Shown here in pieces: positions 1 through 51,275 of a stretch of 51,275 nt of DNA. Within the stretch, counting starts at the first letter, position 1; the number at the start of each line of letters is the position of its first letter. A program made the position numbers and the translations under genes. The notes beneath the pieces were generated by a model, which did no database searches, had not been told where the DNA came from, and saw only the letters and a list, made by a program, of their open reading frames with translations. Origin of the DNA: a virus (taxonomy: Duplodnaviria; Caudoviricetes); IMG/VR virus record IMGVR_UViG_3300030107_006445, positions 1 to 51,275 of that record. One strand, given 5' to 3'.

Positions 1-894
1 GCCTCTTTCATAGAAAGAGTTAAGGGATGTGTCACCAGCCTCTATGCGAAATCCTTGAGTGAGATAAACATTGCCAGTAGAGTTAATTTGTACTGCGTCC
101 GTGTCACTAGCAGACCCGATATACCCACTGTTGGGAATCACAATGTTGCCGCCAGTGGTCATTGTGCCGCCGCCAGTGTAAGTTCCAGAAACGTCTAAGT
201 TAGCATTTATATCTGCCAATGTTGCATTTATCTCTACTTCGTCAGTAGCGTTTATATCTAAAACGGTAGCACTTGGAGCATTTATATATTGGCTTGCATC
301 GTTAAACTGTAATTGCATTGTGCTATTTAAAAGCAAACCAGTATCTGCAACGTGCGTAAGATTTACGTCGCTATCTGTGCCAAAGTTAAGAACAGCTGCA
401 TCACTCGTCATGCTTATATCATCACCAACAGACAAGTCATCCGCTATTGTTACGCTACCGCCCAAATTAAGATCAACCAATGCATCTGTTACGGCAGCAC
501 TAGAGCTTCCGCCATCGGTGTATACCATCTTTACATGACCATTTGGTATAGTGACCTCATTTCCTGAGCCTTGCTTTATTGAAAGGCTTTGTGATCCAGA
601 AGTGGCATTCTCTATAATCCAGAGCTTGTTCACCGTATTGGGCAAAAGAGACACAGTGCAAGTCGAATCAAGTGTGCCTGTATATTTTAAATAAAGAGAT
701 CTTCCTGCATCCGCAGACCCATCAGCGATAGTTGTTGAGTGAGTGTCAGCGTTTGTAGTTATGGCCTCTGTTCCGTAACCAAAAGCATCACAGATAAGAT
801 TCAAATTAACATTCGTGGCTGTGCCCCAAGTTCCCGAAGCATCGCCTGTGCCCATTTCGTTAAGTCTTAAGTCATTGTCATATGAACTAGCCAT
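1..894 (-). CDS. Tail fibre/virion structural protein, runs off the left edge
   Basis: Translated by hand from ATG at 894 (MASSYDNDLRLNEMGTGDASGTWG...), open to position 1; G/S/T/D/N-rich; N-terminus typical of podovirus fibre anchors. Confidence 0.75.
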   Translation of the reverse strand, partial: MASSYDNDLRLNEMGTGDASGTWGTATNVNLNLICDAFGYGTEAITTNADTHSTTIADGSADAGRSLYLKYTGTLDSTCTVSLLPNTVNKLWIIENATSGSQSLSIKQGSGNEVTIPNGHVKMVYTDGGSSSAAVTDALVDLNLGGSVTIADDLSVGDDISMTSDAAVLNFGTDSDVNLTHVADTGLLLNSTMQLQFNDASQYINAPSATVLDINATDEVEINATLADINANLDVSGTYTGGGTMTTGGNIVIPNSGYIGSASDTDAVQINSTGNVYLTQGFRIEAGDTSLNSFYERG

Positions 895-895
895 C

Positions 896-1318
896 TTAAT
901 CTATCCTAATTATTGCACTTGCACCAGCCGCAGGCATAACTATTGTAAAAGTCCCAGAGCTAACTGTAAAATCTCCGCCAAAATCTAAAACTGCTATTGC
1001 CTTATCACTGTTTGTGCTGTTGTATATTAAAGCCCCTCTAGCTGTAAAACTAGCAGAAGTCCAGCTAGGGTCTGCAAAATCAAAATAAGCTGTTGTTCCA
1101 CTCGTGCCAACTGTCCTGCTTGTCAATTCAACTCCGCCAGAACTATATCCAGTTCCAGAAACTTCACTCAATCCAGAGCTAGCATAAGCTGTTGTTGATG
1201 CTCCTAGGCTTGCGCTGCTGGTGTGTAAGGACATCTTAATTGTGTCTGCTACTAAGTCATGCTGTTCATCTAAAATTTCAGATTTAAACGAAGTGCACAT
1301 CGCTTGAGATATAGCCAT
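896..1318 (-). CDS. Virion structural protein (tail-associated)
   Basis: 140 aa, S/T/G-rich beta-type sequence (FTARGALIYN motif), coupled to neighbours. Confidence 0.65.
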   Translation of the reverse strand: MAISQAMCTSFKSEILDEQHDLVADTIKMSLHTSSASLGASTTAYASSGLSEVSGTGYSSGGVELTSRTVGTSGTTAYFDFADPSWTSASFTARGALIYNSTNSDKAIAVLDFGGDFTVSSGTFTIVMPAAGASAIIRID

Positions 1319-1941
1319 TATATTCCTCCGTCATATTCAGCTGCGTAATCTCTGTTCATCTCTTGCATAAAAAGCTGTACAGATTCGTCAAATTGTGCTT
1401 TGTAAAATGTTAATGTTTCTGGAGCTTTAAGAAAAGCAGAAGCCTCCATCAAACAAGCCGAAAGTAATAAATTCTCAGCATTGTTTCCTATCCAACTTGT
1501 AGTATTGGAAGAAGAAAGACCTGTTGCTGGTGCAATAAAATCAGCTGAATATGCAAGAGTAGAGTCAGGTGTTGGTGCCAGAACAACCACAGTCCCAGAA
1601 GTAGAAGCACTTTTGGTGCTGTAAAATTTTGGAGTCCCTTGTGTACTAGAATTTGGCCAATAGTCTCTTAAATAAGAGTCTGTTCTGTGATTCAAGTAAA
1701 TAACATTGCTAGACGAGGTGACAGAAAACTGCCTTATCATTCTTGCGCTAGCAATTGTGTATTCGCTAGTTCCAGCAACTAAATTTGCACTTTGTGTACT
1801 TCGAAAGCAAGGAAGGTTGGGCAAACGCTGAAAAATAATTTCTTCTGCCTGATCTATTATAGCATCAATAGAGTCAGAAAACTCAGTAGAGTCGTCTTCT
1901 AAGAAATTCTTGATATTTGAAACTAAACTAGAATAATTCAT
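1318..1941 (-). CDS. Putative head-tail adaptor/tail tubular protein
   Basis: 207 aa; GTPKFY..LAPTPD pattern typical of adaptor proteins; position in module. Confidence 0.6.
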   Translation of the reverse strand: MNYSSLVSNIKNFLEDDSTEFSDSIDAIIDQAEEIIFQRLPNLPCFRSTQSANLVAGTSEYTIASARMIRQFSVTSSSNVIYLNHRTDSYLRDYWPNSSTQGTPKFYSTKSASTSGTVVVLAPTPDSTLAYSADFIAPATGLSSSNTTSWIGNNAENLLLSACLMEASAFLKAPETLTFYKAQFDESVQLFMQEMNRDYAAEYDGGI

Positions 1942-2453
1942 TAGTCATAATCACCATAATCGCCAGATCCATAATCGCCTTCCCCATAGCCCCAGTCTGT
2001 TCTTATTGTTACTGACCCTATTTCGCCAGTGCCAGCAACTCCAGTTTCTGAAACCAAGGCTGAAGGTGTTTCAGTTCCTATCGCACCAGTTCCTGCAACC
2101 CCAGACACTCCTGTAGAAGTTAATTCTATAGAAAATAAGCCTATTGCACCTTGACCTTTTGCACTAACATCTGGCTTTGTGTATTCAGTTGAATCTAAAG
2201 AAATTTTGTTCGCGCTAAAAAAATCAAAAGCCAACTCTAATCGGACACTATTCGGATCGTTATTTGGTCTTGGCTTAAATAATGCAGTTGCATCTACAAC
2301 ATTCCTTGGAGGATTTAACTGTGGGTGTTTTGGCTCCCACTCCTCTGGCTCAACCTGTAAGCCATCCCAAGTTTCTTTAAGCCTTCTATACTTAACTTTA
2401 AATCCAGAACGGTCGCTCATGGCGACTGACTTTTTACCTTTGGCATATCTCAT
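1941..2453 (-). CDS. Structural-module protein, paralog of 2450-2770 with C-terminal Gly/Thr-rich extension
   Basis: SDRSGF...TWDGL.VEPEEW.PKHPQL shared with the adjacent gene. Confidence 0.7.
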   Translation of the reverse strand: MRYAKGKKSVAMSDRSGFKVKYRRLKETWDGLQVEPEEWEPKHPQLNPPRNVVDATALFKPRPNNDPNSVRLELAFDFFSANKISLDSTEYTKPDVSAKGQGAIGLFSIELTSTGVSGVAGTGAIGTETPSALVSETGVAGTGEIGSVTIRTDWGYGEGDYGSGDYGDYD

Positions 2454-2770
2454 GACACAACCACCGTAAAAGTTCCTATTGAGCCTGTAGCAGAGATGCC
2501 TATTTTTAATTGGTTTCTCGGTGTTGATATGTCGTAGTTATATCCTACGAAAAACGTAACAGGCTCTGCGTCATTATCAGAACGAGGATTCTTCAAAATA
2601 AAATAATCAGATATGTTTTTTGAAGGATCTAATTGTGGATGCTTTGGATCCCACTCTTCAGGCTCAACCCTTAATCCATCCCAAGTTGTTACAAGTTTGG
2701 TATAATCTACTTCAAAGCCAGACCTATCGCTTATTGCTTTTGCTCTTTTGCCACTTGCTAATTTAGCCAT
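2450..2770 (-). CDS. Conserved structural-module protein
   Basis: 106 aa; SDRSGF/PKHPQL motifs; overlapping start and stop codons. Confidence 0.7.
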   Translation of the reverse strand: MAKLASGKRAKAISDRSGFEVDYTKLVTTWDGLRVEPEEWDPKHPQLDPSKNISDYFILKNPRSDNDAEPVTFFVGYNYDISTPRNQLKIGISATGSIGTFTVVVS

Positions 2771-3453
2771 TAATTCAAATTCAACGCTGTTGGTCGAACC
2801 CTCAGAGAAACGCCATCGTTGTCTGATGAAGCAGCAAAATCAAACGATCTTTCATAAAGTTGATCCAGCAACTGGAATTTTTCTGGTGCATATTTGACTG
2901 CCAGTTTGCTCGAAAGGCCAGCGCATATGCAATCAGACCACCTATAAGGAATGTCAGCATCCTCATTAGAAGCAGTTATATCATCAAGTTGATTCATTGC
3001 CCAATAAACTAGACTATATGTAGTTTCATCAGGGATCTGCCAAACATAAATGGTCGGCGTGTATTGTCTGTCTATAAAATACTGACTAGGTTTCCCTGAA
3101 GACGTTTTATTTGGTATTTGGTTATAATCCGAAATACTTAATCTTTGCAAAGGAACGTCATTGGCCGTTGAGTCTGCGCTATCTCTAACAACAACATCTA
3201 TCAAATCAATAGTACCAGCAGGCAATGTGTATGGAGTTGTTTGGTCTTTAACCAAAGTCACTGTAGAATTTGTGACTGTCCAATAATTTATGCCTCTGTT
3301 AGACCACTCTGAAAAAAGCAAATTCAAACTTCTTCTAGCAGCGACGGCATGATGACCTGTCCTTGTCTGAGTGTCTATTCCACAGCGTTCAAATGCTTCT
3401 GAAATAATCTCCTCTACATTGGGTCTAAAAGTGACTGTTCCTGATGTTGCCAT
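2770..3453 (-). CDS. Putative head-tail adaptor protein
   Basis: 227 aa; EEIISEAFERCG, ARRSLNLLFSEW and GKPSQY motifs; position after capsid genes. Confidence 0.65.
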   Translation of the reverse strand: MATSGTVTFRPNVEEIISEAFERCGIDTQTRTGHHAVAARRSLNLLFSEWSNRGINYWTVTNSTVTLVKDQTTPYTLPAGTIDLIDVVVRDSADSTANDVPLQRLSISDYNQIPNKTSSGKPSQYFIDRQYTPTIYVWQIPDETTYSLVYWAMNQLDDITASNEDADIPYRWSDCICAGLSSKLAVKYAPEKFQLLDQLYERSFDFAASSDNDGVSLRVRPTALNLN

Positions 3454-3456
3454 TTA

Positions 3457-3867
3457 TCAATACTGCTTGATTCCTCTTATCACAACTTGATAAGCATCAC
3501 CTGCAGCTCCTGCTCCTGTTGTCGTAAATTTTATATCACCTGTCCCACTACTTCCATAGTCAGCACTATCAGGCAATCCACCAAAAGAGCTGAAGTCTTG
3601 ATAACCGTTGTTTTCATCCATGTGCATAATTATTACATCAGTATCAGCATCAGCAAGAATTTCGACTGTCATGTTTTTGACAACCCACCAAACCTCAATA
3701 ATCCTTAAACCAGAACACGTATCGCCATTTGCACTTTTTGAAAGTCCAGACACATCTATTTTCGCGGCAGCACTTTCATTACCAGTGTCTACATACTGGT
3801 ACTGGAATGCATAAACGACATCTCTCGTGCTCTCGCTAATCTTGGTTGAAGTCGTAATATCTGCCAT
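3457..3867 (-). CDS. Putative virion structural protein
   Basis: 136 aa ORF with GGGGG RBS-like element, in structural operon. Confidence 0.6.
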   Translation of the reverse strand: MADITTSTKISESTRDVVYAFQYQYVDTGNESAAAKIDVSGLSKSANGDTCSGLRIIEVWWVVKNMTVEILADADTDVIIMHMDENNGYQDFSSFGGLPDSADYGSSGTGDIKFTTTGAGAAGDAYQVVIRGIKQY

Positions 3868-3879
3868 AACTAACCCCCA

Positions 3880-3905
3880 TTAAATATGGGAGCCGAAGCT
3901 CCCAT
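3880..3905 (-). terminator. Stem-loop with cUUCGg tetraloop; weak intrinsic terminator or RNA stabiliser
   Basis: Minus strand ATGGGAGC-TTCG-GCTCCCAT then ATTTAA, just after the stop of 3910-5025. Confidence 0.6.
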
Positions 3906-3909
3906 TATT

Positions 3910-5025
3910 CTATTCAAAGATTGTACGGCTGATCGTTGAATAGTGAACATCAAGTGCTTCTGCAGCAGCAGCACCAGCTTCAATACCAATTACTGGTATA
4001 AAGTCAACATCATCAGTTAAAGCAGCTGATTTTGTGGTTCCTGTCGTAACAGCAGTACCACCTGTTGAACCAGCTGTGCTGGTGACGTTATACTGGGTTC
4101 CGTCTACAAAAATTGAAGCCTTCCTTGAACTATCTATACTAATTCTCAAATGATAAATAGTATTTGCAGCCACAGTAATCGGCAAAGCACTTATGTAATC
4201 GGTGCCACCTATGCTGTGAACAAAATGCAATAAAGTATAGTCTGAAAATTCTTCGGAATTTGTATCGTCAGTTTGGAACTTAAAATAAGCCTGATTTGCG
4301 TCAGTTGCAATCAATTGGTCTGTGGTTAATTTCAAACCAGCCCACCACTTCTGATTGTCAATAGCGTTTGTGTTTATCGAACACTCCCACTCAACTTGAT
4401 TTTCTGTTCCCCAAACGGTATCAGCCCATGCTGCTTCAGTAGTAGCACTGTTGGGAGTCAATATTGCTTGGTCTTGATCAGCCCCAGCAGTTGTTATTGT
4501 TATCCCTGCTGCGGTAGCATTACGAGTGCAGAGTGCTGAAGTCATATTAGTTCCTTCAACCATCCAGCTCGGATTTGCCCCATTGTTAGGCATAATTGCA
4601 CGAGGAATCACTCGGACATAAAGAGTCCCAGATCCTAAGTCAATTGCGCCTCCTGTGTTATTCAGAACAACTACAGTGACGGTGTTGGCAGCAGTTACAG
4701 CAGCAGTTACAACTAAATCCGTAACATCGATGCTCATTGAGCCTACTGCAAAATCACCAAGCGCAGCACCTGTTACAGTCACCTCTTCTGTTGCTTCGTC
4801 TCCGTCGGAAATGCTTCCCCAGTCTTTGGTTTCAGAAGCTGCCATATAAGATGAAAGTTTTGGAAGACCTACATCAAACCACTCCGTCAGATAATATCTG
4901 CGAGTGTCCATGGCTGCACCGCCATTCAAAGTTCTGTCTTGAACAAGACCTGTTGTGGAATTTTTGCTCACTAAGTCAAAATTATTTTCTGAGCGAACTG
5001 GTCCACTAAAAGTTGTTGTACCCAT
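3910..5025 (-). CDS. Putative capsid decoration/head fibre protein
   Basis: 371 aa starting MGTTTFSGPVRS, directly downstream of the major capsid gene; T/A/S-rich beta composition. Confidence 0.55.
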   Translation of the reverse strand: MGTTTFSGPVRSENNFDLVSKNSTTGLVQDRTLNGGAAMDTRRYYLTEWFDVGLPKLSSYMAASETKDWGSISDGDEATEEVTVTGAALGDFAVGSMSIDVTDLVVTAAVTAANTVTVVVLNNTGGAIDLGSGTLYVRVIPRAIMPNNGANPSWMVEGTNMTSALCTRNATAAGITITTAGADQDQAILTPNSATTEAAWADTVWGTENQVEWECSINTNAIDNQKWWAGLKLTTDQLIATDANQAYFKFQTDDTNSEEFSDYTLLHFVHSIGGTDYISALPITVAANTIYHLRISIDSSRKASIFVDGTQYNVTSTAGSTGGTAVTTGTTKSAALTDDVDFIPVIGIEAGAAAAEALDVHYSTISRTIFE

Positions 5026-5032
5026 AATTATC

Positions 5033-5066
5033 TCCTGTCTGGGCTAGTCAGCTTTCGCTGTCAGGA
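5033..5066 (-). promoter_or_regulatory. Putative RBS-sequestering RNA structure
   Basis: Minus strand TCCTG-A-CAGC-GAAA-GCTG-...-CAGGA; the 3' arm overlaps the AGGAG RBS of 3910-5025. Confidence 0.4.
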
Positions 5067-5072
5067 TTAAGA

Positions 5073-5092
5073 GGGAGAGCAAAAGCCCTCCC
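5073..5092 (-). terminator. Hairpin after the major capsid gene
   Basis: GGGAGGGC-TTTT-GCTCTCCC (one G-U pair) followed by TCTTAAT. Confidence 0.5.
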
Positions 5093-5101
5093 CCCAATTC
5101 A

Positions 5102-6007
5102 CTAGGCTCCTTCGGAACCGAAAACTCCTCGCCAATCAGTCCAACCGAACGAATATCGCTCGCGAACTTTATAACGAACATTCCCAGTTTCAAAATCACC
5201 TTCCATGCCTTTCTTCATAGCTGTCCGTTGAAACGTCTTGAGCCCATCAGGCACGTCCGTTTTAACAAACCAAGCATCAGAATCAGACAAACGACGCATT
5301 ACATGATATCCTTTGGGCAGATAACCACCTGATCGGATAGCATTGATGTCGTTGTCAGCGGTGCCTGTTCTCAATTGAGACTCAAGCAACCTTTCTGCTG
5401 TGAAAGAATAAGCGGTAGGAATTACCAGCATCGTTCCTTGAGCTGCTATTCTTAATCCACGATCATCTTTCATGTCCGCGATATTGATTAAGATAGACTC
5501 AAGTGAAGTCTCTGATAAGTCTGCTGCCGTCGCAAGCACATTACTCTGGTTCCCATTCCTTGTCGGGTGAGAAGCAGAACAGAGCAAAGCTCCGTCCCCG
5601 CCAGTGTAACCTGATGTGAAAGCATTACTTAAAATGTTTGCTCCTTTGATTTCTTTAGTCGAAGCCATGGAACGTGCAAGTGCTTTCGTATAACGAGAAG
5701 CGATAGAACCATACTGGCCATCTTCCTCGGCTTCTTCGGTGATCGAAAAAGCGAGAGCGATAGTCTCGTGTTGGTATCTTGCTGTCCATTGCTGACTTGC
5801 AGAATCATAAGAGATTGCTGCTCCTTCATTTTTTACTGGGGCAACATCGAATCCTTCCAACAGAACGTCTTCTTCAAACGCTCTGGTAGAACTATTAGAT
5901 TCAAATACTGGTTCCCACTCTGAAGGATATTGATCGTACTCTAAGCCAAAAAGGGTGTTCAATCCTGGCTCGAGCATTTTTGCGAATTGTGCTCTATTCA
6001 TCGCCAT
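5102..6007 (-). CDS. Major capsid protein (HK97 fold, Mu gpT-like family)
   Basis: MAMNRAQFAKMLEPGLNTLFGLEY start; GDFETGNVRYKVRERYSFGWTDWRG end. Confidence 0.9.
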   Translation of the reverse strand: MAMNRAQFAKMLEPGLNTLFGLEYDQYPSEWEPVFESNSSTRAFEEDVLLEGFDVAPVKNEGAAISYDSASQQWTARYQHETIALAFSITEEAEEDGQYGSIASRYTKALARSMASTKEIKGANILSNAFTSGYTGGDGALLCSASHPTRNGNQSNVLATAADLSETSLESILINIADMKDDRGLRIAAQGTMLVIPTAYSFTAERLLESQLRTGTADNDINAIRSGGYLPKGYHVMRRLSDSDAWFVKTDVPDGLKTFQRTAMKKGMEGDFETGNVRYKVRERYSFGWTDWRGVFGSEGA

Positions 6008-6019
6008 CGTTGTTCTCCC

Positions 6020-6571
6020 TTATATTCCAGCACCATCTTTGAGCAGATGCTCATTGATGATTACTTCCATTACGGCATTGGCGCCAAATGCATTACTTGG
6101 TGAGTCATAAAGTGCCAAGATCTTGCAAGTTGCTGTACCAGCGGCCATTGTGCCTGAAATTTCAAAACCAGACTGACCAGTGGTAGTTGAACCTGCACCT
6201 GCAACAACGTCAGCACAGTTGCCGATGTTAGTTTGGGCAGTTGTTCCTGCTGACTGAACCTTGTAAACAATATATGGATCGTCGTAGATATATGCTACGA
6301 TGTTAGTCGCAGACGTTCCAGACGGCCAATATTGGGAATAAACGTAAGAACCATCAGAAGCAGTGTATGACACTCCTGCGAAAACACCAATGTTGTTAGT
6401 TTCGGTAGCAGTATGAGGCGTTATATATCCTGTGCTTATTACTATGCACAGATCGCCTGTAAAAATGTTCTCTGCTAAACCACTAGCCAAGGTGTATTTA
6501 TTCGCACGAGGTGCGGCACCGCTCATGTGGCGAACTGGTACAAAACCAAAGGCTGCATCTACATTAGCCAT
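6020..6571 (-). CDS. Putative minor capsid/head protein
   Basis: 183 aa, MANVDAAFGFVPVR; immediately upstream of MCP. Confidence 0.6.
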   Translation of the reverse strand: MANVDAAFGFVPVRHMSGAAPRANKYTLASGLAENIFTGDLCIVISTGYITPHTATETNNIGVFAGVSYTASDGSYVYSQYWPSGTSATNIVAYIYDDPYIVYKVQSAGTTAQTNIGNCADVVAGAGSTTTGQSGFEISGTMAAGTATCKILALYDSPSNAFGANAVMEVIINEHLLKDGAGI

Positions 6572-6593
6572 GTTCGTTCGCTCCTATATGAGT

Positions 6594-7082
6594 TTAATTA
6601 TCATCCATTACCGATAAATCTCGACCTGTGCTAGAAGCACTTTGGCGATCTTGATGAATCGATAACCCTGTGTTTCGTCCTAATGCCTCTAGGTCAGCAG
6701 AAACTGATTCATTTTGCTCTGCGTTTCTGCCGTGATAATAGTCCTTCATCTTGCGATGAGTTTCTACTGGCATCTCACAAAGCATCATGCCTTCGACCCC
6801 AATCATACCAGACCACTGTCCGTGGTTTATGGTAGGAAATCTTGGATCTTTAACAGTACTTGCTGGCCTTGGCTCCCAACCTGCACGCATACGTTTAAAA
6901 ACGTTGTCGGGTGTTTCTTTACCTTGAATCGAGGTAGCTATCCATCGTTGAACATACCCAGGACGAGCTTCGGGAGCGTCCAACAATGATGGTGGTTTCC
7001 ATGCAGTTTCTTCGCGAGCTTGTTGCTCACGTTTTGGTTGTCGTTGTTCTTCTGCTCGAACGTTTCTTTTGTTAACCATCAC
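6594..7082 (-). CDS. Conserved head-module hypothetical protein
   Basis: WKPPSLLDAP..RWI..GWEP motifs; between scaffold and capsid genes. Confidence 0.6.
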   Translation of the reverse strand: MMVNKRNVRAEEQRQPKREQQAREETAWKPPSLLDAPEARPGYVQRWIATSIQGKETPDNVFKRMRAGWEPRPASTVKDPRFPTINHGQWSGMIGVEGMMLCEMPVETHRKMKDYYHGRNAEQNESVSADLEALGRNTGLSIHQDRQSASSTGRDLSVMDDN

Positions 7083-7990
7083 TATGATCTCCTGTTATTT
7101 TTATTCTGAGAACGAATTTCTTGGGCATACACCTTCAATGCATTCTCATCTGTTATACCAAGTTCTCTAGCCATGTTTAACTGGTCTCGAGTGATCTGAA
7201 CTCTGTTGCCCTTGTAAGGAGATCCGCCAGCAGTTGGGGCGACTGGATTCCTGCTTTTGACCTTCTTTTGTGGACTCTCATTTTTTGAGTATAACTCTGG
7301 ATGGACTTTTTGTAAACGAGTATCTAATTCTCTGTAATAGCTGTCGTCGTTTTTATCATATCCTTCCAGCTCCAACTGTACATCAATAGCCCTAGCAGAA
7401 GAACTCTGGCGTTCGTAACCAGAGGAATTGAACCACTGGTTTCTATCATGCCAGACATATGCTTTTGGCGGACTCTGAGGGACTTGCTCCTCTACCACTT
7501 GAGGAGGAGGTTGTTGTTGCTGTAAGTGACGGGTTGTTTCAGCCACTTTTATTGCTGCACGCATATCAGCAAGCTGTTCTGTAAATTGTAGTTGAGCTGC
7601 GGAGTCTCCCTCTTCTATGGATTTGGCCAATGCAGACTTAGTCTCATTGTATCTCTGCTCAAACTGTGTCCTAGCATTGTTTTCAGAGCCTTGCTCAAGA
7701 CGACTCAGCCTTTCTTCCAGCGATTTGTTAACATTTCGAAACTCTTCCGCCTCTGCTTCTGCTTCACGCCTCTGCTCTACCAGCTTATTGATTCGCCTCT
7801 GAACTCTTTGACCGTATTCTTCTTTGTCTGGCTTCTCAGCTTTCGCTTCAACAGGCTCTTCTTTCTCAACAGGCTCTTCTTTTTTCGATTGTTGTTCTTC
7901 TACTATTTCTATTTCAAAGCCACTTTCTGCTTTGGTCTTTTCTATTTCTTGCTCTATTTCAGCAAGCACTTCGTTTTCATTGGTTGACAT
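7082..7990 (-). CDS. Putative capsid scaffolding protein
   Basis: E/K/Q-rich coiled coil (VQRRINKLV); C-terminal MARELGI..YA motif; position. Confidence 0.65.
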   Translation of the reverse strand: MSTNENEVLAEIEQEIEKTKAESGFEIEIVEEQQSKKEEPVEKEEPVEAKAEKPDKEEYGQRVQRRINKLVEQRREAEAEAEEFRNVNKSLEERLSRLEQGSENNARTQFEQRYNETKSALAKSIEEGDSAAQLQFTEQLADMRAAIKVAETTRHLQQQQPPPQVVEEQVPQSPPKAYVWHDRNQWFNSSGYERQSSSARAIDVQLELEGYDKNDDSYYRELDTRLQKVHPELYSKNESPQKKVKSRNPVAPTAGGSPYKGNRVQITRDQLNMARELGITDENALKVYAQEIRSQNKNNRRS

Positions 7991-8016
7991 GGTTGCGATT
8001 CTCCATGGTTACGCTG

Positions 8017-8421
8017 TTATGGAACGTATGCGGCAACTTCTACACCTTCTGGGATGATAGAAGTTATCTCGTCATCATTCAAAAGTAAAAATTTCACACC
8101 ATTTACCACTAATTTCTGGCCTGCATATTTACCATATGTTACTTTCTGGCCAATAGATGGTGATGATGTGCGCCAACGAGCACCAGTGTCTCTGTCTCGG
8201 TAAGCCAAATCGCCCATGGCAGCCACAACACCACAAGCAGTCAGATATTCTTCGTTCTGAATTGTTTCAGTCGGAAGAAAAATGCCTCCTTCGGTCTTTT
8301 TTTTGGGCTCATGGGGCTGAATTAAGACTTTCCAATTCATAGGAACTGGGAGTTGGTGTGGACCAATTGTGGAATTGGTTTGTTCGTCTGTATAAATTTG
8401 CTCAACATGTGGATGAGTCAT
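8017..8421 (-). CDS. groES: GroES-like co-chaperonin
   Basis: P.NWKVLI, KTEGGIFLP mobile loop, YGKYAG, LLNDDEI. Confidence 0.88.
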   Translation of the reverse strand: MTHPHVEQIYTDEQTNSTIGPHQLPVPMNWKVLIQPHEPKKKTEGGIFLPTETIQNEEYLTACGVVAAMGDLAYRDRDTGARWRTSSPSIGQKVTYGKYAGQKLVVNGVKFLLLNDDEITSIIPEGVEVAAYVP

Positions 8422-8624
8422 GTTTTTTCATCCTCTTCTTTATCTATTTGTTTAAAAATGTCGTCAATAACGCCACAAGCTCTTTCTAGACCTTCTGCGA
8501 TACCAACGTGTTTTTGGTACATGTGAAAATCGTTTAACCGACCTTCAACCATACCATTAGCAATCTCAGCTTTGTGTCTTTTGAGATGAGCTTTGATTGA
8601 ATTCAGTAAGTCAGTTACTGTCAT
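8418..8624 (-). CDS. Hypothetical protein
   Basis: 68 aa, YQKHVGIAEGL; ATGA-coupled to groES. Confidence 0.65.
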   Translation of the reverse strand: MTVTDLLNSIKAHLKRHKAEIANGMVEGRLNDFHMYQKHVGIAEGLERACGVIDDIFKQIDKEEDEKT

Positions 8625-8689
8625 TGGCCATTTCTACCTTTCCAGACATCGAAATTCCAGTCACATAGACTTTCACTTCTTGTCCTGTT

Positions 8690-8830
8690 TTAGTATCCTT
8701 TTTTAACTTTAGTTGTTCCTTTCTTCCGCTTCTTTGTTTGATTTTTTTGAGTAGCTCCTTTGTTTGATTTCTTTCCACGTTTCACAGATCCTCCTCCTTT
8801 CATTAAAGATTTAAAGTTTGTTCTATTCAA
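8690..8830 (-). CDS. Small Lys-rich basic protein (not in ORF track)
   Basis: TTG start overlapping the upstream gene's end; MNRTNFKSLMKGGGSVKRGKK...KKGY, 46 aa. Confidence 0.4.
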   Translation of the reverse strand: MNRTNFKSLMKGGGSVKRGKKSNKGATQKNQTKKRKKGTTKVKKGY

Positions 8831-9467
8831 TTCTCAACCTCTGTTCTTGAGTTGATTCGGAATCACTTTGTTTCAAAGCTGTTCCTGCTCCTCCTGCTGC
8901 CAATTTACCTTTAATTGACCAAAGGAATGCACCCAATGCTGGAGCATATGGAATAACTCCACCTATCGCTGTCATGCCTATAACTCCAGGATCTGTAGGT
9001 GTTTCCTCTAATGGTGCGTCTGAATAGCCTATCCCATAAAGTGCTCCGGCTGCTCCACCTAACAAAGATTGCAATAAACGGCTTTTCCTGACTTTTTCTA
9101 CAGCTTCTGGTAAATATCTTCCCGCAGTTCTCCAACCAGCTGTTGCGACATTTGCTGCTCCTGCTGAGTCTGCTATAAGATCCGTCACTGGATATAACTC
9201 AGCGAATTCCTTATACTTAGCACGCTCTGCATCTCTGGCACTTTCGTAATCGCCTCCTGATAATTGTGAAATTCTACCGACGATCTCGTCAGAATAGCCT
9301 CCTGTCAAACCATGACCAAGAGACCTTGCTGTTCCATATAAATACTCAGAAGGAGACAAAGAACGATCTGTCAAACCATATTCTGCTCCTGAAGCTGCAA
9401 CTGTCGCTGAAGCTAATGCATCTGCAAGTTTGCTGTTTTCCCTGTTTTTAATGTATTTCCTAACCAC
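8823..9467 (-). CDS. Putative internal virion/ejected protein with MVRK leader
   Basis: Gly/Ala-rich hydrophobic helices; GLTGGYSDEI motif; MVRK start shared with the leader family. Confidence 0.5.
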   Translation of the reverse strand: MVRKYIKNRENSKLADALASATVAASGAEYGLTDRSLSPSEYLYGTARSLGHGLTGGYSDEIVGRISQLSGGDYESARDAERAKYKEFAELYPVTDLIADSAGAANVATAGWRTAGRYLPEAVEKVRKSRLLQSLLGGAAGALYGIGYSDAPLEETPTDPGVIGMTAIGGVIPYAPALGAFLWSIKGKLAAGGAGTALKQSDSESTQEQRLRIE

Positions 9468-10669
9468 TATCTATACCTCTGGAATCTATTGGCAAACCTT
9501 CCTGCTGCTGGAGGGAGTCCGCCTATTGCTCCTTGCTGATTTCCTGTTACTTGCTGACCAACTGTTGTTGCTGGTGCTAAATCTGAAGTTTGACGTCCTG
9601 TTACTTGCTCACCAGTTTGCTGCGCTTCTTTCTGTTGTTTTTGCTGCTCCATATAATCCTTGTAAGCGTCATACGTCTCATATGTAGTTCCAGTAGTATA
9701 GAGAGCGTCTAAAACATTAATGTCCAATGGACCAAGTTTAACACTAGGAATTTTTGGAACCTTTGGGGTAGGTGCGTTGAGTTGTGCTTGCAATTGGCCT
9801 GTGCCAAACTGGCCACTAGCCCACCCAGCTGTATTCGCTGCTGTTTGGCCAGCATAATAACCTTCCATGCCAGCTTGAAATATCTCCCAAGGATCTTCTC
9901 CTGCTTCTGCTGATTGGGCAGCATTCCCTGCTGCGGCAAGATAGGCAGCATAAGGTTGTGCTCCAGGAACTGTCAATCCAATAGTCACTCCTATAATCGT
10001 TCCCAGATTACTTTTTAAAAAGTTTCCGACCTTGCCGAAAAAACTCGAATACTTTGTTTGTTGTTTCTGGCCTGTTCCTCTTAAACCATAGTCTGCTGCT
10101 CTAAGAACAGTGTCAATTTTTAAACCTTTGGGGATGTTGCCTGTTTCCAAATATGTTACAAGATCTGGGCTGCGTGTTGATGCCCAATCCAGCATTTTTT
10201 CATAAATTTCTTTCATTCCGCCACTTTTGTCGTCGGCAAGATATCGCTCTCTCCCCAAGTTTACATATTTCTCTATGTTTCGTTCGTTCCAGCCATAATT
10301 TTTTAGTGCCAAACCTTCTACATTAACCCTTTGCCCATCAATTGTGATGGCTGCTGAGTATGGTATATTCTTAGCATCAAATGTGTTCTTCTCGATGTGA
10401 TCCATCAACGGCACATTAGCCCAATTGTAAGTGGCCTTCCCAAAAGAACCAGAACCTTTGCCAGCTTTTTCCATTCTCATTGAAGCACTTAACTTATCGG
10501 CAACATCCTTCGAAAACATGCCTCTGCCGCTTTTCTGGCCGATTGGGTCTGGCCTTTTATATCCCTCGGGGACAAAGGTGGGATTTTGCGCAGCAATTTG
10601 AATGTTTCTTAGGAAAGGATTCTTTATAACTGTCCCGTCAGCTGCTCTTATCTCTCTGACTTTTGTCAA
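9467..10669 (-). CDS. Putative internal virion protein
   Basis: 400 aa; Gly/Ala-rich membrane-like segment; Gln-rich tail ending GAIGGL. Confidence 0.5.
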   Translation of the reverse strand: MTKVREIRAADGTVIKNPFLRNIQIAAQNPTFVPEGYKRPDPIGQKSGRGMFSKDVADKLSASMRMEKAGKGSGSFGKATYNWANVPLMDHIEKNTFDAKNIPYSAAITIDGQRVNVEGLALKNYGWNERNIEKYVNLGRERYLADDKSGGMKEIYEKMLDWASTRSPDLVTYLETGNIPKGLKIDTVLRAADYGLRGTGQKQQTKYSSFFGKVGNFLKSNLGTIIGVTIGLTVPGAQPYAAYLAAAGNAAQSAEAGEDPWEIFQAGMEGYYAGQTAANTAGWASGQFGTGQLQAQLNAPTPKVPKIPSVKLGPLDINVLDALYTTGTTYETYDAYKDYMEQQKQQKEAQQTGEQVTGRQTSDLAPATTVGQQVTGNQQGAIGGLPPAAGRFANRFQRYR

Positions 10670-10857
10670 ACTCTTCCTCCAGAAAGCTCTCTTGCTAGTA
10701 TTTGAAGAACTTCATTGAAACTTTTGTCAAGCTCCTTTGCTGCTCTGGCAAATTTTCTCGGACTTATTTCAGAGCTTTTTATGCCTCTGCGCTCTAAAAA
10801 ACTTTTTGCAGCTCTTATTTCTGCTGCTGCAACTTTTTTAATCGCTGCTCTGGCCAT
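10666..10857 (-). CDS. Small basic hypothetical protein
   Basis: 63 aa, K/R/A-rich helical, coupled. Confidence 0.6.
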   Translation of the reverse strand: MARAAIKKVAAAEIRAAKSFLERRGIKSSEISPRKFARAAKELDKSFNEVLQILARELSGGRV

Positions 10858-11812
10858 TAATGCCTCCTAGTGCTCCGGCAACACCAACACCTCCAGTTAC
10901 ACTTGCCATTATGTTACCTGATTTTCTGTCTTCTGGGTTAAATTTTGCATAAACTGATCTAACATCGCCCTTATCTGGGTAAAAAAGAGCAGCCGTTCCT
11001 GCCTCATCAGTAAAATATCCTCTGAATCCTAGATTTTTCAAAGCAGTTTGTAACTCTGGGATCTCCAGCACCCTCCAAGAGCCTCTCTCGGCCCACTGCT
11101 CCAATGACCCACGTGGAAACTTTGGCATACTATGAATTATATTTTCTATTTGCGCTTTTTTCTCAGGATCAATGCTCCCCAATCTTTTTACATGCTCAGC
11201 ATTGTTAGGATCAAACAGCTTTTCCGTCTTTATTTTAACTGGGTAAATTGTTGTTCCTGGAATCATTGGGACATCATAGTCTGCTTCTAGCTCTCGCCCC
11301 ATTTTTGCCAGTTCGTAGGCTTCATCTTTGACCTTTTGCGTTGTGCTTTGTATTACTTCTGCGCTTCTAGAGGCAAAATTTGGGTTATTTTCAGCTTGTA
11401 TGATCCAACTAGCCAGTTCGTTCTCCATACGATCGAGGTCTTTGTTTGCTTGGATAAAATATTCCACTCTCTTCTTAGCTCGTGCACGATCCGACACAAT
11501 TTTGGCATAATCTTTTTGTCCTGGCTTGGGCATTGGTCCCTGCGTTTTCTCTAAAATTGCATCCGTCCATTCATCCATCATCCCTTTATTAATGTAATCC
11601 AAATAATAATCAGAGCTCGTAACGTAAGTCGCACCAAGGTGTGGGTGATATTGTTCAACACCTCCGAAAACAGAACGTGCTGTGGATGCTCTTGGATTAA
11701 ACACCTCTATTTCTGGGTTACGACTTACGTGATAATACGTTTTAGGATCGAACTCCTTTTTATATGCATCTCTTAATGAGCTTAATGCTCCTGAAATTAA
11801 TTTTCTCACCAT
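10838..11812 (-). CDS. GAL-leader protein with ADP-ribosyltransferase-like (ART-PolyVal-type) domain
   Basis: YYHVS, ATYVTS, IYPVKIK, GFRGY, VRS..AKFNP..NI pattern; leader MVRKLISGALSSL. Confidence 0.55.
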   Translation of the reverse strand: MVRKLISGALSSLRDAYKKEFDPKTYYHVSRNPEIEVFNPRASTARSVFGGVEQYHPHLGATYVTSSDYYLDYINKGMMDEWTDAILEKTQGPMPKPGQKDYAKIVSDRARAKKRVEYFIQANKDLDRMENELASWIIQAENNPNFASRSAEVIQSTTQKVKDEAYELAKMGRELEADYDVPMIPGTTIYPVKIKTEKLFDPNNAEHVKRLGSIDPEKKAQIENIIHSMPKFPRGSLEQWAERGSWRVLEIPELQTALKNLGFRGYFTDEAGTAALFYPDKGDVRSVYAKFNPEDRKSGNIMASVTGGVGVAGALGGINGQSSD

Positions 11813-11850
11813 GCTTTACACGACCAATATCTTGCTTTTGTGTGTGGCCA

Positions 11851-12003
11851 CTACTTGTGAACCTTCTGAACTTCAAAAGACGCTTTCTTGCTGGCACCTT
11901 TGTGTGGTTTGTAGCCAGTTGAAGGATTCTTCATTAGCTTATAACCCTTGCCAGACTTCATCCAGTGATAACCTTCAGGAGCTTGTACTGCTTTTTTGGC
12001 CAT
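11851..12003 (-). CDS. Small basic phage protein (not in ORF track)
   Basis: MAKKAVQAPEGYHWMKSGKGYKLMK...VQKVHK, 50 aa; TAATG coupling. Confidence 0.7.
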   Translation of the reverse strand: MAKKAVQAPEGYHWMKSGKGYKLMKNPSTGYKPHKGASKKASFEVQKVHK

Positions 12004-12134
12004 TATTTCTTCTTCCTTTTCTTGTAACCCGAAGCGTGAATGGCTCGACCTTGTCGCTCTGCTTCAGCTCTGGTTTTGTAAACCTTGCCCGACTTGCCCC
12101 AACGATAACCACCTTTGACTTTTTGTACTGGCAT
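12003..12134 (-). CDS. Small basic phage protein (not in ORF track)
   Basis: MPVQKVKGGYRWGKSGKVYKTRAEAERQGRAIHASGYKKRKKK, 43 aa; TAATG coupling. Confidence 0.7.
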   Translation of the reverse strand: MPVQKVKGGYRWGKSGKVYKTRAEAERQGRAIHASGYKKRKKK

Positions 12135-12616
12135 TATCGTTGTTTTGTTACCATTTGCCCATGAAGCATTTGGGTGTGCGGGTCGCTCAAAAATCTACCA
12201 ATTTCTTGGATAGTAGGATCAGAAGAATCCAGCATATCTTGTCCGACTTCCCAAACTTCGTCTGGATCCATGTAATTTTTGATAACCTTTAAATTTTGAA
12301 GATCATCTAGAACTCTTAAAAGAAGATTTTCATTAATCGGTTCTTCTTCGATCAAGCTCAAAAGATATTTTTCAGTTTCATAATCATCAAAGTCTCCTTT
12401 CGGGACGCTCAATGTTACATCTTCCTCGGTGATTCTTGGACCCAAAGATTCAAAATCCGCATCAAGATAATCTTCGGGCATAACTTGATATTTTCCACTA
12501 TACCTATTGCCTGTTTCTCCGATTATTTGGGCCTTGTTTACATCTTGCATGTCTAAGTGGTAAGGCAACTTGCCAAGTGCACCTTCTACAATCTTCCCAA
12601 GCATTTTTCTGGCCAT
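12134..12616 (-). CDS. Acidic GAL-leader protein
   Basis: MARKMLGKIVEGALGKL followed by a D/E-rich body. Confidence 0.6.
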   Translation of the reverse strand: MARKMLGKIVEGALGKLPYHLDMQDVNKAQIIGETGNRYSGKYQVMPEDYLDADFESLGPRITEEDVTLSVPKGDFDDYETEKYLLSLIEEEPINENLLLRVLDDLQNLKVIKNYMDPDEVWEVGQDMLDSSDPTIQEIGRFLSDPHTQMLHGQMVTKQR

Positions 12617-12617
12617 T

Positions 12618-12899
12618 TTATCTACCCATTGGATTTAAGATTTCGTCCATCATGCCCTGCATATCGCCGCCTTTTAATTTGACGACTTTGACTTTCATAT
12701 CATCATCATGCATCGGCATTTCTTCTTCCTCGTAATCTTCCTCTTCATCGTAACCATACTCAGCCTTGTGGCACAAAAGCATAAAGTTCACAAGTTGCTC
12801 TTCGGTCATCTCTAGTCCAGCTGAGTCTGCTGGGAAGCCCATCTTTTGTTCAAAAAGTTGTACCAGCTCATCAATATTCTCTACATTAACGTTGGCCAT
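12618..12899 (-). CDS. Acidic hypothetical protein
   Basis: 93 aa, E/D/M-rich, in operon. Confidence 0.6.
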   Translation of the reverse strand: MANVNVENIDELVQLFEQKMGFPADSAGLEMTEEQLVNFMLLCHKAEYGYDEEEDYEEEEMPMHDDDMKVKVVKLKGGDMQGMMDEILNPMGR

Positions 12900-13092
12900 A
12901 ATTAGATCCTTTCATTGCTTGTATGACGTTGTTTGTTGCGCTGTTACCGTTGATTCTTCCTCTGATCTCTTCAACTTTGTTCATCAGATAAACATTCATC
13001 TGGTCAGCCGACATTGGTTGGTCAGGCGATTGTTGTTGCACGCCAGAAAATGCCTGAGGATTAACTGGGCCAAACATAAACTCGTTATACAT
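12886..13092 (-). CDS. Hypothetical protein
   Basis: 68 aa overlapping the portal stop. Confidence 0.5.
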   Translation of the reverse strand: MYNEFMFGPVNPQAFSGVQQQSPDQPMSADQMNVYLMNKVEEIRGRINGNSATNNVIQAMKGSNYGQR

Positions 13093-15643
13093 CAGATTGT
13101 TCTCTGTCTAATTGTATTTCAGCAGCATTCTTTTCACGTTCCATCTGCAAGTCAGCAGCACTTTTCTCTCTGTCCATCTGCAAGTCAGCAGCATTCTTTT
13201 CACGTTCCATCTGCATTTGCATCGCGTTCTTCTCACGCTCTATTTGCAATTCTGCTTGCAGTTCTACGATTTTCGCCTCTAGGTCTTTGTTTGCTTTGAT
13301 TTGATCGATTTGTATATCTGACTGGGCTTTAGCTTGGTCGATTTGTATATCTGATTGAGCTTTTGCTTGGTCAGATGCAATTTCTGACTGAGTCCTTTGG
13401 ACAAGTGATTGAGCTTCAAGTTCAGCGAGTTGTTGCGCATATTGTAACGGATCCTGTTGTTGTTGCTGTTGTTGTTGTCCAGCGATTGCTTGTATGGGTT
13501 GCATTTGCGGAGCTTGCTGGACGACTTGTGCTGCGCGAGAGCTTATTATCATATCCAGCTCTGGGTCAATGTCTTGGAACTGGAATTTTGGATCCCTCAG
13601 GTTAGGCACATCAGGCAACGGAACACCGATGCTGGCCTGCATGCGAGTCCGATAAAGCAACGCAATATGTTCCGCAATATGGGACAAGAGTATCGGTGCC
13701 ACTTGGCTACCCATAGTAGGATTGCCAGCCAAAGACGGATCGTTCAGAAACTGCATATGAACCATTATGTGCGAATCGTGGTCTTGCTCGGGGAATGCCT
13801 TGATTGCTTTGCCATACATGACCGTCATATTTTCATCTATCGGGTCAAGTCTTGGTGCTTCCTCGGGTGGCTTTAGAACTTCGTCTATATTAGGTATCCG
13901 AATCGCTTCATACATTCGCTTGTATGCTTCGTACAAGTCATGAAGTTCTGGTGCTGAACGAGCCATTTCCATAACTGCTTGAGCTTGTGCGATGCGTTGG
14001 GCTGTGCTAAAGATATTCGGATCACTAACTGGTACCACATCAATACGGCCATCAAAGTCTGCCGCATAAATGATTGTGTCTTGGCCTGATGCTGAGAACT
14101 CTATCTGCTCTGGTAAATTGTCAGCATTCAATTTGGCCAGCATTCTGAACTCTTGGCCTTGAGAGTTGTGCAAACGTTTGTGAATTGCGGAGAATGACTT
14201 ACTGCCTTGCTCAATCAGTGCCACCGTTGACCCGACTGGTGCATTAGGATTAACGTCGCCAACATTAAGATCTGCCGTGGCAGCAAACCTTCTACCAGCG
14301 TCAACCATAAATCCCATCAGCTGAAACAATGTTCCGCTTGGTTCTTTGAATGGTAGCGGCATGATTGCTTTGCCAACATCGTCAACCGTTGCCTCTAAGT
14401 CAACAAACTCTCCTGGATTGACTTCTATATCGCCACCGCTCACTCTGCCTTTTAGCTTGAAGCCACCTTGCATATTTGAAAATGCAGCAGAGTCCAGCAA
14501 CGCTCTCAAAGCACCAGTGGCTGCTTTACCCAAACCGCCAATCATATGGTACAGGCCAAAACCATAAAATCCAGTTCCAGGAAGGAATTTATAAGACACA
14601 AACCAGTCTAGCCGTTGTTGAGTTTCGTCTTGCTCGTCCCAGTTGCGGCGAACACTCACAATACGATCTGAGTCATAGTCAATCGTCACAACATACGGCA
14701 ACGCAACCACTTCATCATCCTCTTCCGAAGACATTCCATCAACGCCATCAAAAGTTTCATAAACATGCATCTCGATCAGCGTTATAATCTCGTCTTCCGA
14801 ATCATCAGCAGAAGGATCAACACCCTCAATGTCTTTGGTTGTATTGCCTGCTGGATCTATGCTTGAGCCAGAATACTTGACCGAGAGATAATATCCAGCT
14901 TCAACATATCGGTTGTAATCGTTGCGAGGCATCCGTATCAGATGTGAGTATCTTGGCGACGTTTGCAAGTCCTTGCTTTCTGGCGCAACAACGAAGTCCT
15001 CAGCCTTAACAAACTGTGAACATTGTCTGTTTAAGTTCACATCCCACCAGACCTTTTTAAATGTGTTGCCGACCAGTGGTAATTGAAACAACATCTGGTC
15101 TAGGTCAGGGAAGTATTCGGGCATCTCTTCTGTGATTTGGTAATTCATAAAATCACGTACACGTCTTGCCTGCTCTTCAACTTCTTCAGTCGCTTCACCA
15201 ACGATGGTTGTTTTAACTGGCCCACCAGAAGGATAAAGCTCGGCCACTGCTCTGGCATTAAACTGTGTTGCAGCTTCCGCAATCAATGGATGAACAATAG
15301 TGCTCAACCCACGGCTCGCTCTAATTTCCTCAGACTCTTGCAACCCACCTTCTGGGTCTAATGTCTTCAGCCCACTCTCATAACGACGTTTCCATTCGCT
15401 ACGAGCAGACTCGTCAAGTTCGTAAAATCTTAACAGTGTGGATGATTTGCGTTTGAGTTCGTTTTCATCAATGACTTCTGCTAAGTTTTGGTCAAACTGT
15501 GTTTCCTGTTCTTCAAGTCCATCCAAGTCTGGATCACCAATCAGCACATCTTCGCCAAAATTCTCAACCATAAGATCATCAGCAGGTGCTCCTTCCGAGA
15601 ACAACGGCAACTGTCTTGGGATTCCTAACTGCTCTTCAGCCAT
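13085..15643 (-). CDS. Portal protein (P22-like, long C-terminal coiled coil)
   Basis: 852 aa after TerL; HPLIAEAATQF, FKKVWWD, GFYGFGLYH, LLDSA motifs; Q-rich helical tail. Confidence 0.88.
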   Translation of the reverse strand: MAEEQLGIPRQLPLFSEGAPADDLMVENFGEDVLIGDPDLDGLEEQETQFDQNLAEVIDENELKRKSSTLLRFYELDESARSEWKRRYESGLKTLDPEGGLQESEEIRASRGLSTIVHPLIAEAATQFNARAVAELYPSGGPVKTTIVGEATEEVEEQARRVRDFMNYQITEEMPEYFPDLDQMLFQLPLVGNTFKKVWWDVNLNRQCSQFVKAEDFVVAPESKDLQTSPRYSHLIRMPRNDYNRYVEAGYYLSVKYSGSSIDPAGNTTKDIEGVDPSADDSEDEIITLIEMHVYETFDGVDGMSSEEDDEVVALPYVVTIDYDSDRIVSVRRNWDEQDETQQRLDWFVSYKFLPGTGFYGFGLYHMIGGLGKAATGALRALLDSAAFSNMQGGFKLKGRVSGGDIEVNPGEFVDLEATVDDVGKAIMPLPFKEPSGTLFQLMGFMVDAGRRFAATADLNVGDVNPNAPVGSTVALIEQGSKSFSAIHKRLHNSQGQEFRMLAKLNADNLPEQIEFSASGQDTIIYAADFDGRIDVVPVSDPNIFSTAQRIAQAQAVMEMARSAPELHDLYEAYKRMYEAIRIPNIDEVLKPPEEAPRLDPIDENMTVMYGKAIKAFPEQDHDSHIMVHMQFLNDPSLAGNPTMGSQVAPILLSHIAEHIALLYRTRMQASIGVPLPDVPNLRDPKFQFQDIDPELDMIISSRAAQVVQQAPQMQPIQAIAGQQQQQQQQDPLQYAQQLAELEAQSLVQRTQSEIASDQAKAQSDIQIDQAKAQSDIQIDQIKANKDLEAKIVELQAELQIEREKNAMQMQMEREKNAADLQMDREKSAADLQMEREKNAAEIQLDREQSDV
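13110..13390 (-). repeat. 33-bp / 11-aa coding tandem repeats in the portal C-terminus
   Basis: (REKNAADLQM[DE]) about x5 and (DQAKAQSDIQI) x2-3. Confidence 0.85.
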
Positions 15644-17141
15644 ACATGCTCATCCTATCTTGTGGGATTATGTCGTCTTCTTCGTAGTCAGTTGAGTGGC
15701 TGACAGACCAACTCTTGCGCAACCTCAACCATGCCTGTGTGCAAGTGTCAACAATGTCGTCATTATCGCCAGCAGGGAATGCCGCACAAATACTGATTAA
15801 ATCTTTTGCCCAATTACGTTCTGCGGGATACCATATACGGCCATCTTCCAGCAACGCAGACGAAGCATGGGCACGAGCTTCTTTATCTCTGTCTGGTAAA
15901 TACTCAAGAACTGGAATGCCAGCCATGCGTAAATCTTGCAACAAACTCTGGCCACTGGCTTTCTTTTCAATCAGCACTGCATCAGGCTCATAATCTTGGT
16001 ACGCCTCTTGAGCAAGTTTCCTCAATTCTGGATAGCTTACTCTATCGTACCACATTTCTAAAACAATTGCATTCATTTGACCATGTTTGCGAAACACAGC
16101 CCACGTGGTTCGGGCTGAATAAGAACTCTTTTCTTTGGTGGAAAAAGCAGTGTCGTACGACTGTAGCACATACTCAATGTTTGGCAGTTCTTTCTTGTCC
16201 CATGGCTTCCACCAGTCTTCTCTTAATATGCCGCCACCTTTAGGCATCGGTCGTTGCTGTAGCTGTCCAGCAGAAGCATACACTCCAAGACTTCGTTCGA
16301 GATTTTGTAATGTTCTATCGTCTATCCTTTCTGGCCAAAGAAGCTCATCTTCTTTTGTTCTTTTGTCTTTAAATCCTAACGAGGACTTGGTTTGGTATGG
16401 GTGATCCTGTTCATACCTAGCAGGCAAACACAAGTGATCCCAGTCTTCATGCTCATTGGCTAACACGTGCCCAGTTAGATCATTCTCATGAACACGTTGC
16501 ATGATTATTATGAAGGCACCAGTCTTTGGGTCATTAAGCCGAGTTTGCATGGCTTGATCCCACCACTCTAAAACGCCAACTCTAACGGTCTCAGACTCAG
16601 CCTCCCGAACATTGTGCGGATCATCAATTATAATGATGTCGCCACCTTCACCAGTCAACGCACCATCAACAGAAGTCGCTATCCTGTATCCTGTCTTGTC
16701 GTTTTCAAATCTTTGCTTTTGGTTCTGGTCAGAAGTCAGCTTAAACTGTTCGCCAAAGTGAGCTTGATACCAAGGACTGTCAATCAGCCTTCGACACTTC
16801 AACGAATCCCTAATAGACAAAGACAGCGCATAAGATGCAAACAAGAAACGTTTGTCTGGCTGGATGGTCCAAGTCCAAGCAGGCAACGCCACAGCAACAC
16901 TGATAGACTTCATGTGCCTTGGTGGGATGTTGATGATCAGTCGCTTTATGTCACCTTCAACAACTGCCTGCAAATGTTCAGACACCGCATCAATGTGCCA
17001 GTTGTCGTAAAACTGCCGTCCTGACTCAATCGTCTGCCAAGACTTCTTGGTAAACTCCTTCAGCGACCTCTTCATCTTCTCCGCTCGAACTTCCGTCAAT
17101 GACAGCGTGTTCAAGAACTCGTTCAATTGTGGTGAGGTCAT
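15636..17141 (-). CDS. terL: Terminase large subunit
   Basis: Walker A-like IPPRHMKS, Walker B IIIIDD, coupling MQR, nuclease YDTA and DDIVD. Confidence 0.95.
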   Translation of the reverse strand: MTSPQLNEFLNTLSLTEVRAEKMKRSLKEFTKKSWQTIESGRQFYDNWHIDAVSEHLQAVVEGDIKRLIINIPPRHMKSISVAVALPAWTWTIQPDKRFLFASYALSLSIRDSLKCRRLIDSPWYQAHFGEQFKLTSDQNQKQRFENDKTGYRIATSVDGALTGEGGDIIIIDDPHNVREAESETVRVGVLEWWDQAMQTRLNDPKTGAFIIIMQRVHENDLTGHVLANEHEDWDHLCLPARYEQDHPYQTKSSLGFKDKRTKEDELLWPERIDDRTLQNLERSLGVYASAGQLQQRPMPKGGGILREDWWKPWDKKELPNIEYVLQSYDTAFSTKEKSSYSARTTWAVFRKHGQMNAIVLEMWYDRVSYPELRKLAQEAYQDYEPDAVLIEKKASGQSLLQDLRMAGIPVLEYLPDRDKEARAHASSALLEDGRIWYPAERNWAKDLISICAAFPAGDNDDIVDTCTQAWLRLRKSWSVSHSTDYEEDDIIPQDRMSMYG

Positions 17142-17580
17142 TATCTGTTAATTGTGTTATGTCTACTACTTTTCTCTCTTCAACTTGTGCTGTGACTTCG
17201 ATTGCTTTTAAATCTGGGACACATTTGCCAAGCAATGTTTTCGCCGCAAGAACTCTTAAATCAGGGTCTGCGGATATTCGCCCCATCTGTTGGACATTGC
17301 CAGTGCTGTCTTGGCTGTAGACAGGGAACATTTCTTTACCATTCATCACCTGCGACAAAAAGCCAACAGGGTCTGCTTGACCCATGATCCAATTGATTGT
17401 TGTGTGATGGTTCCATTTGTAAGGCTTTTCACGCTTTTTCTTCTGGTTTTTCATAGGCTCAACAGACTTGAACCTTCCGTCCCATGCTTCTGGGTCAATC
17501 GGCGGCCCATCTTTAACAGGTCGTTGCACCTGTACTTTGGTCTCTGAAGCACCATTTTTTGGCTTTCTGCCCATGTCCAC
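17026..17580 (-). CDS. Putative terminase small subunit
   Basis: Directly upstream of terL (116-nt overlap); LLGKCVPDLKAIEV motif. Confidence 0.55.
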   Translation of the reverse strand: MDMGRKPKNGASETKVQVQRPVKDGPPIDPEAWDGRFKSVEPMKNQKKKREKPYKWNHHTTINWIMGQADPVGFLSQVMNGKEMFPVYSQDSTGNVQQMGRISADPDLRVLAAKTLLGKCVPDLKAIEVTAQVEERKVVDITQLTDNDLTTIERVLEHAVIDGSSSGEDEEVAEGVYQEVLADD

Positions 17581-17609
17581 AAACCATCATAACAAAATAA
17601 GTGTAACAA

Positions 17610-17638
17610 ATTTTATCCTGCTTTCTTTATTTCGTCAA
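17610..17638 (-). promoter_or_regulatory. Sigma70-like promoter for the packaging/structural operon
   Basis: TTGACG-17 nt-TAAAAT on minus strand, about 30 nt upstream of terS. Confidence 0.6.
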
Positions 17639-17761
17639 TCAAATTCCTCTTACAACTACAACAAATCACTTTGGTCTCCACAATCCAACCTCTGGTGCTC
17701 CACCCACACCAATCGCAAATTATATGCCGATCATAATAACATTTCATGGACTCTCCCTCCA

Positions 17762-17971
17762 TTAAAAAGTTGCTGTTGTTTGCCTCACCCACCTCGGCTC
17801 ACAATGAGCCTTAACCGGATGCCTGCTGCGAATGTCGTAGTTGCTTCTGCCCTGATAATTTAACCTTTTGGCTGTAATGGTACAGTGTTTTAGTTTTGAA
17901 AAATAAATCGGGTCTTGACCTCGGATGGGGTCACCATTAGATAACACAACCAGTAAGTAAACCAGCTTCAT
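17762..17971 (-). CDS. Small hypothetical protein
   Basis: 69 aa, hydrophobic N-terminus, two Cys, ATGA-coupled. Confidence 0.55.
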   Translation of the reverse strand: MKLVYLLVVLSNGDPIRGQDPIYFSKLKHCTITAKRLNYQGRSNYDIRSRHPVKAHCEPRWVRQTTATF

Positions 17972-18525
17972 CTTAGTTTTACAGTTTTGAAAATACGAAT
18001 TTCTGAAGCATCCTCGACATCATCTGGGTTGAGGTGTTTATAAAAATATCTTATTTTTAATTCCTCATAATTTGGATGTCGAATGCCATCATACCCAGCA
18101 GCCAAAGCAGCTGTTTCATCCTGCCCTAACTCATTCCAAATTTTACGGCCTTGCTCTGTTTCAATATCTATTACTTTAAAAGGCCCAATGGCTTCATACA
18201 CTCGGCCTTCTGGTTTGTCTCCTAACTCTCCTCTGGTAAAAGATTTTGAAAGCACTGGGTCATCGCTTAAATGTACCGATGGATCATGAGCACCTTTTGT
18301 TCTTCCTATGCTTTTACTACTGGTGGTGCTTACTTCTGTGAGATCAGTTTGCGGAGATCCATGATATAGTCGATCAAATTCTACAACACCCTCAACGTCA
18401 GTTGTTTTAGCAGCCGACTTCCTTAACTGCTTAGCTCCTTTGGGCAATGCTCCAACTGCAGCTTTACGTTTTGGATCGAATCCAGCCAATCCTTCTAAGG
18501 CACTTTTAAGAACTTTCCTTACCAA
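17968..18525 (-). CDS. Leader-array member 5: ART-PolyVal-like domain, truncated Tat-like leader
   Basis: LYHGS, VHLSDD, GRVYEA, AGYDGI, EIRIF; leader MVRKVLKSALEGL..DPKRKAAVGALPKGAK. Confidence 0.65.
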   Translation of the reverse strand: MVRKVLKSALEGLAGFDPKRKAAVGALPKGAKQLRKSAAKTTDVEGVVEFDRLYHGSPQTDLTEVSTTSSKSIGRTKGAHDPSVHLSDDPVLSKSFTRGELGDKPEGRVYEAIGPFKVIDIETEQGRKIWNELGQDETAALAAGYDGIRHPNYEELKIRYFYKHLNPDDVEDASEIRIFKTVKLR

Positions 18526-18541
18526 CTAACTTTCCTCTGCT

Positions 18542-19690
18542 TCATTTAGTATATTTTTTGACAAGCTCTGCTTTATACGCTTCAGGATCTTGCCGTGCTA
18601 ATTCTACTTTTCTAGCAGCCTCTTCAACTTGTGCTCTTAATCGAGGCACATTCTCTAGTGCTTCTACTGCTTTTGGCGTTGGGACGTCGTCAGGCAGGTC
18701 TTGGTAGATAACTTTGTTCTTCCTTAAATAATCAGCCAGTTCTTGTTTGCTCAGCCCATAGTCTCGCATCATAGATTCAAGAAAGCTCGCATAGTCTGCA
18801 TATTCTGGACTATCCCCATCAAGGTTCCAACCCTCAAGTCCATCATCCGCTGCTCCTCTGAGCGGGACTTTACCTTCAAACCAAGGCTCTAATTTTGCCC
18901 TTTCCCAAATATCATCCTTAGTAAATTGAATTTCATAAGAAGGATCGGCTTCTCTTGCTTTCTTCATTACATCTAGTGCTTTTGAAGCATCATCAGCATC
19001 CATCCACTTAGCAACTTCATCGCTTTCCAACAGCTCCCAACTCCAGTCTTTGAAATTTACCAGTCTTGTTGGCATCCTTTCCATGGCATCAAACTGATCT
19101 ATCATACTATCAAATTCTCTCGCAGGAGCATCTGTAGGGAGCTTCTGGTCTCTTGCTAATTCGTCCCACTCCTCCGGAGAAGACTTAAAAAAATCTTTCC
19201 ATCTTTGATTGTGTTCAGCCAAATCTTCAACCGTCAGCCCACTTGATGCATATTTTTCATCATAATCAGACTTTATCAAAGGAGTAGAATCTATGAATTC
19301 TTCAGCAACCTCGTCAAAACTTTTCCCAGTTGCTTCCATTTTATTTTGAATGGATTTGTTTAGTATTCTGTGGACGTCTTTTGTGGAGAAAATTCTCTGA
19401 AGATCATCATCATCATCATAGTATGCTGCAGCGTCATGAAAATCTCTCGAAAAAATGTTGGCTCTGAATGTTTTGCGGAAAAATTCTTCCTGCAAAGATT
19501 TGAATGCAGGCACGTCTTTTATGTTTTCCGGCAACTTTTTAGCAACCGACTTCATGAGCATCTTAGCCCCTTTGGGCAATGCAGCCAACGCTCCAACTGC
19601 AGCTGTACCTTTTAATATCTTCCTACGCTTCTCGTCAAATTTGCCGCCAGTCAATCCCTCTAAGGCACTTTTGATAACTTTCCTTACCAT
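18542..19690 (-). CDS. Leader-array member 4: acidic protein with Tat-like leader
   Basis: KRRKILKGTAAVGALAALPKGAK; full-length paralog of 20603-21703. Confidence 0.75.
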   Translation of the reverse strand: MVRKVIKSALEGLTGGKFDEKRRKILKGTAAVGALAALPKGAKMLMKSVAKKLPENIKDVPAFKSLQEEFFRKTFRANIFSRDFHDAAAYYDDDDDLQRIFSTKDVHRILNKSIQNKMEATGKSFDEVAEEFIDSTPLIKSDYDEKYASSGLTVEDLAEHNQRWKDFFKSSPEEWDELARDQKLPTDAPAREFDSMIDQFDAMERMPTRLVNFKDWSWELLESDEVAKWMDADDASKALDVMKKAREADPSYEIQFTKDDIWERAKLEPWFEGKVPLRGAADDGLEGWNLDGDSPEYADYASFLESMMRDYGLSKQELADYLRKNKVIYQDLPDDVPTPKAVEALENVPRLRAQVEEAARKVELARQDPEAYKAELVKKYTK

Positions 19691-20602
19691 TTAATCAATG
19701 TTCTCTCTTAGGCCAAAAAATGGGCTTATTTCAGAATCTTTCTGTCTTTGAAAAGTTTCCTCCCAAGCCTTCTTCTCAGCTTCTCTGTCTACCAAGTGTA
19801 ATTCATTCCAATTTGCTGGACGAACTGTATCGACAAACGTTTTATCAAAATCGCCAGAAAGAAGACGTGACGTTTCTTCCATACTATCTACACTTGCCTC
19901 CATATAATCAAAAACATCAGCACGACTCATGTTGTAAGGTTCGAGAGATTTTATGTACTCGATCAAATCAGGATCATCAATTTCATTTAACGTTATTTTT
20001 CCATCAACCCAATCATCAAGCGATTTATTTTCATAAAACGAATGCAACTTAGACCTCATCCCTGCATCAACAAGCCTCCCTGCATCCATTGGATCGCCTG
20101 TCCCTGCATCAAAGAATCCAGAAACCTTCTCGCCTTCTAACTCACCCACCTCAGCAGTGACTCTGTCTTCCAGGAGACGCATTGCTTGTGGAGTGTTCAC
20201 GTCTTTTAAAATCTCTGGACGAAGCAGCTCCTGAGCAAGTTCGTTTTCATCAAGACCACTCAACCCAAGTTCTTCCAGACTTTTTCCTGTTCGTTTGCTA
20301 ACCTGTGCAGCAATGGCGTCCAGCTCCATTGGATCGAAGCCGATTCTCTTATCTATATTCCTAACAGCGTTATCAAACGCCTGATCATAAAGGTCTTTCT
20401 TAAAATTGATAAAATAAGGAGATTCATGAAATGGTCCAACAGGAATTTTCGTCAATTCATCAGCTGCAGGTTTCATAGCTATCTTAGCTGCTTTGGGCAA
20501 TGCTGCTAATGCCCCTGCTGCGGCTGTACCTTTTAATATCGCTCTGCGTTTTGGATCAAACGCACCACCGAGCGCACCAGCAATCTTCTGTCTGATTTTC
20601 AT
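19691..20602 (-). CDS. Leader-array member 3: acidic protein with Tat-like leader
   Basis: DPKRRAILKGTAAAGALAALPKAAK. Confidence 0.75.
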   Translation of the reverse strand: MKIRQKIAGALGGAFDPKRRAILKGTAAAGALAALPKAAKIAMKPAADELTKIPVGPFHESPYFINFKKDLYDQAFDNAVRNIDKRIGFDPMELDAIAAQVSKRTGKSLEELGLSGLDENELAQELLRPEILKDVNTPQAMRLLEDRVTAEVGELEGEKVSGFFDAGTGDPMDAGRLVDAGMRSKLHSFYENKSLDDWVDGKITLNEIDDPDLIEYIKSLEPYNMSRADVFDYMEASVDSMEETSRLLSGDFDKTFVDTVRPANWNELHLVDREAEKKAWEETFQRQKDSEISPFFGLRENID

Positions 20603-21703
20603 CTAATCCTCAAAAATATAATCGAACATTTGTTGGTCAACATTTGCATCTTTTGATCCTTGTGGTTTTGCGGTAGATATATTCGCTAAATCAAGCTCTT
20701 TTTTTATTGCTTCTGCATCTTCTGCAAGCTCAACAATTTTAGGCATTGGCGCATCTTCAGCCAGATGTGTATAAATGACGTTGTTTTCCCGTAAATACTC
20801 AGCCAGTTGCTGTTTGTTAAGTCCATAATCTTCCATCATGTTTGCAACAAATTTGTAAAGATCTACTCTGTTATTCAAATTATGATCTTGCCACTCACCC
20901 ATATCTGTAAAAGATCTTTCCCCTTCAAGCCACTCTTCTATTCTCGGTGTATCAATAAGTCCAGTGCCATCTTCAGTGTCACCAAAAAGATCTGTTTTCG
21001 GATCAGGAACCCAAGCATTACTCATATAATCAGGGTCAATTTCTTTTGCTTTGTGAACTTTTTCAAATGCATCCGTCCACTCATCACCGTCAGCCCACTT
21101 GATGACCTCATCATTCATCAGAAGTCTGTGATTCTGCCTCCAATGAGCAGACTTGTGAAGAGCACTGTCTAATAACTCTTCATAATCTTCCTCTGTCCCA
21201 CTTAGCAATTTGCGATAATATGGTTTGTTTTCTACCCACTCATTTTCTTTATTACGCATTTGATATTCAATGTCTTTCAATTCATCAGCGTTATAAAGAA
21301 AATCATCCAGAACTTCGTCAGAGCTTTGACCAGTTGCTTTCATTTTATTTTTCATTGCGTTCTGGTAAATCCTTCTAATATCTTCTGCTGAAAAAATTTC
21401 AAAATCAATCTCGCCATCTTCCCAGTAGACATTTCTAAATTCTTCACTGCCATGACGATAACGAGGATTCATCAAAAATTTAAACGTACCACGCAAAGCA
21501 TCTCTTTCTAAGACCTTGAATGGTTTTGCATTTTGTATGTTTTTCGGCAACTGTTTAGCAACCGTTCCCATTAACTTTTTAGCTCCTTTGGGTAATGCGG
21601 CCAATGCCCCTGCAGCTGCAGTCCCTTTCAGTATCGCTCTGCGTTTTGGATCAACCTCTCCACCTGTCAACTTATCTAATGCACCGCCAATAAGTTTTTT
21701 CAT
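20603..21703 (-). CDS. Leader-array member 2: acidic protein with Tat-like leader
   Basis: DPKRRAILKGTAAAGALAALPKGAK. Confidence 0.75.
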   Translation of the reverse strand: MKKLIGGALDKLTGGEVDPKRRAILKGTAAAGALAALPKGAKKLMGTVAKQLPKNIQNAKPFKVLERDALRGTFKFLMNPRYRHGSEEFRNVYWEDGEIDFEIFSAEDIRRIYQNAMKNKMKATGQSSDEVLDDFLYNADELKDIEYQMRNKENEWVENKPYYRKLLSGTEEDYEELLDSALHKSAHWRQNHRLLMNDEVIKWADGDEWTDAFEKVHKAKEIDPDYMSNAWVPDPKTDLFGDTEDGTGLIDTPRIEEWLEGERSFTDMGEWQDHNLNNRVDLYKFVANMMEDYGLNKQQLAEYLRENNVIYTHLAEDAPMPKIVELAEDAEAIKKELDLANISTAKPQGSKDANVDQQMFDYIFED

Positions 21704-22320
21704 TTTGCAACGCCTTTTGACCCGTCGGGAAGTGTTACTTCAAGACCTTCATATCTTCCGAGCACATCTCGAAGATACATTGATATCTCTTTGTTGGAGT
21801 ATCCACTTTGTTTCATTTCATCTATAAAATTGTCAACAAAACTGAACTCGCTTACCTCTTTTGTTGGAACTGATTTAGCAACATAATCCTCAATAGGCAT
21901 TTCATCAAAAACCTGATCTAAAAATGGCAATAATTCCTGTTCTGCCTCAGCACTTCCTGGAGCGTTGAAATAGCTATCATAAATTTTATCTAGCTCTTTG
22001 GGATTAAGTTCTGAAACAGATTTTACTTCTCTGCCTATGTCTTCTGAAATCTCATCAAGGAATATTTGCTCCTCTAATATATTCTCATCCAAAAGAACTT
22101 TTTTCATTTGTGGGAGGTCTGTGATTTGTTTTGCTGCCATTTTTGACAAATCAATTTTTTTCGAAAAAGGTTCGCCAACTTCATCAATCACTTTCCGAGC
22201 AACTTTTGGTGTGACAGCAATCGCCCCCAATGCTCCTGCACCTTTTATAAGGTCACGTTTGCTTGGGTCAACTTCTCCACCCATCAGCTTGTCTAATGCT
22301 CCACTGATAAGTTTTTTCAT
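21700..22320 (-). CDS. Leader-array member 1: acidic protein with KR-variant Tat-like leader
   Basis: Start reassigned to ATG 22320 (GAGGTG RBS, ATGA overlap); DPSKRDLIKGAGALGAIAVTP. Confidence 0.72.
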   Translation of the reverse strand: MKKLISGALDKLMGGEVDPSKRDLIKGAGALGAIAVTPKVARKVIDEVGEPFSKKIDLSKMAAKQITDLPQMKKVLLDENILEEQIFLDEISEDIGREVKSVSELNPKELDKIYDSYFNAPGSAEAEQELLPFLDQVFDEMPIEDYVAKSVPTKEVSEFSFVDNFIDEMKQSGYSNKEISMYLRDVLGRYEGLEVTLPDGSKGVAK

Positions 22321-22505
22321 TGCGCACCTCGTTCTGTTATCCATACTTTAGCTTGTTTCTCAGCGGATTTAAACTCTTCATGGAACTCCACATCAGGCAA
22401 ATACACCTCCTCATTCTCAGGTCCATACATGAGCACTTTGTAGTGTCCGCCTGACATCTCCACGGTCGCCTTGCGGCGACCATTCTCGTAAGTCTTCTTT
22501 TTCAT
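22317..22505 (-). CDS. Hypothetical protein
   Basis: Start reassigned to MKKKTYENG (AAGGA RBS), coupled on both sides. Confidence 0.55.
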   Translation of the reverse strand: MKKKTYENGRRKATVEMSGGHYKVLMYGPENEEVYLPDVEFHEEFKSAEKQAKVWITERGAQ

Positions 22506-22506
22506 C

Positions 22507-22986
22507 TTACGATTCCTTAGCCGAAGATACAGCAACTGCACATCCCTCATACGCAGTACCACTTGAGGCTGCGACCTCTCCCTCTATATTAGCAACCAAA
22601 TTATCAACATCTTTCCATCCTTTGGCATAGTGTGTCGCAACAAAGTCAAACCCAATCATCCCAACACGATAAACAACCCAATGTAGCTCTGAAGATTCGT
22701 AGCTTGGGAACTGAACAATAATTAAGTCGCCCACCATCGTAGATCGTGCTCCGTACTCGAAACCTTCTTTGTCTACAAAGTATTTCCCGAGGAATGTCAC
22801 ATCAGGATTAGAGTCGCTGTTTCCATCTTTTGACCAAGAGCCTTCGATATTGTTAGTCCACCGAAACGCATATTCCAAAATCTCTTCATTATCCCATTTC
22901 TGGATTTCTGCCTCGGTAAGATCAATTCTCGCAACCGCCGGATTAATTTTAACTTCTGGTTCGATGTGTACTACAAATGCTTTCAT
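22507..22986 (-). CDS. Early hypothetical protein, possible YodL-like domain
   Basis: Own promoter and AGAAAGGA RBS; RSTMVGD...YRVGMIGF resembles the YodL-type motif. Confidence 0.5.
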   Translation of the reverse strand: MKAFVVHIEPEVKINPAVARIDLTEAEIQKWDNEEILEYAFRWTNNIEGSWSKDGNSDSNPDVTFLGKYFVDKEGFEYGARSTMVGDLIIVQFPSYESSELHWVVYRVGMIGFDFVATHYAKGWKDVDNLVANIEGEVAASSGTAYEGCAVAVSSAKES

Positions 22987-22994
22987 AATTTTTT

Positions 22995-23045
22995 TCCTTT
23001 CTCAACTTAGGGATATAGTATCTCTCTTTTGGCCAGAGAAGTAAA
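22995..23045 (-). promoter_or_regulatory. Repeated phage promoter + RBS
   Basis: TTTACT-17-GATACT ... AGAAAGGA. Confidence 0.75.
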
Positions 23046-23228
23046 GTATTATTTCAACTTTATTTGCCAGAACCCATACTCTGGGTTACGTTTCTTCTTA
23101 CAAAAAAGTTTGGTTACTGAATTAAGCCTATGGTTCTTAAACATTTTCTTACAGGCCGAACCCAGTAACCACAATTTCTAGATTTTTTCAACAAGAATTT
23201 TTTCCTGAATTTTTTTCCTTATATACAA

Positions 23229-23456
23229 TCAGACTTCGTTCATCCTACAAGCTCGTCGCAGCACTCTGGCTCGTTGAGGCTTGGTAAGTTTGGCGACAAC
23301 GTTCAGCACCATAATCGCATAAGTGCGCTCGTCGTCTGCGTTGAACCGAGTTGCTTGACGTTGCTTCTTGTCAGCGTCTTTCAGCTCTTCAGCAACCATC
23401 GGGTTTTCTTTCAGAACCAAAGCTCTGGTTTTGTCATCAAGGTCTTTTAATTTCAT
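23229..23456 (-). CDS. Early hypothetical protein
   Basis: Own promoter; second ATG fits RBS spacing. Confidence 0.65.
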   Translation of the reverse strand: MKLKDLDDKTRALVLKENPMVAEELKDADKKQRQATRFNADDERTYAIMVLNVVAKLTKPQRARVLRRACRMNEV

Positions 23457-23462
23457 ATCCAT

Positions 23463-23513
23463 TCCTTTCTCAATTTAAGTATATAGCATATCTCTTTTGG
23501 CAATAAAAGTAAA
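23463..23513 (-). promoter_or_regulatory. Repeated phage promoter + RBS
   Basis: TTTACT-17-TATGCT ... AGAAAGGA. Confidence 0.75.
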
Positions 23514-23553
23514 CAACTATTTTCACCTTTAAAAACAAGAACTTAAAAAATTG

Positions 23554-23608
23554 TTTACTTCTGAAAAGAATTAAGATATACTATACCCTGTTGATAAGTA
23601 AGAAAGGA
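23554..23608 (+). promoter_or_regulatory. Repeated phage promoter + RBS (divergent partner)
   Basis: TTTACT-17-TATACT ... AGAAAGGA. Confidence 0.8.
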
Positions 23609-23614
23609 AAAACA

Positions 23615-23938
23615 ATGAACGAAATCAAAATCGGCACTTTTTTAAATAACCATCTTTTTACAGATGTCGCGCCTTTCCAGATAGTTCGCTTGACGAAGTC
23701 TGGAAAAACAGCCTACGTCCGAGCTGTGAAAGTCGAACGTCATCCCGATTGGAAGCCCGACACAATTGCAGGCGGTTTCTGCGGACACACCGTTAATAAT
23801 CAAGATCAATTCTGGAAATACGGCGAACTCGAAGGTCCAGAATATGCAGTGCGCTTGACCAAATCCGGCTGGAAATCAAAGCTGGGCAGACACATCCCAG
23901 CAGACAAACCGAAACGTTTTTACGACTACAACTTTTAA
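23615..23938 (+). CDS. Early hypothetical protein
   Basis: ATG 23615 after RBS; GGFCGH..NQ and RFYDYNF motifs. Confidence 0.7.
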   Translation: MNEIKIGTFLNNHLFTDVAPFQIVRLTKSGKTAYVRAVKVERHPDWKPDTIAGGFCGHTVNNQDQFWKYGELEGPEYAVRLTKSGWKSKLGRHIPADKPKRFYDYNF

Positions 23939-23956
23939 ATCAAACTTAACAATTGG

Positions 23957-23973
23957 GGGGAGCATAGCTCCCC
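23957..23973. terminator. Hairpin downstream of 23615-23938
   Basis: GGGGAGC-ATA-GCTCCCC; no clear U-tract. Confidence 0.35.
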
Positions 23974-23994
23974 AAAATTATTGGCACAAGAAGG

Positions 23995-24041
23995 TTTACA
24001 AAAAAATGCAAAAGCATTAAAATATAGAAAATGAGAAAGGA
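23995..24041 (+). promoter_or_regulatory. Promoter + RBS heading the replication operon
   Basis: TTTACA-17-TAAAAT ... AGAAAGGA. Confidence 0.65.
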
Positions 24042-24048
24042 GACAAAG

Positions 24049-24438
24049 GTGAACAGTAAAGTGTACGTGGTCAGCCGACCAAGAGAAAATAAATTCGGCT
24101 GGACTCCAGATTTAACTGATGCGACAAGATACGGAGCATTAGAGATTGTGTTTGAGTCGAATGACAAACCGCAATTCTTGCCCGCTCCTTGCATTGCTAA
24201 AGCAAGACGCATCATGAAAGGCTTCTCTCCGGAGGATTACATTCTCTGGCCAGGAGGTGGTGACCCAACAGCAGTTATGGTAGTTTGTATGATTGCTGCT
24301 GAAATGTCACCAGTGGTAAACGTTCTCAGGTGGGAACGTAATTTTGACGAAGGCGAACGTGACCGACGTAAAGGTTGGTACATGCCTGTAACATTAGAAA
24401 TGAGAAAGGAAACCAACGATGAGTATAGATCTGCTTGA
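24049..24438 (+). CDS. Conserved phage hypothetical protein
   Basis: GTG start after RBS; DYIL..GDP and LRWER motifs. Confidence 0.65.
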   Translation: MNSKVYVVSRPRENKFGWTPDLTDATRYGALEIVFESNDKPQFLPAPCIAKARRIMKGFSPEDYILWPGGGDPTAVMVVCMIAAEMSPVVNVLRWERNFDEGERDRRKGWYMPVTLEMRKETNDEYRSA

Positions 24439-25006
24439 GGATGTCGCACCTGCATCCAAAGACCTAGGTGCTGTAGCTGAGATTGCGGAAAAGATGGAGC
24501 AAAGCAAACAACGCATTGCCGATCTTGAACACACAATCAAAGCAGAAAAGCAGAACTTCAGAAAGCTGTCCGAAGAGGAATTGCCAAATTTAATGCAACA
24601 ACTCAACATCAAATCCTTCACTCTGAGCAACGGTGCTCATGTAGAGGTGACCGATGTGATCTCAGGTTCCATCCCATCACAAGGAGCTATAGAAAAAGCA
24701 AAAGATGATGACAAAGGAATGTTAGAGATGCGTCAGCAGGAATGTTTCGATTGGTTGCGCCACAATGGTGGTGGTGACATAATTAAAAACAATGTTGAGG
24801 TTCAGTTCAGTAAAGAAGAAGACCAAGAGTGTAACGCATTTGTTTCAAAACTGCGTAACGACGAAATGGCCTTCAAACGATCAACAGGCGTCCACCCAAA
24901 ACAATTGAACAAATTCTTAGGTGAAACAATTGAACAGGGCAAAGATGTGCCTCACGATCTATTCAAAATTTACTCAGGTCGCAAAGCGACCATAAGGAAT
25001 AAATAA
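24419..25006 (+). CDS. Replication-region conserved protein
   Basis: 195 aa; FDWLR..G.GDIIKN and VHPKQL motifs; precedes the SSB-like gene. Confidence 0.65.
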   Translation: MSIDLLEDVAPASKDLGAVAEIAEKMEQSKQRIADLEHTIKAEKQNFRKLSEEELPNLMQQLNIKSFTLSNGAHVEVTDVISGSIPSQGAIEKAKDDDKGMLEMRQQECFDWLRHNGGGDIIKNNVEVQFSKEEDQECNAFVSKLRNDEMAFKRSTGVHPKQLNKFLGETIEQGKDVPHDLFKIYSGRKATIRNK

Positions 25007-25791
25007 TGGCAAAACAGCTCGCTGAAAAAAAGCAACAACAAGTTGCAACCATAGACCCAAGCATGCTCTTAGAGGATGCAAATACTGCTTCGGATTCAAT
25101 GTCGTCTGACGATTTATTGATACCTCGAATCAGAATACTGCAAGCACTATCACCACAAGTCATAAAACAAAAAAGTGAATATGTGGAAGGTGCGGAAGCA
25201 GGAATGATATTCGACAATTCTTCTAACAGTTTGTTCGACGGAGAAAAGGGCATCAACGTTGTGCCTGTAAATTATCGTCGGTGTTATATTGAGTGGGACA
25301 AAAAACGAAACTTTGTCAAAGACCACGGCACTGATGCTTCTATCCTAGAGCAATGTGTGGTAGACGGATATCAACGCTTCCATGGTGACAACGAAATAGT
25401 CGCTACAGCAGAATACTTCGTCTTCATTGTACAAGACGACCAGCATTTCCCTGCGATGGTGAGTATGCAATCTTCTAATTGGAAAGTTGCAAAACGTTGG
25501 AACAGCATAATCAACAGACTCATGATACCAAATCCAAATGGTGGCAAAATGAATCCTGCCATGTTTTGGAACATGTACAATCTGTTTGTTGTTCCGCAAA
25601 CCAATGAGCAAGGTGCTTGGTTCGGTTGGGAAGTCAAACCTGTTTACACCGCAGACTCTGGCGGTATAATAGACAACCTAGAAAATGGCACAGACATTTA
25701 TTTGTCCGCAAGGACTTTTAAAGAACAAGTCATTTCAGGAGACGTTCAAGTTCAGCAAGACGAAAGTTCTGCTGACGAAGAACAGTTCTAA
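25006..25791 (+). CDS. Putative ssDNA-binding/annealing protein
   Basis: IPRIRILQALSP, YVEGAEAG, GAWFGW; acidic C-terminus ending in Phe. Confidence 0.55.
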   Translation: MAKQLAEKKQQQVATIDPSMLLEDANTASDSMSSDDLLIPRIRILQALSPQVIKQKSEYVEGAEAGMIFDNSSNSLFDGEKGINVVPVNYRRCYIEWDKKRNFVKDHGTDASILEQCVVDGYQRFHGDNEIVATAEYFVFIVQDDQHFPAMVSMQSSNWKVAKRWNSIINRLMIPNPNGGKMNPAMFWNMYNLFVVPQTNEQGAWFGWEVKPVYTADSGGIIDNLENGTDIYLSARTFKEQVISGDVQVQQDESSADEEQF

Positions 25792-25897
25792 TAAAAAATA
25801 GATAACGCAGCATAGACTTGCAGCTTGGTGGTGCTGCTCAGGAAGGTTCCCACTAACCATCTTGTCCACCAACTGCACCTATTAGAAAGGATACATT

Positions 25898-27427
25898 GTG
25901 TCAACAGTACAACGTTTTATGAAACTGTTTCGTGGCTATGAATCAGCTCATGGCCAGTACAGAGTAAAGAAAAAAGAAGCTGATGGAAAAATGAGTGGTC
26001 GGGCTGTAACTGTCAGCGAGCCACCAACAGAAATAAATTTCGAACAACACCTCAGTGGTAACGAGTATATACTTGGCATCATAATGCTAAAGGAGGATAA
26101 CAGCTGTAATTTTGGAGTGATTGATATTGATATTCGTGGACACGTTAAGTTAAGCGAAAGTCTAGAAAGTTTAGAGCAAAAAATTAGGAACACGCCACTG
26201 GTCTTATGCAGGAGCAAATCCGGTGGTGCACATCTTTATCTTTTTTGCGAGCCTGCTATTGCCGCCATCGACATGGTACAAAAGTTGAACGAGTTTGCAG
26301 CTTCGTTGGGCTATGGTGGTTCAGAGATATTCCCGAAACAAATATCAAGAGCCAACGAACGCGACAGAGGCAACTGGATAAATTTATGTTACTGGGACGG
26401 TGACAAAACAGAACGTCATGCCATCCACGAAGGCAAGCCACTAAACTTGGAAGAGTTTCTCGACCTAGCAGAAAAGAAAACGGTCACCTATGAAGAACTA
26501 GAAAACTACCAAGCCAAACTTGTAGACCTGTTCAGCGACGGCCCACCGTGCTTACAACACCTCATGACAATGGGCTTTCCTGAAGGTGGAAGAAACATAT
26601 CTTTGTTTAATGTTGGTGTTTATTATAGAAAGAAAAATCCAGACGACTGGCAAGAAGATTTAATGAAGTTCAATTATGAGCATGTGTCGTCTCCACTGCC
26701 TTCAAGCGAGGTCAATGGGCTAGTAAAAGCTGTCAGCAAAAAAGAATATGCTTACACTTGCAAACAAGCACCCATATTCAATTACTGCGAAAAGTCCAAA
26801 TGCATGAAACGTGAATATGGCATAGGTGGAATAGGCGGAGGCCAAACAATAGAGATAGACTCAATCACAAAATACGAAACAGAAAACAGAAGCTCCGTCA
26901 GATGGTACATCGAAATACAAGGAGAGCGAATAGAAGTCACAACACAACAACTGCTAGAGCAAAACAAGTTGCAGAAAATATGCGTCGAAAAGCTAAACAA
27001 GTGTCCAGCAAAAATGCCTATTCAAAAATGGGAGCAGAGAATAAATGATTTGCTTTCAACTGTTGAAGTCATACAAGACCCAGACGATGCTTCGCCACAA
27101 GGACAGTTTGAAAAAGTTTTGGATTCATTTTTAACAGGCAAAGTTCAAGCACGCCACAAAGACGAAATAATGAATGGCAAGCCATGGAACGACATCGAAG
27201 CTGAGAAAGTATTTTTCAGATCTGAAGACTTGTTTATCTATCTTGAGTCTAGAAGATTCCGCTACCCAAGTCAGCACCAAGTCTGGTCGTGGTTGAGGTC
27301 TATTGGTGGTGACAGAAAAACATTCCGTATAAAGGGAAAAGTTGTGAAGGTGTGGTCAGTCCCGACTCCAGAATTTTACGAAGAGGACGATCTTGAAATA
27401 CCTTCTGTTGTGGAGGAAGAATTTTGA
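25898..27427 (+). CDS. AEP-family primase with PriCT-like domain
   Basis: IDID, RSKSGGAHLY, PPC...GGRNISLF. Confidence 0.8.
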   Translation: MSTVQRFMKLFRGYESAHGQYRVKKKEADGKMSGRAVTVSEPPTEINFEQHLSGNEYILGIIMLKEDNSCNFGVIDIDIRGHVKLSESLESLEQKIRNTPLVLCRSKSGGAHLYLFCEPAIAAIDMVQKLNEFAASLGYGGSEIFPKQISRANERDRGNWINLCYWDGDKTERHAIHEGKPLNLEEFLDLAEKKTVTYEELENYQAKLVDLFSDGPPCLQHLMTMGFPEGGRNISLFNVGVYYRKKNPDDWQEDLMKFNYEHVSSPLPSSEVNGLVKAVSKKEYAYTCKQAPIFNYCEKSKCMKREYGIGGIGGGQTIEIDSITKYETENRSSVRWYIEIQGERIEVTTQQLLEQNKLQKICVEKLNKCPAKMPIQKWEQRINDLLSTVEVIQDPDDASPQGQFEKVLDSFLTGKVQARHKDEIMNGKPWNDIEAEKVFFRSEDLFIYLESRRFRYPSQHQVWSWLRSIGGDRKTFRIKGKVVKVWSVPTPEFYEEDDLEIPSVVEEEF

Positions 27428-28884
27428 GACACGTTCAAATAATACTTGGACCTCCAGGAACAGGCAAAACAACAACGTTGTTAAGACGAGTTGAAGATGC
27501 ACTCGCAAGAGGTGTGCCCCCAGAACGTATTGCCTATCTAGCATTCACACGCAAAGCAGCACACGAAGCTCAAGAACGTGCCATGGCACAATTTAATTTT
27601 AACGAGGACAGGTTTCCATATTTTAGAACGTTACACTCGTTGGCATTCAAAGAGCTTGGATTGCAACGTGACGAAGTGATGACTGACAAACATTACCGAC
27701 AACTTGGAAAAACGATCGGTGTAGAGTTTAGAGGAATTTATGATGACAACATAGGCATTCACACTGGTGATGGACTGGGTGACAAATGCTCAAGGATAGA
27801 TTCACTCGCAAGAGTTGGATTAAGAGACATCGAGCAACAATACCAAATGACAGACATTTCTGATTTAACACTGCACGCTGTCAAGCAATACAAATCGTCA
27901 CTACAACAGTACAAGCAACAAAATGGACTCTTTGACTTTACGGACATGTTAAAAAATTGCAACTCGCAATTACCAGTAGACATCTGCATCATAGACGAAG
28001 CCCAAGACCTATCTTCATTGCAATACAGAATGGCAATACAAGCAGCTTCATTGGCGAATGAAGTGTATATAGCAGGAGACGACGACCAAGCTATATTCGG
28101 TTGGGCAGGAGCAGACGTGCAAAAGTTTTTAAGTTTGAAAGGTGACAAGATGGTGTTGCCTCAGTCTTATCGTATACCAAGATCAGTTCACACCATAGCA
28201 CAAAACGTTGTGAGCAGGATAAAGAAAAGATATGAAAAGCCATGGGCACCAAGAACTGAAAAAGGAATTGTAGACTATGTTGTCAATGAGCAAGAAATAG
28301 ATTTTAGCAGGGAAGGTTCTTGGATGTTGTTGAGCAGAAGTAAGTATTTATTGTTCAGGTTAATTCGTGCTGTAAGACAGCAGGGATATGCTTATCTGTT
28401 CAATGGAACAAACTCTTTAGATTCAGAAGAAACAAAAGCAATCCTTTGTTGGGAGAAATTAAGGAAAGGCAAAGAAGCAGCTAGACACGAAATCAAAAAC
28501 ATGATACAATTCATTCCTGCCAAAATAAATTTAAGAAAAAAAGACTCTTACCAAATTAAAGATTTGGGATTGCCAGAAGATGTTAAACATTTAGACTGGA
28601 TGGAAATTTTAAAAAGCATCGCTCCTGATGAGCGCGAGTATGTTAGGTCTTGCTTGCGCAATGGAGAGAAAATGAACGAGAAACCTAGAATCACAATCTC
28701 GACAATTCACCAAAGCAAAGGTGGCGAAGCTGACAATCTTGTTTTGCTTACTGACATGAGTCGACAAAGTTGGGAGCACATTGCGGATGATGAAGAAAAC
28801 AGAGTCTGGTATGTGGCTGTCACAAGAGCCAAAGAGGCACTTTTTATAGTTAGACCAAGAGGTCTAAGGTATTTTTCTTTGTAA
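27424..28884 (+). CDS. UvrD/Rep SF1 helicase
   Basis: GPPGTGKTT, DEAQD, GDDDQAI, QSYR, TIHQSKGGE, YVAVTRA. Confidence 0.93.
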   Translation: MRHVQIILGPPGTGKTTTLLRRVEDALARGVPPERIAYLAFTRKAAHEAQERAMAQFNFNEDRFPYFRTLHSLAFKELGLQRDEVMTDKHYRQLGKTIGVEFRGIYDDNIGIHTGDGLGDKCSRIDSLARVGLRDIEQQYQMTDISDLTLHAVKQYKSSLQQYKQQNGLFDFTDMLKNCNSQLPVDICIIDEAQDLSSLQYRMAIQAASLANEVYIAGDDDQAIFGWAGADVQKFLSLKGDKMVLPQSYRIPRSVHTIAQNVVSRIKKRYEKPWAPRTEKGIVDYVVNEQEIDFSREGSWMLLSRSKYLLFRLIRAVRQQGYAYLFNGTNSLDSEETKAILCWEKLRKGKEAARHEIKNMIQFIPAKINLRKKDSYQIKDLGLPEDVKHLDWMEILKSIAPDEREYVRSCLRNGEKMNEKPRITISTIHQSKGGEADNLVLLTDMSRQSWEHIADDEENRVWYVAVTRAKEALFIVRPRGLRYFSL

Positions 28885-28913
28885 CTGGCTGTTTTTAAAG
28901 GTGAAAATAATAC

Positions 28914-28969
28914 TTTACTTCTTGTCAACGATAAGAGATAATATACTCGTTGGTTAATTTTAGAAAGGA
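28914..28969 (+). promoter_or_regulatory. Repeated phage promoter + RBS
   Basis: TTTACT-17-GATAAT ... AGAAAGGA. Confidence 0.75.
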
Positions 28970-28976
28970 AAAGATT

Positions 28977-29267
28977 ATGATCAAAGTGTGCAACGACATA
29001 AAGATAGTTACGATACAAAGACAGACCCTAGAGATGTATCGAGTTTTTGGCACCATAAAAAATTTGCCTGACTCTATTGATGGCATCACGGTTGCTTATG
29101 ACAGCTATGGAAAAATTATAGATTGGGAAGCGTACGACTCTGAAGACAACGAGTTGGGATTTGCGTTTGCTTATTATGAAGATCTGAAATTTATTATGGA
29201 AGACGCTTACACCAAAGCAGTCGAAGAAAAGATCGTTGGTGGAATTGGTTCTTTGTATACCTATTAA
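28977..29267 (+). CDS. Hypothetical protein
   Basis: ATG 28977 after RBS. Confidence 0.6.
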   Translation: MIKVCNDIKIVTIQRQTLEMYRVFGTIKNLPDSIDGITVAYDSYGKIIDWEAYDSEDNELGFAFAYYEDLKFIMEDAYTKAVEEKIVGGIGSLYTY

Positions 29268-29297
29268 CATTTTTCAAAACTGAGAAAGGAGAAAATT

Positions 29298-29645
29298 ATG
29301 AACCCAGAAGAACTTTACAACAAAGCTCACGCAGCAGGCATGGAAGCATTAACCAACGCAACCCCAGAGCCAATGCTTATAGTAGACTCAAGAAACAAAG
29401 AGCACATCGTGGTAAAAAGTGGTGTGTGCGGATTCGCTTATGTTCACATCCATCCAGCAAGAGGCAAATTTGTCAATTTCCTCAAGAAGCGAAAAATAGG
29501 ATATCGCTCTCATGAGGGTGGATACTCTGTCCCCTGTCACCAAGGCAATCAAAGCATGGAACTCAAACAAGCCTACTCCCAAGCATTCGCCAAAGTCTTG
29601 AAAGAGCAAGGTCTTACAGTTTACACAAGCAGCCGGATGGACTAA
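29298..29645 (+). CDS. Conserved phage hypothetical protein
   Basis: GVCGFAYV, QSMELK..Y..AFA, SRMD; strong RBS. Confidence 0.7.
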   Translation: MNPEELYNKAHAAGMEALTNATPEPMLIVDSRNKEHIVVKSGVCGFAYVHIHPARGKFVNFLKKRKIGYRSHEGGYSVPCHQGNQSMELKQAYSQAFAKVLKEQGLTVYTSSRMD

Positions 29646-29663
29646 TAAAAGGAGTTGTATTAA

Positions 29664-29918
29664 ATGTTGTACAAAATATACTTGTATAGAACGACGCATC
29701 ACGAAACCGAAGTGTTCATCAAAGTAGACGGTGAACTTACTCAGTCGCAAATTGCAATTGCCGCCGACAAGATGGGGAATCTAGAAGACCTAGCAGAACG
29801 GCACAGCGAGCACGAAGAAGAGCGAACAACCAATTGGCAATGGTCTGGAAAGATTCACGACGCAGAAGAAGGAGAAAAGCCTCTCTGTCCTTTTGTTTTG
29901 TCCGCCGACGAAGAATAG
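29664..29918 (+). CDS. Acidic hypothetical protein
   Basis: AAGGAG RBS; 84 aa. Confidence 0.55.
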   Translation: MLYKIYLYRTTHHETEVFIKVDGELTQSQIAIAADKMGNLEDLAERHSEHEEERTTNWQWSGKIHDAEEGEKPLCPFVLSADEE

Positions 29919-30147
29919 GAGACCTGCTTTGACAAAAGCTAAAGAACAATTGATGCTGAATTATTTGTATCAGTCTTTGGACTCTATGTTACTGTTGACT
30001 AAAAAAATACCCAGATCCCAGTGCCCTGAAAAAGTCCAAGCTGCAATGATGGCGTTGCTCCAAGCAATAATTGAGCTTGAGCCGGAGGAGGACTTGGAGA
30101 ATGTAATTCAATTTCCCAACAAGAAAAATTTAAGGAAAAAGCATTGA
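29893..30147 (+). CDS. Hypothetical protein (start uncertain)
   Basis: Ends with NVIQFP; overlaps the next start. Confidence 0.5.
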   Translation: MFCPPTKNRRPALTKAKEQLMLNYLYQSLDSMLLLTKKIPRSQCPEKVQAAMMALLQAIIELEPEEDLENVIQFPNKKNLRKKH

Positions 30148-31082
30148 TCAAAATATATGGCGCAGGTCTTGCTGGCTTATTATCAGCAAACATTTTGCGA
30201 AAGCACAACCCAATAATATATGAAGTGCAGTCTAGCCTTCCAAACAATCACGCTGCACTCCTACGCTTTCGAACTGATAAGGTTGGTACATCTTGCGCCA
30301 TACCTTTTAAAAAAGTGAAGGTGTCCAAAGCAATAAAGTACGACCAAGAAATTTACACACAGCCAAATCTTTTCCTCAGCAATCTATATTCTCAAAAAGT
30401 AACCTCTGCTATCTTGTCTCGGTCTATAGACAATCTTGATTCTACAGAACGTTATATCGCACCAGAGAACTTAGTAAGCAGCATGGCCAATGGTTGCGAG
30501 ATTATCTACGAGCAAGGTCTTGCGGATTGGAACCTATTAGATGGGTCTCCTAAAATATCAACCATCCCAATGCCAACGCTGATGAAAATAGTTGGCTGGC
30601 AGGATGTGCCAGAATTTCCAAGCACTCCAATCTATACCCAAAAAGCAACCATACAAGATATTGAGTGCGACATTTACCAGACCATTTATTATCCCGACCC
30701 AATGGAAAGCTATTATAGAGTTTCAATAATAGGAAACGTCGTTATATCAGAACACATCCAAGAACCAGAAAATTATATTGGCGACCACATAATGTCTGTC
30801 CTAAGAGAGGACTTCGGCATCAAACCAACCAAGTTGGATAATCTGAAAAGCTCAGCTCAAAAATATGGAAAAATAAGGCCAATCAATGAAGAGCTGAGGA
30901 AAGAGTTTATCTATGAAATGACAAGCAAATACAGAATTTATTCTGTTGGGAGATTTGCTACTTGGAGGCAGTTGCTACTTGATGATGTTGTGGAAGACAT
31001 AGGCATTGTTGAAAAATTTATTTATAACCAAGACGACTACAAACGAAAAATGCACTCAGAAAGGAGTCAAGATGAAAGTTGA
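30144..31082 (+). CDS. FAD/NAD(P)-binding oxidoreductase-like protein
   Basis: N-terminal IYGAGLAGL Rossmann motif; STIPM; C-terminal GRFATW. Confidence 0.75.
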   Translation: MIKIYGAGLAGLLSANILRKHNPIIYEVQSSLPNNHAALLRFRTDKVGTSCAIPFKKVKVSKAIKYDQEIYTQPNLFLSNLYSQKVTSAILSRSIDNLDSTERYIAPENLVSSMANGCEIIYEQGLADWNLLDGSPKISTIPMPTLMKIVGWQDVPEFPSTPIYTQKATIQDIECDIYQTIYYPDPMESYYRVSIIGNVVISEHIQEPENYIGDHIMSVLREDFGIKPTKLDNLKSSAQKYGKIRPINEELRKEFIYEMTSKYRIYSVGRFATWRQLLLDDVVEDIGIVEKFIYNQDDYKRKMHSERSQDES

Positions 31083-31725
31083 ACTAATATCCTACACACC
31101 AGACGCAGTTAATGTTTTGCTGTTTACAAAAAACACTCGTCTTATGGACGATGATGATGCGTATGAAAAAATCAAAAATTGGACTCAAGAAGAAAAGCAA
31201 GGAGAACTGGACTACATGCTGAACACCATCCGTTCTTCTTGGGAGTTTATTGATTATGTTTTCAACATCAGAGAGGTGACCAGAGGATTCACCCATCAAT
31301 TCGTTAGAACTCGGCAAGGCTCCTACGCTCAACAATCACAGCGTACAGTAGACATGACTGGGTTTGATTATTATGTCCCAGAGCGCATTTCCAAAGATCA
31401 AAGTGCGCTTGCAGTTTATGAAGATGGAATGGACATTATAAATGAGCATTACCAGCGTCTGAGGACTGAGTTTAATATTCCGGCTGAGGATGCTCGTGGA
31501 TTATTACCGACCAATATCCACACCAACATCGTCGCCAAATTCAATCTCAGAACGTTAAGTGAAATGGCAAAATCAAGACTAAGCCCAAGAGCCCAAGGGG
31601 AATACCAAGAAGTATTCAAGCTCATGAAAAAACGAGTTGAGGAAGTGCACCCATGGGCAGAGCCATTTTTAACACCAACCGAGTGGGCAGCACCTAGCAT
31701 GAGCAAACCATTAAACCCAAAATGA
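31072..31725 (+). CDS. thyX: ThyX-like flavin-dependent thymidylate synthase (RTR variant)
   Basis: HQFVRTRQGSYAQQSQR, EDARGLLP, NLR, R..PRAQGE; start set at ATG 31072 by RBS. Confidence 0.8.
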   Translation: MKVELISYTPDAVNVLLFTKNTRLMDDDDAYEKIKNWTQEEKQGELDYMLNTIRSSWEFIDYVFNIREVTRGFTHQFVRTRQGSYAQQSQRTVDMTGFDYYVPERISKDQSALAVYEDGMDIINEHYQRLRTEFNIPAEDARGLLPTNIHTNIVAKFNLRTLSEMAKSRLSPRAQGEYQEVFKLMKKRVEEVHPWAEPFLTPTEWAAPSMSKPLNPK

Positions 31726-31773
31726 TTTAATTTCTGGGTAGAATAAGATATAATAAACACAATTGAGAAAGGA
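31726..31773 (+). promoter_or_regulatory. Repeated phage promoter + RBS (variant -35)
   Basis: TTTAAT-17-TATAAT ... AGAAAGGA. Confidence 0.65.
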
Positions 31774-31779
31774 TTTATT

Positions 31780-32253
31780 ATGAATATATTTGCATTACAA
31801 ACAGACCCATATTATGCGGCAATAGATCACCACGACAAGCATGTCGTCAAGATGATTCTGGAAACTGCCCAGATGCTATGTACCAACTGTCATCACTTAG
31901 ACATACAAGCTCCTTACAAGCCAGTCATGCTTAACCATCCTTGCACTGTTTGGGCTAGGAAAACGAGTACAAATTTCAAATGGCTCATAGACTTGGGCAT
32001 TGCTCTGTGCAGAGAATACGAGCACCGATACAAAAGAGTCCACAAGTCATTCGCAGTCATAAAACACGTCATGGCAAGCCCAGCAGCAATCTTATTGCCG
32101 GAAGGTGAGCTGACCAAATTTGCTGAAGCTATGCCAGACCATTACAAGCATCCTTCTGACCCTATACAGTCGTATCGGAATTATTACATAGGTGAAAAAG
32201 TCCAACAATCTAAGTGGACCAATCGCGAGGTGCCGTCTTGGATAGCCGAATAA
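31780..32253 (+). CDS. Pyrimidine-dimer DNA glycosylase/endonuclease V-like protein
   Basis: MNIF..DKHVVKMILETAQML, NHPCTVWAR, EY..RY...HKS, AMPD. Confidence 0.7.
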   Translation: MNIFALQTDPYYAAIDHHDKHVVKMILETAQMLCTNCHHLDIQAPYKPVMLNHPCTVWARKTSTNFKWLIDLGIALCREYEHRYKRVHKSFAVIKHVMASPAAILLPEGELTKFAEAMPDHYKHPSDPIQSYRNYYIGEKVQQSKWTNREVPSWIAE

Positions 32254-32675
32254 TAATAACGGATCTTGATGGAACAATATCAGACTACACTCACAGGCAG
32301 TATTTTTACAGCCAGAAAATGTATGACAAATTCAACAGCATGGCAGCAGGGGATGTCGCCATAGAAGAAGTCTGTAACATATTGCGTAGGCTTAAAGATG
32401 ATGAGACTGATATTTATGTGTTAACTGCTCGGGAGGAAATTTACAGACAATTGACCAAAGACTGGCTTAACCTGTACGACGTGCCTTTTGACAAACTTCT
32501 GATGAGGAAAAAAGGTGATAACAGGTCTGATGCCAAAATAAAATTGGAACTGTACGAGGAAAACATACCAGAACCAGCCAACGTTTGGTTCGTTCTGGAA
32601 GACAGGAGCGTCTGTGTAAGCATGTGGAGAAAAATAGGGCTGAAATGCCTTCAAGTAGCAGACGGAGGATATTGA
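32238..32675 (+). CDS. HAD phosphatase (T4 PNK 3'-phosphatase-like)
   Basis: DLDGT, LTAR, LLMR..GDNRSD, EDR; TTG start chosen from GAGGTG RBS. Confidence 0.85.
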   Translation: MDSRIIITDLDGTISDYTHRQYFYSQKMYDKFNSMAAGDVAIEEVCNILRRLKDDETDIYVLTAREEIYRQLTKDWLNLYDVPFDKLLMRKKGDNRSDAKIKLELYEENIPEPANVWFVLEDRSVCVSMWRKIGLKCLQVADGGY

Positions 32676-32678
32676 TGC

Positions 32679-32888
32679 ATGAAATTTAAGATTATAGGCA
32701 ATGATTTGATTTTTGAAACTCGAAAAGTAGCAAGGATATTTGATTTAGACGATCGCACCATGCAAAGATTTAAATCAGCCATAGAAAGCACTTCTATTAC
32801 TGACGGCGAAATTTATTACAACGCATATAAGAAAGGATATGAAGATGGAACCAATCGAGCTAATGAAAGAGGCAATGAAGACCTTTGA
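32679..32888 (+). CDS. Hypothetical protein
   Basis: 69 aa; GGAGG RBS. Confidence 0.5.
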   Translation: MKFKIIGNDLIFETRKVARIFDLDDRTMQRFKSAIESTSITDGEIYYNAYKKGYEDGTNRANERGNEDL

Positions 32889-33150
32889 AGAAAGAGACCA
32901 GATGTATGGAAAAACTTATCTGGAATATGGGCTTTTCATGAAACAACTGTTTCCTTCTGGGATAGAGTTAAAGTCTGTTGACGATTTCTGCAGGATGGGA
33001 GTCCTGAACATGGTTATTAGCAAAATTTTACGCTATGCCAATAATTGGGACGAACCTCACAAAGATTCGATTCATGACTTGGGAGTTTATGCATTTATAT
33101 TGGAGTCAATCGATGATAATATTCGATCTAGAAACGACAGGACTTCCTAA
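32845..33150 (+). CDS. All-alpha nucleotide pyrophosphohydrolase-like protein (DUF6378/MazG-type)
   Basis: ER...YG, K..RY, H.DS..DL..YA pattern. Confidence 0.55.
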   Translation: MEPIELMKEAMKTFEERDQMYGKTYLEYGLFMKQLFPSGIELKSVDDFCRMGVLNMVISKILRYANNWDEPHKDSIHDLGVYAFILESIDDNIRSRNDRTS

Positions 33151-33649
33151 AGCAGAAGGCAGCGATCTAATTCTTCAGCCAAAGATAATAGAATTTGGAG
33201 CAATAAAGCTGGACGAGAATCTGGTGGAGAAAGACAAGCTGGAATTCTTTGTTAATCCTGGAGCAGATCTCGATCCCAAGATAATAAAAATAACAGGCAT
33301 AACAGACGACATGCTCAAAGACGAAAAGCCATTCATAGCATATTACAAAAAATTGGCTGGATGGTTCTGCGGAGAAAAAACTTTGGTGGCTCACAATTTA
33401 CCATTTGACCGCAAAATTTTAAGATTTGAATTAGAACGTCATGACAAGCTGACAAAGTTCCCATGGCCATATGAGCATCTGTGCACTGTGGAGATAGGAG
33501 AGTCGGTTTGGGGTAAGAAAAGAAAGCTCGGTGAAATATATTCAGAAGTCACAGGCAAAGAGCACAAAGGTGCGCATCGCTCCATAGCCGACGTCAGAGC
33601 AACCGCAGAAATTCTAAGATGGTACAAATCCGAAGGACATTATGCTTAA
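33113..33649 (+). CDS. dnaQ: DEDDh 3'-5' exonuclease (Pol III epsilon-like)
   Basis: FDLETTG, HNLPFD, AHRSIAD. Confidence 0.9.
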   Translation: MIIFDLETTGLPKAEGSDLILQPKIIEFGAIKLDENLVEKDKLEFFVNPGADLDPKIIKITGITDDMLKDEKPFIAYYKKLAGWFCGEKTLVAHNLPFDRKILRFELERHDKLTKFPWPYEHLCTVEIGESVWGKKRKLGEIYSEVTGKEHKGAHRSIADVRATAEILRWYKSEGHYA

Positions 33650-36449
33650 CATAAAACTCAGAACAGAATATTCATTCCGGAAAGCATACGGTGCAATAGA
33701 CGCTGTGGTAAAAACTTCTGGTGATTCGTTGGGGATCTGTGATGCTGGGACTTGGGGGCACGTGGCATTTAACAAGGTCTGTAGGCAAAACGGGAAAAAG
33801 CCACTCTTCGGGACAGAAATTGCTGTTGTTCAGGATCCAACTGATCGGTCTAAGCAACCAGTTAATATGATGAGCTTTATTGCTAGAAATAATGAAGGTC
33901 TGAAAGAAATTTACGAGCTAGTCACAACCTCAACCTCTAAAGAGCACTTTTATTATTTCCCTAGGCTCGGGTATGAGAATCTTTTTGACCTAAGTGGGAA
34001 CATTATAATCCTCAGCGGATCAACTCCTGATTGGGGGATGCTTCCTTTAGCCAGAAAAGACAACTTGTATATAGAGATGAATCCAACCAGCACAAGAAAA
34101 GCATTAGAGTTTTGTGAACGAAAGGGATTTCAGCCAGTCGCCACATCAGACAATTATTATCCTTGTGTGGGCGACAAAAAAGCATACGAGGTTCTAATAG
34201 GCAGGAACCGAACAGAACGTTCTTCTTCAATGCACATATTAAATGAGTGGGAATATAAAGAACAAGTCCCTTGGGCACCAGAAGAAGCAATTCAAAACAC
34301 CTACAAAATAGCAGAACAATGCGAGGTGGATTTGCCACAGGCACAAATGGTCTCTTTTCAATCTGACGAAAGTTTAGAAGAGATGTGTATAAGAGGAGCA
34401 AAGGACAAAAGCATAGACTTAACTGACCCAGTCTACAAAAACCGCTTAAAACGTGAATTAGACATGATAGAGCACAAAAATTTTGAGGACTACTTCTATG
34501 TCATAACTGATATGGTAAAATATGCCAAAAAACACATGCTCGTCGGACCAGCAAGAGGATCTTCGGCAGGATCGTTGGTTTGTTATTTGCTAGACATAAC
34601 AGATATTGATCCGATGCCGTATGACTTATTGTTTGAACGGTTTATCGACATCACTCGTGCAGACTTACCAGATATTGATATTGACTTCCCAGACGACAGG
34701 CGAGAAATGGTCTTTGATTATTTAAGAGAGAAATACGGTTCTGAGAAAGTTGCGCACCTAGGAACCGTTTCACGCTACAAAGCCAAAAGCGCAATCACAG
34801 AAGTTGCCAAAGAACTGGCAATACCAATGTGGGAAGTAAACGATCTCAAAGGAGCGATCATAGAACGGTCTTCTGGGGATGCTCGTGCAGCCATGTGCAT
34901 CATGGACACCTTTAATGATCTGGAAATAGGGAAAAAAGTTCTGGAAAAATATCCCCAGATGAAAGTTGCAGCAGACATGGAGAATCACGCTCGCCACAAT
35001 GGCGTTCATGCAGCAGGCATAATTGTGACCGAAGAGCCTGTTCACAAATACTGCTCCGTCAGCCATCAAAGTGGTGCAGCACAAATCGACAAAAAGGACG
35101 CAGAAGACCTTAACCTGTTAAAGATTGATGCGTTGGGGCTGAGGACGCTTTCTGTTTTGCAAGACGTTCTAGACCAAGTAGGATGGGAAAGAAAGCAGTT
35201 GGTCAATTACCCACTAGACGACGAAGAAGCATTTAAAATACTGAATGATGAAAAGTATGCAGGCATTTTTCAGTTTGAAGGTTATGCGTTGCAGTCTTTG
35301 ACTAGGCAGATGAAAATAAACAATTTCGAAGACATTGCTTCCATAACTGCTTTAGCTCGTCCCGGACCACTCAACTCCGGAGGCACAACCCAGTACATAA
35401 AAAGAAGAACAGGGGAGGCTCCTGTTGAGTATATGCATCCCATGACTGAAAAGCTAACGGAAATAACCAAAGGTGTTGTAGTCTACCAAGAGCAAGTTAT
35501 GACCATCGGTAGAGAGGTTGGGAATCTGAGTTGGGAAGACGTTTCTTCATTGCGGAAAGCAATGAGTAAGTCTCTTGGGCAAGAATTTTTCGACCAATAT
35601 TGGGAGAAGTTTAAAGTTGGAGCGAAGCAAAACAACATTGCCGAAGATGAAGCAAAACTAATCTGGGACAACATCAACACAATGGGCTCATGGGCATTTA
35701 ACCGCAGCCACGCTGTTTCTTATGGACTGGTTAGTTATTGGTGCTGTGTTTTAAAATCTAAGTTCCCATTAGAGTTTGCTGCTGCTTGTTTGCGCAACGT
35801 CAGAGACGACGAGCAAGGTGTGAGGCTGTTAAGAGAAGTTGTTAACGAGGGTCTTGGCTACAAACCATACGACAAACATAAGTCGCAAAAAAATTGGTCT
35901 GTTCAAGACGGCGAGTTGATTGGTGGGCTGATGGGAATAAAAGGAATCGGACCAAAGATGTCAGACGACATACTTCAACGCAGAGAATTCAAGCAACCAT
36001 TAACCCCAAGACAAGAAAAATTATTGGATCACGGCGAGACTCCGTATGATGATATTTTTGAGTGTAGAAGAAGATTCGGGCACATAAAAGAAAATCCTGC
36101 TGAGCACAAAATCGGTTCCCCAATAATAGATATTGTTGAACTGGAAGCTGATAATGCAGGGACGTTTGTGTTCTTTGGGAAGCTGAAAGAGAAAAATTTA
36201 CGTGACATGAATGAAACGGTGAACTTGGCCAAGCGTGGTGGCAGGAAAGTGACGAGCAATAATCTTTGGCTGAACTTAACTTTTGAAGACGACACTGGCC
36301 CAATCATATCAACAATAGACCGATTCAAATACAACAAGCTCGGTAAACCCATTGTAGAAGAGAGCAAAATTGGTGATTGGTATTTGGTAAAAGGACAAAT
36401 CAAAAAAGGTTTCCGGAAAATATATGTGGAAAAGTTAAGAAAATTGTAA
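33642..36449 (+). CDS. dnaE: DNA polymerase III alpha subunit (family C)
   Basis: GPARGSSAGSLVCY, FERF, PDIDID, HAAG, KIDALGL, FNRSHAVSY. Confidence 0.95.
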   Translation: MLNIKLRTEYSFRKAYGAIDAVVKTSGDSLGICDAGTWGHVAFNKVCRQNGKKPLFGTEIAVVQDPTDRSKQPVNMMSFIARNNEGLKEIYELVTTSTSKEHFYYFPRLGYENLFDLSGNIIILSGSTPDWGMLPLARKDNLYIEMNPTSTRKALEFCERKGFQPVATSDNYYPCVGDKKAYEVLIGRNRTERSSSMHILNEWEYKEQVPWAPEEAIQNTYKIAEQCEVDLPQAQMVSFQSDESLEEMCIRGAKDKSIDLTDPVYKNRLKRELDMIEHKNFEDYFYVITDMVKYAKKHMLVGPARGSSAGSLVCYLLDITDIDPMPYDLLFERFIDITRADLPDIDIDFPDDRREMVFDYLREKYGSEKVAHLGTVSRYKAKSAITEVAKELAIPMWEVNDLKGAIIERSSGDARAAMCIMDTFNDLEIGKKVLEKYPQMKVAADMENHARHNGVHAAGIIVTEEPVHKYCSVSHQSGAAQIDKKDAEDLNLLKIDALGLRTLSVLQDVLDQVGWERKQLVNYPLDDEEAFKILNDEKYAGIFQFEGYALQSLTRQMKINNFEDIASITALARPGPLNSGGTTQYIKRRTGEAPVEYMHPMTEKLTEITKGVVVYQEQVMTIGREVGNLSWEDVSSLRKAMSKSLGQEFFDQYWEKFKVGAKQNNIAEDEAKLIWDNINTMGSWAFNRSHAVSYGLVSYWCCVLKSKFPLEFAAACLRNVRDDEQGVRLLREVVNEGLGYKPYDKHKSQKNWSVQDGELIGGLMGIKGIGPKMSDDILQRREFKQPLTPRQEKLLDHGETPYDDIFECRRRFGHIKENPAEHKIGSPIIDIVELEADNAGTFVFFGKLKEKNLRDMNETVNLAKRGGRKVTSNNLWLNLTFEDDTGPIISTIDRFKYNKLGKPIVEESKIGDWYLVKGQIKKGFRKIYVEKLRKL

Positions 36450-36457
36450 AATAATAC

Positions 36458-36513
36458 TTTACTTTTTTGGCCAGAAAGGAGATAATATACTCGTTATCGG
36501 AATTAAGAAAGGA
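36458..36513 (+). promoter_or_regulatory. Repeated phage promoter + RBS
   Basis: TTTACT-17-GATAAT ... AGAAAGGA. Confidence 0.75.
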
Positions 36514-36520
36514 AATTGAA

Positions 36521-36904
36521 ATGAGAAACTTACAGAAGAAGAAATGGGCGAAAGAATATAAAGAGCAAAAAACTACAGATGTTTACACTCCGACCGATCC
36601 AGAAGATGGCGATGCAGTTTGTCTCGGTAAACACTCACAATTGGAGGCTGATTTACAAAACCTGCACGAATTTATTTCAGAGCTTCAATGGACGTTAAAC
36701 AATAGCAAAAAAAGCAAATACGAGGTCGCGGAAGATCTAGAACACGCCCTAGCCGAGATAGAACAAATTAACTGGCTCAGCGGCGGCAACGTCAAAATGT
36801 TTCGCGAGCGGTGCGATTATACACGGAAATTCAAAGAAAATTGTGACTGTTGCAAATTAACCGAATTGTTTGAGGTCGGAGTCGGAATTGAGAAAGGAAG
36901 TTGA
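36521..36904 (+). CDS. Hypothetical protein, Cys cluster near C-terminus
   Basis: ATG 36521 after RBS; C..CDCC. Confidence 0.6.
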   Translation: MRNLQKKKWAKEYKEQKTTDVYTPTDPEDGDAVCLGKHSQLEADLQNLHEFISELQWTLNNSKKSKYEVAEDLEHALAEIEQINWLSGGNVKMFRERCDYTRKFKENCDCCKLTELFEVGVGIEKGS

Positions 36905-36912
36905 AATAACAC

Positions 36913-36968
36913 TTTACTTCTCTGGCCAAATAAGAGATAATATAATAGTAGTCAAAATTAAGAAAGGA
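36913..36968 (+). promoter_or_regulatory. Repeated phage promoter + RBS
   Basis: TTTACT-17-GATAAT ... AGAAAGGA. Confidence 0.78.
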
Positions 36969-36975
36969 AAAAATT

Positions 36976-37773
36976 ATGGAATTAAGTTGGGCAGACGAAA
37001 CAAAAGAAGCATATATCTCTCTTAAAGCAATCATGAACAATGGTGGGTATTTTAAGTCTTATAAGCAAGGCCAGTTCTTGCTAAAGAAAGCCAAGAAAAC
37101 TTTCAAACAAGCAGATGGCATTTGGTCCCTCTCACCAATCAAGATCGTTACCAGTGATGATCCCTCTATTCTAGGTATGGAGATTAAAAAGGGACAGACT
37201 GGGATTTGGTTACAAGCCATAATTGGTGAAGGAAGCTGGGAAAATGGCGGATGGGGAAGACGAGCAAGGACAATAGGTTGGATGTTTGTGATGGACGAGT
37301 TTGGTGTAGAAAGAATGTACAAAGTGAAATTTAACCACAAATTGGAAGGCAACCTCAATCCCACAGCGAGAGAATCTGTCCTTCAATTCACCAGAGAAGA
37401 TTCCGACACCAGCCGTTTAGAAGCTGAAAAAGAAATATACAATAACGGAGCTGATCTTTCAGAAAACAGAGCCGTTTCCAAGTATGTTGGATCCGTTGGC
37501 GACCGAGTCGAGTTGGAAGGTGATTTGGAGTACGTCACTTCTGTGGAAACAAAATTTGGTACGAGCAATTTGTTCTTAATCACAGACAGCCAAGGCAATG
37601 TCTACAAGTATTTTGGAAAAAACTTATTGGATGTGGCAATAAGCTCTTGCTCGAAAGAATACAAAATCGAAGCTCGGTTCACAATTAAGAAGCACGAAGA
37701 ATACAGAGGGCAAAAACAAACCATTATCAATCGGCCAGCAAAAATAAAAGTGTTTACTTCTCTGGCCAGATAA
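36976..37773 (+). CDS. Hypothetical protein with C-terminal OB-fold-like domain
   Basis: YVGSVGDR..FG...D..GN..K..H.EYRG.KQT...R pattern. Confidence 0.55.
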   Translation: MELSWADETKEAYISLKAIMNNGGYFKSYKQGQFLLKKAKKTFKQADGIWSLSPIKIVTSDDPSILGMEIKKGQTGIWLQAIIGEGSWENGGWGRRARTIGWMFVMDEFGVERMYKVKFNHKLEGNLNPTARESVLQFTREDSDTSRLEAEKEIYNNGADLSENRAVSKYVGSVGDRVELEGDLEYVTSVETKFGTSNLFLITDSQGNVYKYFGKNLLDVAISSCSKEYKIEARFTIKKHEEYRGQKQTIINRPAKIKVFTSLAR

Positions 37774-37800
37774 GATATACTATATGAAATTGAGAAAGGA
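37753..37800 (+). promoter_or_regulatory. Repeated phage promoter + RBS, embedded in the upstream CDS end
   Basis: TTTACT-17-TATACT ... AGAAAGGA; spacer holds palindrome TCTGGCCAGA. Confidence 0.78.
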
Positions 37801-37807
37801 ACATAAA

Positions 37808-38005
37808 ATGGTATATTGTGATTTCATAGCGTTCAAAATCCTTGAGAATTTGAAAACTGCAAAACTAAATTTTCAGCCATTGCAAGTCAGCAAAATTTAT
37901 TTTGATCTGAACACAGATGGCTCTTTTAGATCAACAACCAAAACAATATTCGTAAAAGACAGCAATGGAACAGCGTATAAAATTCAAGTCGAGGAGCTGA
38001 GATAA
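37808..38005 (+). CDS. Hypothetical protein
   Basis: ATG 37808 after RBS. Confidence 0.6.
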   Translation: MVYCDFIAFKILENLKTAKLNFQPLQVSKIYFDLNTDGSFRSTTKTIFVKDSNGTAYKIQVEELR

Positions 38006-38517
38006 TGTTAGAACAAAAACACACCCCAGAAGGAAGAGCGATCACCGATTGGCACGGAAAGCAAAGAATAACATGGTGTGGTCCGTATGCCATCGCCACC
38101 GTTTCCGGAACAGCTTACGAACCTGCATACCAAGCAGCAAAAAGAGCACGAGGCAAACGGCATGCCAAAGGAATCACTTGCAGAAATTTGAAAGACGCAT
38201 GTGCTAGTCTTGGAGTTAATGGAACATGGAAGATGCTTTCCAAGAAAAGGGCATTGCGCAAGTTCATCGAAGAATCTTTAATGCCTAATGAGGTCTATGT
38301 GGTCAACATCACAAAACACTTCATCGTCATAGACACTCGCGACTGGACAACAATAGACAACCAGTCACTAGGTTGGTGCGCTGTAGAAAACAGCAAGCAC
38401 AAAAACAAGATGGTTCATGGATATTTCAAAGTTGAAAATCCGAATTTCGAGCCAAGTCACCAAAACAGAGATTTCAGAGACCAACAAGCTGAAATGAACT
38501 TCAAAGGAGGAGAGTAA
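38005..38517 (+). CDS. Possible papain-fold (C39-like) cysteine peptidase
   Basis: WCGPYAIA ... KHFIVID ... IDN as putative C-H-D triad. Confidence 0.45.
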   Translation: MLEQKHTPEGRAITDWHGKQRITWCGPYAIATVSGTAYEPAYQAAKRARGKRHAKGITCRNLKDACASLGVNGTWKMLSKKRALRKFIEESLMPNEVYVVNITKHFIVIDTRDWTTIDNQSLGWCAVENSKHKNKMVHGYFKVENPNFEPSHQNRDFRDQQAEMNFKGGE

Positions 38518-38756
38518 TGTTGTTAGGCAGATACACCCCATACAAAGGATACGTCTATTCCCCACAAGACGAAGACGAGGAAGATGTACGGAAAATTTTC
38601 CATCTCTTTTATAAAGAGGAGGAGATGCAAAAAGCTCGTGATGAAAGCAGATTCCCCACGGTTGAGTTTGAACTAGACTACACCCCATATCAATATCTTT
38701 CAATGGAGCAATTCAAGAAAGCAGTTGACAGCTATGAAGATAAGCAAAGCAAATAA
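38517..38756 (+). CDS. Hypothetical protein
   Basis: 79 aa, TAATG coupling. Confidence 0.55.
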   Translation: MLLGRYTPYKGYVYSPQDEDEEDVRKIFHLFYKEEEMQKARDESRFPTVEFELDYTPYQYLSMEQFKKAVDSYEDKQSK

Positions 38757-40437
38757 AAGATATTGTTTGGCTGAGTTTGAGTTTATCAACAGCGACATAA
38801 CAGCAAAAGTTCAGTCTCTCCCTTCATTTAAAAAATGGAAGGGGAGGCAACTTATTTTCGACCCCACTGGTGCAAACATAAACAGAATATGTCGCTACTG
38901 GCCGGATGCTGAGTGGGATGACGAGTCTGCCGAGATTCTTAACAGATACATAAAGTCTCTCAACGAGGCAGAAAAAGTCCGTAAAGAGAAAAAAGAAGAA
39001 CCTCCTCAAAAAGACGATTTCAACTTCAAAACAAAACCTTTCGAACACCAACGCAAAGCATTCTATCTATCCAGAGACAGGAAAAACTTTGCTTTGCTGA
39101 TGGAGCAGGGAACAGGTAAGACAAAAGTTATCATAGACAACGCTGCTTATCTTTACGGCAAAGGCGACATAACAGCTCTTGTCGTTATAGCTCCAAATGG
39201 CGTACATCGTAACTGGCTAGACAGAGAGCTACCTGCTCATATGCCTGATTGGTGTGAGTATAAATCTATTCATTATTATTCGGGCATGGACAAAAAACAC
39301 AAAGAACGATTTAATGACCTGCTGGGAGAAACGCAAGTCCTAAAAGTTTTCGCTTTTAACGTAGAAGCATTTGTGAGCAAGGTTGCTTTATCATACATGA
39401 CCAAGATTCTAATAAGCAACAAACCATTCTTAATAGTTGACGAAAGTTCAAGAATAAAATCTCCATCAGCCAAACGAACAAAAGAGATAACTAAGTTTGC
39501 AAGATACGCACCTTACAAAAGAATCTTAACAGGTACACCAATCACAAAAGGACCACAAGACGTCTACAGCCAGTTCAAGTTTCTAGACCCAAACATATTA
39601 GGATACGACTCGTTCTATTCTTTCCGTTCAAGATATTGCATCATGGGTGGTTACGAAAACAGGCAGATTGTGTCATATAGAAACATGCCAGAATTGACCA
39701 GAAACATAGAAGGGCACTCATTCAGAGTTCTTAAATCAGAGTGCCTAGACTTGCCCAAGAAAATATATCAAAGGCATTATGTAGAGATGAGCAAAAAACA
39801 AGCCGCACTCTACAAGCAAATGAAAAAGCAATGCATAGCCGAACTGAATGGAGAAACAATCAGCGCACCAGAAACCATAACTAGGATGCTACGCATGCAA
39901 CAAATACTTTGCGGTTGGTTTCCTGCTGAGTCGAAGGCTGTACCAATCGACCCAAAAAACCCAAGAATCGAGGCTCTAAAAGAAATACTCTCCAGTATAT
40001 CTTCTAAGGTCATCATATGGGCACGTTTTAAGGCAGATATTAGAGCCATAGGAGCTGTTTTAGGAGACGAGGCTGTAAGTTATTACGGTGATGTGAAAAC
40101 GGATGATAGAACACAAGCGGTGGACCTTTTCCAGAACGATCCGAGTGTTAGATTTTTCATCGGACAGCCTCAATCCGGAGGAATTGGGTTGACGTTGACT
40201 GCGGCTGAATATGCTATTTATTATTCCAACTCGTTCGACCTTGAGTCCAGATTACAGTCTGAAGACAGGTGCCACAGAATTGGAACCAAAACGAATGTTA
40301 CTTACATAGACATAGAAACCCCAAAAACAATAGACACTCAAATAATCAAAGCTCTGCGCAACAAGAAAAACCTAGCAGACGTTGTGACCAGAGACCCTAT
40401 GTCTATATTTATGGAGGAAGAGGGGAGTGCAAAATAG
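38734..40437 (+). CDS. SNF2-like SF2 helicase/ATPase
   Basis: MEQGTGKT, VDES, LTGTP, GIGLTL, QSEDRCHRIG. Confidence 0.92.
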   Translation: MKISKANKRYCLAEFEFINSDITAKVQSLPSFKKWKGRQLIFDPTGANINRICRYWPDAEWDDESAEILNRYIKSLNEAEKVRKEKKEEPPQKDDFNFKTKPFEHQRKAFYLSRDRKNFALLMEQGTGKTKVIIDNAAYLYGKGDITALVVIAPNGVHRNWLDRELPAHMPDWCEYKSIHYYSGMDKKHKERFNDLLGETQVLKVFAFNVEAFVSKVALSYMTKILISNKPFLIVDESSRIKSPSAKRTKEITKFARYAPYKRILTGTPITKGPQDVYSQFKFLDPNILGYDSFYSFRSRYCIMGGYENRQIVSYRNMPELTRNIEGHSFRVLKSECLDLPKKIYQRHYVEMSKKQAALYKQMKKQCIAELNGETISAPETITRMLRMQQILCGWFPAESKAVPIDPKNPRIEALKEILSSISSKVIIWARFKADIRAIGAVLGDEAVSYYGDVKTDDRTQAVDLFQNDPSVRFFIGQPQSGGIGLTLTAAEYAIYYSNSFDLESRLQSEDRCHRIGTKTNVTYIDIETPKTIDTQIIKALRNKKNLADVVTRDPMSIFMEEEGSAK

Positions 40438-40765
40438 TTTAAAGATAAAAGTGACTCCTCGGTTTTTGCAGAATCTTCTAGCAAGGCAGTATGAGCGTTG
40501 CCAAAACATAGCGTATTGGCGAGAGCTTAATATGGAAACAGGGCCAGTGTTCACAGAGTTCGGAGATCGCTATGAAACGCAAATAGAAATACGAGATGAA
40601 GACGAGCTTTGGGAAATGTATCAAGTCTGCAAAATAACTTCAACGAATTGCAGGCTAGACACATGGAACGCAGCTCAAAGAGTCATGGCAGAGATTGAGG
40701 AGTTTGCATTCTGTGAAGGGATTGCACCAGATATGTTTGTACGAATTAGAGAGGAGGGAAAATGA
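40427..40765 (+). CDS. Hypothetical protein
   Basis: 112 aa, overlaps both neighbours. Confidence 0.55.
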   Translation: MQNSLKIKVTPRFLQNLLARQYERCQNIAYWRELNMETGPVFTEFGDRYETQIEIRDEDELWEMYQVCKITSTNCRLDTWNAAQRVMAEIEEFAFCEGIAPDMFVRIREEGK

Positions 40766-41172
40766 CAGAACACAATTTTTGGAGATACATAAGATCAAAC
40801 CTAAACATAACAACTTACCGAGTAGAGAATAAGGTTATGGTTGGTATGCCGGACGTTCACTATTTACACGAAGGAACCTCTGGCTGGATAGAATTAAAGT
40901 TCATCAGCGACTGGCCTAAAAAAAGAATGACAACAGGCTTAATGCTTACACAAGCAATGTGGTTAGAAGAATATTCTTTAAATGGTGGGAATAGCTGGAT
41001 TATGTTCAGGATTGCCAGAGACTTTGCAGGACTTATAAACGGCAGAGATGCAATGAAAGTTTATGAAAGACCGTCTAGGTCTGCTTTTATGGGAATGTTG
41101 CATTGGCAAGCATCAGGTAATTTACAAGAAGAAGACTGGGAAAATCTAAAAAGAACGCTTTGCAACTTATGA
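40762..41172 (+). CDS. PD-(D/E)xK nuclease (VRR-NUC/Holliday junction resolvase-like)
   Basis: E..F, RVEN...GMPDV, WIELK, Q..W. Confidence 0.75.
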   Translation: MTEHNFWRYIRSNLNITTYRVENKVMVGMPDVHYLHEGTSGWIELKFISDWPKKRMTTGLMLTQAMWLEEYSLNGGNSWIMFRIARDFAGLINGRDAMKVYERPSRSAFMGMLHWQASGNLQEEDWENLKRTLCNL

Positions 41173-41342
41173 AGAAAAAACCGCCACTATATTATGTTGT
41201 CTTGCACGCCATCAAGGCTTATGAACAAGCCAACTTCACCGAATACAGAAAAGCAAAAGAAGCAAAAGACCAAAAACTAAGGAGAGAAAAAGGACTGGGA
41301 GTTACCTCCCAGCCAAACCCTAAAGAAAGCTCAGGAGGTTAA
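41169..41342 (+). CDS. Hypothetical protein
   Basis: ATGA overlap with the nuclease; 3' end crosses terminator hairpins. Confidence 0.35.
   Translation: MKKKPPLYYVVLHAIKAYEQANFTEYRKAKEAKDQKLRREKGLGVTSQPNPKESSGG
41287..41314 (-). terminator. Intrinsic terminator of the right-hand structural operon
   Basis: Minus strand GGCTGGGAG-GTAA-CTCCCAGTCC-TTTTT at the strand convergence. Confidence 0.75.
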
Positions 41343-41388
41343 GCTCCTCTAGGAAAAAGATTTAAAAGTTTGCAAGACTTGGCGTCTG

Positions 41389-41850
41389 TCATTTTATTAG
41401 TAACGACATTCCGCCAGCAATCAGTGCTATGCCAACAGCAAGAACTGCCGCGCCGATCATCATCTCCTGCATCTGCCTTTTCGCTCTGCGTCGCCTGAAC
41501 TCCTCCTGTTCCCTAGCCTGTATAATCTTCTTCTCTGTCGCCACAAACTCAAGGTAGACGGATCTACCGTGGGTGAGCATGAGCATTGTACGAATCTCGG
41601 TACGCATCCGTTTTTCGGCTTGTCGTGCGGCAACGGCTTTTAATGCTAACTGGGCTGGATCGCCTGTTGCTTTAGCGTACCAAGGTGGATTTTCTGCTTC
41701 CCTACACCCTTCTTTAAGATCCGCAATGCTGGAGTACCACTTTCCCATCTGAAGTGCGATACCCTCTACATCTTGCCCCATCTCAACCGCTTTCTTTATT
41801 CCTTTGAAAGCTACGTTGGCGGCAGATAGAGCGGCAGCGATCTCAAGCAT
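41389..41850 (-). CDS. Coiled-coil protein with C-terminal transmembrane helix
   Basis: 153 aa; hydrophobic C-terminus. Confidence 0.65.
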   Translation of the reverse strand: MLEIAAALSAANVAFKGIKKAVEMGQDVEGIALQMGKWYSSIADLKEGCREAENPPWYAKATGDPAQLALKAVAARQAEKRMRTEIRTMLMLTHGRSVYLEFVATEKKIIQAREQEEFRRRRAKRQMQEMMIGAAVLAVGIALIAGGMSLLIK

Positions 41851-41887
41851 TTTGGCTTCTCAGGGCAGCCTGTTTGAAAGGACTACG

Positions 41888-44224
41888 TCAAGGAAGCCCA
41901 ACAACTTCAATTATTTTATTAGCAGTGTTTTCGTCAATCGAGTTTATAAGAATGTTCATAGATTCAACATTAGGCATCCCAGACCCATCCTCCAAATACT
42001 CTTCTTGAAGAGGTGGTCTTAAAGCCGCAGTCACTGCTTGGCCAAAAAGTGGGGAGGCATTATCATAAAGCAAATGCTGGCTCACTGCTTCTTCAGCGAC
42101 CTGCTTGGCAGTAGTTTTTACTGTTGCATCTTCTATGGTGCTGGCAATAACTTTTACTCCAGGAATTCTTTTGCCTATTGGCAGTGTTATAAACCCCATA
42201 GCTCCTAATGCAGAAAGAGTGCTGTATCCTGTTCCAGAGGGATTTAACTTTATCTCTGCCCATAGAGTTTTTGCAACTTTTGCTCTAAAGTCGGATAACA
42301 ATTTAAGCTCGTCATCGCTGAAAAATTCTCTTATGATATATCTTTGTTTGAAAAAAACTTCGTTGAAGTTCCTTACAACTTGACTTCTTGTTATGTCGTT
42401 TTTCGTTCCAACGAATGCCTTATGTAAAATAGCATTCCTCATCAATCCCATAACCCGATTATAATCTTCGGGAGGAAGGTTGTTTTTTAATTTTTTGATC
42501 GCTAATTTAATTCCCGAATTTGGAGCAAATTTTGCAGCACCGAAAAGTTTATTAACAACATCAACTGGATTCGCATTTCCGTCTGTCAAAAGTTTAAGAA
42601 CGGCATTGGCGTTTGTTTCGGTTGTTAGTTTTGTTTTGGATCCAGCTTTGCCTGACAGCTCCACATAACTTTTCCAGAAGCCAGAAGCCTTCTGTAAATC
42701 TTTTATTACTTCTTGATCTCCACTGGCAAGCCCTCTTTCAACCGAATTGTAAAAGTTTTCTTTGAATGATCGCTCTAATCTTTCTAATATCCTGCGCTCT
42801 GAAGAACCTGCTTCAGCATTTCTCGCGATATTGCCCAAAGACTTCTGTCTATTGAAAATCTCGTTAAAATTGGTGGGACCAATCTCTCCCTCCTCGACTC
42901 TTTTTAAGATGTTTTGAACTTCTTTTAAATATCGCTGCAAAGAAGGCATTTGCTCTATCGCCGAATCAAATTCTTTGCCTGTTAGTTGGCTTGCAGGAAA
43001 TTCCTGACGAAGGAGGTCTTCTTGTTTTCGGTAAAGGTCTTGTATCCCATCTGCATCAAAAGTCGGGGAGTTTGGGGCTGCTTTAACACCTTCGTAAAGG
43101 TCATCGGCTTGCTGCTTTAATCGAGATACTGCTGTACCAACCGTTTGTTGCATCAAATAGGCGTCTTCTACAGCATCCTCAGTTCTTTCACCAGAGATAT
43201 TTTCCTGTAGCTTTCTTCCGGAAGTTCTCACCTGTTCAAGCTGACGCTCATCAAAATCTCTTATCTTAGAGACTGCTGGGCCAAAAAGATTTTCATCTCC
43301 ATAACGCAACCGATCTTCTTCCTGCAACTGCGAAGACATTTTTGAAGCATCCCAAGGAACGCCATCTGTTTCCGGAGCAGGAGAGGTTCGTTGTCCTTTT
43401 GTGAGTTGAATATCTTTATCAGTAACAGACTCTCTTCCTAGCTCCTCAAACTTCTCCGAAACTTTTCGCTTGGCAGTCTCTGCAGCTTCCCCAAAGCCTC
43501 TGAAGGTTTCGCTTGTTATCTCAGGAATTTCTTTAATAATGTTGGAAAGGTCTTGCCAATATGGTCTTACAGCAGCACTGACGAATTTGCCAACAATAGG
43601 CAACGTCGCTTCAATAGAAGCACTCGCTAAACCTGTAGATCCAGCTCCAGCAGCTTTATCAAAAAGCCATTTTTGATCTTTGACTTCGGCAGTCTCCGGA
43701 GCCAAAAGTTCTTCTACGAACTTCATGGATGCTTCGGTCGCGCTGTAAATTGCAGTGCCTCCGAGGACTTTCGATGTGAAAGTCGGCAACTTAGTAACAA
43801 CTGTTCCTGGAAGAGCATAAGCACCAAGCTCTCCGGTAAACGTCATAACGTCTTGCTCTGAAAATCCTGGCTTGTTAACATAATAGGGCTGCTTTTCCCA
43901 AATTATCATAGGATGGTTGTGCTTGTCCTTAAAAAGGCCACCCCATCTTTCGTCTCCTGCGTAATTGTTTTTTAGTATTTCAGCTTTCGACCAAGAATCG
44001 TGAGCAACAATAGTTTTCAAGTCAGCTATGTTGCTGACCTTGTCCCATAAAGGACGCTCGATTTCAGTCACTTCACCAATAGAAGGAAACTCTGCTTCAT
44101 CCCCATATGGTTGTTTGGCAGATTCGTAATCAGCTGGAGTTATTCCTTTGAGCACGTCTTCAAGCGGAGTGTCTAGTCCATCTACCGGCAGCACGTCTTC
44201 AAGCGGAGTGTCTAGTTCACTCAT
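41888..44224 (-). CDS. Putative large internal virion/DNA ejection protein
   Basis: 778 aa helical; NPSGT motif; last of the post-nozzle cluster. Confidence 0.6.
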   Translation of the reverse strand: MSELDTPLEDVLPVDGLDTPLEDVLKGITPADYESAKQPYGDEAEFPSIGEVTEIERPLWDKVSNIADLKTIVAHDSWSKAEILKNNYAGDERWGGLFKDKHNHPMIIWEKQPYYVNKPGFSEQDVMTFTGELGAYALPGTVVTKLPTFTSKVLGGTAIYSATEASMKFVEELLAPETAEVKDQKWLFDKAAGAGSTGLASASIEATLPIVGKFVSAAVRPYWQDLSNIIKEIPEITSETFRGFGEAAETAKRKVSEKFEELGRESVTDKDIQLTKGQRTSPAPETDGVPWDASKMSSQLQEEDRLRYGDENLFGPAVSKIRDFDERQLEQVRTSGRKLQENISGERTEDAVEDAYLMQQTVGTAVSRLKQQADDLYEGVKAAPNSPTFDADGIQDLYRKQEDLLRQEFPASQLTGKEFDSAIEQMPSLQRYLKEVQNILKRVEEGEIGPTNFNEIFNRQKSLGNIARNAEAGSSERRILERLERSFKENFYNSVERGLASGDQEVIKDLQKASGFWKSYVELSGKAGSKTKLTTETNANAVLKLLTDGNANPVDVVNKLFGAAKFAPNSGIKLAIKKLKNNLPPEDYNRVMGLMRNAILHKAFVGTKNDITRSQVVRNFNEVFFKQRYIIREFFSDDELKLLSDFRAKVAKTLWAEIKLNPSGTGYSTLSALGAMGFITLPIGKRIPGVKVIASTIEDATVKTTAKQVAEEAVSQHLLYDNASPLFGQAVTAALRPPLQEEYLEDGSGMPNVESMNILINSIDENTANKIIEVVGLP
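44151..44216. repeat. 27-bp exact direct repeat (LDTPLEDVL x2)
   Basis: AGCACGTCTTCAAGCGGAGTGTCTAGT at 44151 and 44190. Confidence 0.85.
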
Positions 44225-45407
44225 CTTTCAAATACCATTTGTCCAGAGCTCTTACCTGATATTTTGTGTCAAGTTCAGCACCTCTTTGCCTCAGGAGGGC
44301 TTGTCTGCCAGCAGGATCTAATCTATTGTACTTTGCTATAAACTCAGGATCGCGCTTTATTTGCTCAAACTCTTCGCTCGCTTTGTTTCTTATGTAGTCT
44401 CTGAACTGAGTATTAAACTCAGGTGTTTTCCTCCATTCCCGCTGCAGATTTTGAGAAGACTCTATAGAGTCGTACCATGCTTCGCCTTTTGCATCCCTAT
44501 ATTCTCGAGCAAAATCTCCAAAAGCACTCTGTCTTTCAGCAGCAAAAGTCATCATTTGTATAAGCAGTCTGTTTCCGTCTGTGGTTCGCGATAGCTGAGG
44601 TGCTATGGATTCCAAAAAATTCAATTCTTTCTCAGATATAGCACCAGTCATTTTTTTAACTGAAGCAAGAACTATCTCATTAGCTTTTGATCGGAATACG
44701 TCTCTGTCGCGCAGATCTGCTTTGTCTACATTTATTCCAAGCTCCCCTCCTATTCTCCGGAAAGGCTCGAAAAATTCGCTGACTGGGCCAGTTTCTCCTA
44801 TTCTTTCTAAGAGAGTAGCCATGTCTTTCAAAGATTGAAGTGTTTCGCCAGCTTGTCTTGCGTTACCGATCTGTTCTGCGATGTCATCTGCCAGAACAGT
44901 ACCAACTCTTTGTTTGTAACTTTTGTCTCCTCCCAAATCTATAGAAGTTGAAGCTGAGGAAGGACCAGTAAATGTTTTTAGTACTGTCCCGTCCGGTCTA
45001 TAAACCGTCCACTCAAACATTGGTTTACCGTCCGGACCAAGTATAGGTTCCCCTGCATCGTCTGTCGCCATTCCTGTTTTTACAGTTTTGGGAGTCCCTT
45101 CTTTGGGCTTCATTAGTGAAGCAATCTGTAAGCCAATCAGAGGCTCCTGTTGTTTCCTCTGTTTTTCTTTAAGAGCGTGTTTTTCTAGATATTTAGCTGG
45201 GGCTGAGAGTGCGCTTGTCGCCGACCCAAAAGCTGTTGCTCCTGGTCTTGAGGCTTCTTCGCCCATTTTCGAGAAATATTGAAGAGCCAGCAACGGAAGA
45301 TCCGGAGGAGCTTCTGGTCTTGATATAACCTTTGCCAACTTCATAGCCTGTTCAAAGTCTGTCTTACCGAGATTGGCTAGTGCTCCTGTTGTTGTTGGTA
45401 ATGCCAT
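44217..45407 (-). CDS. Putative ejection protein
   Basis: GAISEKE..FL....P.L..T..GN motif; N-terminal GALANL. Confidence 0.6.
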   Translation of the reverse strand: MALPTTTGALANLGKTDFEQAMKLAKVISRPEAPPDLPLLALQYFSKMGEEASRPGATAFGSATSALSAPAKYLEKHALKEKQRKQQEPLIGLQIASLMKPKEGTPKTVKTGMATDDAGEPILGPDGKPMFEWTVYRPDGTVLKTFTGPSSASTSIDLGGDKSYKQRVGTVLADDIAEQIGNARQAGETLQSLKDMATLLERIGETGPVSEFFEPFRRIGGELGINVDKADLRDRDVFRSKANEIVLASVKKMTGAISEKELNFLESIAPQLSRTTDGNRLLIQMMTFAAERQSAFGDFAREYRDAKGEAWYDSIESSQNLQREWRKTPEFNTQFRDYIRNKASEEFEQIKRDPEFIAKYNRLDPAGRQALLRQRGAELDTKYQVRALDKWYLKDE

Positions 45408-45420
45408 TTATAAAGCTCCT

Positions 45421-46287
45421 CTATGCTTTAGCAAGTGCATATGCACTACCCAAAGTCCCCAGTGCACCGATCGTTTGCCCATAGATGCTAGGCTGTGGCA
45501 TAAATTGATTGGCCAGCTGCATACCATATTGCGAAGTGTCGTACGGCAATCCCTCTAGTGCACCCATAGCAAAGTTCAACTGCTGGTAAGGATATTGGCG
45601 TTGATCTGTGTAATCGGAATACGCCATGTCTAAAGCTCTTTGATCCAGAACTCTTCGGGCTTCACCTGCCGTTATTAAACCTGCTGCTGCTTGCTGTTGT
45701 AAATCTTGCACCAACGGAGCAAAAGTTTGCATCTGAGCAGCTCGTTGCTGAGCAAGTCCTAATCCTTGCATTGCTGCTCGGCTACGAACGTCTCCCATTG
45801 CCTGCATTGCCTGCCCAGTGGTTTCTCCTTCTCTTAGCCCTAATCTGCTCCCGCCAAACGCACCCGCTCTAGCTGCTGCTGCACGATTTGTGACTTGATC
45901 TCGCTCTAGTTGTTCTCGGATTTCTCTTATCGCTGGATCTGCTGCTGCCTGAGCAATGTCTATATAAGGCTGAGACTCGGTTATGTTGGAGGTTGCATCC
46001 CATGCTGCATCTAAATAGGGCTGATAGCCAGTGCTGGCGTCTCGCAATATGCTGTGTGCTTCTCGCTCGTCCGCAGTTAATTTTAATGGATTTCCACTAG
46101 CATCAGTTCCATAAGTCGCTATCCGTGGGCCAGTATAAGCCGGATATGGGGAACTGGCTAACTCTGCAGCCTCTCCATAAAGTTGCTGGCCAGCTGCAGA
46201 AACCCAACTAGGGATTTGAGTCCCTGCAATCGTTTCTGTAGGATCTGGAAGAACATCAACTCCGCTTTCAAACAGTCCGCTTCCCAT
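45421..46287 (-). CDS. Putative DNA pilot/ejection protein
   Basis: A/Q/G-rich; AGAFGGSR motif; hydrophobic Gly-rich C-terminus. Confidence 0.65.
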   Translation of the reverse strand: MGSGLFESGVDVLPDPTETIAGTQIPSWVSAAGQQLYGEAAELASSPYPAYTGPRIATYGTDASGNPLKLTADEREAHSILRDASTGYQPYLDAAWDATSNITESQPYIDIAQAAADPAIREIREQLERDQVTNRAAAARAGAFGGSRLGLREGETTGQAMQAMGDVRSRAAMQGLGLAQQRAAQMQTFAPLVQDLQQQAAAGLITAGEARRVLDQRALDMAYSDYTDQRQYPYQQLNFAMGALEGLPYDTSQYGMQLANQFMPQPSIYGQTIGALGTLGSAYALAKA

Positions 46288-46688
46288 TAAACTATCCCGC
46301 CTAATGCGCCCATTTCATCTGCCGGCATTCCTTCATCACCAATCATGTCTATAATAGACTGGAGTTCCGGAAGTAGTTTCACCAGAGCTTTAGCAACATC
46401 AGGAGTTATAGCAGCATCCAAAAGCTCTAAATCTTCTGGAGCCATCGCTGATAACCTAGTGGCAATAATAGCTGTCACATCAGGATCTGGAGCCATCATA
46501 GCTTCTGTTGCAATAGATTCTGGAGCCAGCTCTGGCGGCATCGCTTGTGGCGGTAACGCACCTTGCATCTCTGGCGGCATCGCCTCGGGTGGCATCGCTT
46601 GTGGCGGCATCGCACCTTGCATCTCTGGCGGCATCGCCTCGGGTGGCATTGGAGCCATCATATCTTGTTCTGCCATTTCAACCTCCAT
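46287..46688 (-). CDS. Met/Pro-rich acidic protein
   Basis: MPP repeats; ends MGALGGIV. Confidence 0.6.
   Translation of the reverse strand: MEVEMAEQDMMAPMPPEAMPPEMQGAMPPQAMPPEAMPPEMQGALPPQAMPPELAPESIATEAMMAPDPDVTAIIATRLSAMAPEDLELLDAAITPDVAKALVKLLPELQSIIDMIGDEGMPADEMGALGGIV
46531..46650. repeat. Coding tandem repeat (MPPEA/MPPQA/MPPEMQGA)
   Basis: Repeated GGCGGCATCGC units. Confidence 0.85.
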
Positions 46689-46715
46689 TAAAAAACATTA
46701 TACCTTATTTACAAA

Positions 46716-47669
46716 TTAGAAGAACAGCTTGGAAGCAAAATTGCCAATCCAAGAAAGTTCTGCGGGCAAAAACGAATTTATAGCATGTCTTGTTAGGGCT
46801 GACGATCCTGCATTTTTAACTGCTTTCTTCACATTGTCTCCCGCAGCCAATCTAGAAATAACATCCACTCCTGCACCAGCAGCAGTAGCCATCACTCTGT
46901 TCCTGTTTACGAATTTCTCACCGACCCTTCTTGCTCGCTCCATCGTCGATGGAGCTTGTGTTATGGCACTGTCAAAATCTTCTTGGCCAACTTTAGAAAA
47001 AGTTGGATACGAAAGAGATGTTCCTGGAATATTCAAAGTTGGATCTGAGCCCAAAGTTGTCCCACTAGTAACAACACCATCTTCTAAAAGCCCAGCCTTG
47101 CTAAGCTGATCAAAATCTTGCTCCATTCCAAAACTTGTTGCCAATTCTCTATTGGCTAATTCAGGAACGTAAAATTGCCCAGCAGCAAGACCGTCGTCAG
47201 CAAGTTTATAGCCAGCCGACTTAGATGCCTCAAGAGCTTGTGATGGTAGTTGGCCAAAAGTTTCTTTCGCTCCTGCTAACAACCTTTGTCCTGCTGACCT
47301 GTCTTGAAGTGCAGGATCTAAATAACCAGTGACCATTTGCTCTACTGCCTGAATGGCTACCATAGGGATTACACCTTTGGTTATGATTTCAGACACAGAC
47401 GGCAAATTAGGATTTGATCCCTCTTGCGCTTCTAATTCTTGCTTTGCTTGTTCATAACTTTCCAGAAACGCTTGGTCTCTAGGGTCAGCTGGATTATATT
47501 TCCTGTCACCTGTTTGTACACGGTCAACGAACTGGAATTGCGGCATAGCACCAGTGCCATAAACGTTCTGCAGTTGTGCCGGATCAATATTCGGAGTAAA
47601 AGTACTCGTTTGATAAACAGGATATCTGTCCTCTCCTGTCAGTCCTGTCAATGCACCAGCCTCAGCCAT
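46716..47669 (-). CDS. Putative internal virion protein
   Basis: 317 aa; starts MAEAGALTGL; amphipathic C-terminus. Confidence 0.5.
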   Translation of the reverse strand: MAEAGALTGLTGEDRYPVYQTSTFTPNIDPAQLQNVYGTGAMPQFQFVDRVQTGDRKYNPADPRDQAFLESYEQAKQELEAQEGSNPNLPSVSEIITKGVIPMVAIQAVEQMVTGYLDPALQDRSAGQRLLAGAKETFGQLPSQALEASKSAGYKLADDGLAAGQFYVPELANRELATSFGMEQDFDQLSKAGLLEDGVVTSGTTLGSDPTLNIPGTSLSYPTFSKVGQEDFDSAITQAPSTMERARRVGEKFVNRNRVMATAAGAGVDVISRLAAGDNVKKAVKNAGSSALTRHAINSFLPAELSWIGNFASKLFF

Positions 47670-47991
47670 TTTTCACCTCCAAAAAACTCGCCACAACGTG
47701 CAATCGGTTTGCGTTGCCTGCGGTGACTTTTAATATCTCTGATTCTTCAACAACCAAAGGTTGCGTCAGCAATTCAGCCGTTCCATTTGCAACAGTTGCT
47801 TTTGTTGTATAAATAGCAAAAACAGCATCCGAAGCATTCGTTATTGTCAATGTGATGGTTGAAGTAGATCCACTATCATCAGCCACCAAAATAGATTTAA
47901 AAACAGCAGACGTAGCAGATGGCGCAGTGTAAAGCGTCGTTACATCTGTTGATGTTAAATCTAGTTTCGCATTTTTGTAATAATTAGCCAA
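47662..47991 (-). CDS. Small tail/structural protein
   Basis: TTLYTAPS..KSILV..ILKV...LHVVAS.LE; T/S/A-rich beta protein. Confidence 0.65.
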   Translation of the reverse strand: MANYYKNAKLDLTSTDVTTLYTAPSATSAVFKSILVADDSGSTSTITLTITNASDAVFAIYTTKATVANGTAELLTQPLVVEESEILKVTAGNANRLHVVASFLEVKNG

Positions 47992-48145
47992 AGAACCAAC
48001 CTATTGCTTCTGCGTTCTGTTGAGCGACAAATGTAGAAGCGTCCTGAGAAAAGCTGTCTCGGCCGAACTTGTCTCGCAATACTTGATTAATCGTGTTTGC
48101 CCAAAATTTTTGATAATTTTCTGGTGCGTCTGGTAAATTTATCAT
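47984..48145 (-). CDS. Small tail-module protein (not in ORF track)
   Basis: MINLPDAPENY...AIGWFFG, 53 aa; ATGA overlap with the nozzle gene. Confidence 0.6.
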   Translation of the reverse strand: MINLPDAPENYQKFWANTINQVLRDKFGRDSFSQDASTFVAQQNAEAIGWFFG

Positions 48146-50037
48146 CTGCCACCGTCCTGTTTAGCATTGATTCTTATTTCACCTAGTTCCCAACTGTCTG
48201 AAGATCCGGAGCTAGAAACTTTAAATTTCATCTGGCGACCTTTAGCTCTCACACTCACTTTTCCTGTCGAACTTGTGAAGTCAAATGGCCCTTTAACAAC
48301 AGCGGTTGAAGAAGGATACTTTTTAGAAGTTGCTGTTATGTTTAGAGTTGTGTCTGCTGACATTGTTGCATCCGGGACTATTTTATCAACAAGAAAAATA
48401 GAATCTCCTCCCTGAGATAACTCTAAATAGCTGCTTTCTATATATGAACTCATCGCATCTCCCGCAGCATCTGTACCAGATTCCTGATTATATAATACGC
48501 CAGAGCTGTTAAAAGAGAAAGGAACCTGTCTTGGGCCAAAAGAGTCTGACCAGCAAGTCCTGTCCATAGCCCCAACAGACCATAAATTCTCTGCATAATT
48601 AAACATAACATAGCTGTCTGGTTCAGGATCTGAAGTGTCGGAATTGTCTGTGCTTACATAAAACCACATAACTTCATTGAATTCCTTGTTGTGAGCTGCA
48701 AAACTTTTATCTATATAGTCTCTCTGTATCCTGTCAAAAACATAATGCCTAACAGGACAAGATATTTCTTGCACTCCGCCAGAAAAAGCAAAAAAGTTAG
48801 ATTTGCCCATCCAATAAACTATCCCATCAACATCAATAGCTGTATTTTTGCCGCCAACTCCGCAGTTTGTCGCTAAAAGTTGAAAACTAAAAACGAAAGG
48901 TGGGCCGACAAAAGCCATTCCATAAACACCTTCGTCAGTGCCTATGAATGTCTGGTTACGAGTTGGAAGAGCACAGACAATTTTGGTGCCAACTTCTAAT
49001 CTTTGATCACCTGATGTGTTGGTTGTTGTTGGAGTCCAATCTACAAAGTCTTCCTGATCTGACCACCTCACAAGCATCGGATCCATGACCGAAGTCCCTA
49101 ATGTATTGACGCCAGCGCATATAAAATGTCGGTCTGGGAAAGAAACTGATGTCACTCTGGCAGCAACTGGGACGTTAGAGGCTCCAGATTCTGCGGAAAC
49201 AAGTGTTGCTCTATTACCAATTCCACCTGACGTGTCCCAATAATAAAGATCGTGTCCCCTTACTGTTGCAAGAAGATCTTCTCCCCAAAGATTAAGGCTC
49301 CATTGGCTATTCTCTGCTTTCACGTCTGATTCGTCAGTAGACCGAGCTGTGCCCCATGTAGAGCCTCCCCATCCGCCAACACCCCAACCAAGAGCAGCAA
49401 CAGCAGTCTGGACTCCTAATCCGTCTGAGTTGCCAATCAGATATTTTATAGACGTTGTGCCTCCGCCTGATGCAGTGCTTGTCGCGGCAGACTCTAGCGT
49501 TATTTCATAACTGTTTGCATTAACAACTTTCGTTATCTGATGCCCTTTGTATTGATTAAGAGTGTCTGTGGTTACACCACCAACTGCCGAAGCAGCACTG
49601 ATAACCACCCAATCGCCAACCGAAGCTCCGTGCGACGTGTCTGCTATGGTAACAGTTGTTGAGCTTGCTGTTGTTATTGGGTTACTGAGTCCGGCTTGCG
49701 TTGCTCTTAAAGGAGTTATGTCATACAAATAACCGTTCTTGAGTATATATAAATGGTCAGAAGTTCCTATAGCCATATAATCTTCTGAATCACTTACCGC
49801 TCTCCAGAAAACTAAATTTCTGGCTGGATCCTGCAGCGTCATCTCAGTTGTTGAAACTGCACCAGCCGTAGTCAGACCATAAATTATTTCTTTCGTCCAG
49901 CCGCCCAGCTTCTGTGGATATCCATTAACAAACCTTATCAAGTCACTATCTGTCCAATATGGACCAATAAGACCCGAAGAATATTCAGTGGTGTCTTTTA
50001 CAACACCACCTTTTATTTTCAATGGTACCAGAGGCAT
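48142..50037 (-). CDS. Tail nozzle/DNA stabilisation protein (P22 gp10-like)
   Basis: 631 aa beta-rich; WGEDL, DPMLVRWSDQE, GPPFVF, YWMG, NEVMWFY. Confidence 0.75.
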   Translation of the reverse strand: MPLVPLKIKGGVVKDTTEYSSGLIGPYWTDSDLIRFVNGYPQKLGGWTKEIIYGLTTAGAVSTTEMTLQDPARNLVFWRAVSDSEDYMAIGTSDHLYILKNGYLYDITPLRATQAGLSNPITTASSTTVTIADTSHGASVGDWVVISAASAVGGVTTDTLNQYKGHQITKVVNANSYEITLESAATSTASGGGTTSIKYLIGNSDGLGVQTAVAALGWGVGGWGGSTWGTARSTDESDVKAENSQWSLNLWGEDLLATVRGHDLYYWDTSGGIGNRATLVSAESGASNVPVAARVTSVSFPDRHFICAGVNTLGTSVMDPMLVRWSDQEDFVDWTPTTTNTSGDQRLEVGTKIVCALPTRNQTFIGTDEGVYGMAFVGPPFVFSFQLLATNCGVGGKNTAIDVDGIVYWMGKSNFFAFSGGVQEISCPVRHYVFDRIQRDYIDKSFAAHNKEFNEVMWFYVSTDNSDTSDPEPDSYVMFNYAENLWSVGAMDRTCWSDSFGPRQVPFSFNSSGVLYNQESGTDAAGDAMSSYIESSYLELSQGGDSIFLVDKIVPDATMSADTTLNITATSKKYPSSTAVVKGPFDFTSSTGKVSVRAKGRQMKFKVSSSGSSDSWELGEIRINAKQDGGR

Positions 50038-50561
50038 TAAACATACTCTCCTGACTGTAATCCTAATCCAAAACTACAAGTCTCGTCATTCCTTCTTAAC
50101 CAGCCTTTGCCAAAAGTATCAAAAGTTGATAGTCTTTGGTAAAAGCTCTTTCTTTCTTCTGAAAGATTCAGTATAACATTTTCCGGATCACAATCGTGTG
50201 TTTTCTTTACAGTGATTGGTCCAATGACACCATCGTCTGTCACTCCTACGATTCTTTGCAATGCCTTGCTCGCCCTAGAAACACCTGAGTTCACCGACCA
50301 ATCAAAAACTGAAAAATCAACTCCATTGGGCAAATCGTCACCTTTCACCTTGTCCCAGTAATTTTCCTTGTAGATGTTTCGGACATCCCCAATTTCCATG
50401 TCCTTCATTTCTTGTTCTGTTGCTGGTCTGCCTAGATATTTCTCGTAAACTTTTTGAGTGATGCCCATGTTTGTACGACCTCCTGGATCGTCAGGATGAT
50501 TTACATAGCCACCTTCGTGCTCCAAAACTTTGTCCAAGCTCTTTGCGAAATTTTCTTTCAT
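50037..50561 (-). CDS. Endolysin, glycoside hydrolase family 108 with PG-binding domain
   Basis: HEGGYVNHPDDPGGRTNMGIT, DGVIGP.T, FGKGWLRR. Confidence 0.92.
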   Translation of the reverse strand: MKENFAKSLDKVLEHEGGYVNHPDDPGGRTNMGITQKVYEKYLGRPATEQEMKDMEIGDVRNIYKENYWDKVKGDDLPNGVDFSVFDWSVNSGVSRASKALQRIVGVTDDGVIGPITVKKTHDCDPENVILNLSEERKSFYQRLSTFDTFGKGWLRRNDETCSFGLGLQSGEYV

Positions 50562-50935
50562 TATTTTTTGAACCCTTTTATGCCGCGAATCCCAAACGAT
50601 GCCGCAATGCTAGCATACATAGCATATGTAAACCAATCAGGAGCAACCTCTAACGCTGCAAAACCTTCCGCAATATATGGCCTACACCAAGGAACGAACG
50701 ATAACGCTATTATTGCAATAAATAAAATAGTCCATGCTTCGTCTTTCCAACTGTCTTGGCTTGCTTCAGCCATAATCTTTTCCCAGCCAGCCTCATGCGT
50801 AGCAGCAACTTTCATCACTTCTGCTTCTGCTTCTGCCCTAGCTATGGTTGCTTTTGCTTTGGCCTTTGTTTTTTCAACACGACCCTCTACAAAAGTATTT
50901 GCTAGGTTTGCTATCGGTCCAAGAAAATTTAACAT
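50561..50935 (-). CDS. Putative holin
   Basis: SWKDE followed by two TM helices and a basic C-terminus; adjacent to endolysin. Confidence 0.6.
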   Translation of the reverse strand: MLNFLGPIANLANTFVEGRVEKTKAKAKATIARAEAEAEVMKVAATHEAGWEKIMAEASQDSWKDEAWTILFIAIIALSFVPWCRPYIAEGFAALEVAPDWFTYAMYASIAASFGIRGIKGFKK

Positions 50936-50943
50936 TTTATCTC

Positions 50944-51084
50944 CTAAACAAGTCTGTCGATGCGATTGCCCTTACAGGGTCGTTCAACTTCCTTTTTCTG
51001 CTCCATCTGCTCAGGTGGTCGGACAGGCTCCTGTCTTTGCACAGGAACAATTGGCTTATTGGTTACACCACTCACTTCGCTCAT
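50944..51084 (-). CDS. Small hypothetical protein (not in ORF track)
   Basis: MSEVSGVTNKP...RIDRLV, 46 aa; ATGA overlap. Confidence 0.4.
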   Translation of the reverse strand: MSEVSGVTNKPIVPVQRQEPVRPPEQMEQKKEVERPCKGNRIDRLV

Positions 51085-51275
51085 TTTTTACTCATCCAAG
51101 CAGTTACACCCATATAAGCTCCAACAACACCAGCTAGGGCAATATAAAATAACCCTAACAAATCAGATAATGCGCTAACACGGGAGTCTGGTATGACCGG
51201 AGTAAATAACAGAATAGTCCCCATAATCATAGCAGCCATTGCTACCCAAGCCATTTGCTTCTGGGCTTCACTTTT
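51081..51275 (-). CDS. Two-TM membrane protein (holin-like), 5' end outside window
   Basis: ...QMAWVAMAAMIMGTILLF...LLGLFYIALAGVVGAYMGVTAWMSKK*. Confidence 0.6.
   Translation of the reverse strand, partial: KSEAQKQMAWVAMAAMIMGTILLFTPVIPDSRVSALSDLLGLFYIALAGVVGAYMGVTAWMSKK

Follow-up and report, generated by a model that had tools for sequence, protein, structure and literature searches.

A short G-A-L-x-x-L motif enriched in the late proteins of a CRP-901-like marine podophage is a candidate address for packaged and ejected proteins

Outside T4 and P1, little is known of how tailed phages select the proteins that they pack and inject. The genome of a 51-kb CRP-901-like marine podophage (short-tailed; record IMGVR_UViG_3300030107_006445), whose entire stretch of 51,275 nucleotides is called the window here, raises this question. 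A preliminary description had noted a short peptide, [GS]-A-L-x-x-[LI], at the termini of about 13 of its proteins and had proposed that it is one shared tag that docks accessory proteins on the scaffold or portal for packaging and injection. Is the motif more than a product of Gly/Ala/Leu-rich composition, is it one terminal tag, and are its carriers plausible cargo? Proteins are named below by their lower coordinate.

The motif was counted in 69 ORFs of the window (16,055 aa), comprising 45 late proteins on the minus strand and 24 replication proteins on the plus strand. The strict form, [GS]AL..[LI], occurred 18 times versus ~1.9 expected from 400 whole-protein shuffles, the maximum of which was 7. 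All 18 copies fell in late proteins on the minus strand; the 24 replication proteins had none. Eight copies lay within the first 20 residues (10838, 17968, 18542 and 44217 at aa 8, 12134 at aa 12, 20603 and 21700 at aa 7, and 46716 at aa 5) and three within the last 20 (10838 at aa 313 of 324, 45421 at aa 274 of 288, and 46287 at aa 127 of 133), against 0.07 and 0.16 expected (maxima 1 and 2). Shuffling within the terminal 20 residues (3000 shuffles) gave expectations of 0.19 and 0.17, respectively; the N-terminal count of 8 was reached in none of the 3000 and the C-terminal count of 3 in one. The other seven copies were at aa 29-33 in 18542, 19691, 20603 and 21700, at aa 141 in 8823, at aa 377 in the portal and at aa 242 in 45421. 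The motif thus connects three late loci and spares the replication proteins, as had been described, and it exceeds the Gly/Ala/Leu background. All of the peptides quoted in the preliminary description were present at the named genes, most of them in strict form, but GALGGA of 19691 and GAIGGL of 9467 are loose variants, and with 7 of 18 copies elsewhere the motif is not purely terminal.

Several controls bear on the level at which the signal arises. Observed and expected counts per position were 16 and 0.7 for G1, 18 and 1.4 for A2, 18 and 1.4 for L3, and 14 and 0.8 for L6; the following residue was mostly P or G, and Ser at motif position 2 was not enriched in the window. On the sense strand of late genes, the DNA pattern GGNGCNYTN was in-frame 26 times versus 2 and 0 times in the other frames; it occurred 6 times antisense and was never in-frame in early genes. 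Similarly, the tripeptide GAL was found 22 times versus 3-11 times for each of the five other orders of G, A and L. Because the signal is specific to both frame and residue order, it is at the protein level.

The relatives were represented by 160 IMG/VR loci, which gave 257 conserved ORFs after redundancy was removed. They contained 29 motifs versus 5.5 in shuffles, and 7 copies of the reversed motif; nine of the 29 were C-terminal, spread over five unrelated families. Among ORFs of at least 150 aa, the 35 unique ones between portal and GroES contained 20 motifs (1.74 per 1000 aa) versus 3 in 331 ORFs from GroES downstream (0.03 per 1000 aa), a density contrast of ~50-fold between the interval and the shell and tail proteins. 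This concentration next to the scaffold is consistent with a tag for packaged cargo, although 14 of the 20 interval copies were not terminal. Cultured CRP-902 showed hardly any enrichment: the strict form occurred 4 times in ~14,400 aa, once in an early protein. The C-terminal tails comprised 15-20 mostly small or hydrophobic residues, with acidic rather than basic residues after the motif, and the tail profiles of different families had no significant likeness (E 0.01-0.1).

In the window, the variable cargo interval is bounded by the portal gene (13085..15643, minus strand, as are all genes below; 852 aa; phrog_1216 at 7.6e-36), whose interior copy reads GALRAL. Protein 10838 (10838..11812; 324 aa) has the motif at both ends: its N-terminus, MVRKLISGALSSL, contains GALSSL, and its C-terminal tail contains GALGGI. 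We assign its family putatively to the ART-PolyVal effectors. PF18760 was matched by 19 of 48 aligned homologs (best E 1.3e-16), and H28, a candidate for the histidine of the H-Y-D active site, is at least 90% conserved in the alignment. Protein 10838 itself did not match PF18760, ORF L151:4400-5191 scored 28.2 bits against a cut-off of 31.2, and fold searches with 10838 recovered only an inserted helical hairpin, which spans ~80 residues (102-179) in the AF2 model. The model had a mean pLDDT of 86.5, with the N-helix (residues 2-20) at 79-90 and the tail (301-324) at 55 or below. Within this tail, G313 is at least 90% conserved across the 48 homologs, and the strict motif occurred in the last 25 residues of 31 of the 47 closest homologs versus one of the 54 homologs of more than 450 aa. 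Part of the N-helix ('..AFKKKF.PG') also precedes the internal ART domains of giant proteins, which indicates that this part is intrinsic to the domain. According to PMC5512222, ART-PolyVal and PBECR domains are predicted to be packaged and injected; the N-terminus of CRP-901 gp66, a PBECR5 nuclease, carries GAISQL, with GALQSV close to the C-terminus. The occurrence of ART-PolyVal and PBECR5 domains among the carriers thus favours a cargo role, although some of the 10838 N-helix belongs to the ART domain.

The 3' end of the 10838 gene overlaps by 20 nt with 10666..10857, which encodes a highly conserved, basic, helical protein of 63 aa (22 unique orthologs in the loci) whose N-terminus weakly resembles the N-helix of family 43 (hhalign E 0.0013, probability 19%). 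The ribosome-binding GGAGG of 10666 sits inside the GALGGI codons of 10838, and in two C-terminal motif copies the GG falls on the ribosome-binding site of the gene that follows. Protein 9467 (9467..10669; 400 aa) has its loose GAIGGL at aa 380. The relatives' interval encodes three proteins of 309-422 aa with an interior VAGAL-x-x-LP, but jackhmmer found no homolog of 9467 among the relatives' ORFs. Protein 8823 (8823..9467; 214 aa) contains GALYGI in its interior and has a Gly/Ala-rich C-terminal region. It too had no homolog among the relatives' ORFs. Its gene starts with GTG, with AGAGG upstream, and its product begins with VRK like 10838, 17968 and 18542.

An N-terminal module of ~25 residues is common to 10838, 12134 and five tandem paralogs (17968-18525, 18542-19690, 19691-20602, 20603-21703 and 21700-22320), the last of which most likely starts at its second ATG (22320), with GAGG upstream. 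The paralog consensus is M-x-[RK]-K-x-I-x-[GS]-A-L-x-x-L-x-G-G-x-x-D-P-K. An HMM of the module recovered seven window proteins at E <=4.4e-5 from 4,022 ORFs, the module preceding three kinds of C-terminal domain. The value of 4.4e-5 was that of 12134 (12134..12616), a 160-aa acidic protein with the N-terminus MARKMLGKIVEGALGKLP, including GALGKL, that matched no Pfam or PHROG family. In BLASTP, 18542 and 20603 were similar across their full length, and 17968 and 21700 shared only the first 50-100 aa; 9 of the 12 invariant columns of the paralog alignment fall within residues 1-41. Residues 1-18 and 21-48 of the AF2 model of 20603 had pLDDT values <50. In four of the five paralogs (18542, 19691, 20603 and 21700), the module is followed by a second GAL-A-A-L and a twin-arginine, Tat-like stretch, with RR-x-[IL]-L-K in three and KR in 21700; 17968 has kept the module and lost the RR and h-region. 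The N-terminal nucleotides are near-identical within the pairs 17968/18542 and 20603/21700, so the members of a pair are not independent cases. The cluster lies upstream of terS and is rare: 12 proteins were found, and IMG/VR yielded none. It may not be virion-associated.

Two unrelated families have N-termini that vary together within each genome. In hhalign, the modules of three otherwise unrelated families (33, 43 and the paralogs) were similar as profiles (E 1.6e-6 and 2e-7). When residues 2-11 were compared between the ART family and family 33, the closest matches fell within the same genome, and for five genomes the true pairing ranked first among the 120 permutations. In L151, and likewise among the MVRK starts of the window, the synonymous codons are not the same, which argues against simple gene conversion there. 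The pair from families 43 and 33 in L106 has identical N-terminal nucleotides, which, as in the two paralog pairs, points to recent recombination. Co-variation of the tails was weak (P 0.03; five genomes, two of them related). These data lend the idea of a shared tag some support. However, a single tag is not what was found: the pattern comprises several elements, namely the N-terminal module, the Tat-like stretch, disordered C-terminal tails and interior copies, and five of the nine N-terminal cases first listed are tandem paralogs.

The third locus is an ejection-protein cluster. Protein 46716 (46716-47669) has GALTGL at aa 5, 46287 (46287-46688) ends in MGALGGIV, 45421 (45421-46287) contains GALEGL at aa 242 and GALGTL at aa 274, and 44217 (44217-45407) has GALANL at aa 8. 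Of these, 45421 matched phrog_4287, 'DNA ejection protein', at 1.5e-9. CRP-901 has an ortholog of 46287, as do four of five other phage records examined, and each of these five orthologs has a GALG-x-x terminus with at most one further residue. The N-terminal GAL of 44217 and 46716 is partly kept in their orthologs. The C-terminus of the 45421 family, a Gly/Ala/Leu-rich hydrophobic IYGQT-x-G-x-LG-x-L-x-SAY, is conserved in all orthologs seen.

The head-assembly genes comprise those of an HK97-type capsid protein (5102-6007; PF25209), two proteins between it and the scaffold (6020-6571 and 6594-7082), a probable scaffold (7082-7990) and a GroES-like protein (8017-8421), the capsid protein, scaffold and GroES-like protein being annotated from Pfam and PHROG. 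No strict motif occurred in these genes (5102..8421), and their products are candidate readers of a tag. PHROG matches to 'head maturation protease' on 5102-6007 covered only the capsid-protein half of fused profiles; Pfam and PHROG revealed no peptidase family among the 45 late proteins. PDB sequence searches with three proteins gave no match.

We tentatively favour, at somewhat less than an even chance, the explanation that the motif is an address or docking signal for virion-internal, ejected proteins. G-A-L-x-x-L, often followed by Pro or Gly, would be a short linear motif in flexible N-terminal, C-terminal or linker segments that acts together with an N-terminal module of 10-25 residues, specific to the genome, to mark proteins to be kept in the head and then ejected: the ejection proteins, the ADP-ribosyltransferase-type effector and the paralogous accessory proteins. 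During procapsid assembly, the tagged segments would dock onto one abundant assembly component, possibly the scaffold, the inner face of the capsid protein or a small adaptor, whereby diverse, swappable cargo could be co-assembled and later injected. The motif-bearing segments are conserved yet unanchored in the structure models, which favours this reading; the Tat-like signal of four paralogs suggests another destination. If the explanation is true, the injected effectors of uncultured marine phages would be predictable from sequence, foreign proteins could be loaded into such capsids by this handle, and encapsulin-like cargo loading in phages could be put to a direct test.

A serious contender, albeit an unlikely one, is that there is no single tag, and that paralog duplication or gene conversion, an ART-intrinsic helix, family-specific tails, Gly/Ala/Leu-rich ejection segments and Gly-Gly-coded ribosome-binding sites together produce the pattern. 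The near-identical nucleotides of the two paralog pairs and the L106 pair, the helix upstream of internal ART domains, the dissimilar tail profiles, the GGAGG within the GALGG codons of 10838 and the weak enrichment in CRP-902 all point this way. By contrast, 12 strict motifs are left after removal of four of the five paralogs versus ~1.9 expected for the full 69 ORFs, the signal is specific to residue order and frame, the reversed motif is far rarer in the relatives, and neither the ~50-fold density contrast nor the N-terminal co-variation despite different synonymous codons is expected of such a mixture. The co-variation also argues for a phage-encoded reader over a host one, and thereby against a role after ejection, which we consider improbable. 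There, GAL-x-x-L would be a helix-helix, membrane-contact or host-binding element that assembles a trans-envelope conduit or anchors effectors at the entry site. Such a role would suit the high motif density in the ejection module and interval proteins, the conserved hydrophobic end of the 45421 family and the small or hydrophobic residues of the tails. However, most tails lack the length or the hydrophobicity to span a membrane and have acidic ends, and the motif is common to an enzyme effector (ART) and to low-complexity proteins.

Two further alternatives concern the N-terminal module. Tat signals consist of a twin arginine, an uncharged h-region and an A-x-A cleavage site. Proteins 18542, 19691, 20603 and 21700 could carry such a signal with a long n-region, for periplasmic export in the infected cell instead of packaging. 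They resemble Tat signals in their K/S-R-R-x-[FIL]-[LI]-K followed by 12 uncharged, Gly/Ala-rich residues, which are kept in all relatives; Pfam TAT_signal scores reached 20.1-20.6 bits, two of five relatives scanned passed the TIGR01409 cut-off of 16.7 (P0002, 18.7; P0009, 20.0), and, as a lead, TAT_signal is present in 20% of the members of one Atlas viral-protein cluster (score 0.83). Nonetheless, we judge export to be quite improbable: the window copies scored 16.9-20.6 bits against the PF10518 cut-off of 22.7 and 10.1 for TIGR01409, the h-region of ~12 residues is short and is followed by LPKGAK with no A-x-A site, the preceding amphipathic module is also found on the RR-less 17968, 10838 and 12134, and no Tat-like N-terminus turned up among the relatives' late ORFs. 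Double-glycine leaders have an L-x-x-L-x-G-G-type consensus with spaced hydrophobic residues, and the module could be a cleavable leader of this kind (S/G-A-L-x-x-L-x-G-G) removed by a protease in maturation. In 18542, 20603, 21700 and the relatives P0003, P0004, P0006 and P0009, L-x-x-L-x-G-G occurs together with hydrophobic positions -4, -7 and -11/-12. The spacing is missing from 10838, 12134 and 19691, and with no peptidase family found among the 45 late proteins, a leader is highly improbable.

A docking address would have partial counterparts in known systems. The CTS of T4 IPIII and the first 30 residues of P1 DarB target proteins to the capsid and are portable to foreign cargo (PMC9024508). 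The window likewise has a short N-terminal peptide, in the form of a portable module on at least three unrelated families of putative cargo. In contrast to T4, searches of the late proteins revealed neither a prohead protease nor a cleavage motif, and in contrast to both phages the motif is also C-terminal and interior. The P1 Dar proteins have no common consensus (PMC9024508), whereas many proteins of the window share a recognisable one. The ejection proteins of P22 require scaffold for their incorporation (PMC4992974). Similar to the polyvalent and MuF-linked effectors of Iyer et al. 2017 (PMC5512222), ART-PolyVal and PBECR domains occur among head genes; here, however, each stands alone, with no MuF, MPTase or fusion to the portal, and on our analysis a terminal tag would replace the MuF anchor.

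Encapsulin cargo peptides, which are read by an HK97-fold shell, have a G-S-L core, as in the consensus DGSLGIGSLKG (PMC7925596). The window shares with them a Gly/small-Leu motif, two spaced hydrophobic residues and a flexible, mostly C-terminal extension. The core differs in being G-A-L rather than G-S-L and in being followed by acidic, not basic, residues. The phage has an HK97-type capsid protein, and binding to the capsid is a candidate mechanism only. It is conceivable, if doubtful, that a two-part, genome-specific code operates, in which one assembly hub reads both a co-evolving N-module of ~10 residues and G-A-L-x-x-L-P/G and loads swappable injected effectors without MuF or protease. 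The effectors in question would be an ADP-ribosyltransferase, an RNase-like nuclease and large proteins of no assigned family. The CRP-901-like group ranks among the most abundant podophages of the ocean, and public metagenomes contain at least 8,000 near relatives of its capsid protein. Such a code would parallel encapsulin targeting peptides on the viral side, and the two might be linked in evolution.

The peptides quoted in the preliminary description were all found in the window's translations, and the motif proved enriched over shuffled controls. The strict motif, [GS]AL..[LI], occurred 18 times in the 69 ORFs, every copy in a late protein, versus 1.9 expected from whole-protein shuffles. 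Eight copies began in the N-terminal 15 residues and three fell in the last 20, versus 0.07 and 0.16, respectively, in these shuffles and 0.19 and 0.17 in shuffles of the terminal 20 residues. Observed and expected counts by position were 16/0.7 for G, 18/1.4 for A, 18/1.4 for L and 14/0.8 for the second L, and GAL occurred 22 times versus 3–11 times for other orderings of these residues. At the nucleotide level, late genes held the pattern GGNGCNYTN 26 times in frame on the sense strand, with 2 and 0 copies in the two remaining frames and 6 antisense; it did not occur in frame in early genes. On this frame specificity, a DNA-level cause was rejected and the signal placed in the protein. The motif's Ala codon was GCA in 14 of the 18 copies, versus 40% of all late-gene Ala codons, an excess that may in part reflect shared ancestry. 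The count is inflated by paralogy: five N-terminal cases belong to tandem paralogs, two pairs of which are near-identical in nucleotides, and removing four paralogs left 12 strict copies.

The window spans an entire virus record (51,275 bases), whose portal and terminase region was 68% identical in DNA to the Roseobacter phages CRP-901 and CRP-902. Late genes occupy the minus strand, from 24 kb down to 1 and from 50,935 down to 41,389, and replication genes the plus strand (24,419–41,172). Family scans (Pfam, PHROG) of 45 late proteins identified, on the minus strand, the capsid protein (5102–6007; PF25209), a GroES-like gene (8017–8421), the portal (13085–15643), the large terminase (15636–17141), a member of the 'DNA ejection protein' family (45421–46287) and two SU10-type adaptors paralogous to each other (1318–1941 and 2770–3453), as well as an endolysin. 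The GroES-like gene, flanked by cargo genes and the probable scaffold (7082–7990), has a 26-residue N-terminal extension and is kept in CRP-901, CRP-902 and metagenomic relatives. Its mobile loop reads GGIFLP, not the motif, which excluded the motif as a mimic of that loop. Searches of IMG/VR yielded 452 relatives by terminase (terL) and at least 591 by capsid protein, and the protein collection held at least 8,000 capsid-protein relatives; to judge from such records, the phage group is very abundant. The adjacent genes 1941–2453 and 2450–2770 are paralogs with a common N-terminal domain (phrog_28581) that recurs inside a 631-aa virion protein (48142–50037). The left-end ORF (1–894, 298 codons) and the right-end ORF (51081–51275, 64 codons plus stop) share a frame. 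Were the record circular or circularly permuted, they would join into a single gene of ∼362 aa; the matching PHROG profile spans 365 positions.

A set of 257 conserved, non-redundant ORFs drawn from 160 loci of relatives contained the motif 29 times, versus 5.5 in shuffles and 7 for the reversed motif. Nine of these copies are C-terminal and span five unrelated families, among them proteins of 789 and 1,360 aa. Its density per 1000 aa, in ORFs of at least 150 aa, was 1.74 between the portal and the GroES-like gene (the cargo interval) versus 0.03 from the GroES-like gene downstream. Six of the 20 copies in the relatives' interval ORFs were terminal, and interior ones resembled VAGALSKLP. Because the interval copies are mostly interior, the pattern is better described as a short linear motif in flexible segments than as a strictly terminal tag. 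Of the terminal motif proposed in the preliminary description, the terminal excess in the window stands, but interior copies are frequent (14 of 20 in the relatives' interval). In CRP-901, all seven strict copies lay in the ejection module and the interval; in CRP-902, the strict motif was barely enriched.

Comparison of the first 24–32 residues of the five tandem paralogs (17968–22320), of 10838–11812 and its homologs (the ART family) and of a further family bearing this N-terminal module, family 33, revealed similar profiles (E 1.6e-6 and 2e-7). The same comparison of the carrier families' C-tail profiles detected no such similarity. Across five genomes, residues 2–11 of the ART family matched those of family 33 most closely when both came from one genome, and of 120 permutations the true pairing was the best; C-tail co-variation within genomes was weak (P 0.03). 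Synonymous codons differed among the MVRK starts of the window and in one relative's locus, L151 (MSALSR versus MSSLSR), whereas in L106 the N-terminal nucleotides were identical between the two families. Both selection and recombination therefore contribute.

The paralogs have ∼50 N-terminal residues in common but fall into three or more types by their C-terminal domain. That N-terminal stretch, with nine of the 12 invariant columns, is more conserved than the rest of the family, yet almost all of it (residues 1–18 and 21–48) is modelled at pLDDT <50. No relatives of 18542 were found in IMG/VR, and matches to 20603 in the ESM Atlas are treated as leads only because they scored below 0.9. In the ejection cluster (44217–47669), each 46287 ortholog found in five other phage records terminates in GALG-x-x plus at most one residue; a search of IMG/VR with 45421 yielded a single locus. 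PDB sequence searches with 45421, gene 41888 and the portal returned nothing usable, and Pfam scans under relaxed settings gave no credible family for any of 15 tagged or head proteins.

The protein encoded by 10838–11812 probably belongs to ART-PolyVal: 19 of 48 homologs match PF18760, and its kin range up to giant polyvalent proteins of 3,805 aa. Its model is confident except in the tail (pLDDT ≤55 from residue 301). An ∼80-residue helical hairpin, absent from most homologs, is inserted at residues 102–179 and keeps the Pfam model from recognising the protein. Foldseek against the PDB and VIA-align wide did not list the ART fold for this model, matching the inserted hairpin only. At the corresponding position, CRP-901 gp66 is a PBECR5 nuclease that begins with GAISQL and has GALQSV close to its end. 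One study describes ART-PolyVal and PBECR5 domains as components of proteins for which packaging and injection were predicted (PMC5512222).

Downstream of this effector gene, and overlapping it by 20 nt, a gene (10666–10857) encodes a 63-aa basic helical protein that is nearly unchanged across the phage group, with 22 unique orthologs in the loci, always among variable cargo genes. The ribosome-binding site of this gene, GGAGG, falls within the codons of the effector's GALGGI tail (10838–10876). Possible roles of the protein are adaptor and DNA-binding internal protein; the similarity of its N-terminus to the tag is weak (E 0.0013). In three relatives' loci (L005, L044 and L063), the cargo interval also holds several very Lys-rich small proteins, some ending in K runs, and an 85-aa 'HVA1-family' protein, which may be DNA-condensing internal proteins. 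The only window counterpart of the Lys-rich proteins is 8611–8778.

The most economical reading, which we favour tentatively and by analogy, is that virion-internal proteins would bear the motif as an address or a docking signal. By analogy with P22 (PMC4992974), the scaffold would be its likely reader. A complex prediction, with alignments, of the capsid protein, the probable scaffold and residues 278–324 of the 10838 tail scored 0.09, against a mark of 0.32, and speaks neither way. It is somewhat doubtful that the copies have mixed origins and no common function. The helix ahead of the ART strand, in part intrinsic to the ART domain, would fit that rival.

A role for the motif after ejection appears unlikely. 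Tat export, which would concern four paralogs, is unlikelier still. A conserved twin-arginine, Tat-like stretch occurs in these four (within 18542–22320) and scores just under the curated cut-offs; two metagenomic relatives pass the TIGR01409 cut-off. Tat-like signals are unusual in late phage proteins. That the N-terminal region is a cleavable leader is very improbable.

In the literature searched, supplements aside, on CRP-901/902, polyvalent proteins, capsid targeting sequences, ART-PolyVal and ejection-protein incorporation, no account of the motif was found. As a putative address or docking signal, it would be analogous both to the capsid-targeting sequences of T4 and P1 (PMC9024508) and to the targeting peptides of encapsulins (PMC7925596).

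Follow-up and report, generated by a model that had tools for sequence, protein, structure and literature searches.

A Tat-like bipartite leader on five adjacent phage genes as a possible virion-incorporation tag

Related systems

In phage T4, a short conserved N-terminal peptide (CTS) is common to diverse, fast-evolving and otherwise unrelated proteins (IPI–IPIII and related head proteins); it brings them into the prohead scaffolding core, and they are injected with the DNA. Encapsulin cargo is defined by short Gly/Leu-rich peptides, C-terminal and in some cases N-terminal, which bind the interior of the HK97-fold shell. For Family 1 cargo the consensus is SDGSLGIGSLKRS; TVGSL occurs N-terminally in some ferredoxins, and GPTGLGT is repeated in Family 2 cargo (PMC8346489). 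Polyvalent and MuF-type effectors, including ADP-ribosyltransferases (ARTs), are encoded beside portal and head genes and are predicted to be packaged and injected; T4 Alt is an ADP-ribosyltransferase packaged in the phage head and injected (Iyer et al. 2017, PMC5512222).

The locus described here was found in a window of 51,275 nucleotides (IMG/VR record IMGVR_UViG_3300030107_006445) from an uncultured marine phage, a 51-kb relative of HTVC023P/CRP-901 and not a T4-like myovirus. No sequence similarity to the T4 CTS is expected. The putative tag is bipartite with a Tat-like second part, and its core motif is also used at C-termini; neither a prohead protease (family searches of the window) nor a cleavage site was recognised, and packaging is inferred. 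As with encapsulin peptides, tails such as ..VGTLGALGAVDGESSN and N-terminal GALxxL mark genes beside an HK97-fold capsid gene, but the two are alike only in type, with small residues alternating with hydrophobic ones near the ends of proteins; capsid binding is putative, and the shell concerned is that of a phage head that packages DNA rather than a metabolic compartment. The hypervariable portal-to-GroES interval with its ART-like proteins recalls the polyvalent and MuF-type effectors, whereas the domains here are mostly carried by separate small proteins with common terminal tags instead of being fused, and no MuF domain was found.

Organization of the array

The array (17968–22320, minus strand) is placed upstream of the terminase genes and consists of five tightly packed genes, g1–g5, abutting or overlapping by a few bases. 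Five adjacent genes with a common leader had been reported in the initial annotation, and the alignment bore this out, giving a leader of 32–43 residues; its count of three RR copies (g2, g3, g4), one KR copy (g1), and one copy with the core deleted (g5) was also right. Gene g1 (21700–22320) encodes 206 aa, or 214 aa if translation starts at the upstream ATG (22344), to which the longest ORF extends; in the alignment of the five genes its KR leader reads SKRDLIKGAGALGAIAVTPKVAR and contains two GALxx[LIV] motifs. The product of g2 (20603–21703, 366 aa) has the leader MKKLIGGALDKLTGGEVDPKRRAILKGTAAAGALAALPKGAK and a helical, acidic body. Genes g3 (19691–20602, 303 aa) and g4 (18542–19690, 382 aa) both have RR leaders; the body of g3 is divergent, while g4 is a paralogue of g2 over the full length. 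Gene g5 (17968–18525, 185 aa) begins with TTG, and its leader, KRKAAVGALPKGAK, retains the N-terminal helix and PKGAK but has a shortened Gly/Ala core.

The leader comprises two modules: a short helix at the N-terminus that is basic and amphipathic, M-x-[KR]-K-[LV]-I-x-[GS]-A-L-x-x-L, and a basic pair followed by a Gly/Ala-rich stretch, which holds a second GALxx[LIV] motif. The leaders of g2, g3, and g4 contain KRR-x-IL-KGTAA[AV]GALAALPK[GA]AK.

Directly downstream of the array lies a TerS-like gene (17026–17580), assigned by its position and by a TerS annotation over the matching stretch of phage CRP-902; it had no match of its own in family profile searches. The genes of the terminase large subunit (TerL, 15636–17141), portal protein (13085–15643; phrog_1216, E 7.6e-36), GroES-like co-chaperonin (8017–8421; phrog_3188, E 3.3e-13), a scaffold-like coiled-coil protein (7082–7990; role inferred from position and composition), and the major capsid protein (5102–6007) are, like the TerS-like gene, on the minus strand. 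The co-chaperonin gene marks the far end of the portal-to-GroES interval, which is hypervariable in this phage group and encodes ART-like proteins and very large proteins of 789–1360 aa. None of the window proteins matched a family of known enzymatic function in the profile searches.

Conservation and paralogy of the leader genes

In these proteins conservation is highest in the leader, and the remainder has diverged to the edge of detection. Nucleotide identity among the leader genes was 49–67% over the first 126 nt and 47–57% over the next 300 nt. Within the 26-codon leader core, 66 of 78 nucleotides were identical between g2 and g3, 54 between g2 and g4, and 60 between g3 and g4; in the g2–g4 comparison, third positions agreed at 9 of 26 codons and residues at 22 of 26. 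Third codon positions are thus near saturation while the peptide is kept, which indicates selection on the leader itself and fits a specific binding function. The leader had also been described as conserved at the DNA level near 19571, 20492, and 21587; these positions do coincide with Pfam TAT_signal matches (19574–19627, 20495–20551, and 21590–21646), but DNA conservation is moderate and acts on the peptide. Only 27 matches to the leader family were found among 1.84 billion representative proteins; as the family is so small and relatives keep the leader, its occurrence is not due to chance.

Sharp divergence after the leader, as initially claimed, holds only in part. Even without their leaders, g2 and g4 are clearly homologous (BLASTP, 30% identity over 332 columns, E 1.4e-34), the g3–g4 match is marginal (E 0.005), and none of the remaining leader-less array pairs reaches E 1. 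A C-terminal motif (..MEDYGLSKQELADYLRKN..-like) is common to g1–g4, with HMM E-values of 3e-10 to 5e-16, although g1–g4 themselves were among the sequences from which this HMM was built. On these sequence comparisons g1–g4 are paralogues, and what had been called divergent cargo is mostly one paralogous family.

LYHGS is found in the body of g5, which aligns with the head-module gene 10838–11812 and its relatives (YYH[GV][ST] proteins). One protein of this type matched ART-PolyVal below the threshold (23 bits against 31.2, E 1.5e-4), and a protein-atlas neighbour of g5 (score 0.85) has ART-PolyVal in 37% of its members; no ART-PolyVal match was obtained within the window itself. An ART-PolyVal-like body of g5 is only a lead; if it is correct, g5 would parallel the head-delivered ART Alt of T4.

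Similarity to Tat signals

The initial annotation described the leader as a Tat-like signal. The resemblance was confirmed: TAT_signal (PF10518) matches four of the five array genes with E-values of 4e-4 to 6e-3. Like Tat signal peptides, the leader has a basic n-region, RRx[FI][LM]K, and a weakly hydrophobic Gly/Ala-rich stretch, followed by Pro and basic residues; a Pro and a basic stretch after the Gly/Ala region are typical of Tat c-regions. A call at the curated cut-offs was, however, missed by the whole window proteins, which scored 16.9–20.6 bits against 22.7 for PF10518 and 10.1 against 16.7 for TIGR01409. The PF10518 scores of the whole proteins were 16.9 (g1), 20.6 (g2), 20.1 (g3), and 20.6 bits (g4). 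Scored alone, the segments reached 20.2 bits for g1 (22210–22266), 24.7 for both g2 (21590–21646) and g3 (20495–20551), and 24.6 for g4 (19574–19627), so that g2, g3, and g4 pass the PF10518 cut-off only in this form. No Tat HMM matched g5, either as a whole protein or as a segment. Among 23 family members, PF10518 matched 12 at E ≤ 0.01 (best 4.1e-7), TIGR01409 16 at E ≤ 1 (best 9.6e-6), and TIGR02811 nine. The Tat likeness, as judged from these profiles, appears real but borderline.

Conservation of RR among homologues is not strict: 17 of 22 members have RR and five have KR, a variant rare in natural Tat signals. The second Arg is nevertheless invariant, and Lys at +4 nearly so. In 16 of the 22 members the motif starts no later than residue 35. 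In eight relatives the RR/Gly-Ala segment is internal, starting at residues 141–253 behind a conserved N-terminal domain of 110–150 aa (pairwise E 1e-8 to 1e-111), and in these proteins it therefore cannot serve as an N-terminal signal peptide. Downstream of the motif, the uncharged stretch comprises 12 residues in 12 of the 22 members and 4–11 in five, whereas the TATFIND rule asks for 13 or more. Its hydrophobicity is low, with a maximum Kyte–Doolittle mean of 1.35–1.76 over 13 residues and about 1.0 over 19. We saw no conserved Ala-x-Ala site in our reading of the leader and family alignments; the best cleavage-site candidate is [ST]-[VI]-A preceding K, some 11 residues C-terminal to the Pro, and g1 does not have it.

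Distribution of the leader motifs

The N-terminal helix also heads genes located between the portal and GroES genes on the minus strand of the window. The product of 12134–12616 (160 aa) begins with MARKMLGKIVEGALGKL, has GALGKL at residue 12, and contains no RR segment. That of 10838–11812 (324 aa) begins with MVRKLISGALSSL, followed by a YYHVS domain, which belongs to one family with the g5 body, and a C-terminal Gly/Ala tail ..VAGALGGINGQSSD. When an HMM of the helix built solely from sequences outside the window was run on 410 start/ORF combinations, all seven window genes with the helix ranked within the top nine distinct ORFs; 12134–12616 was the top window match (E 0.009). In relatives, too, the helix heads portal-adjacent genes, mostly without RR. 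Five adjacent genes in the portal-to-GroES interval of a metagenome relative, L010 (8450–11471), all start with MA[GA][P]KSKIV...; an RR/KR segment is present in just two of them. In the same interval of CRP-902, a cultured Roseobacter phage, gp65, gp66, gp68, and gp72 start with MANP[VI]K, and none of the four has RR.

In relatives, the family belongs to the head module. Matches of the RR-segment HMM in 81 loci (12 distinct) were all on the structural strand, with none on the other strand. One or two family members were present in four of five near-complete relatives. In the two places converted to locus coordinates (G001 and G002), the members were both in the portal-to-GroES interval.

The 70 window genes contain 17 copies of the GALxx[LIV] motif where within-protein shuffles predict 1.4, an approximately 12-fold excess, although the motif was defined after the sequences had been viewed and the count may be inflated by local Gly/Ala/Leu-rich composition beyond what whole-protein shuffling corrects. 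The copies lie mostly at protein ends, including those of four consecutive ejection-module genes (44217–47669, minus strand). The 317-aa product of 46716–47669 has GALTGL at residue 5, the 133-aa product of 46287–46688 ends with ..EMGALGGIV, and the 396-aa product of 44217–45407 begins with MALPTTTGALANLGK. The fourth gene (45421–46287, 288 aa) matches PHROG 4287, 'DNA ejection protein' (E 1.5e-9), with GALEGL at residue 242 and GALGTL at residue 274. Across 80 related loci (800 distinct plus-strand ORFs), 75 copies were observed against 16.9 expected, and 32 lay within 20 residues of a protein end against 2.9 expected; minus-strand control ORFs had one copy against 3.7 expected and none at ends. 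The RR-segment HMM gave no match to the C-terminal GAL tails, and the unity of all copies as one motif is therefore only putative. Gly/Ala-rich hydrophobic stretches were also observed in the head/ejection-module proteins at 9467–10669, 8823–9467, and 41389–41850.

Possible function of the leader

Because its short end-tags also mark other head and DNA-ejection proteins, the leader is more likely to be a loading tag than an export signal. This favours what the initial annotation had offered as its alternative, a capsid-loading or ejection tag mimicking a Tat signal. Our leading, though tentative, interpretation of the sequences is that variable cargo carries the leader and end-motifs as tags for incorporation into the virion, much like the T4 CTS or encapsulin targeting peptides. 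In its favour are the helix on further head-module genes, the excess of GALxx[LIV] in the window and at protein ends in related loci, the head-module location of the family in relatives, the internal RR segment of eight relatives, the conservation of the leader peptide, the ART lead for g5, and the AF2 model of g2 described below. The five genes would represent a lineage-specific expansion of hypervariable late accessory head-module proteins in an abundant marine phage group related to HTVC023P/CRP-901. We infer that the short end-motifs may act as address tags binding an assembly component (scaffold, portal/core, or capsid interior) and may recruit otherwise unrelated proteins into the procapsid, which would then exit with the DNA at infection. 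The cargo would comprise the four acidic helical paralogues g1–g4 and the protein with the ART-PolyVal-like body, g5. The position of the array upstream of TerS, outside the portal-to-GroES interval, counts against virion tags, as does the specificity of the Tat likeness ([ST]RRxF[LM]KG, Gly/Ala stretch, Pro, and basic region), which they leave unexplained; the likeness may have arisen by convergence on a basic pair with a small-residue helix, or the second module may, once delivered, have an additional role directed at the membrane or at Tat. A limited literature search found no proteomics for this phage group.

The rival closest to the main reading of the initial annotation is that of true Tat signal peptides or Tat-dependent signal anchors. 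Late in infection, the host TatABC would then export the folded acidic proteins to the periplasm or anchor them in the inner membrane, where they could affect the envelope; superinfection exclusion, receptor masking, and lysis control are examples. The profile matches in the array and family, the invariant second Arg, the near-invariant Lys, the N-terminal position of the motif in most members, and the c-region-like Pro and basic stretch agree with it. So does the lack of Cys in g2–g5, which are therefore not lipoproteins. We consider it unlikely, given the sub-cut-off scores of the whole proteins, the five KR members, an uncharged stretch short for a Tat h-region, the lack of a conserved Ala-x-Ala site, and the motif's internal place in eight relatives. 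Moreover, g5 lost the hydrophobic core and kept the rest of the leader, the same kind of N-terminal helix heads proteins without any RR segment, and the Gly/Ala and basic regions are more strongly conserved than a generic signal peptide needs. A 2026 review of Tat mentions phage four times in the text available to us, never as encoding a substrate (PMC13673990).

Two further explanations seem improbable. The basic pair and Gly/Ala stretch may form a weak, Tat-independent membrane-association element that tethers late proteins to the inner membrane, acting in the infected cell or after ejection, when the internal proteins of podovirus-like phages have to span the envelope. Flanking basic residues, the Gly/Ala-rich hydrophobic stretches in neighbouring head/ejection-module proteins, and a position near the N-terminus or mid-protein, tolerable for a membrane segment, would suit it; but with 11–15 uncharged residues in most members the stretch falls short of a normal transmembrane helix in length and is too polar for one, it is missing from g5, and the common N-terminal helix is left unexplained. 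Slightly less probable still is that the leader has no targeting role. It would then be a conserved domain for oligomerisation or interaction at the N-terminus of a single, fast-evolving family of paralogues, retained by common descent, and its composition would resemble Tat signals and other head-module N-termini by coincidence. The tiny size of the family, the C-terminal motif common to g1–g4, and the heptad-like hydrophobic positions of the helix (our reading of the alignment) are consistent with such a domain. The helix is, however, carried by the otherwise unrelated g5, 10838–11812, 12134–12616, three of the five L010 genes, and four CRP-902 genes, of which one has a nuclease annotation; the enrichment of the motif at protein ends across the 80 loci and the peptide kept despite near-saturated third codon positions also argue against this domain.

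In an AF2 model of g2 (mean pLDDT 68), the leader (residues 1–47, pLDDT below 50) forms a low-confidence extension on a folded helical body.

Genome organization

The 51,275 bp sequence is the whole IMG/VR virus record, with an estimated completeness of 94%. Its terminase was 75% identical to that of the Roseobacter phages CRP-901/902, which were placed by their authors beside the pelagiphages HTVC023P/HTVC027P (PMC10149686, excerpted text). No tRNA genes were detected in the window by ARAGORN, and the sign of the GC skew flipped at about 24 and 42 kb, matching the coding-strand switch.

A single long block of minus-strand genes started, in the order of transcription, with three small genes, followed by the five-gene array (22320 to 17968: g1, 21700-22320; g2, 20603-21703; g3, 19691-20602; g4, 18542-19690; g5, 17968-18525). 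The same block then encoded a TerS-like protein, TerL, the portal (13085-15643) and a run of genes without assignment; further on, a GroES-like protein (8017-8421), a scaffold-like coiled-coil protein, two conserved small proteins, and the major capsid protein (5102-6007). Beyond the record ends, the block went on with tail genes and the module of the "DNA ejection protein" (44217-47669).

The longest ORF of TerL (15636-17141, minus strand) shared 116 nt with the TerS-like ORF (17026-17580, minus strand); the true TerL start may be further downstream, since TerL is shorter in the annotation of CRP-902. The portal (minus strand, 852 aa) had a long extension at its C-terminus in which Gln/Lys-rich units recur (..QAKAQSDIQIDQ.., ..EREKNA..LQM..), and these repeats look like a coiled coil. 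The GroES-like co-chaperonin gene (minus strand; phrog_3188, E 3.3e-13), located just upstream of the scaffold-like gene, was conserved in each of the 18 relatives examined, at 60–72% identity, and was also annotated in CRP-902 (gp61). Two head-module proteins, of 400 aa (9467-10669) and 214 aa (8823-9467), both on the minus strand, contained long Gly/Ala-rich hydrophobic stretches; neither had a family match, and they could be membrane-active internal proteins. No protease family was matched among the head-module proteins.

The interval between the portal and GroES genes was hypervariable (L010 and L015–L087, related loci) among phages with 85–90% identical capsid proteins. Three conserved small proteins (MAEVNVENMEEN.., MA.YKGKKV.LN.PRR.., MA.A.IKKVAQAEIRAAKSFLE..) were encoded there amid changing genes, including those for proteins of 789–1360 aa without a Pfam match. 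A Pfam search with ten large proteins of the interval and the ejection module also gave no match, and nearly all genes between the portal and the scaffold are otherwise uncharacterised in this phage group.

Leader and bodies of the array proteins

The leader reported in the initial annotation for all five genes was recovered: the sequence KRR-x-IL-KGTAA[AV]GALAALPK[GA]AK was common to g2, g3, and g4, and a basic amphipathic helix (MKKLIGGALDKL, MVRKVIKSALEGL) preceded it in the alignment. The motif was KRRAILK in g2 and g3, KRRKILK in g4, and SKRDLIK, with KR, in g1. The leader of g5 kept the helix and the PKGAK stretch and lost most of the Gly/Ala core, leaving KRK without a hydrophobic stretch behind it. 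Over the 26-codon core, g2 and g4 had 22 identical residues, yet their third codon positions agreed at only 9 of 26; the peptide was thus kept by selection on the leader, not by recent gene conversion.

The accompanying description of sharply diverging cargo domains was only partly right, as the bodies of g1–g4 are not unrelated. Proteins g2 and g4 were homologous over their full length (E 1.4e-34 without the leader), and a single C-terminal motif was common to g1–g4; its HMM matched only these four among 177 window ORFs. All four were acidic, with a net charge of -12 to -22, and the body of g5 was different. Searches of the array bodies against Pfam, PHROGs, and NCBIfam gave nothing besides Tat models.

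In the AF2 model of g2 (pLDDT 68), the fold was all-helical and the leader disordered. The model had no convincing match in the PDB or BFVD (best E 1.1, by Foldseek, and 0.31, respectively), and the best VIA-align Z score, 5.5 with filovirus VP30 C-terminal domains, was below the noise level of the method for helical models. A few GerE/LuxR-type hits (Z 3.0–3.6) count as no evidence for a helix-turn-helix, and no fold was assigned to g2. The scaffold of P22 binds coat protein by a helix-turn-helix, and the C-terminal motif of g1–g4 recalls the conserved C-terminus of the scaffold-like protein (..MARELGITDE..LK.Y..EI); the idea of scaffold-like coat binding was set aside as a resemblance only, the HMM of the motif having missed the scaffold. 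A double-glycine bacteriocin leader (..LTGG), another idea from the sequence, was dropped because distant family members carry TD in place of GG.

The body of g5 aligned with YYH[GV][ST] proteins of the head module. One relative in the family aligned to g5 (L019, 4566-5195) matched ART-PolyVal (PF18760) with 23 bits and E 1.5e-4, under the cut-off of 31.2 bits; g5 itself had no match at E≤1, and a six-frame scan of the whole window revealed no ART-PolyVal domain. The YYH-family profile found nothing below E 0.58 among PDB sequences. The fold of g5 predicted without an alignment was unusable (pLDDT 39.8), so the ART idea draws on sequence leads only; an ART-PolyVal-like body of g5, its protein-atlas neighbour included, is to be treated as a lead.

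Distribution of the leader modules

Proteins of the array family are very scarce, with 27 at E≤0.001 among the 1.84 billion representative proteins searched by profile. Among named phages, the array DNA had no blastn match, and g2, the 324-aa product of 10838-11812, and protein P0035 had no tblastn match. Scanning IMG/VR with alignments of the family gave no relative; of two metagenome scans, the first yielded none and the second four loci. Four of five near-complete relatives held one or two family members, and in the two relatives whose members were mapped to locus coordinates, both were in the portal-to-GroES interval. Upstream of TerS, two relatives with 82–84% identical TerL had small genes only. 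The five-gene block therefore goes back to a head-module family that expanded locally and was relocated.

The modules of the leader also occurred elsewhere. In the window, the N-terminal helix headed 12134-12616 and 10838-11812, both without RR. These two genes were in the portal-to-GroES interval, and the five array genes, sharing their strand, came immediately before TerS. At L010, a relative from a metagenome, five adjacent portal-to-GroES genes all started with MA[GA][P]KSKIV.., and only two of them had the RR/KR segment. In the cultured Roseobacter phage CRP-902 (L104, OQ401624.1), gp65, gp66, gp68, and gp72 of the same interval started with MANP[VI]K(G/D).. on unrelated bodies. The variant was genome-specific, each genome having its own version common to its own genes. 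A short N-terminal peptide common to unrelated proteins, as in the T4 capsid targeting sequence (CTS), was thus present in seven window, five L010, and four CRP-902 genes; as with the T4 CTS genes, placement was among head morphogenesis genes, the tagged genes of the relatives lying between the portal and GroES/scaffold. A tag HMM built without window sequences had the seven window genes among its nine best distinct ORFs, with single E-values from 0.009 to 10, weak because the tag is short. As a separate observation, CRP-902 gp65, annotated as a nuclease, ended with ..VGYGALQSVGEDDGESGS.

The core motif GALxx[LIV], present in both halves of the leader, was strongly enriched. It occurred 17 times in 70 window genes (1.4 expected), mostly a few residues from the protein end. 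In 80 related loci, 75 occurrences were observed versus 16.9 expected, and 32 versus 2.9 for terminal ones, while opposite-strand control ORFs of these loci had one versus 3.7 expected. The motif was chosen after the data were seen, which is partly offset by its recurrence in the ejection module, looked at only later, where four consecutive genes carried it (MAEAGALTGL.., ..EMGALGGIV, ..IGALGTLGSAYALAKA, MALPTTTGALANLGK..). Many unrelated portal-to-GroES proteins ended with a Gly/Ala/Leu stretch and an acidic tail. The RR/Gly-Ala segment and the C-terminal Gly/Ala tails were rejected as one motif: the RR-segment HMM matched no tail at ≥6 bits. All that the two have in common is the shorter GALxx[LIV] core. 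In the ejection module, a small protein (46287-46688, minus strand) had Met/Pro/Glu-rich repeats (..MPPEAMPPE..) at its start and a GALGGI motif at its end.

Across 81 related loci, the RR-segment HMM picked up another 12 distinct proteins; each was encoded on the structural strand, and the opposite strand gave none. In eight related proteins (L045 4763-6031, L067 3545-4594, L092 506-1384, L053 4593-5585, L076 5216-6454, L087 5369-6502, P0024, and P0028), the segment started at residues 141–253, behind a conserved domain of 110–150 residues, and hence cannot be an N-terminal signal peptide there. Most copies of this domain contained ..AFRPDG[RK]LNIPTQAAADYIA.QG..; the two members scanned (L045 4763-6031 and L076 5216-6454) had no Pfam match.

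Tat likeness and alternative readings

The leader is really Tat-like, but on the border. PF10518 matched four of the five whole proteins, and all scores were under the curated cut-off of 22.7 bits (g1, 16.9; g2, 20.6; g3, 20.1; g4, 20.6); whole g5 had no match. For lone segments in a six-frame scan, g2 (24.7), g3 (24.7), and g4 (24.6) exceeded the cut-off and g1 (20.2) did not. With TIGR01409, g2 scored 10.1 bits versus a curated cut-off of 16.7, and g1, g3, g4, and g5 were not among the listed matches. In 23 family members, PF10518 matched 12 at E≤0.01 (best 4.1e-7) and TIGR01409 matched 16 at E≤1 (best 9.6e-6), and distant members had [ST]RRxF[LM]KGAGA.., near the textbook Tat motif.

True Tat signals, the main reading of the initial annotation, are unlikely, yet keep some weight because these two independent models recognise the segment and the virion-tag reading leaves that unexplained. 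Several features stand against a working Tat signal. The twin arginine was kept in 17 of 22 members and was KR in five; KR is rare in natural Tat signals. The motif started at residues 19–22 in the window genes and by residue 35 in 16 of 22 members, but the remaining six had it at 43, 47, 70, 78, 149, and 228. The uncharged run was 12 residues in g1–g4 and in 12 of 22 members, and shorter in five, so that g1–g4 fall short of the h-region of 13 or more uncharged residues in the TATFIND rule; no conserved A-x-A site was seen near its end in the leader and family alignments. If the leaders do work as Tat signals, the result would be a family of phages that exports several late proteins through Tat; no such case was found in the literature excerpts searched, including those of a review (PMC13673990).

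We consider it close to an even chance that the terminal motifs are address tags. Through such tags, a variable collection of proteins would be brought into the procapsid and delivered together with the DNA. What was observed is that the modules recur, where they lie in the genomes, their terminal enrichment, and the internal position of the RR segment in relatives; incorporation into the virion, a binding partner of the tag, and ejection are inferred. Complex prediction for the capsid protein, the scaffold-like protein, and leader residues 1–60 gave no answer (score 0.00, mark 0.32; run without controls) and speaks on neither side of the binding question. The basic pair plus the Gly/Ala stretch might instead be a membrane element independent of Tat, which seems improbable, and it is quite improbable that the leader is a plain interaction domain specific to this family; readings other than those named are, taken together, rather improbable. 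A joint reading is a long shot: an abundant marine phage group would load a fast-changing protein arsenal into its HK97-fold head via terminal "GALxxL" peptides, encapsulin-style, a system that would be a living bridge from phage capsids to encapsulins, and the array subfamily would also have evolved a mimic of a Tat signal, engaging the host Tat machinery or inner membrane after ejection to help DNA entry or disable export.

Relation to known systems

The HK97 protease is capsid-targeted, P22 and T7 have ejection proteins, and T4 is already known to load diverse head proteins by means of a tag. The predicted tags are likened in their mode of action to the T4 capsid targeting sequence (PMC3012670, in excerpt). 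They resemble encapsulin targeting peptides in motif type and terminal position, the two features compared (PMC8346489, in excerpt). Unlike in T4, the leader is bipartite and Tat-like, the same core motif occurs at N- and C-termini, the variants are genome-specific, and the phage group is one without an earlier description of such tags. A narrow literature search, which does not prove absence, turned up no work describing leaders of Tat type in the head modules of phages, and no proteomic data on virions of this group were found in the literature searched.

Should the tags prove to be incorporation signals, they would provide a simple sequence rule for spotting virion-delivered proteins in very common marine phages; at least 589 relatives of the group's capsid gene are present in IMG/VR. 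Tagged proteins delivered with the virion would likely be early weapons against host defences, and the tag could be used, like the T4 CTS, to bring foreign proteins into the heads of these phages. The idea is testable at the bench, since a version of the tag is present in CRP-901/902, which are cultured phages of Roseobacter.
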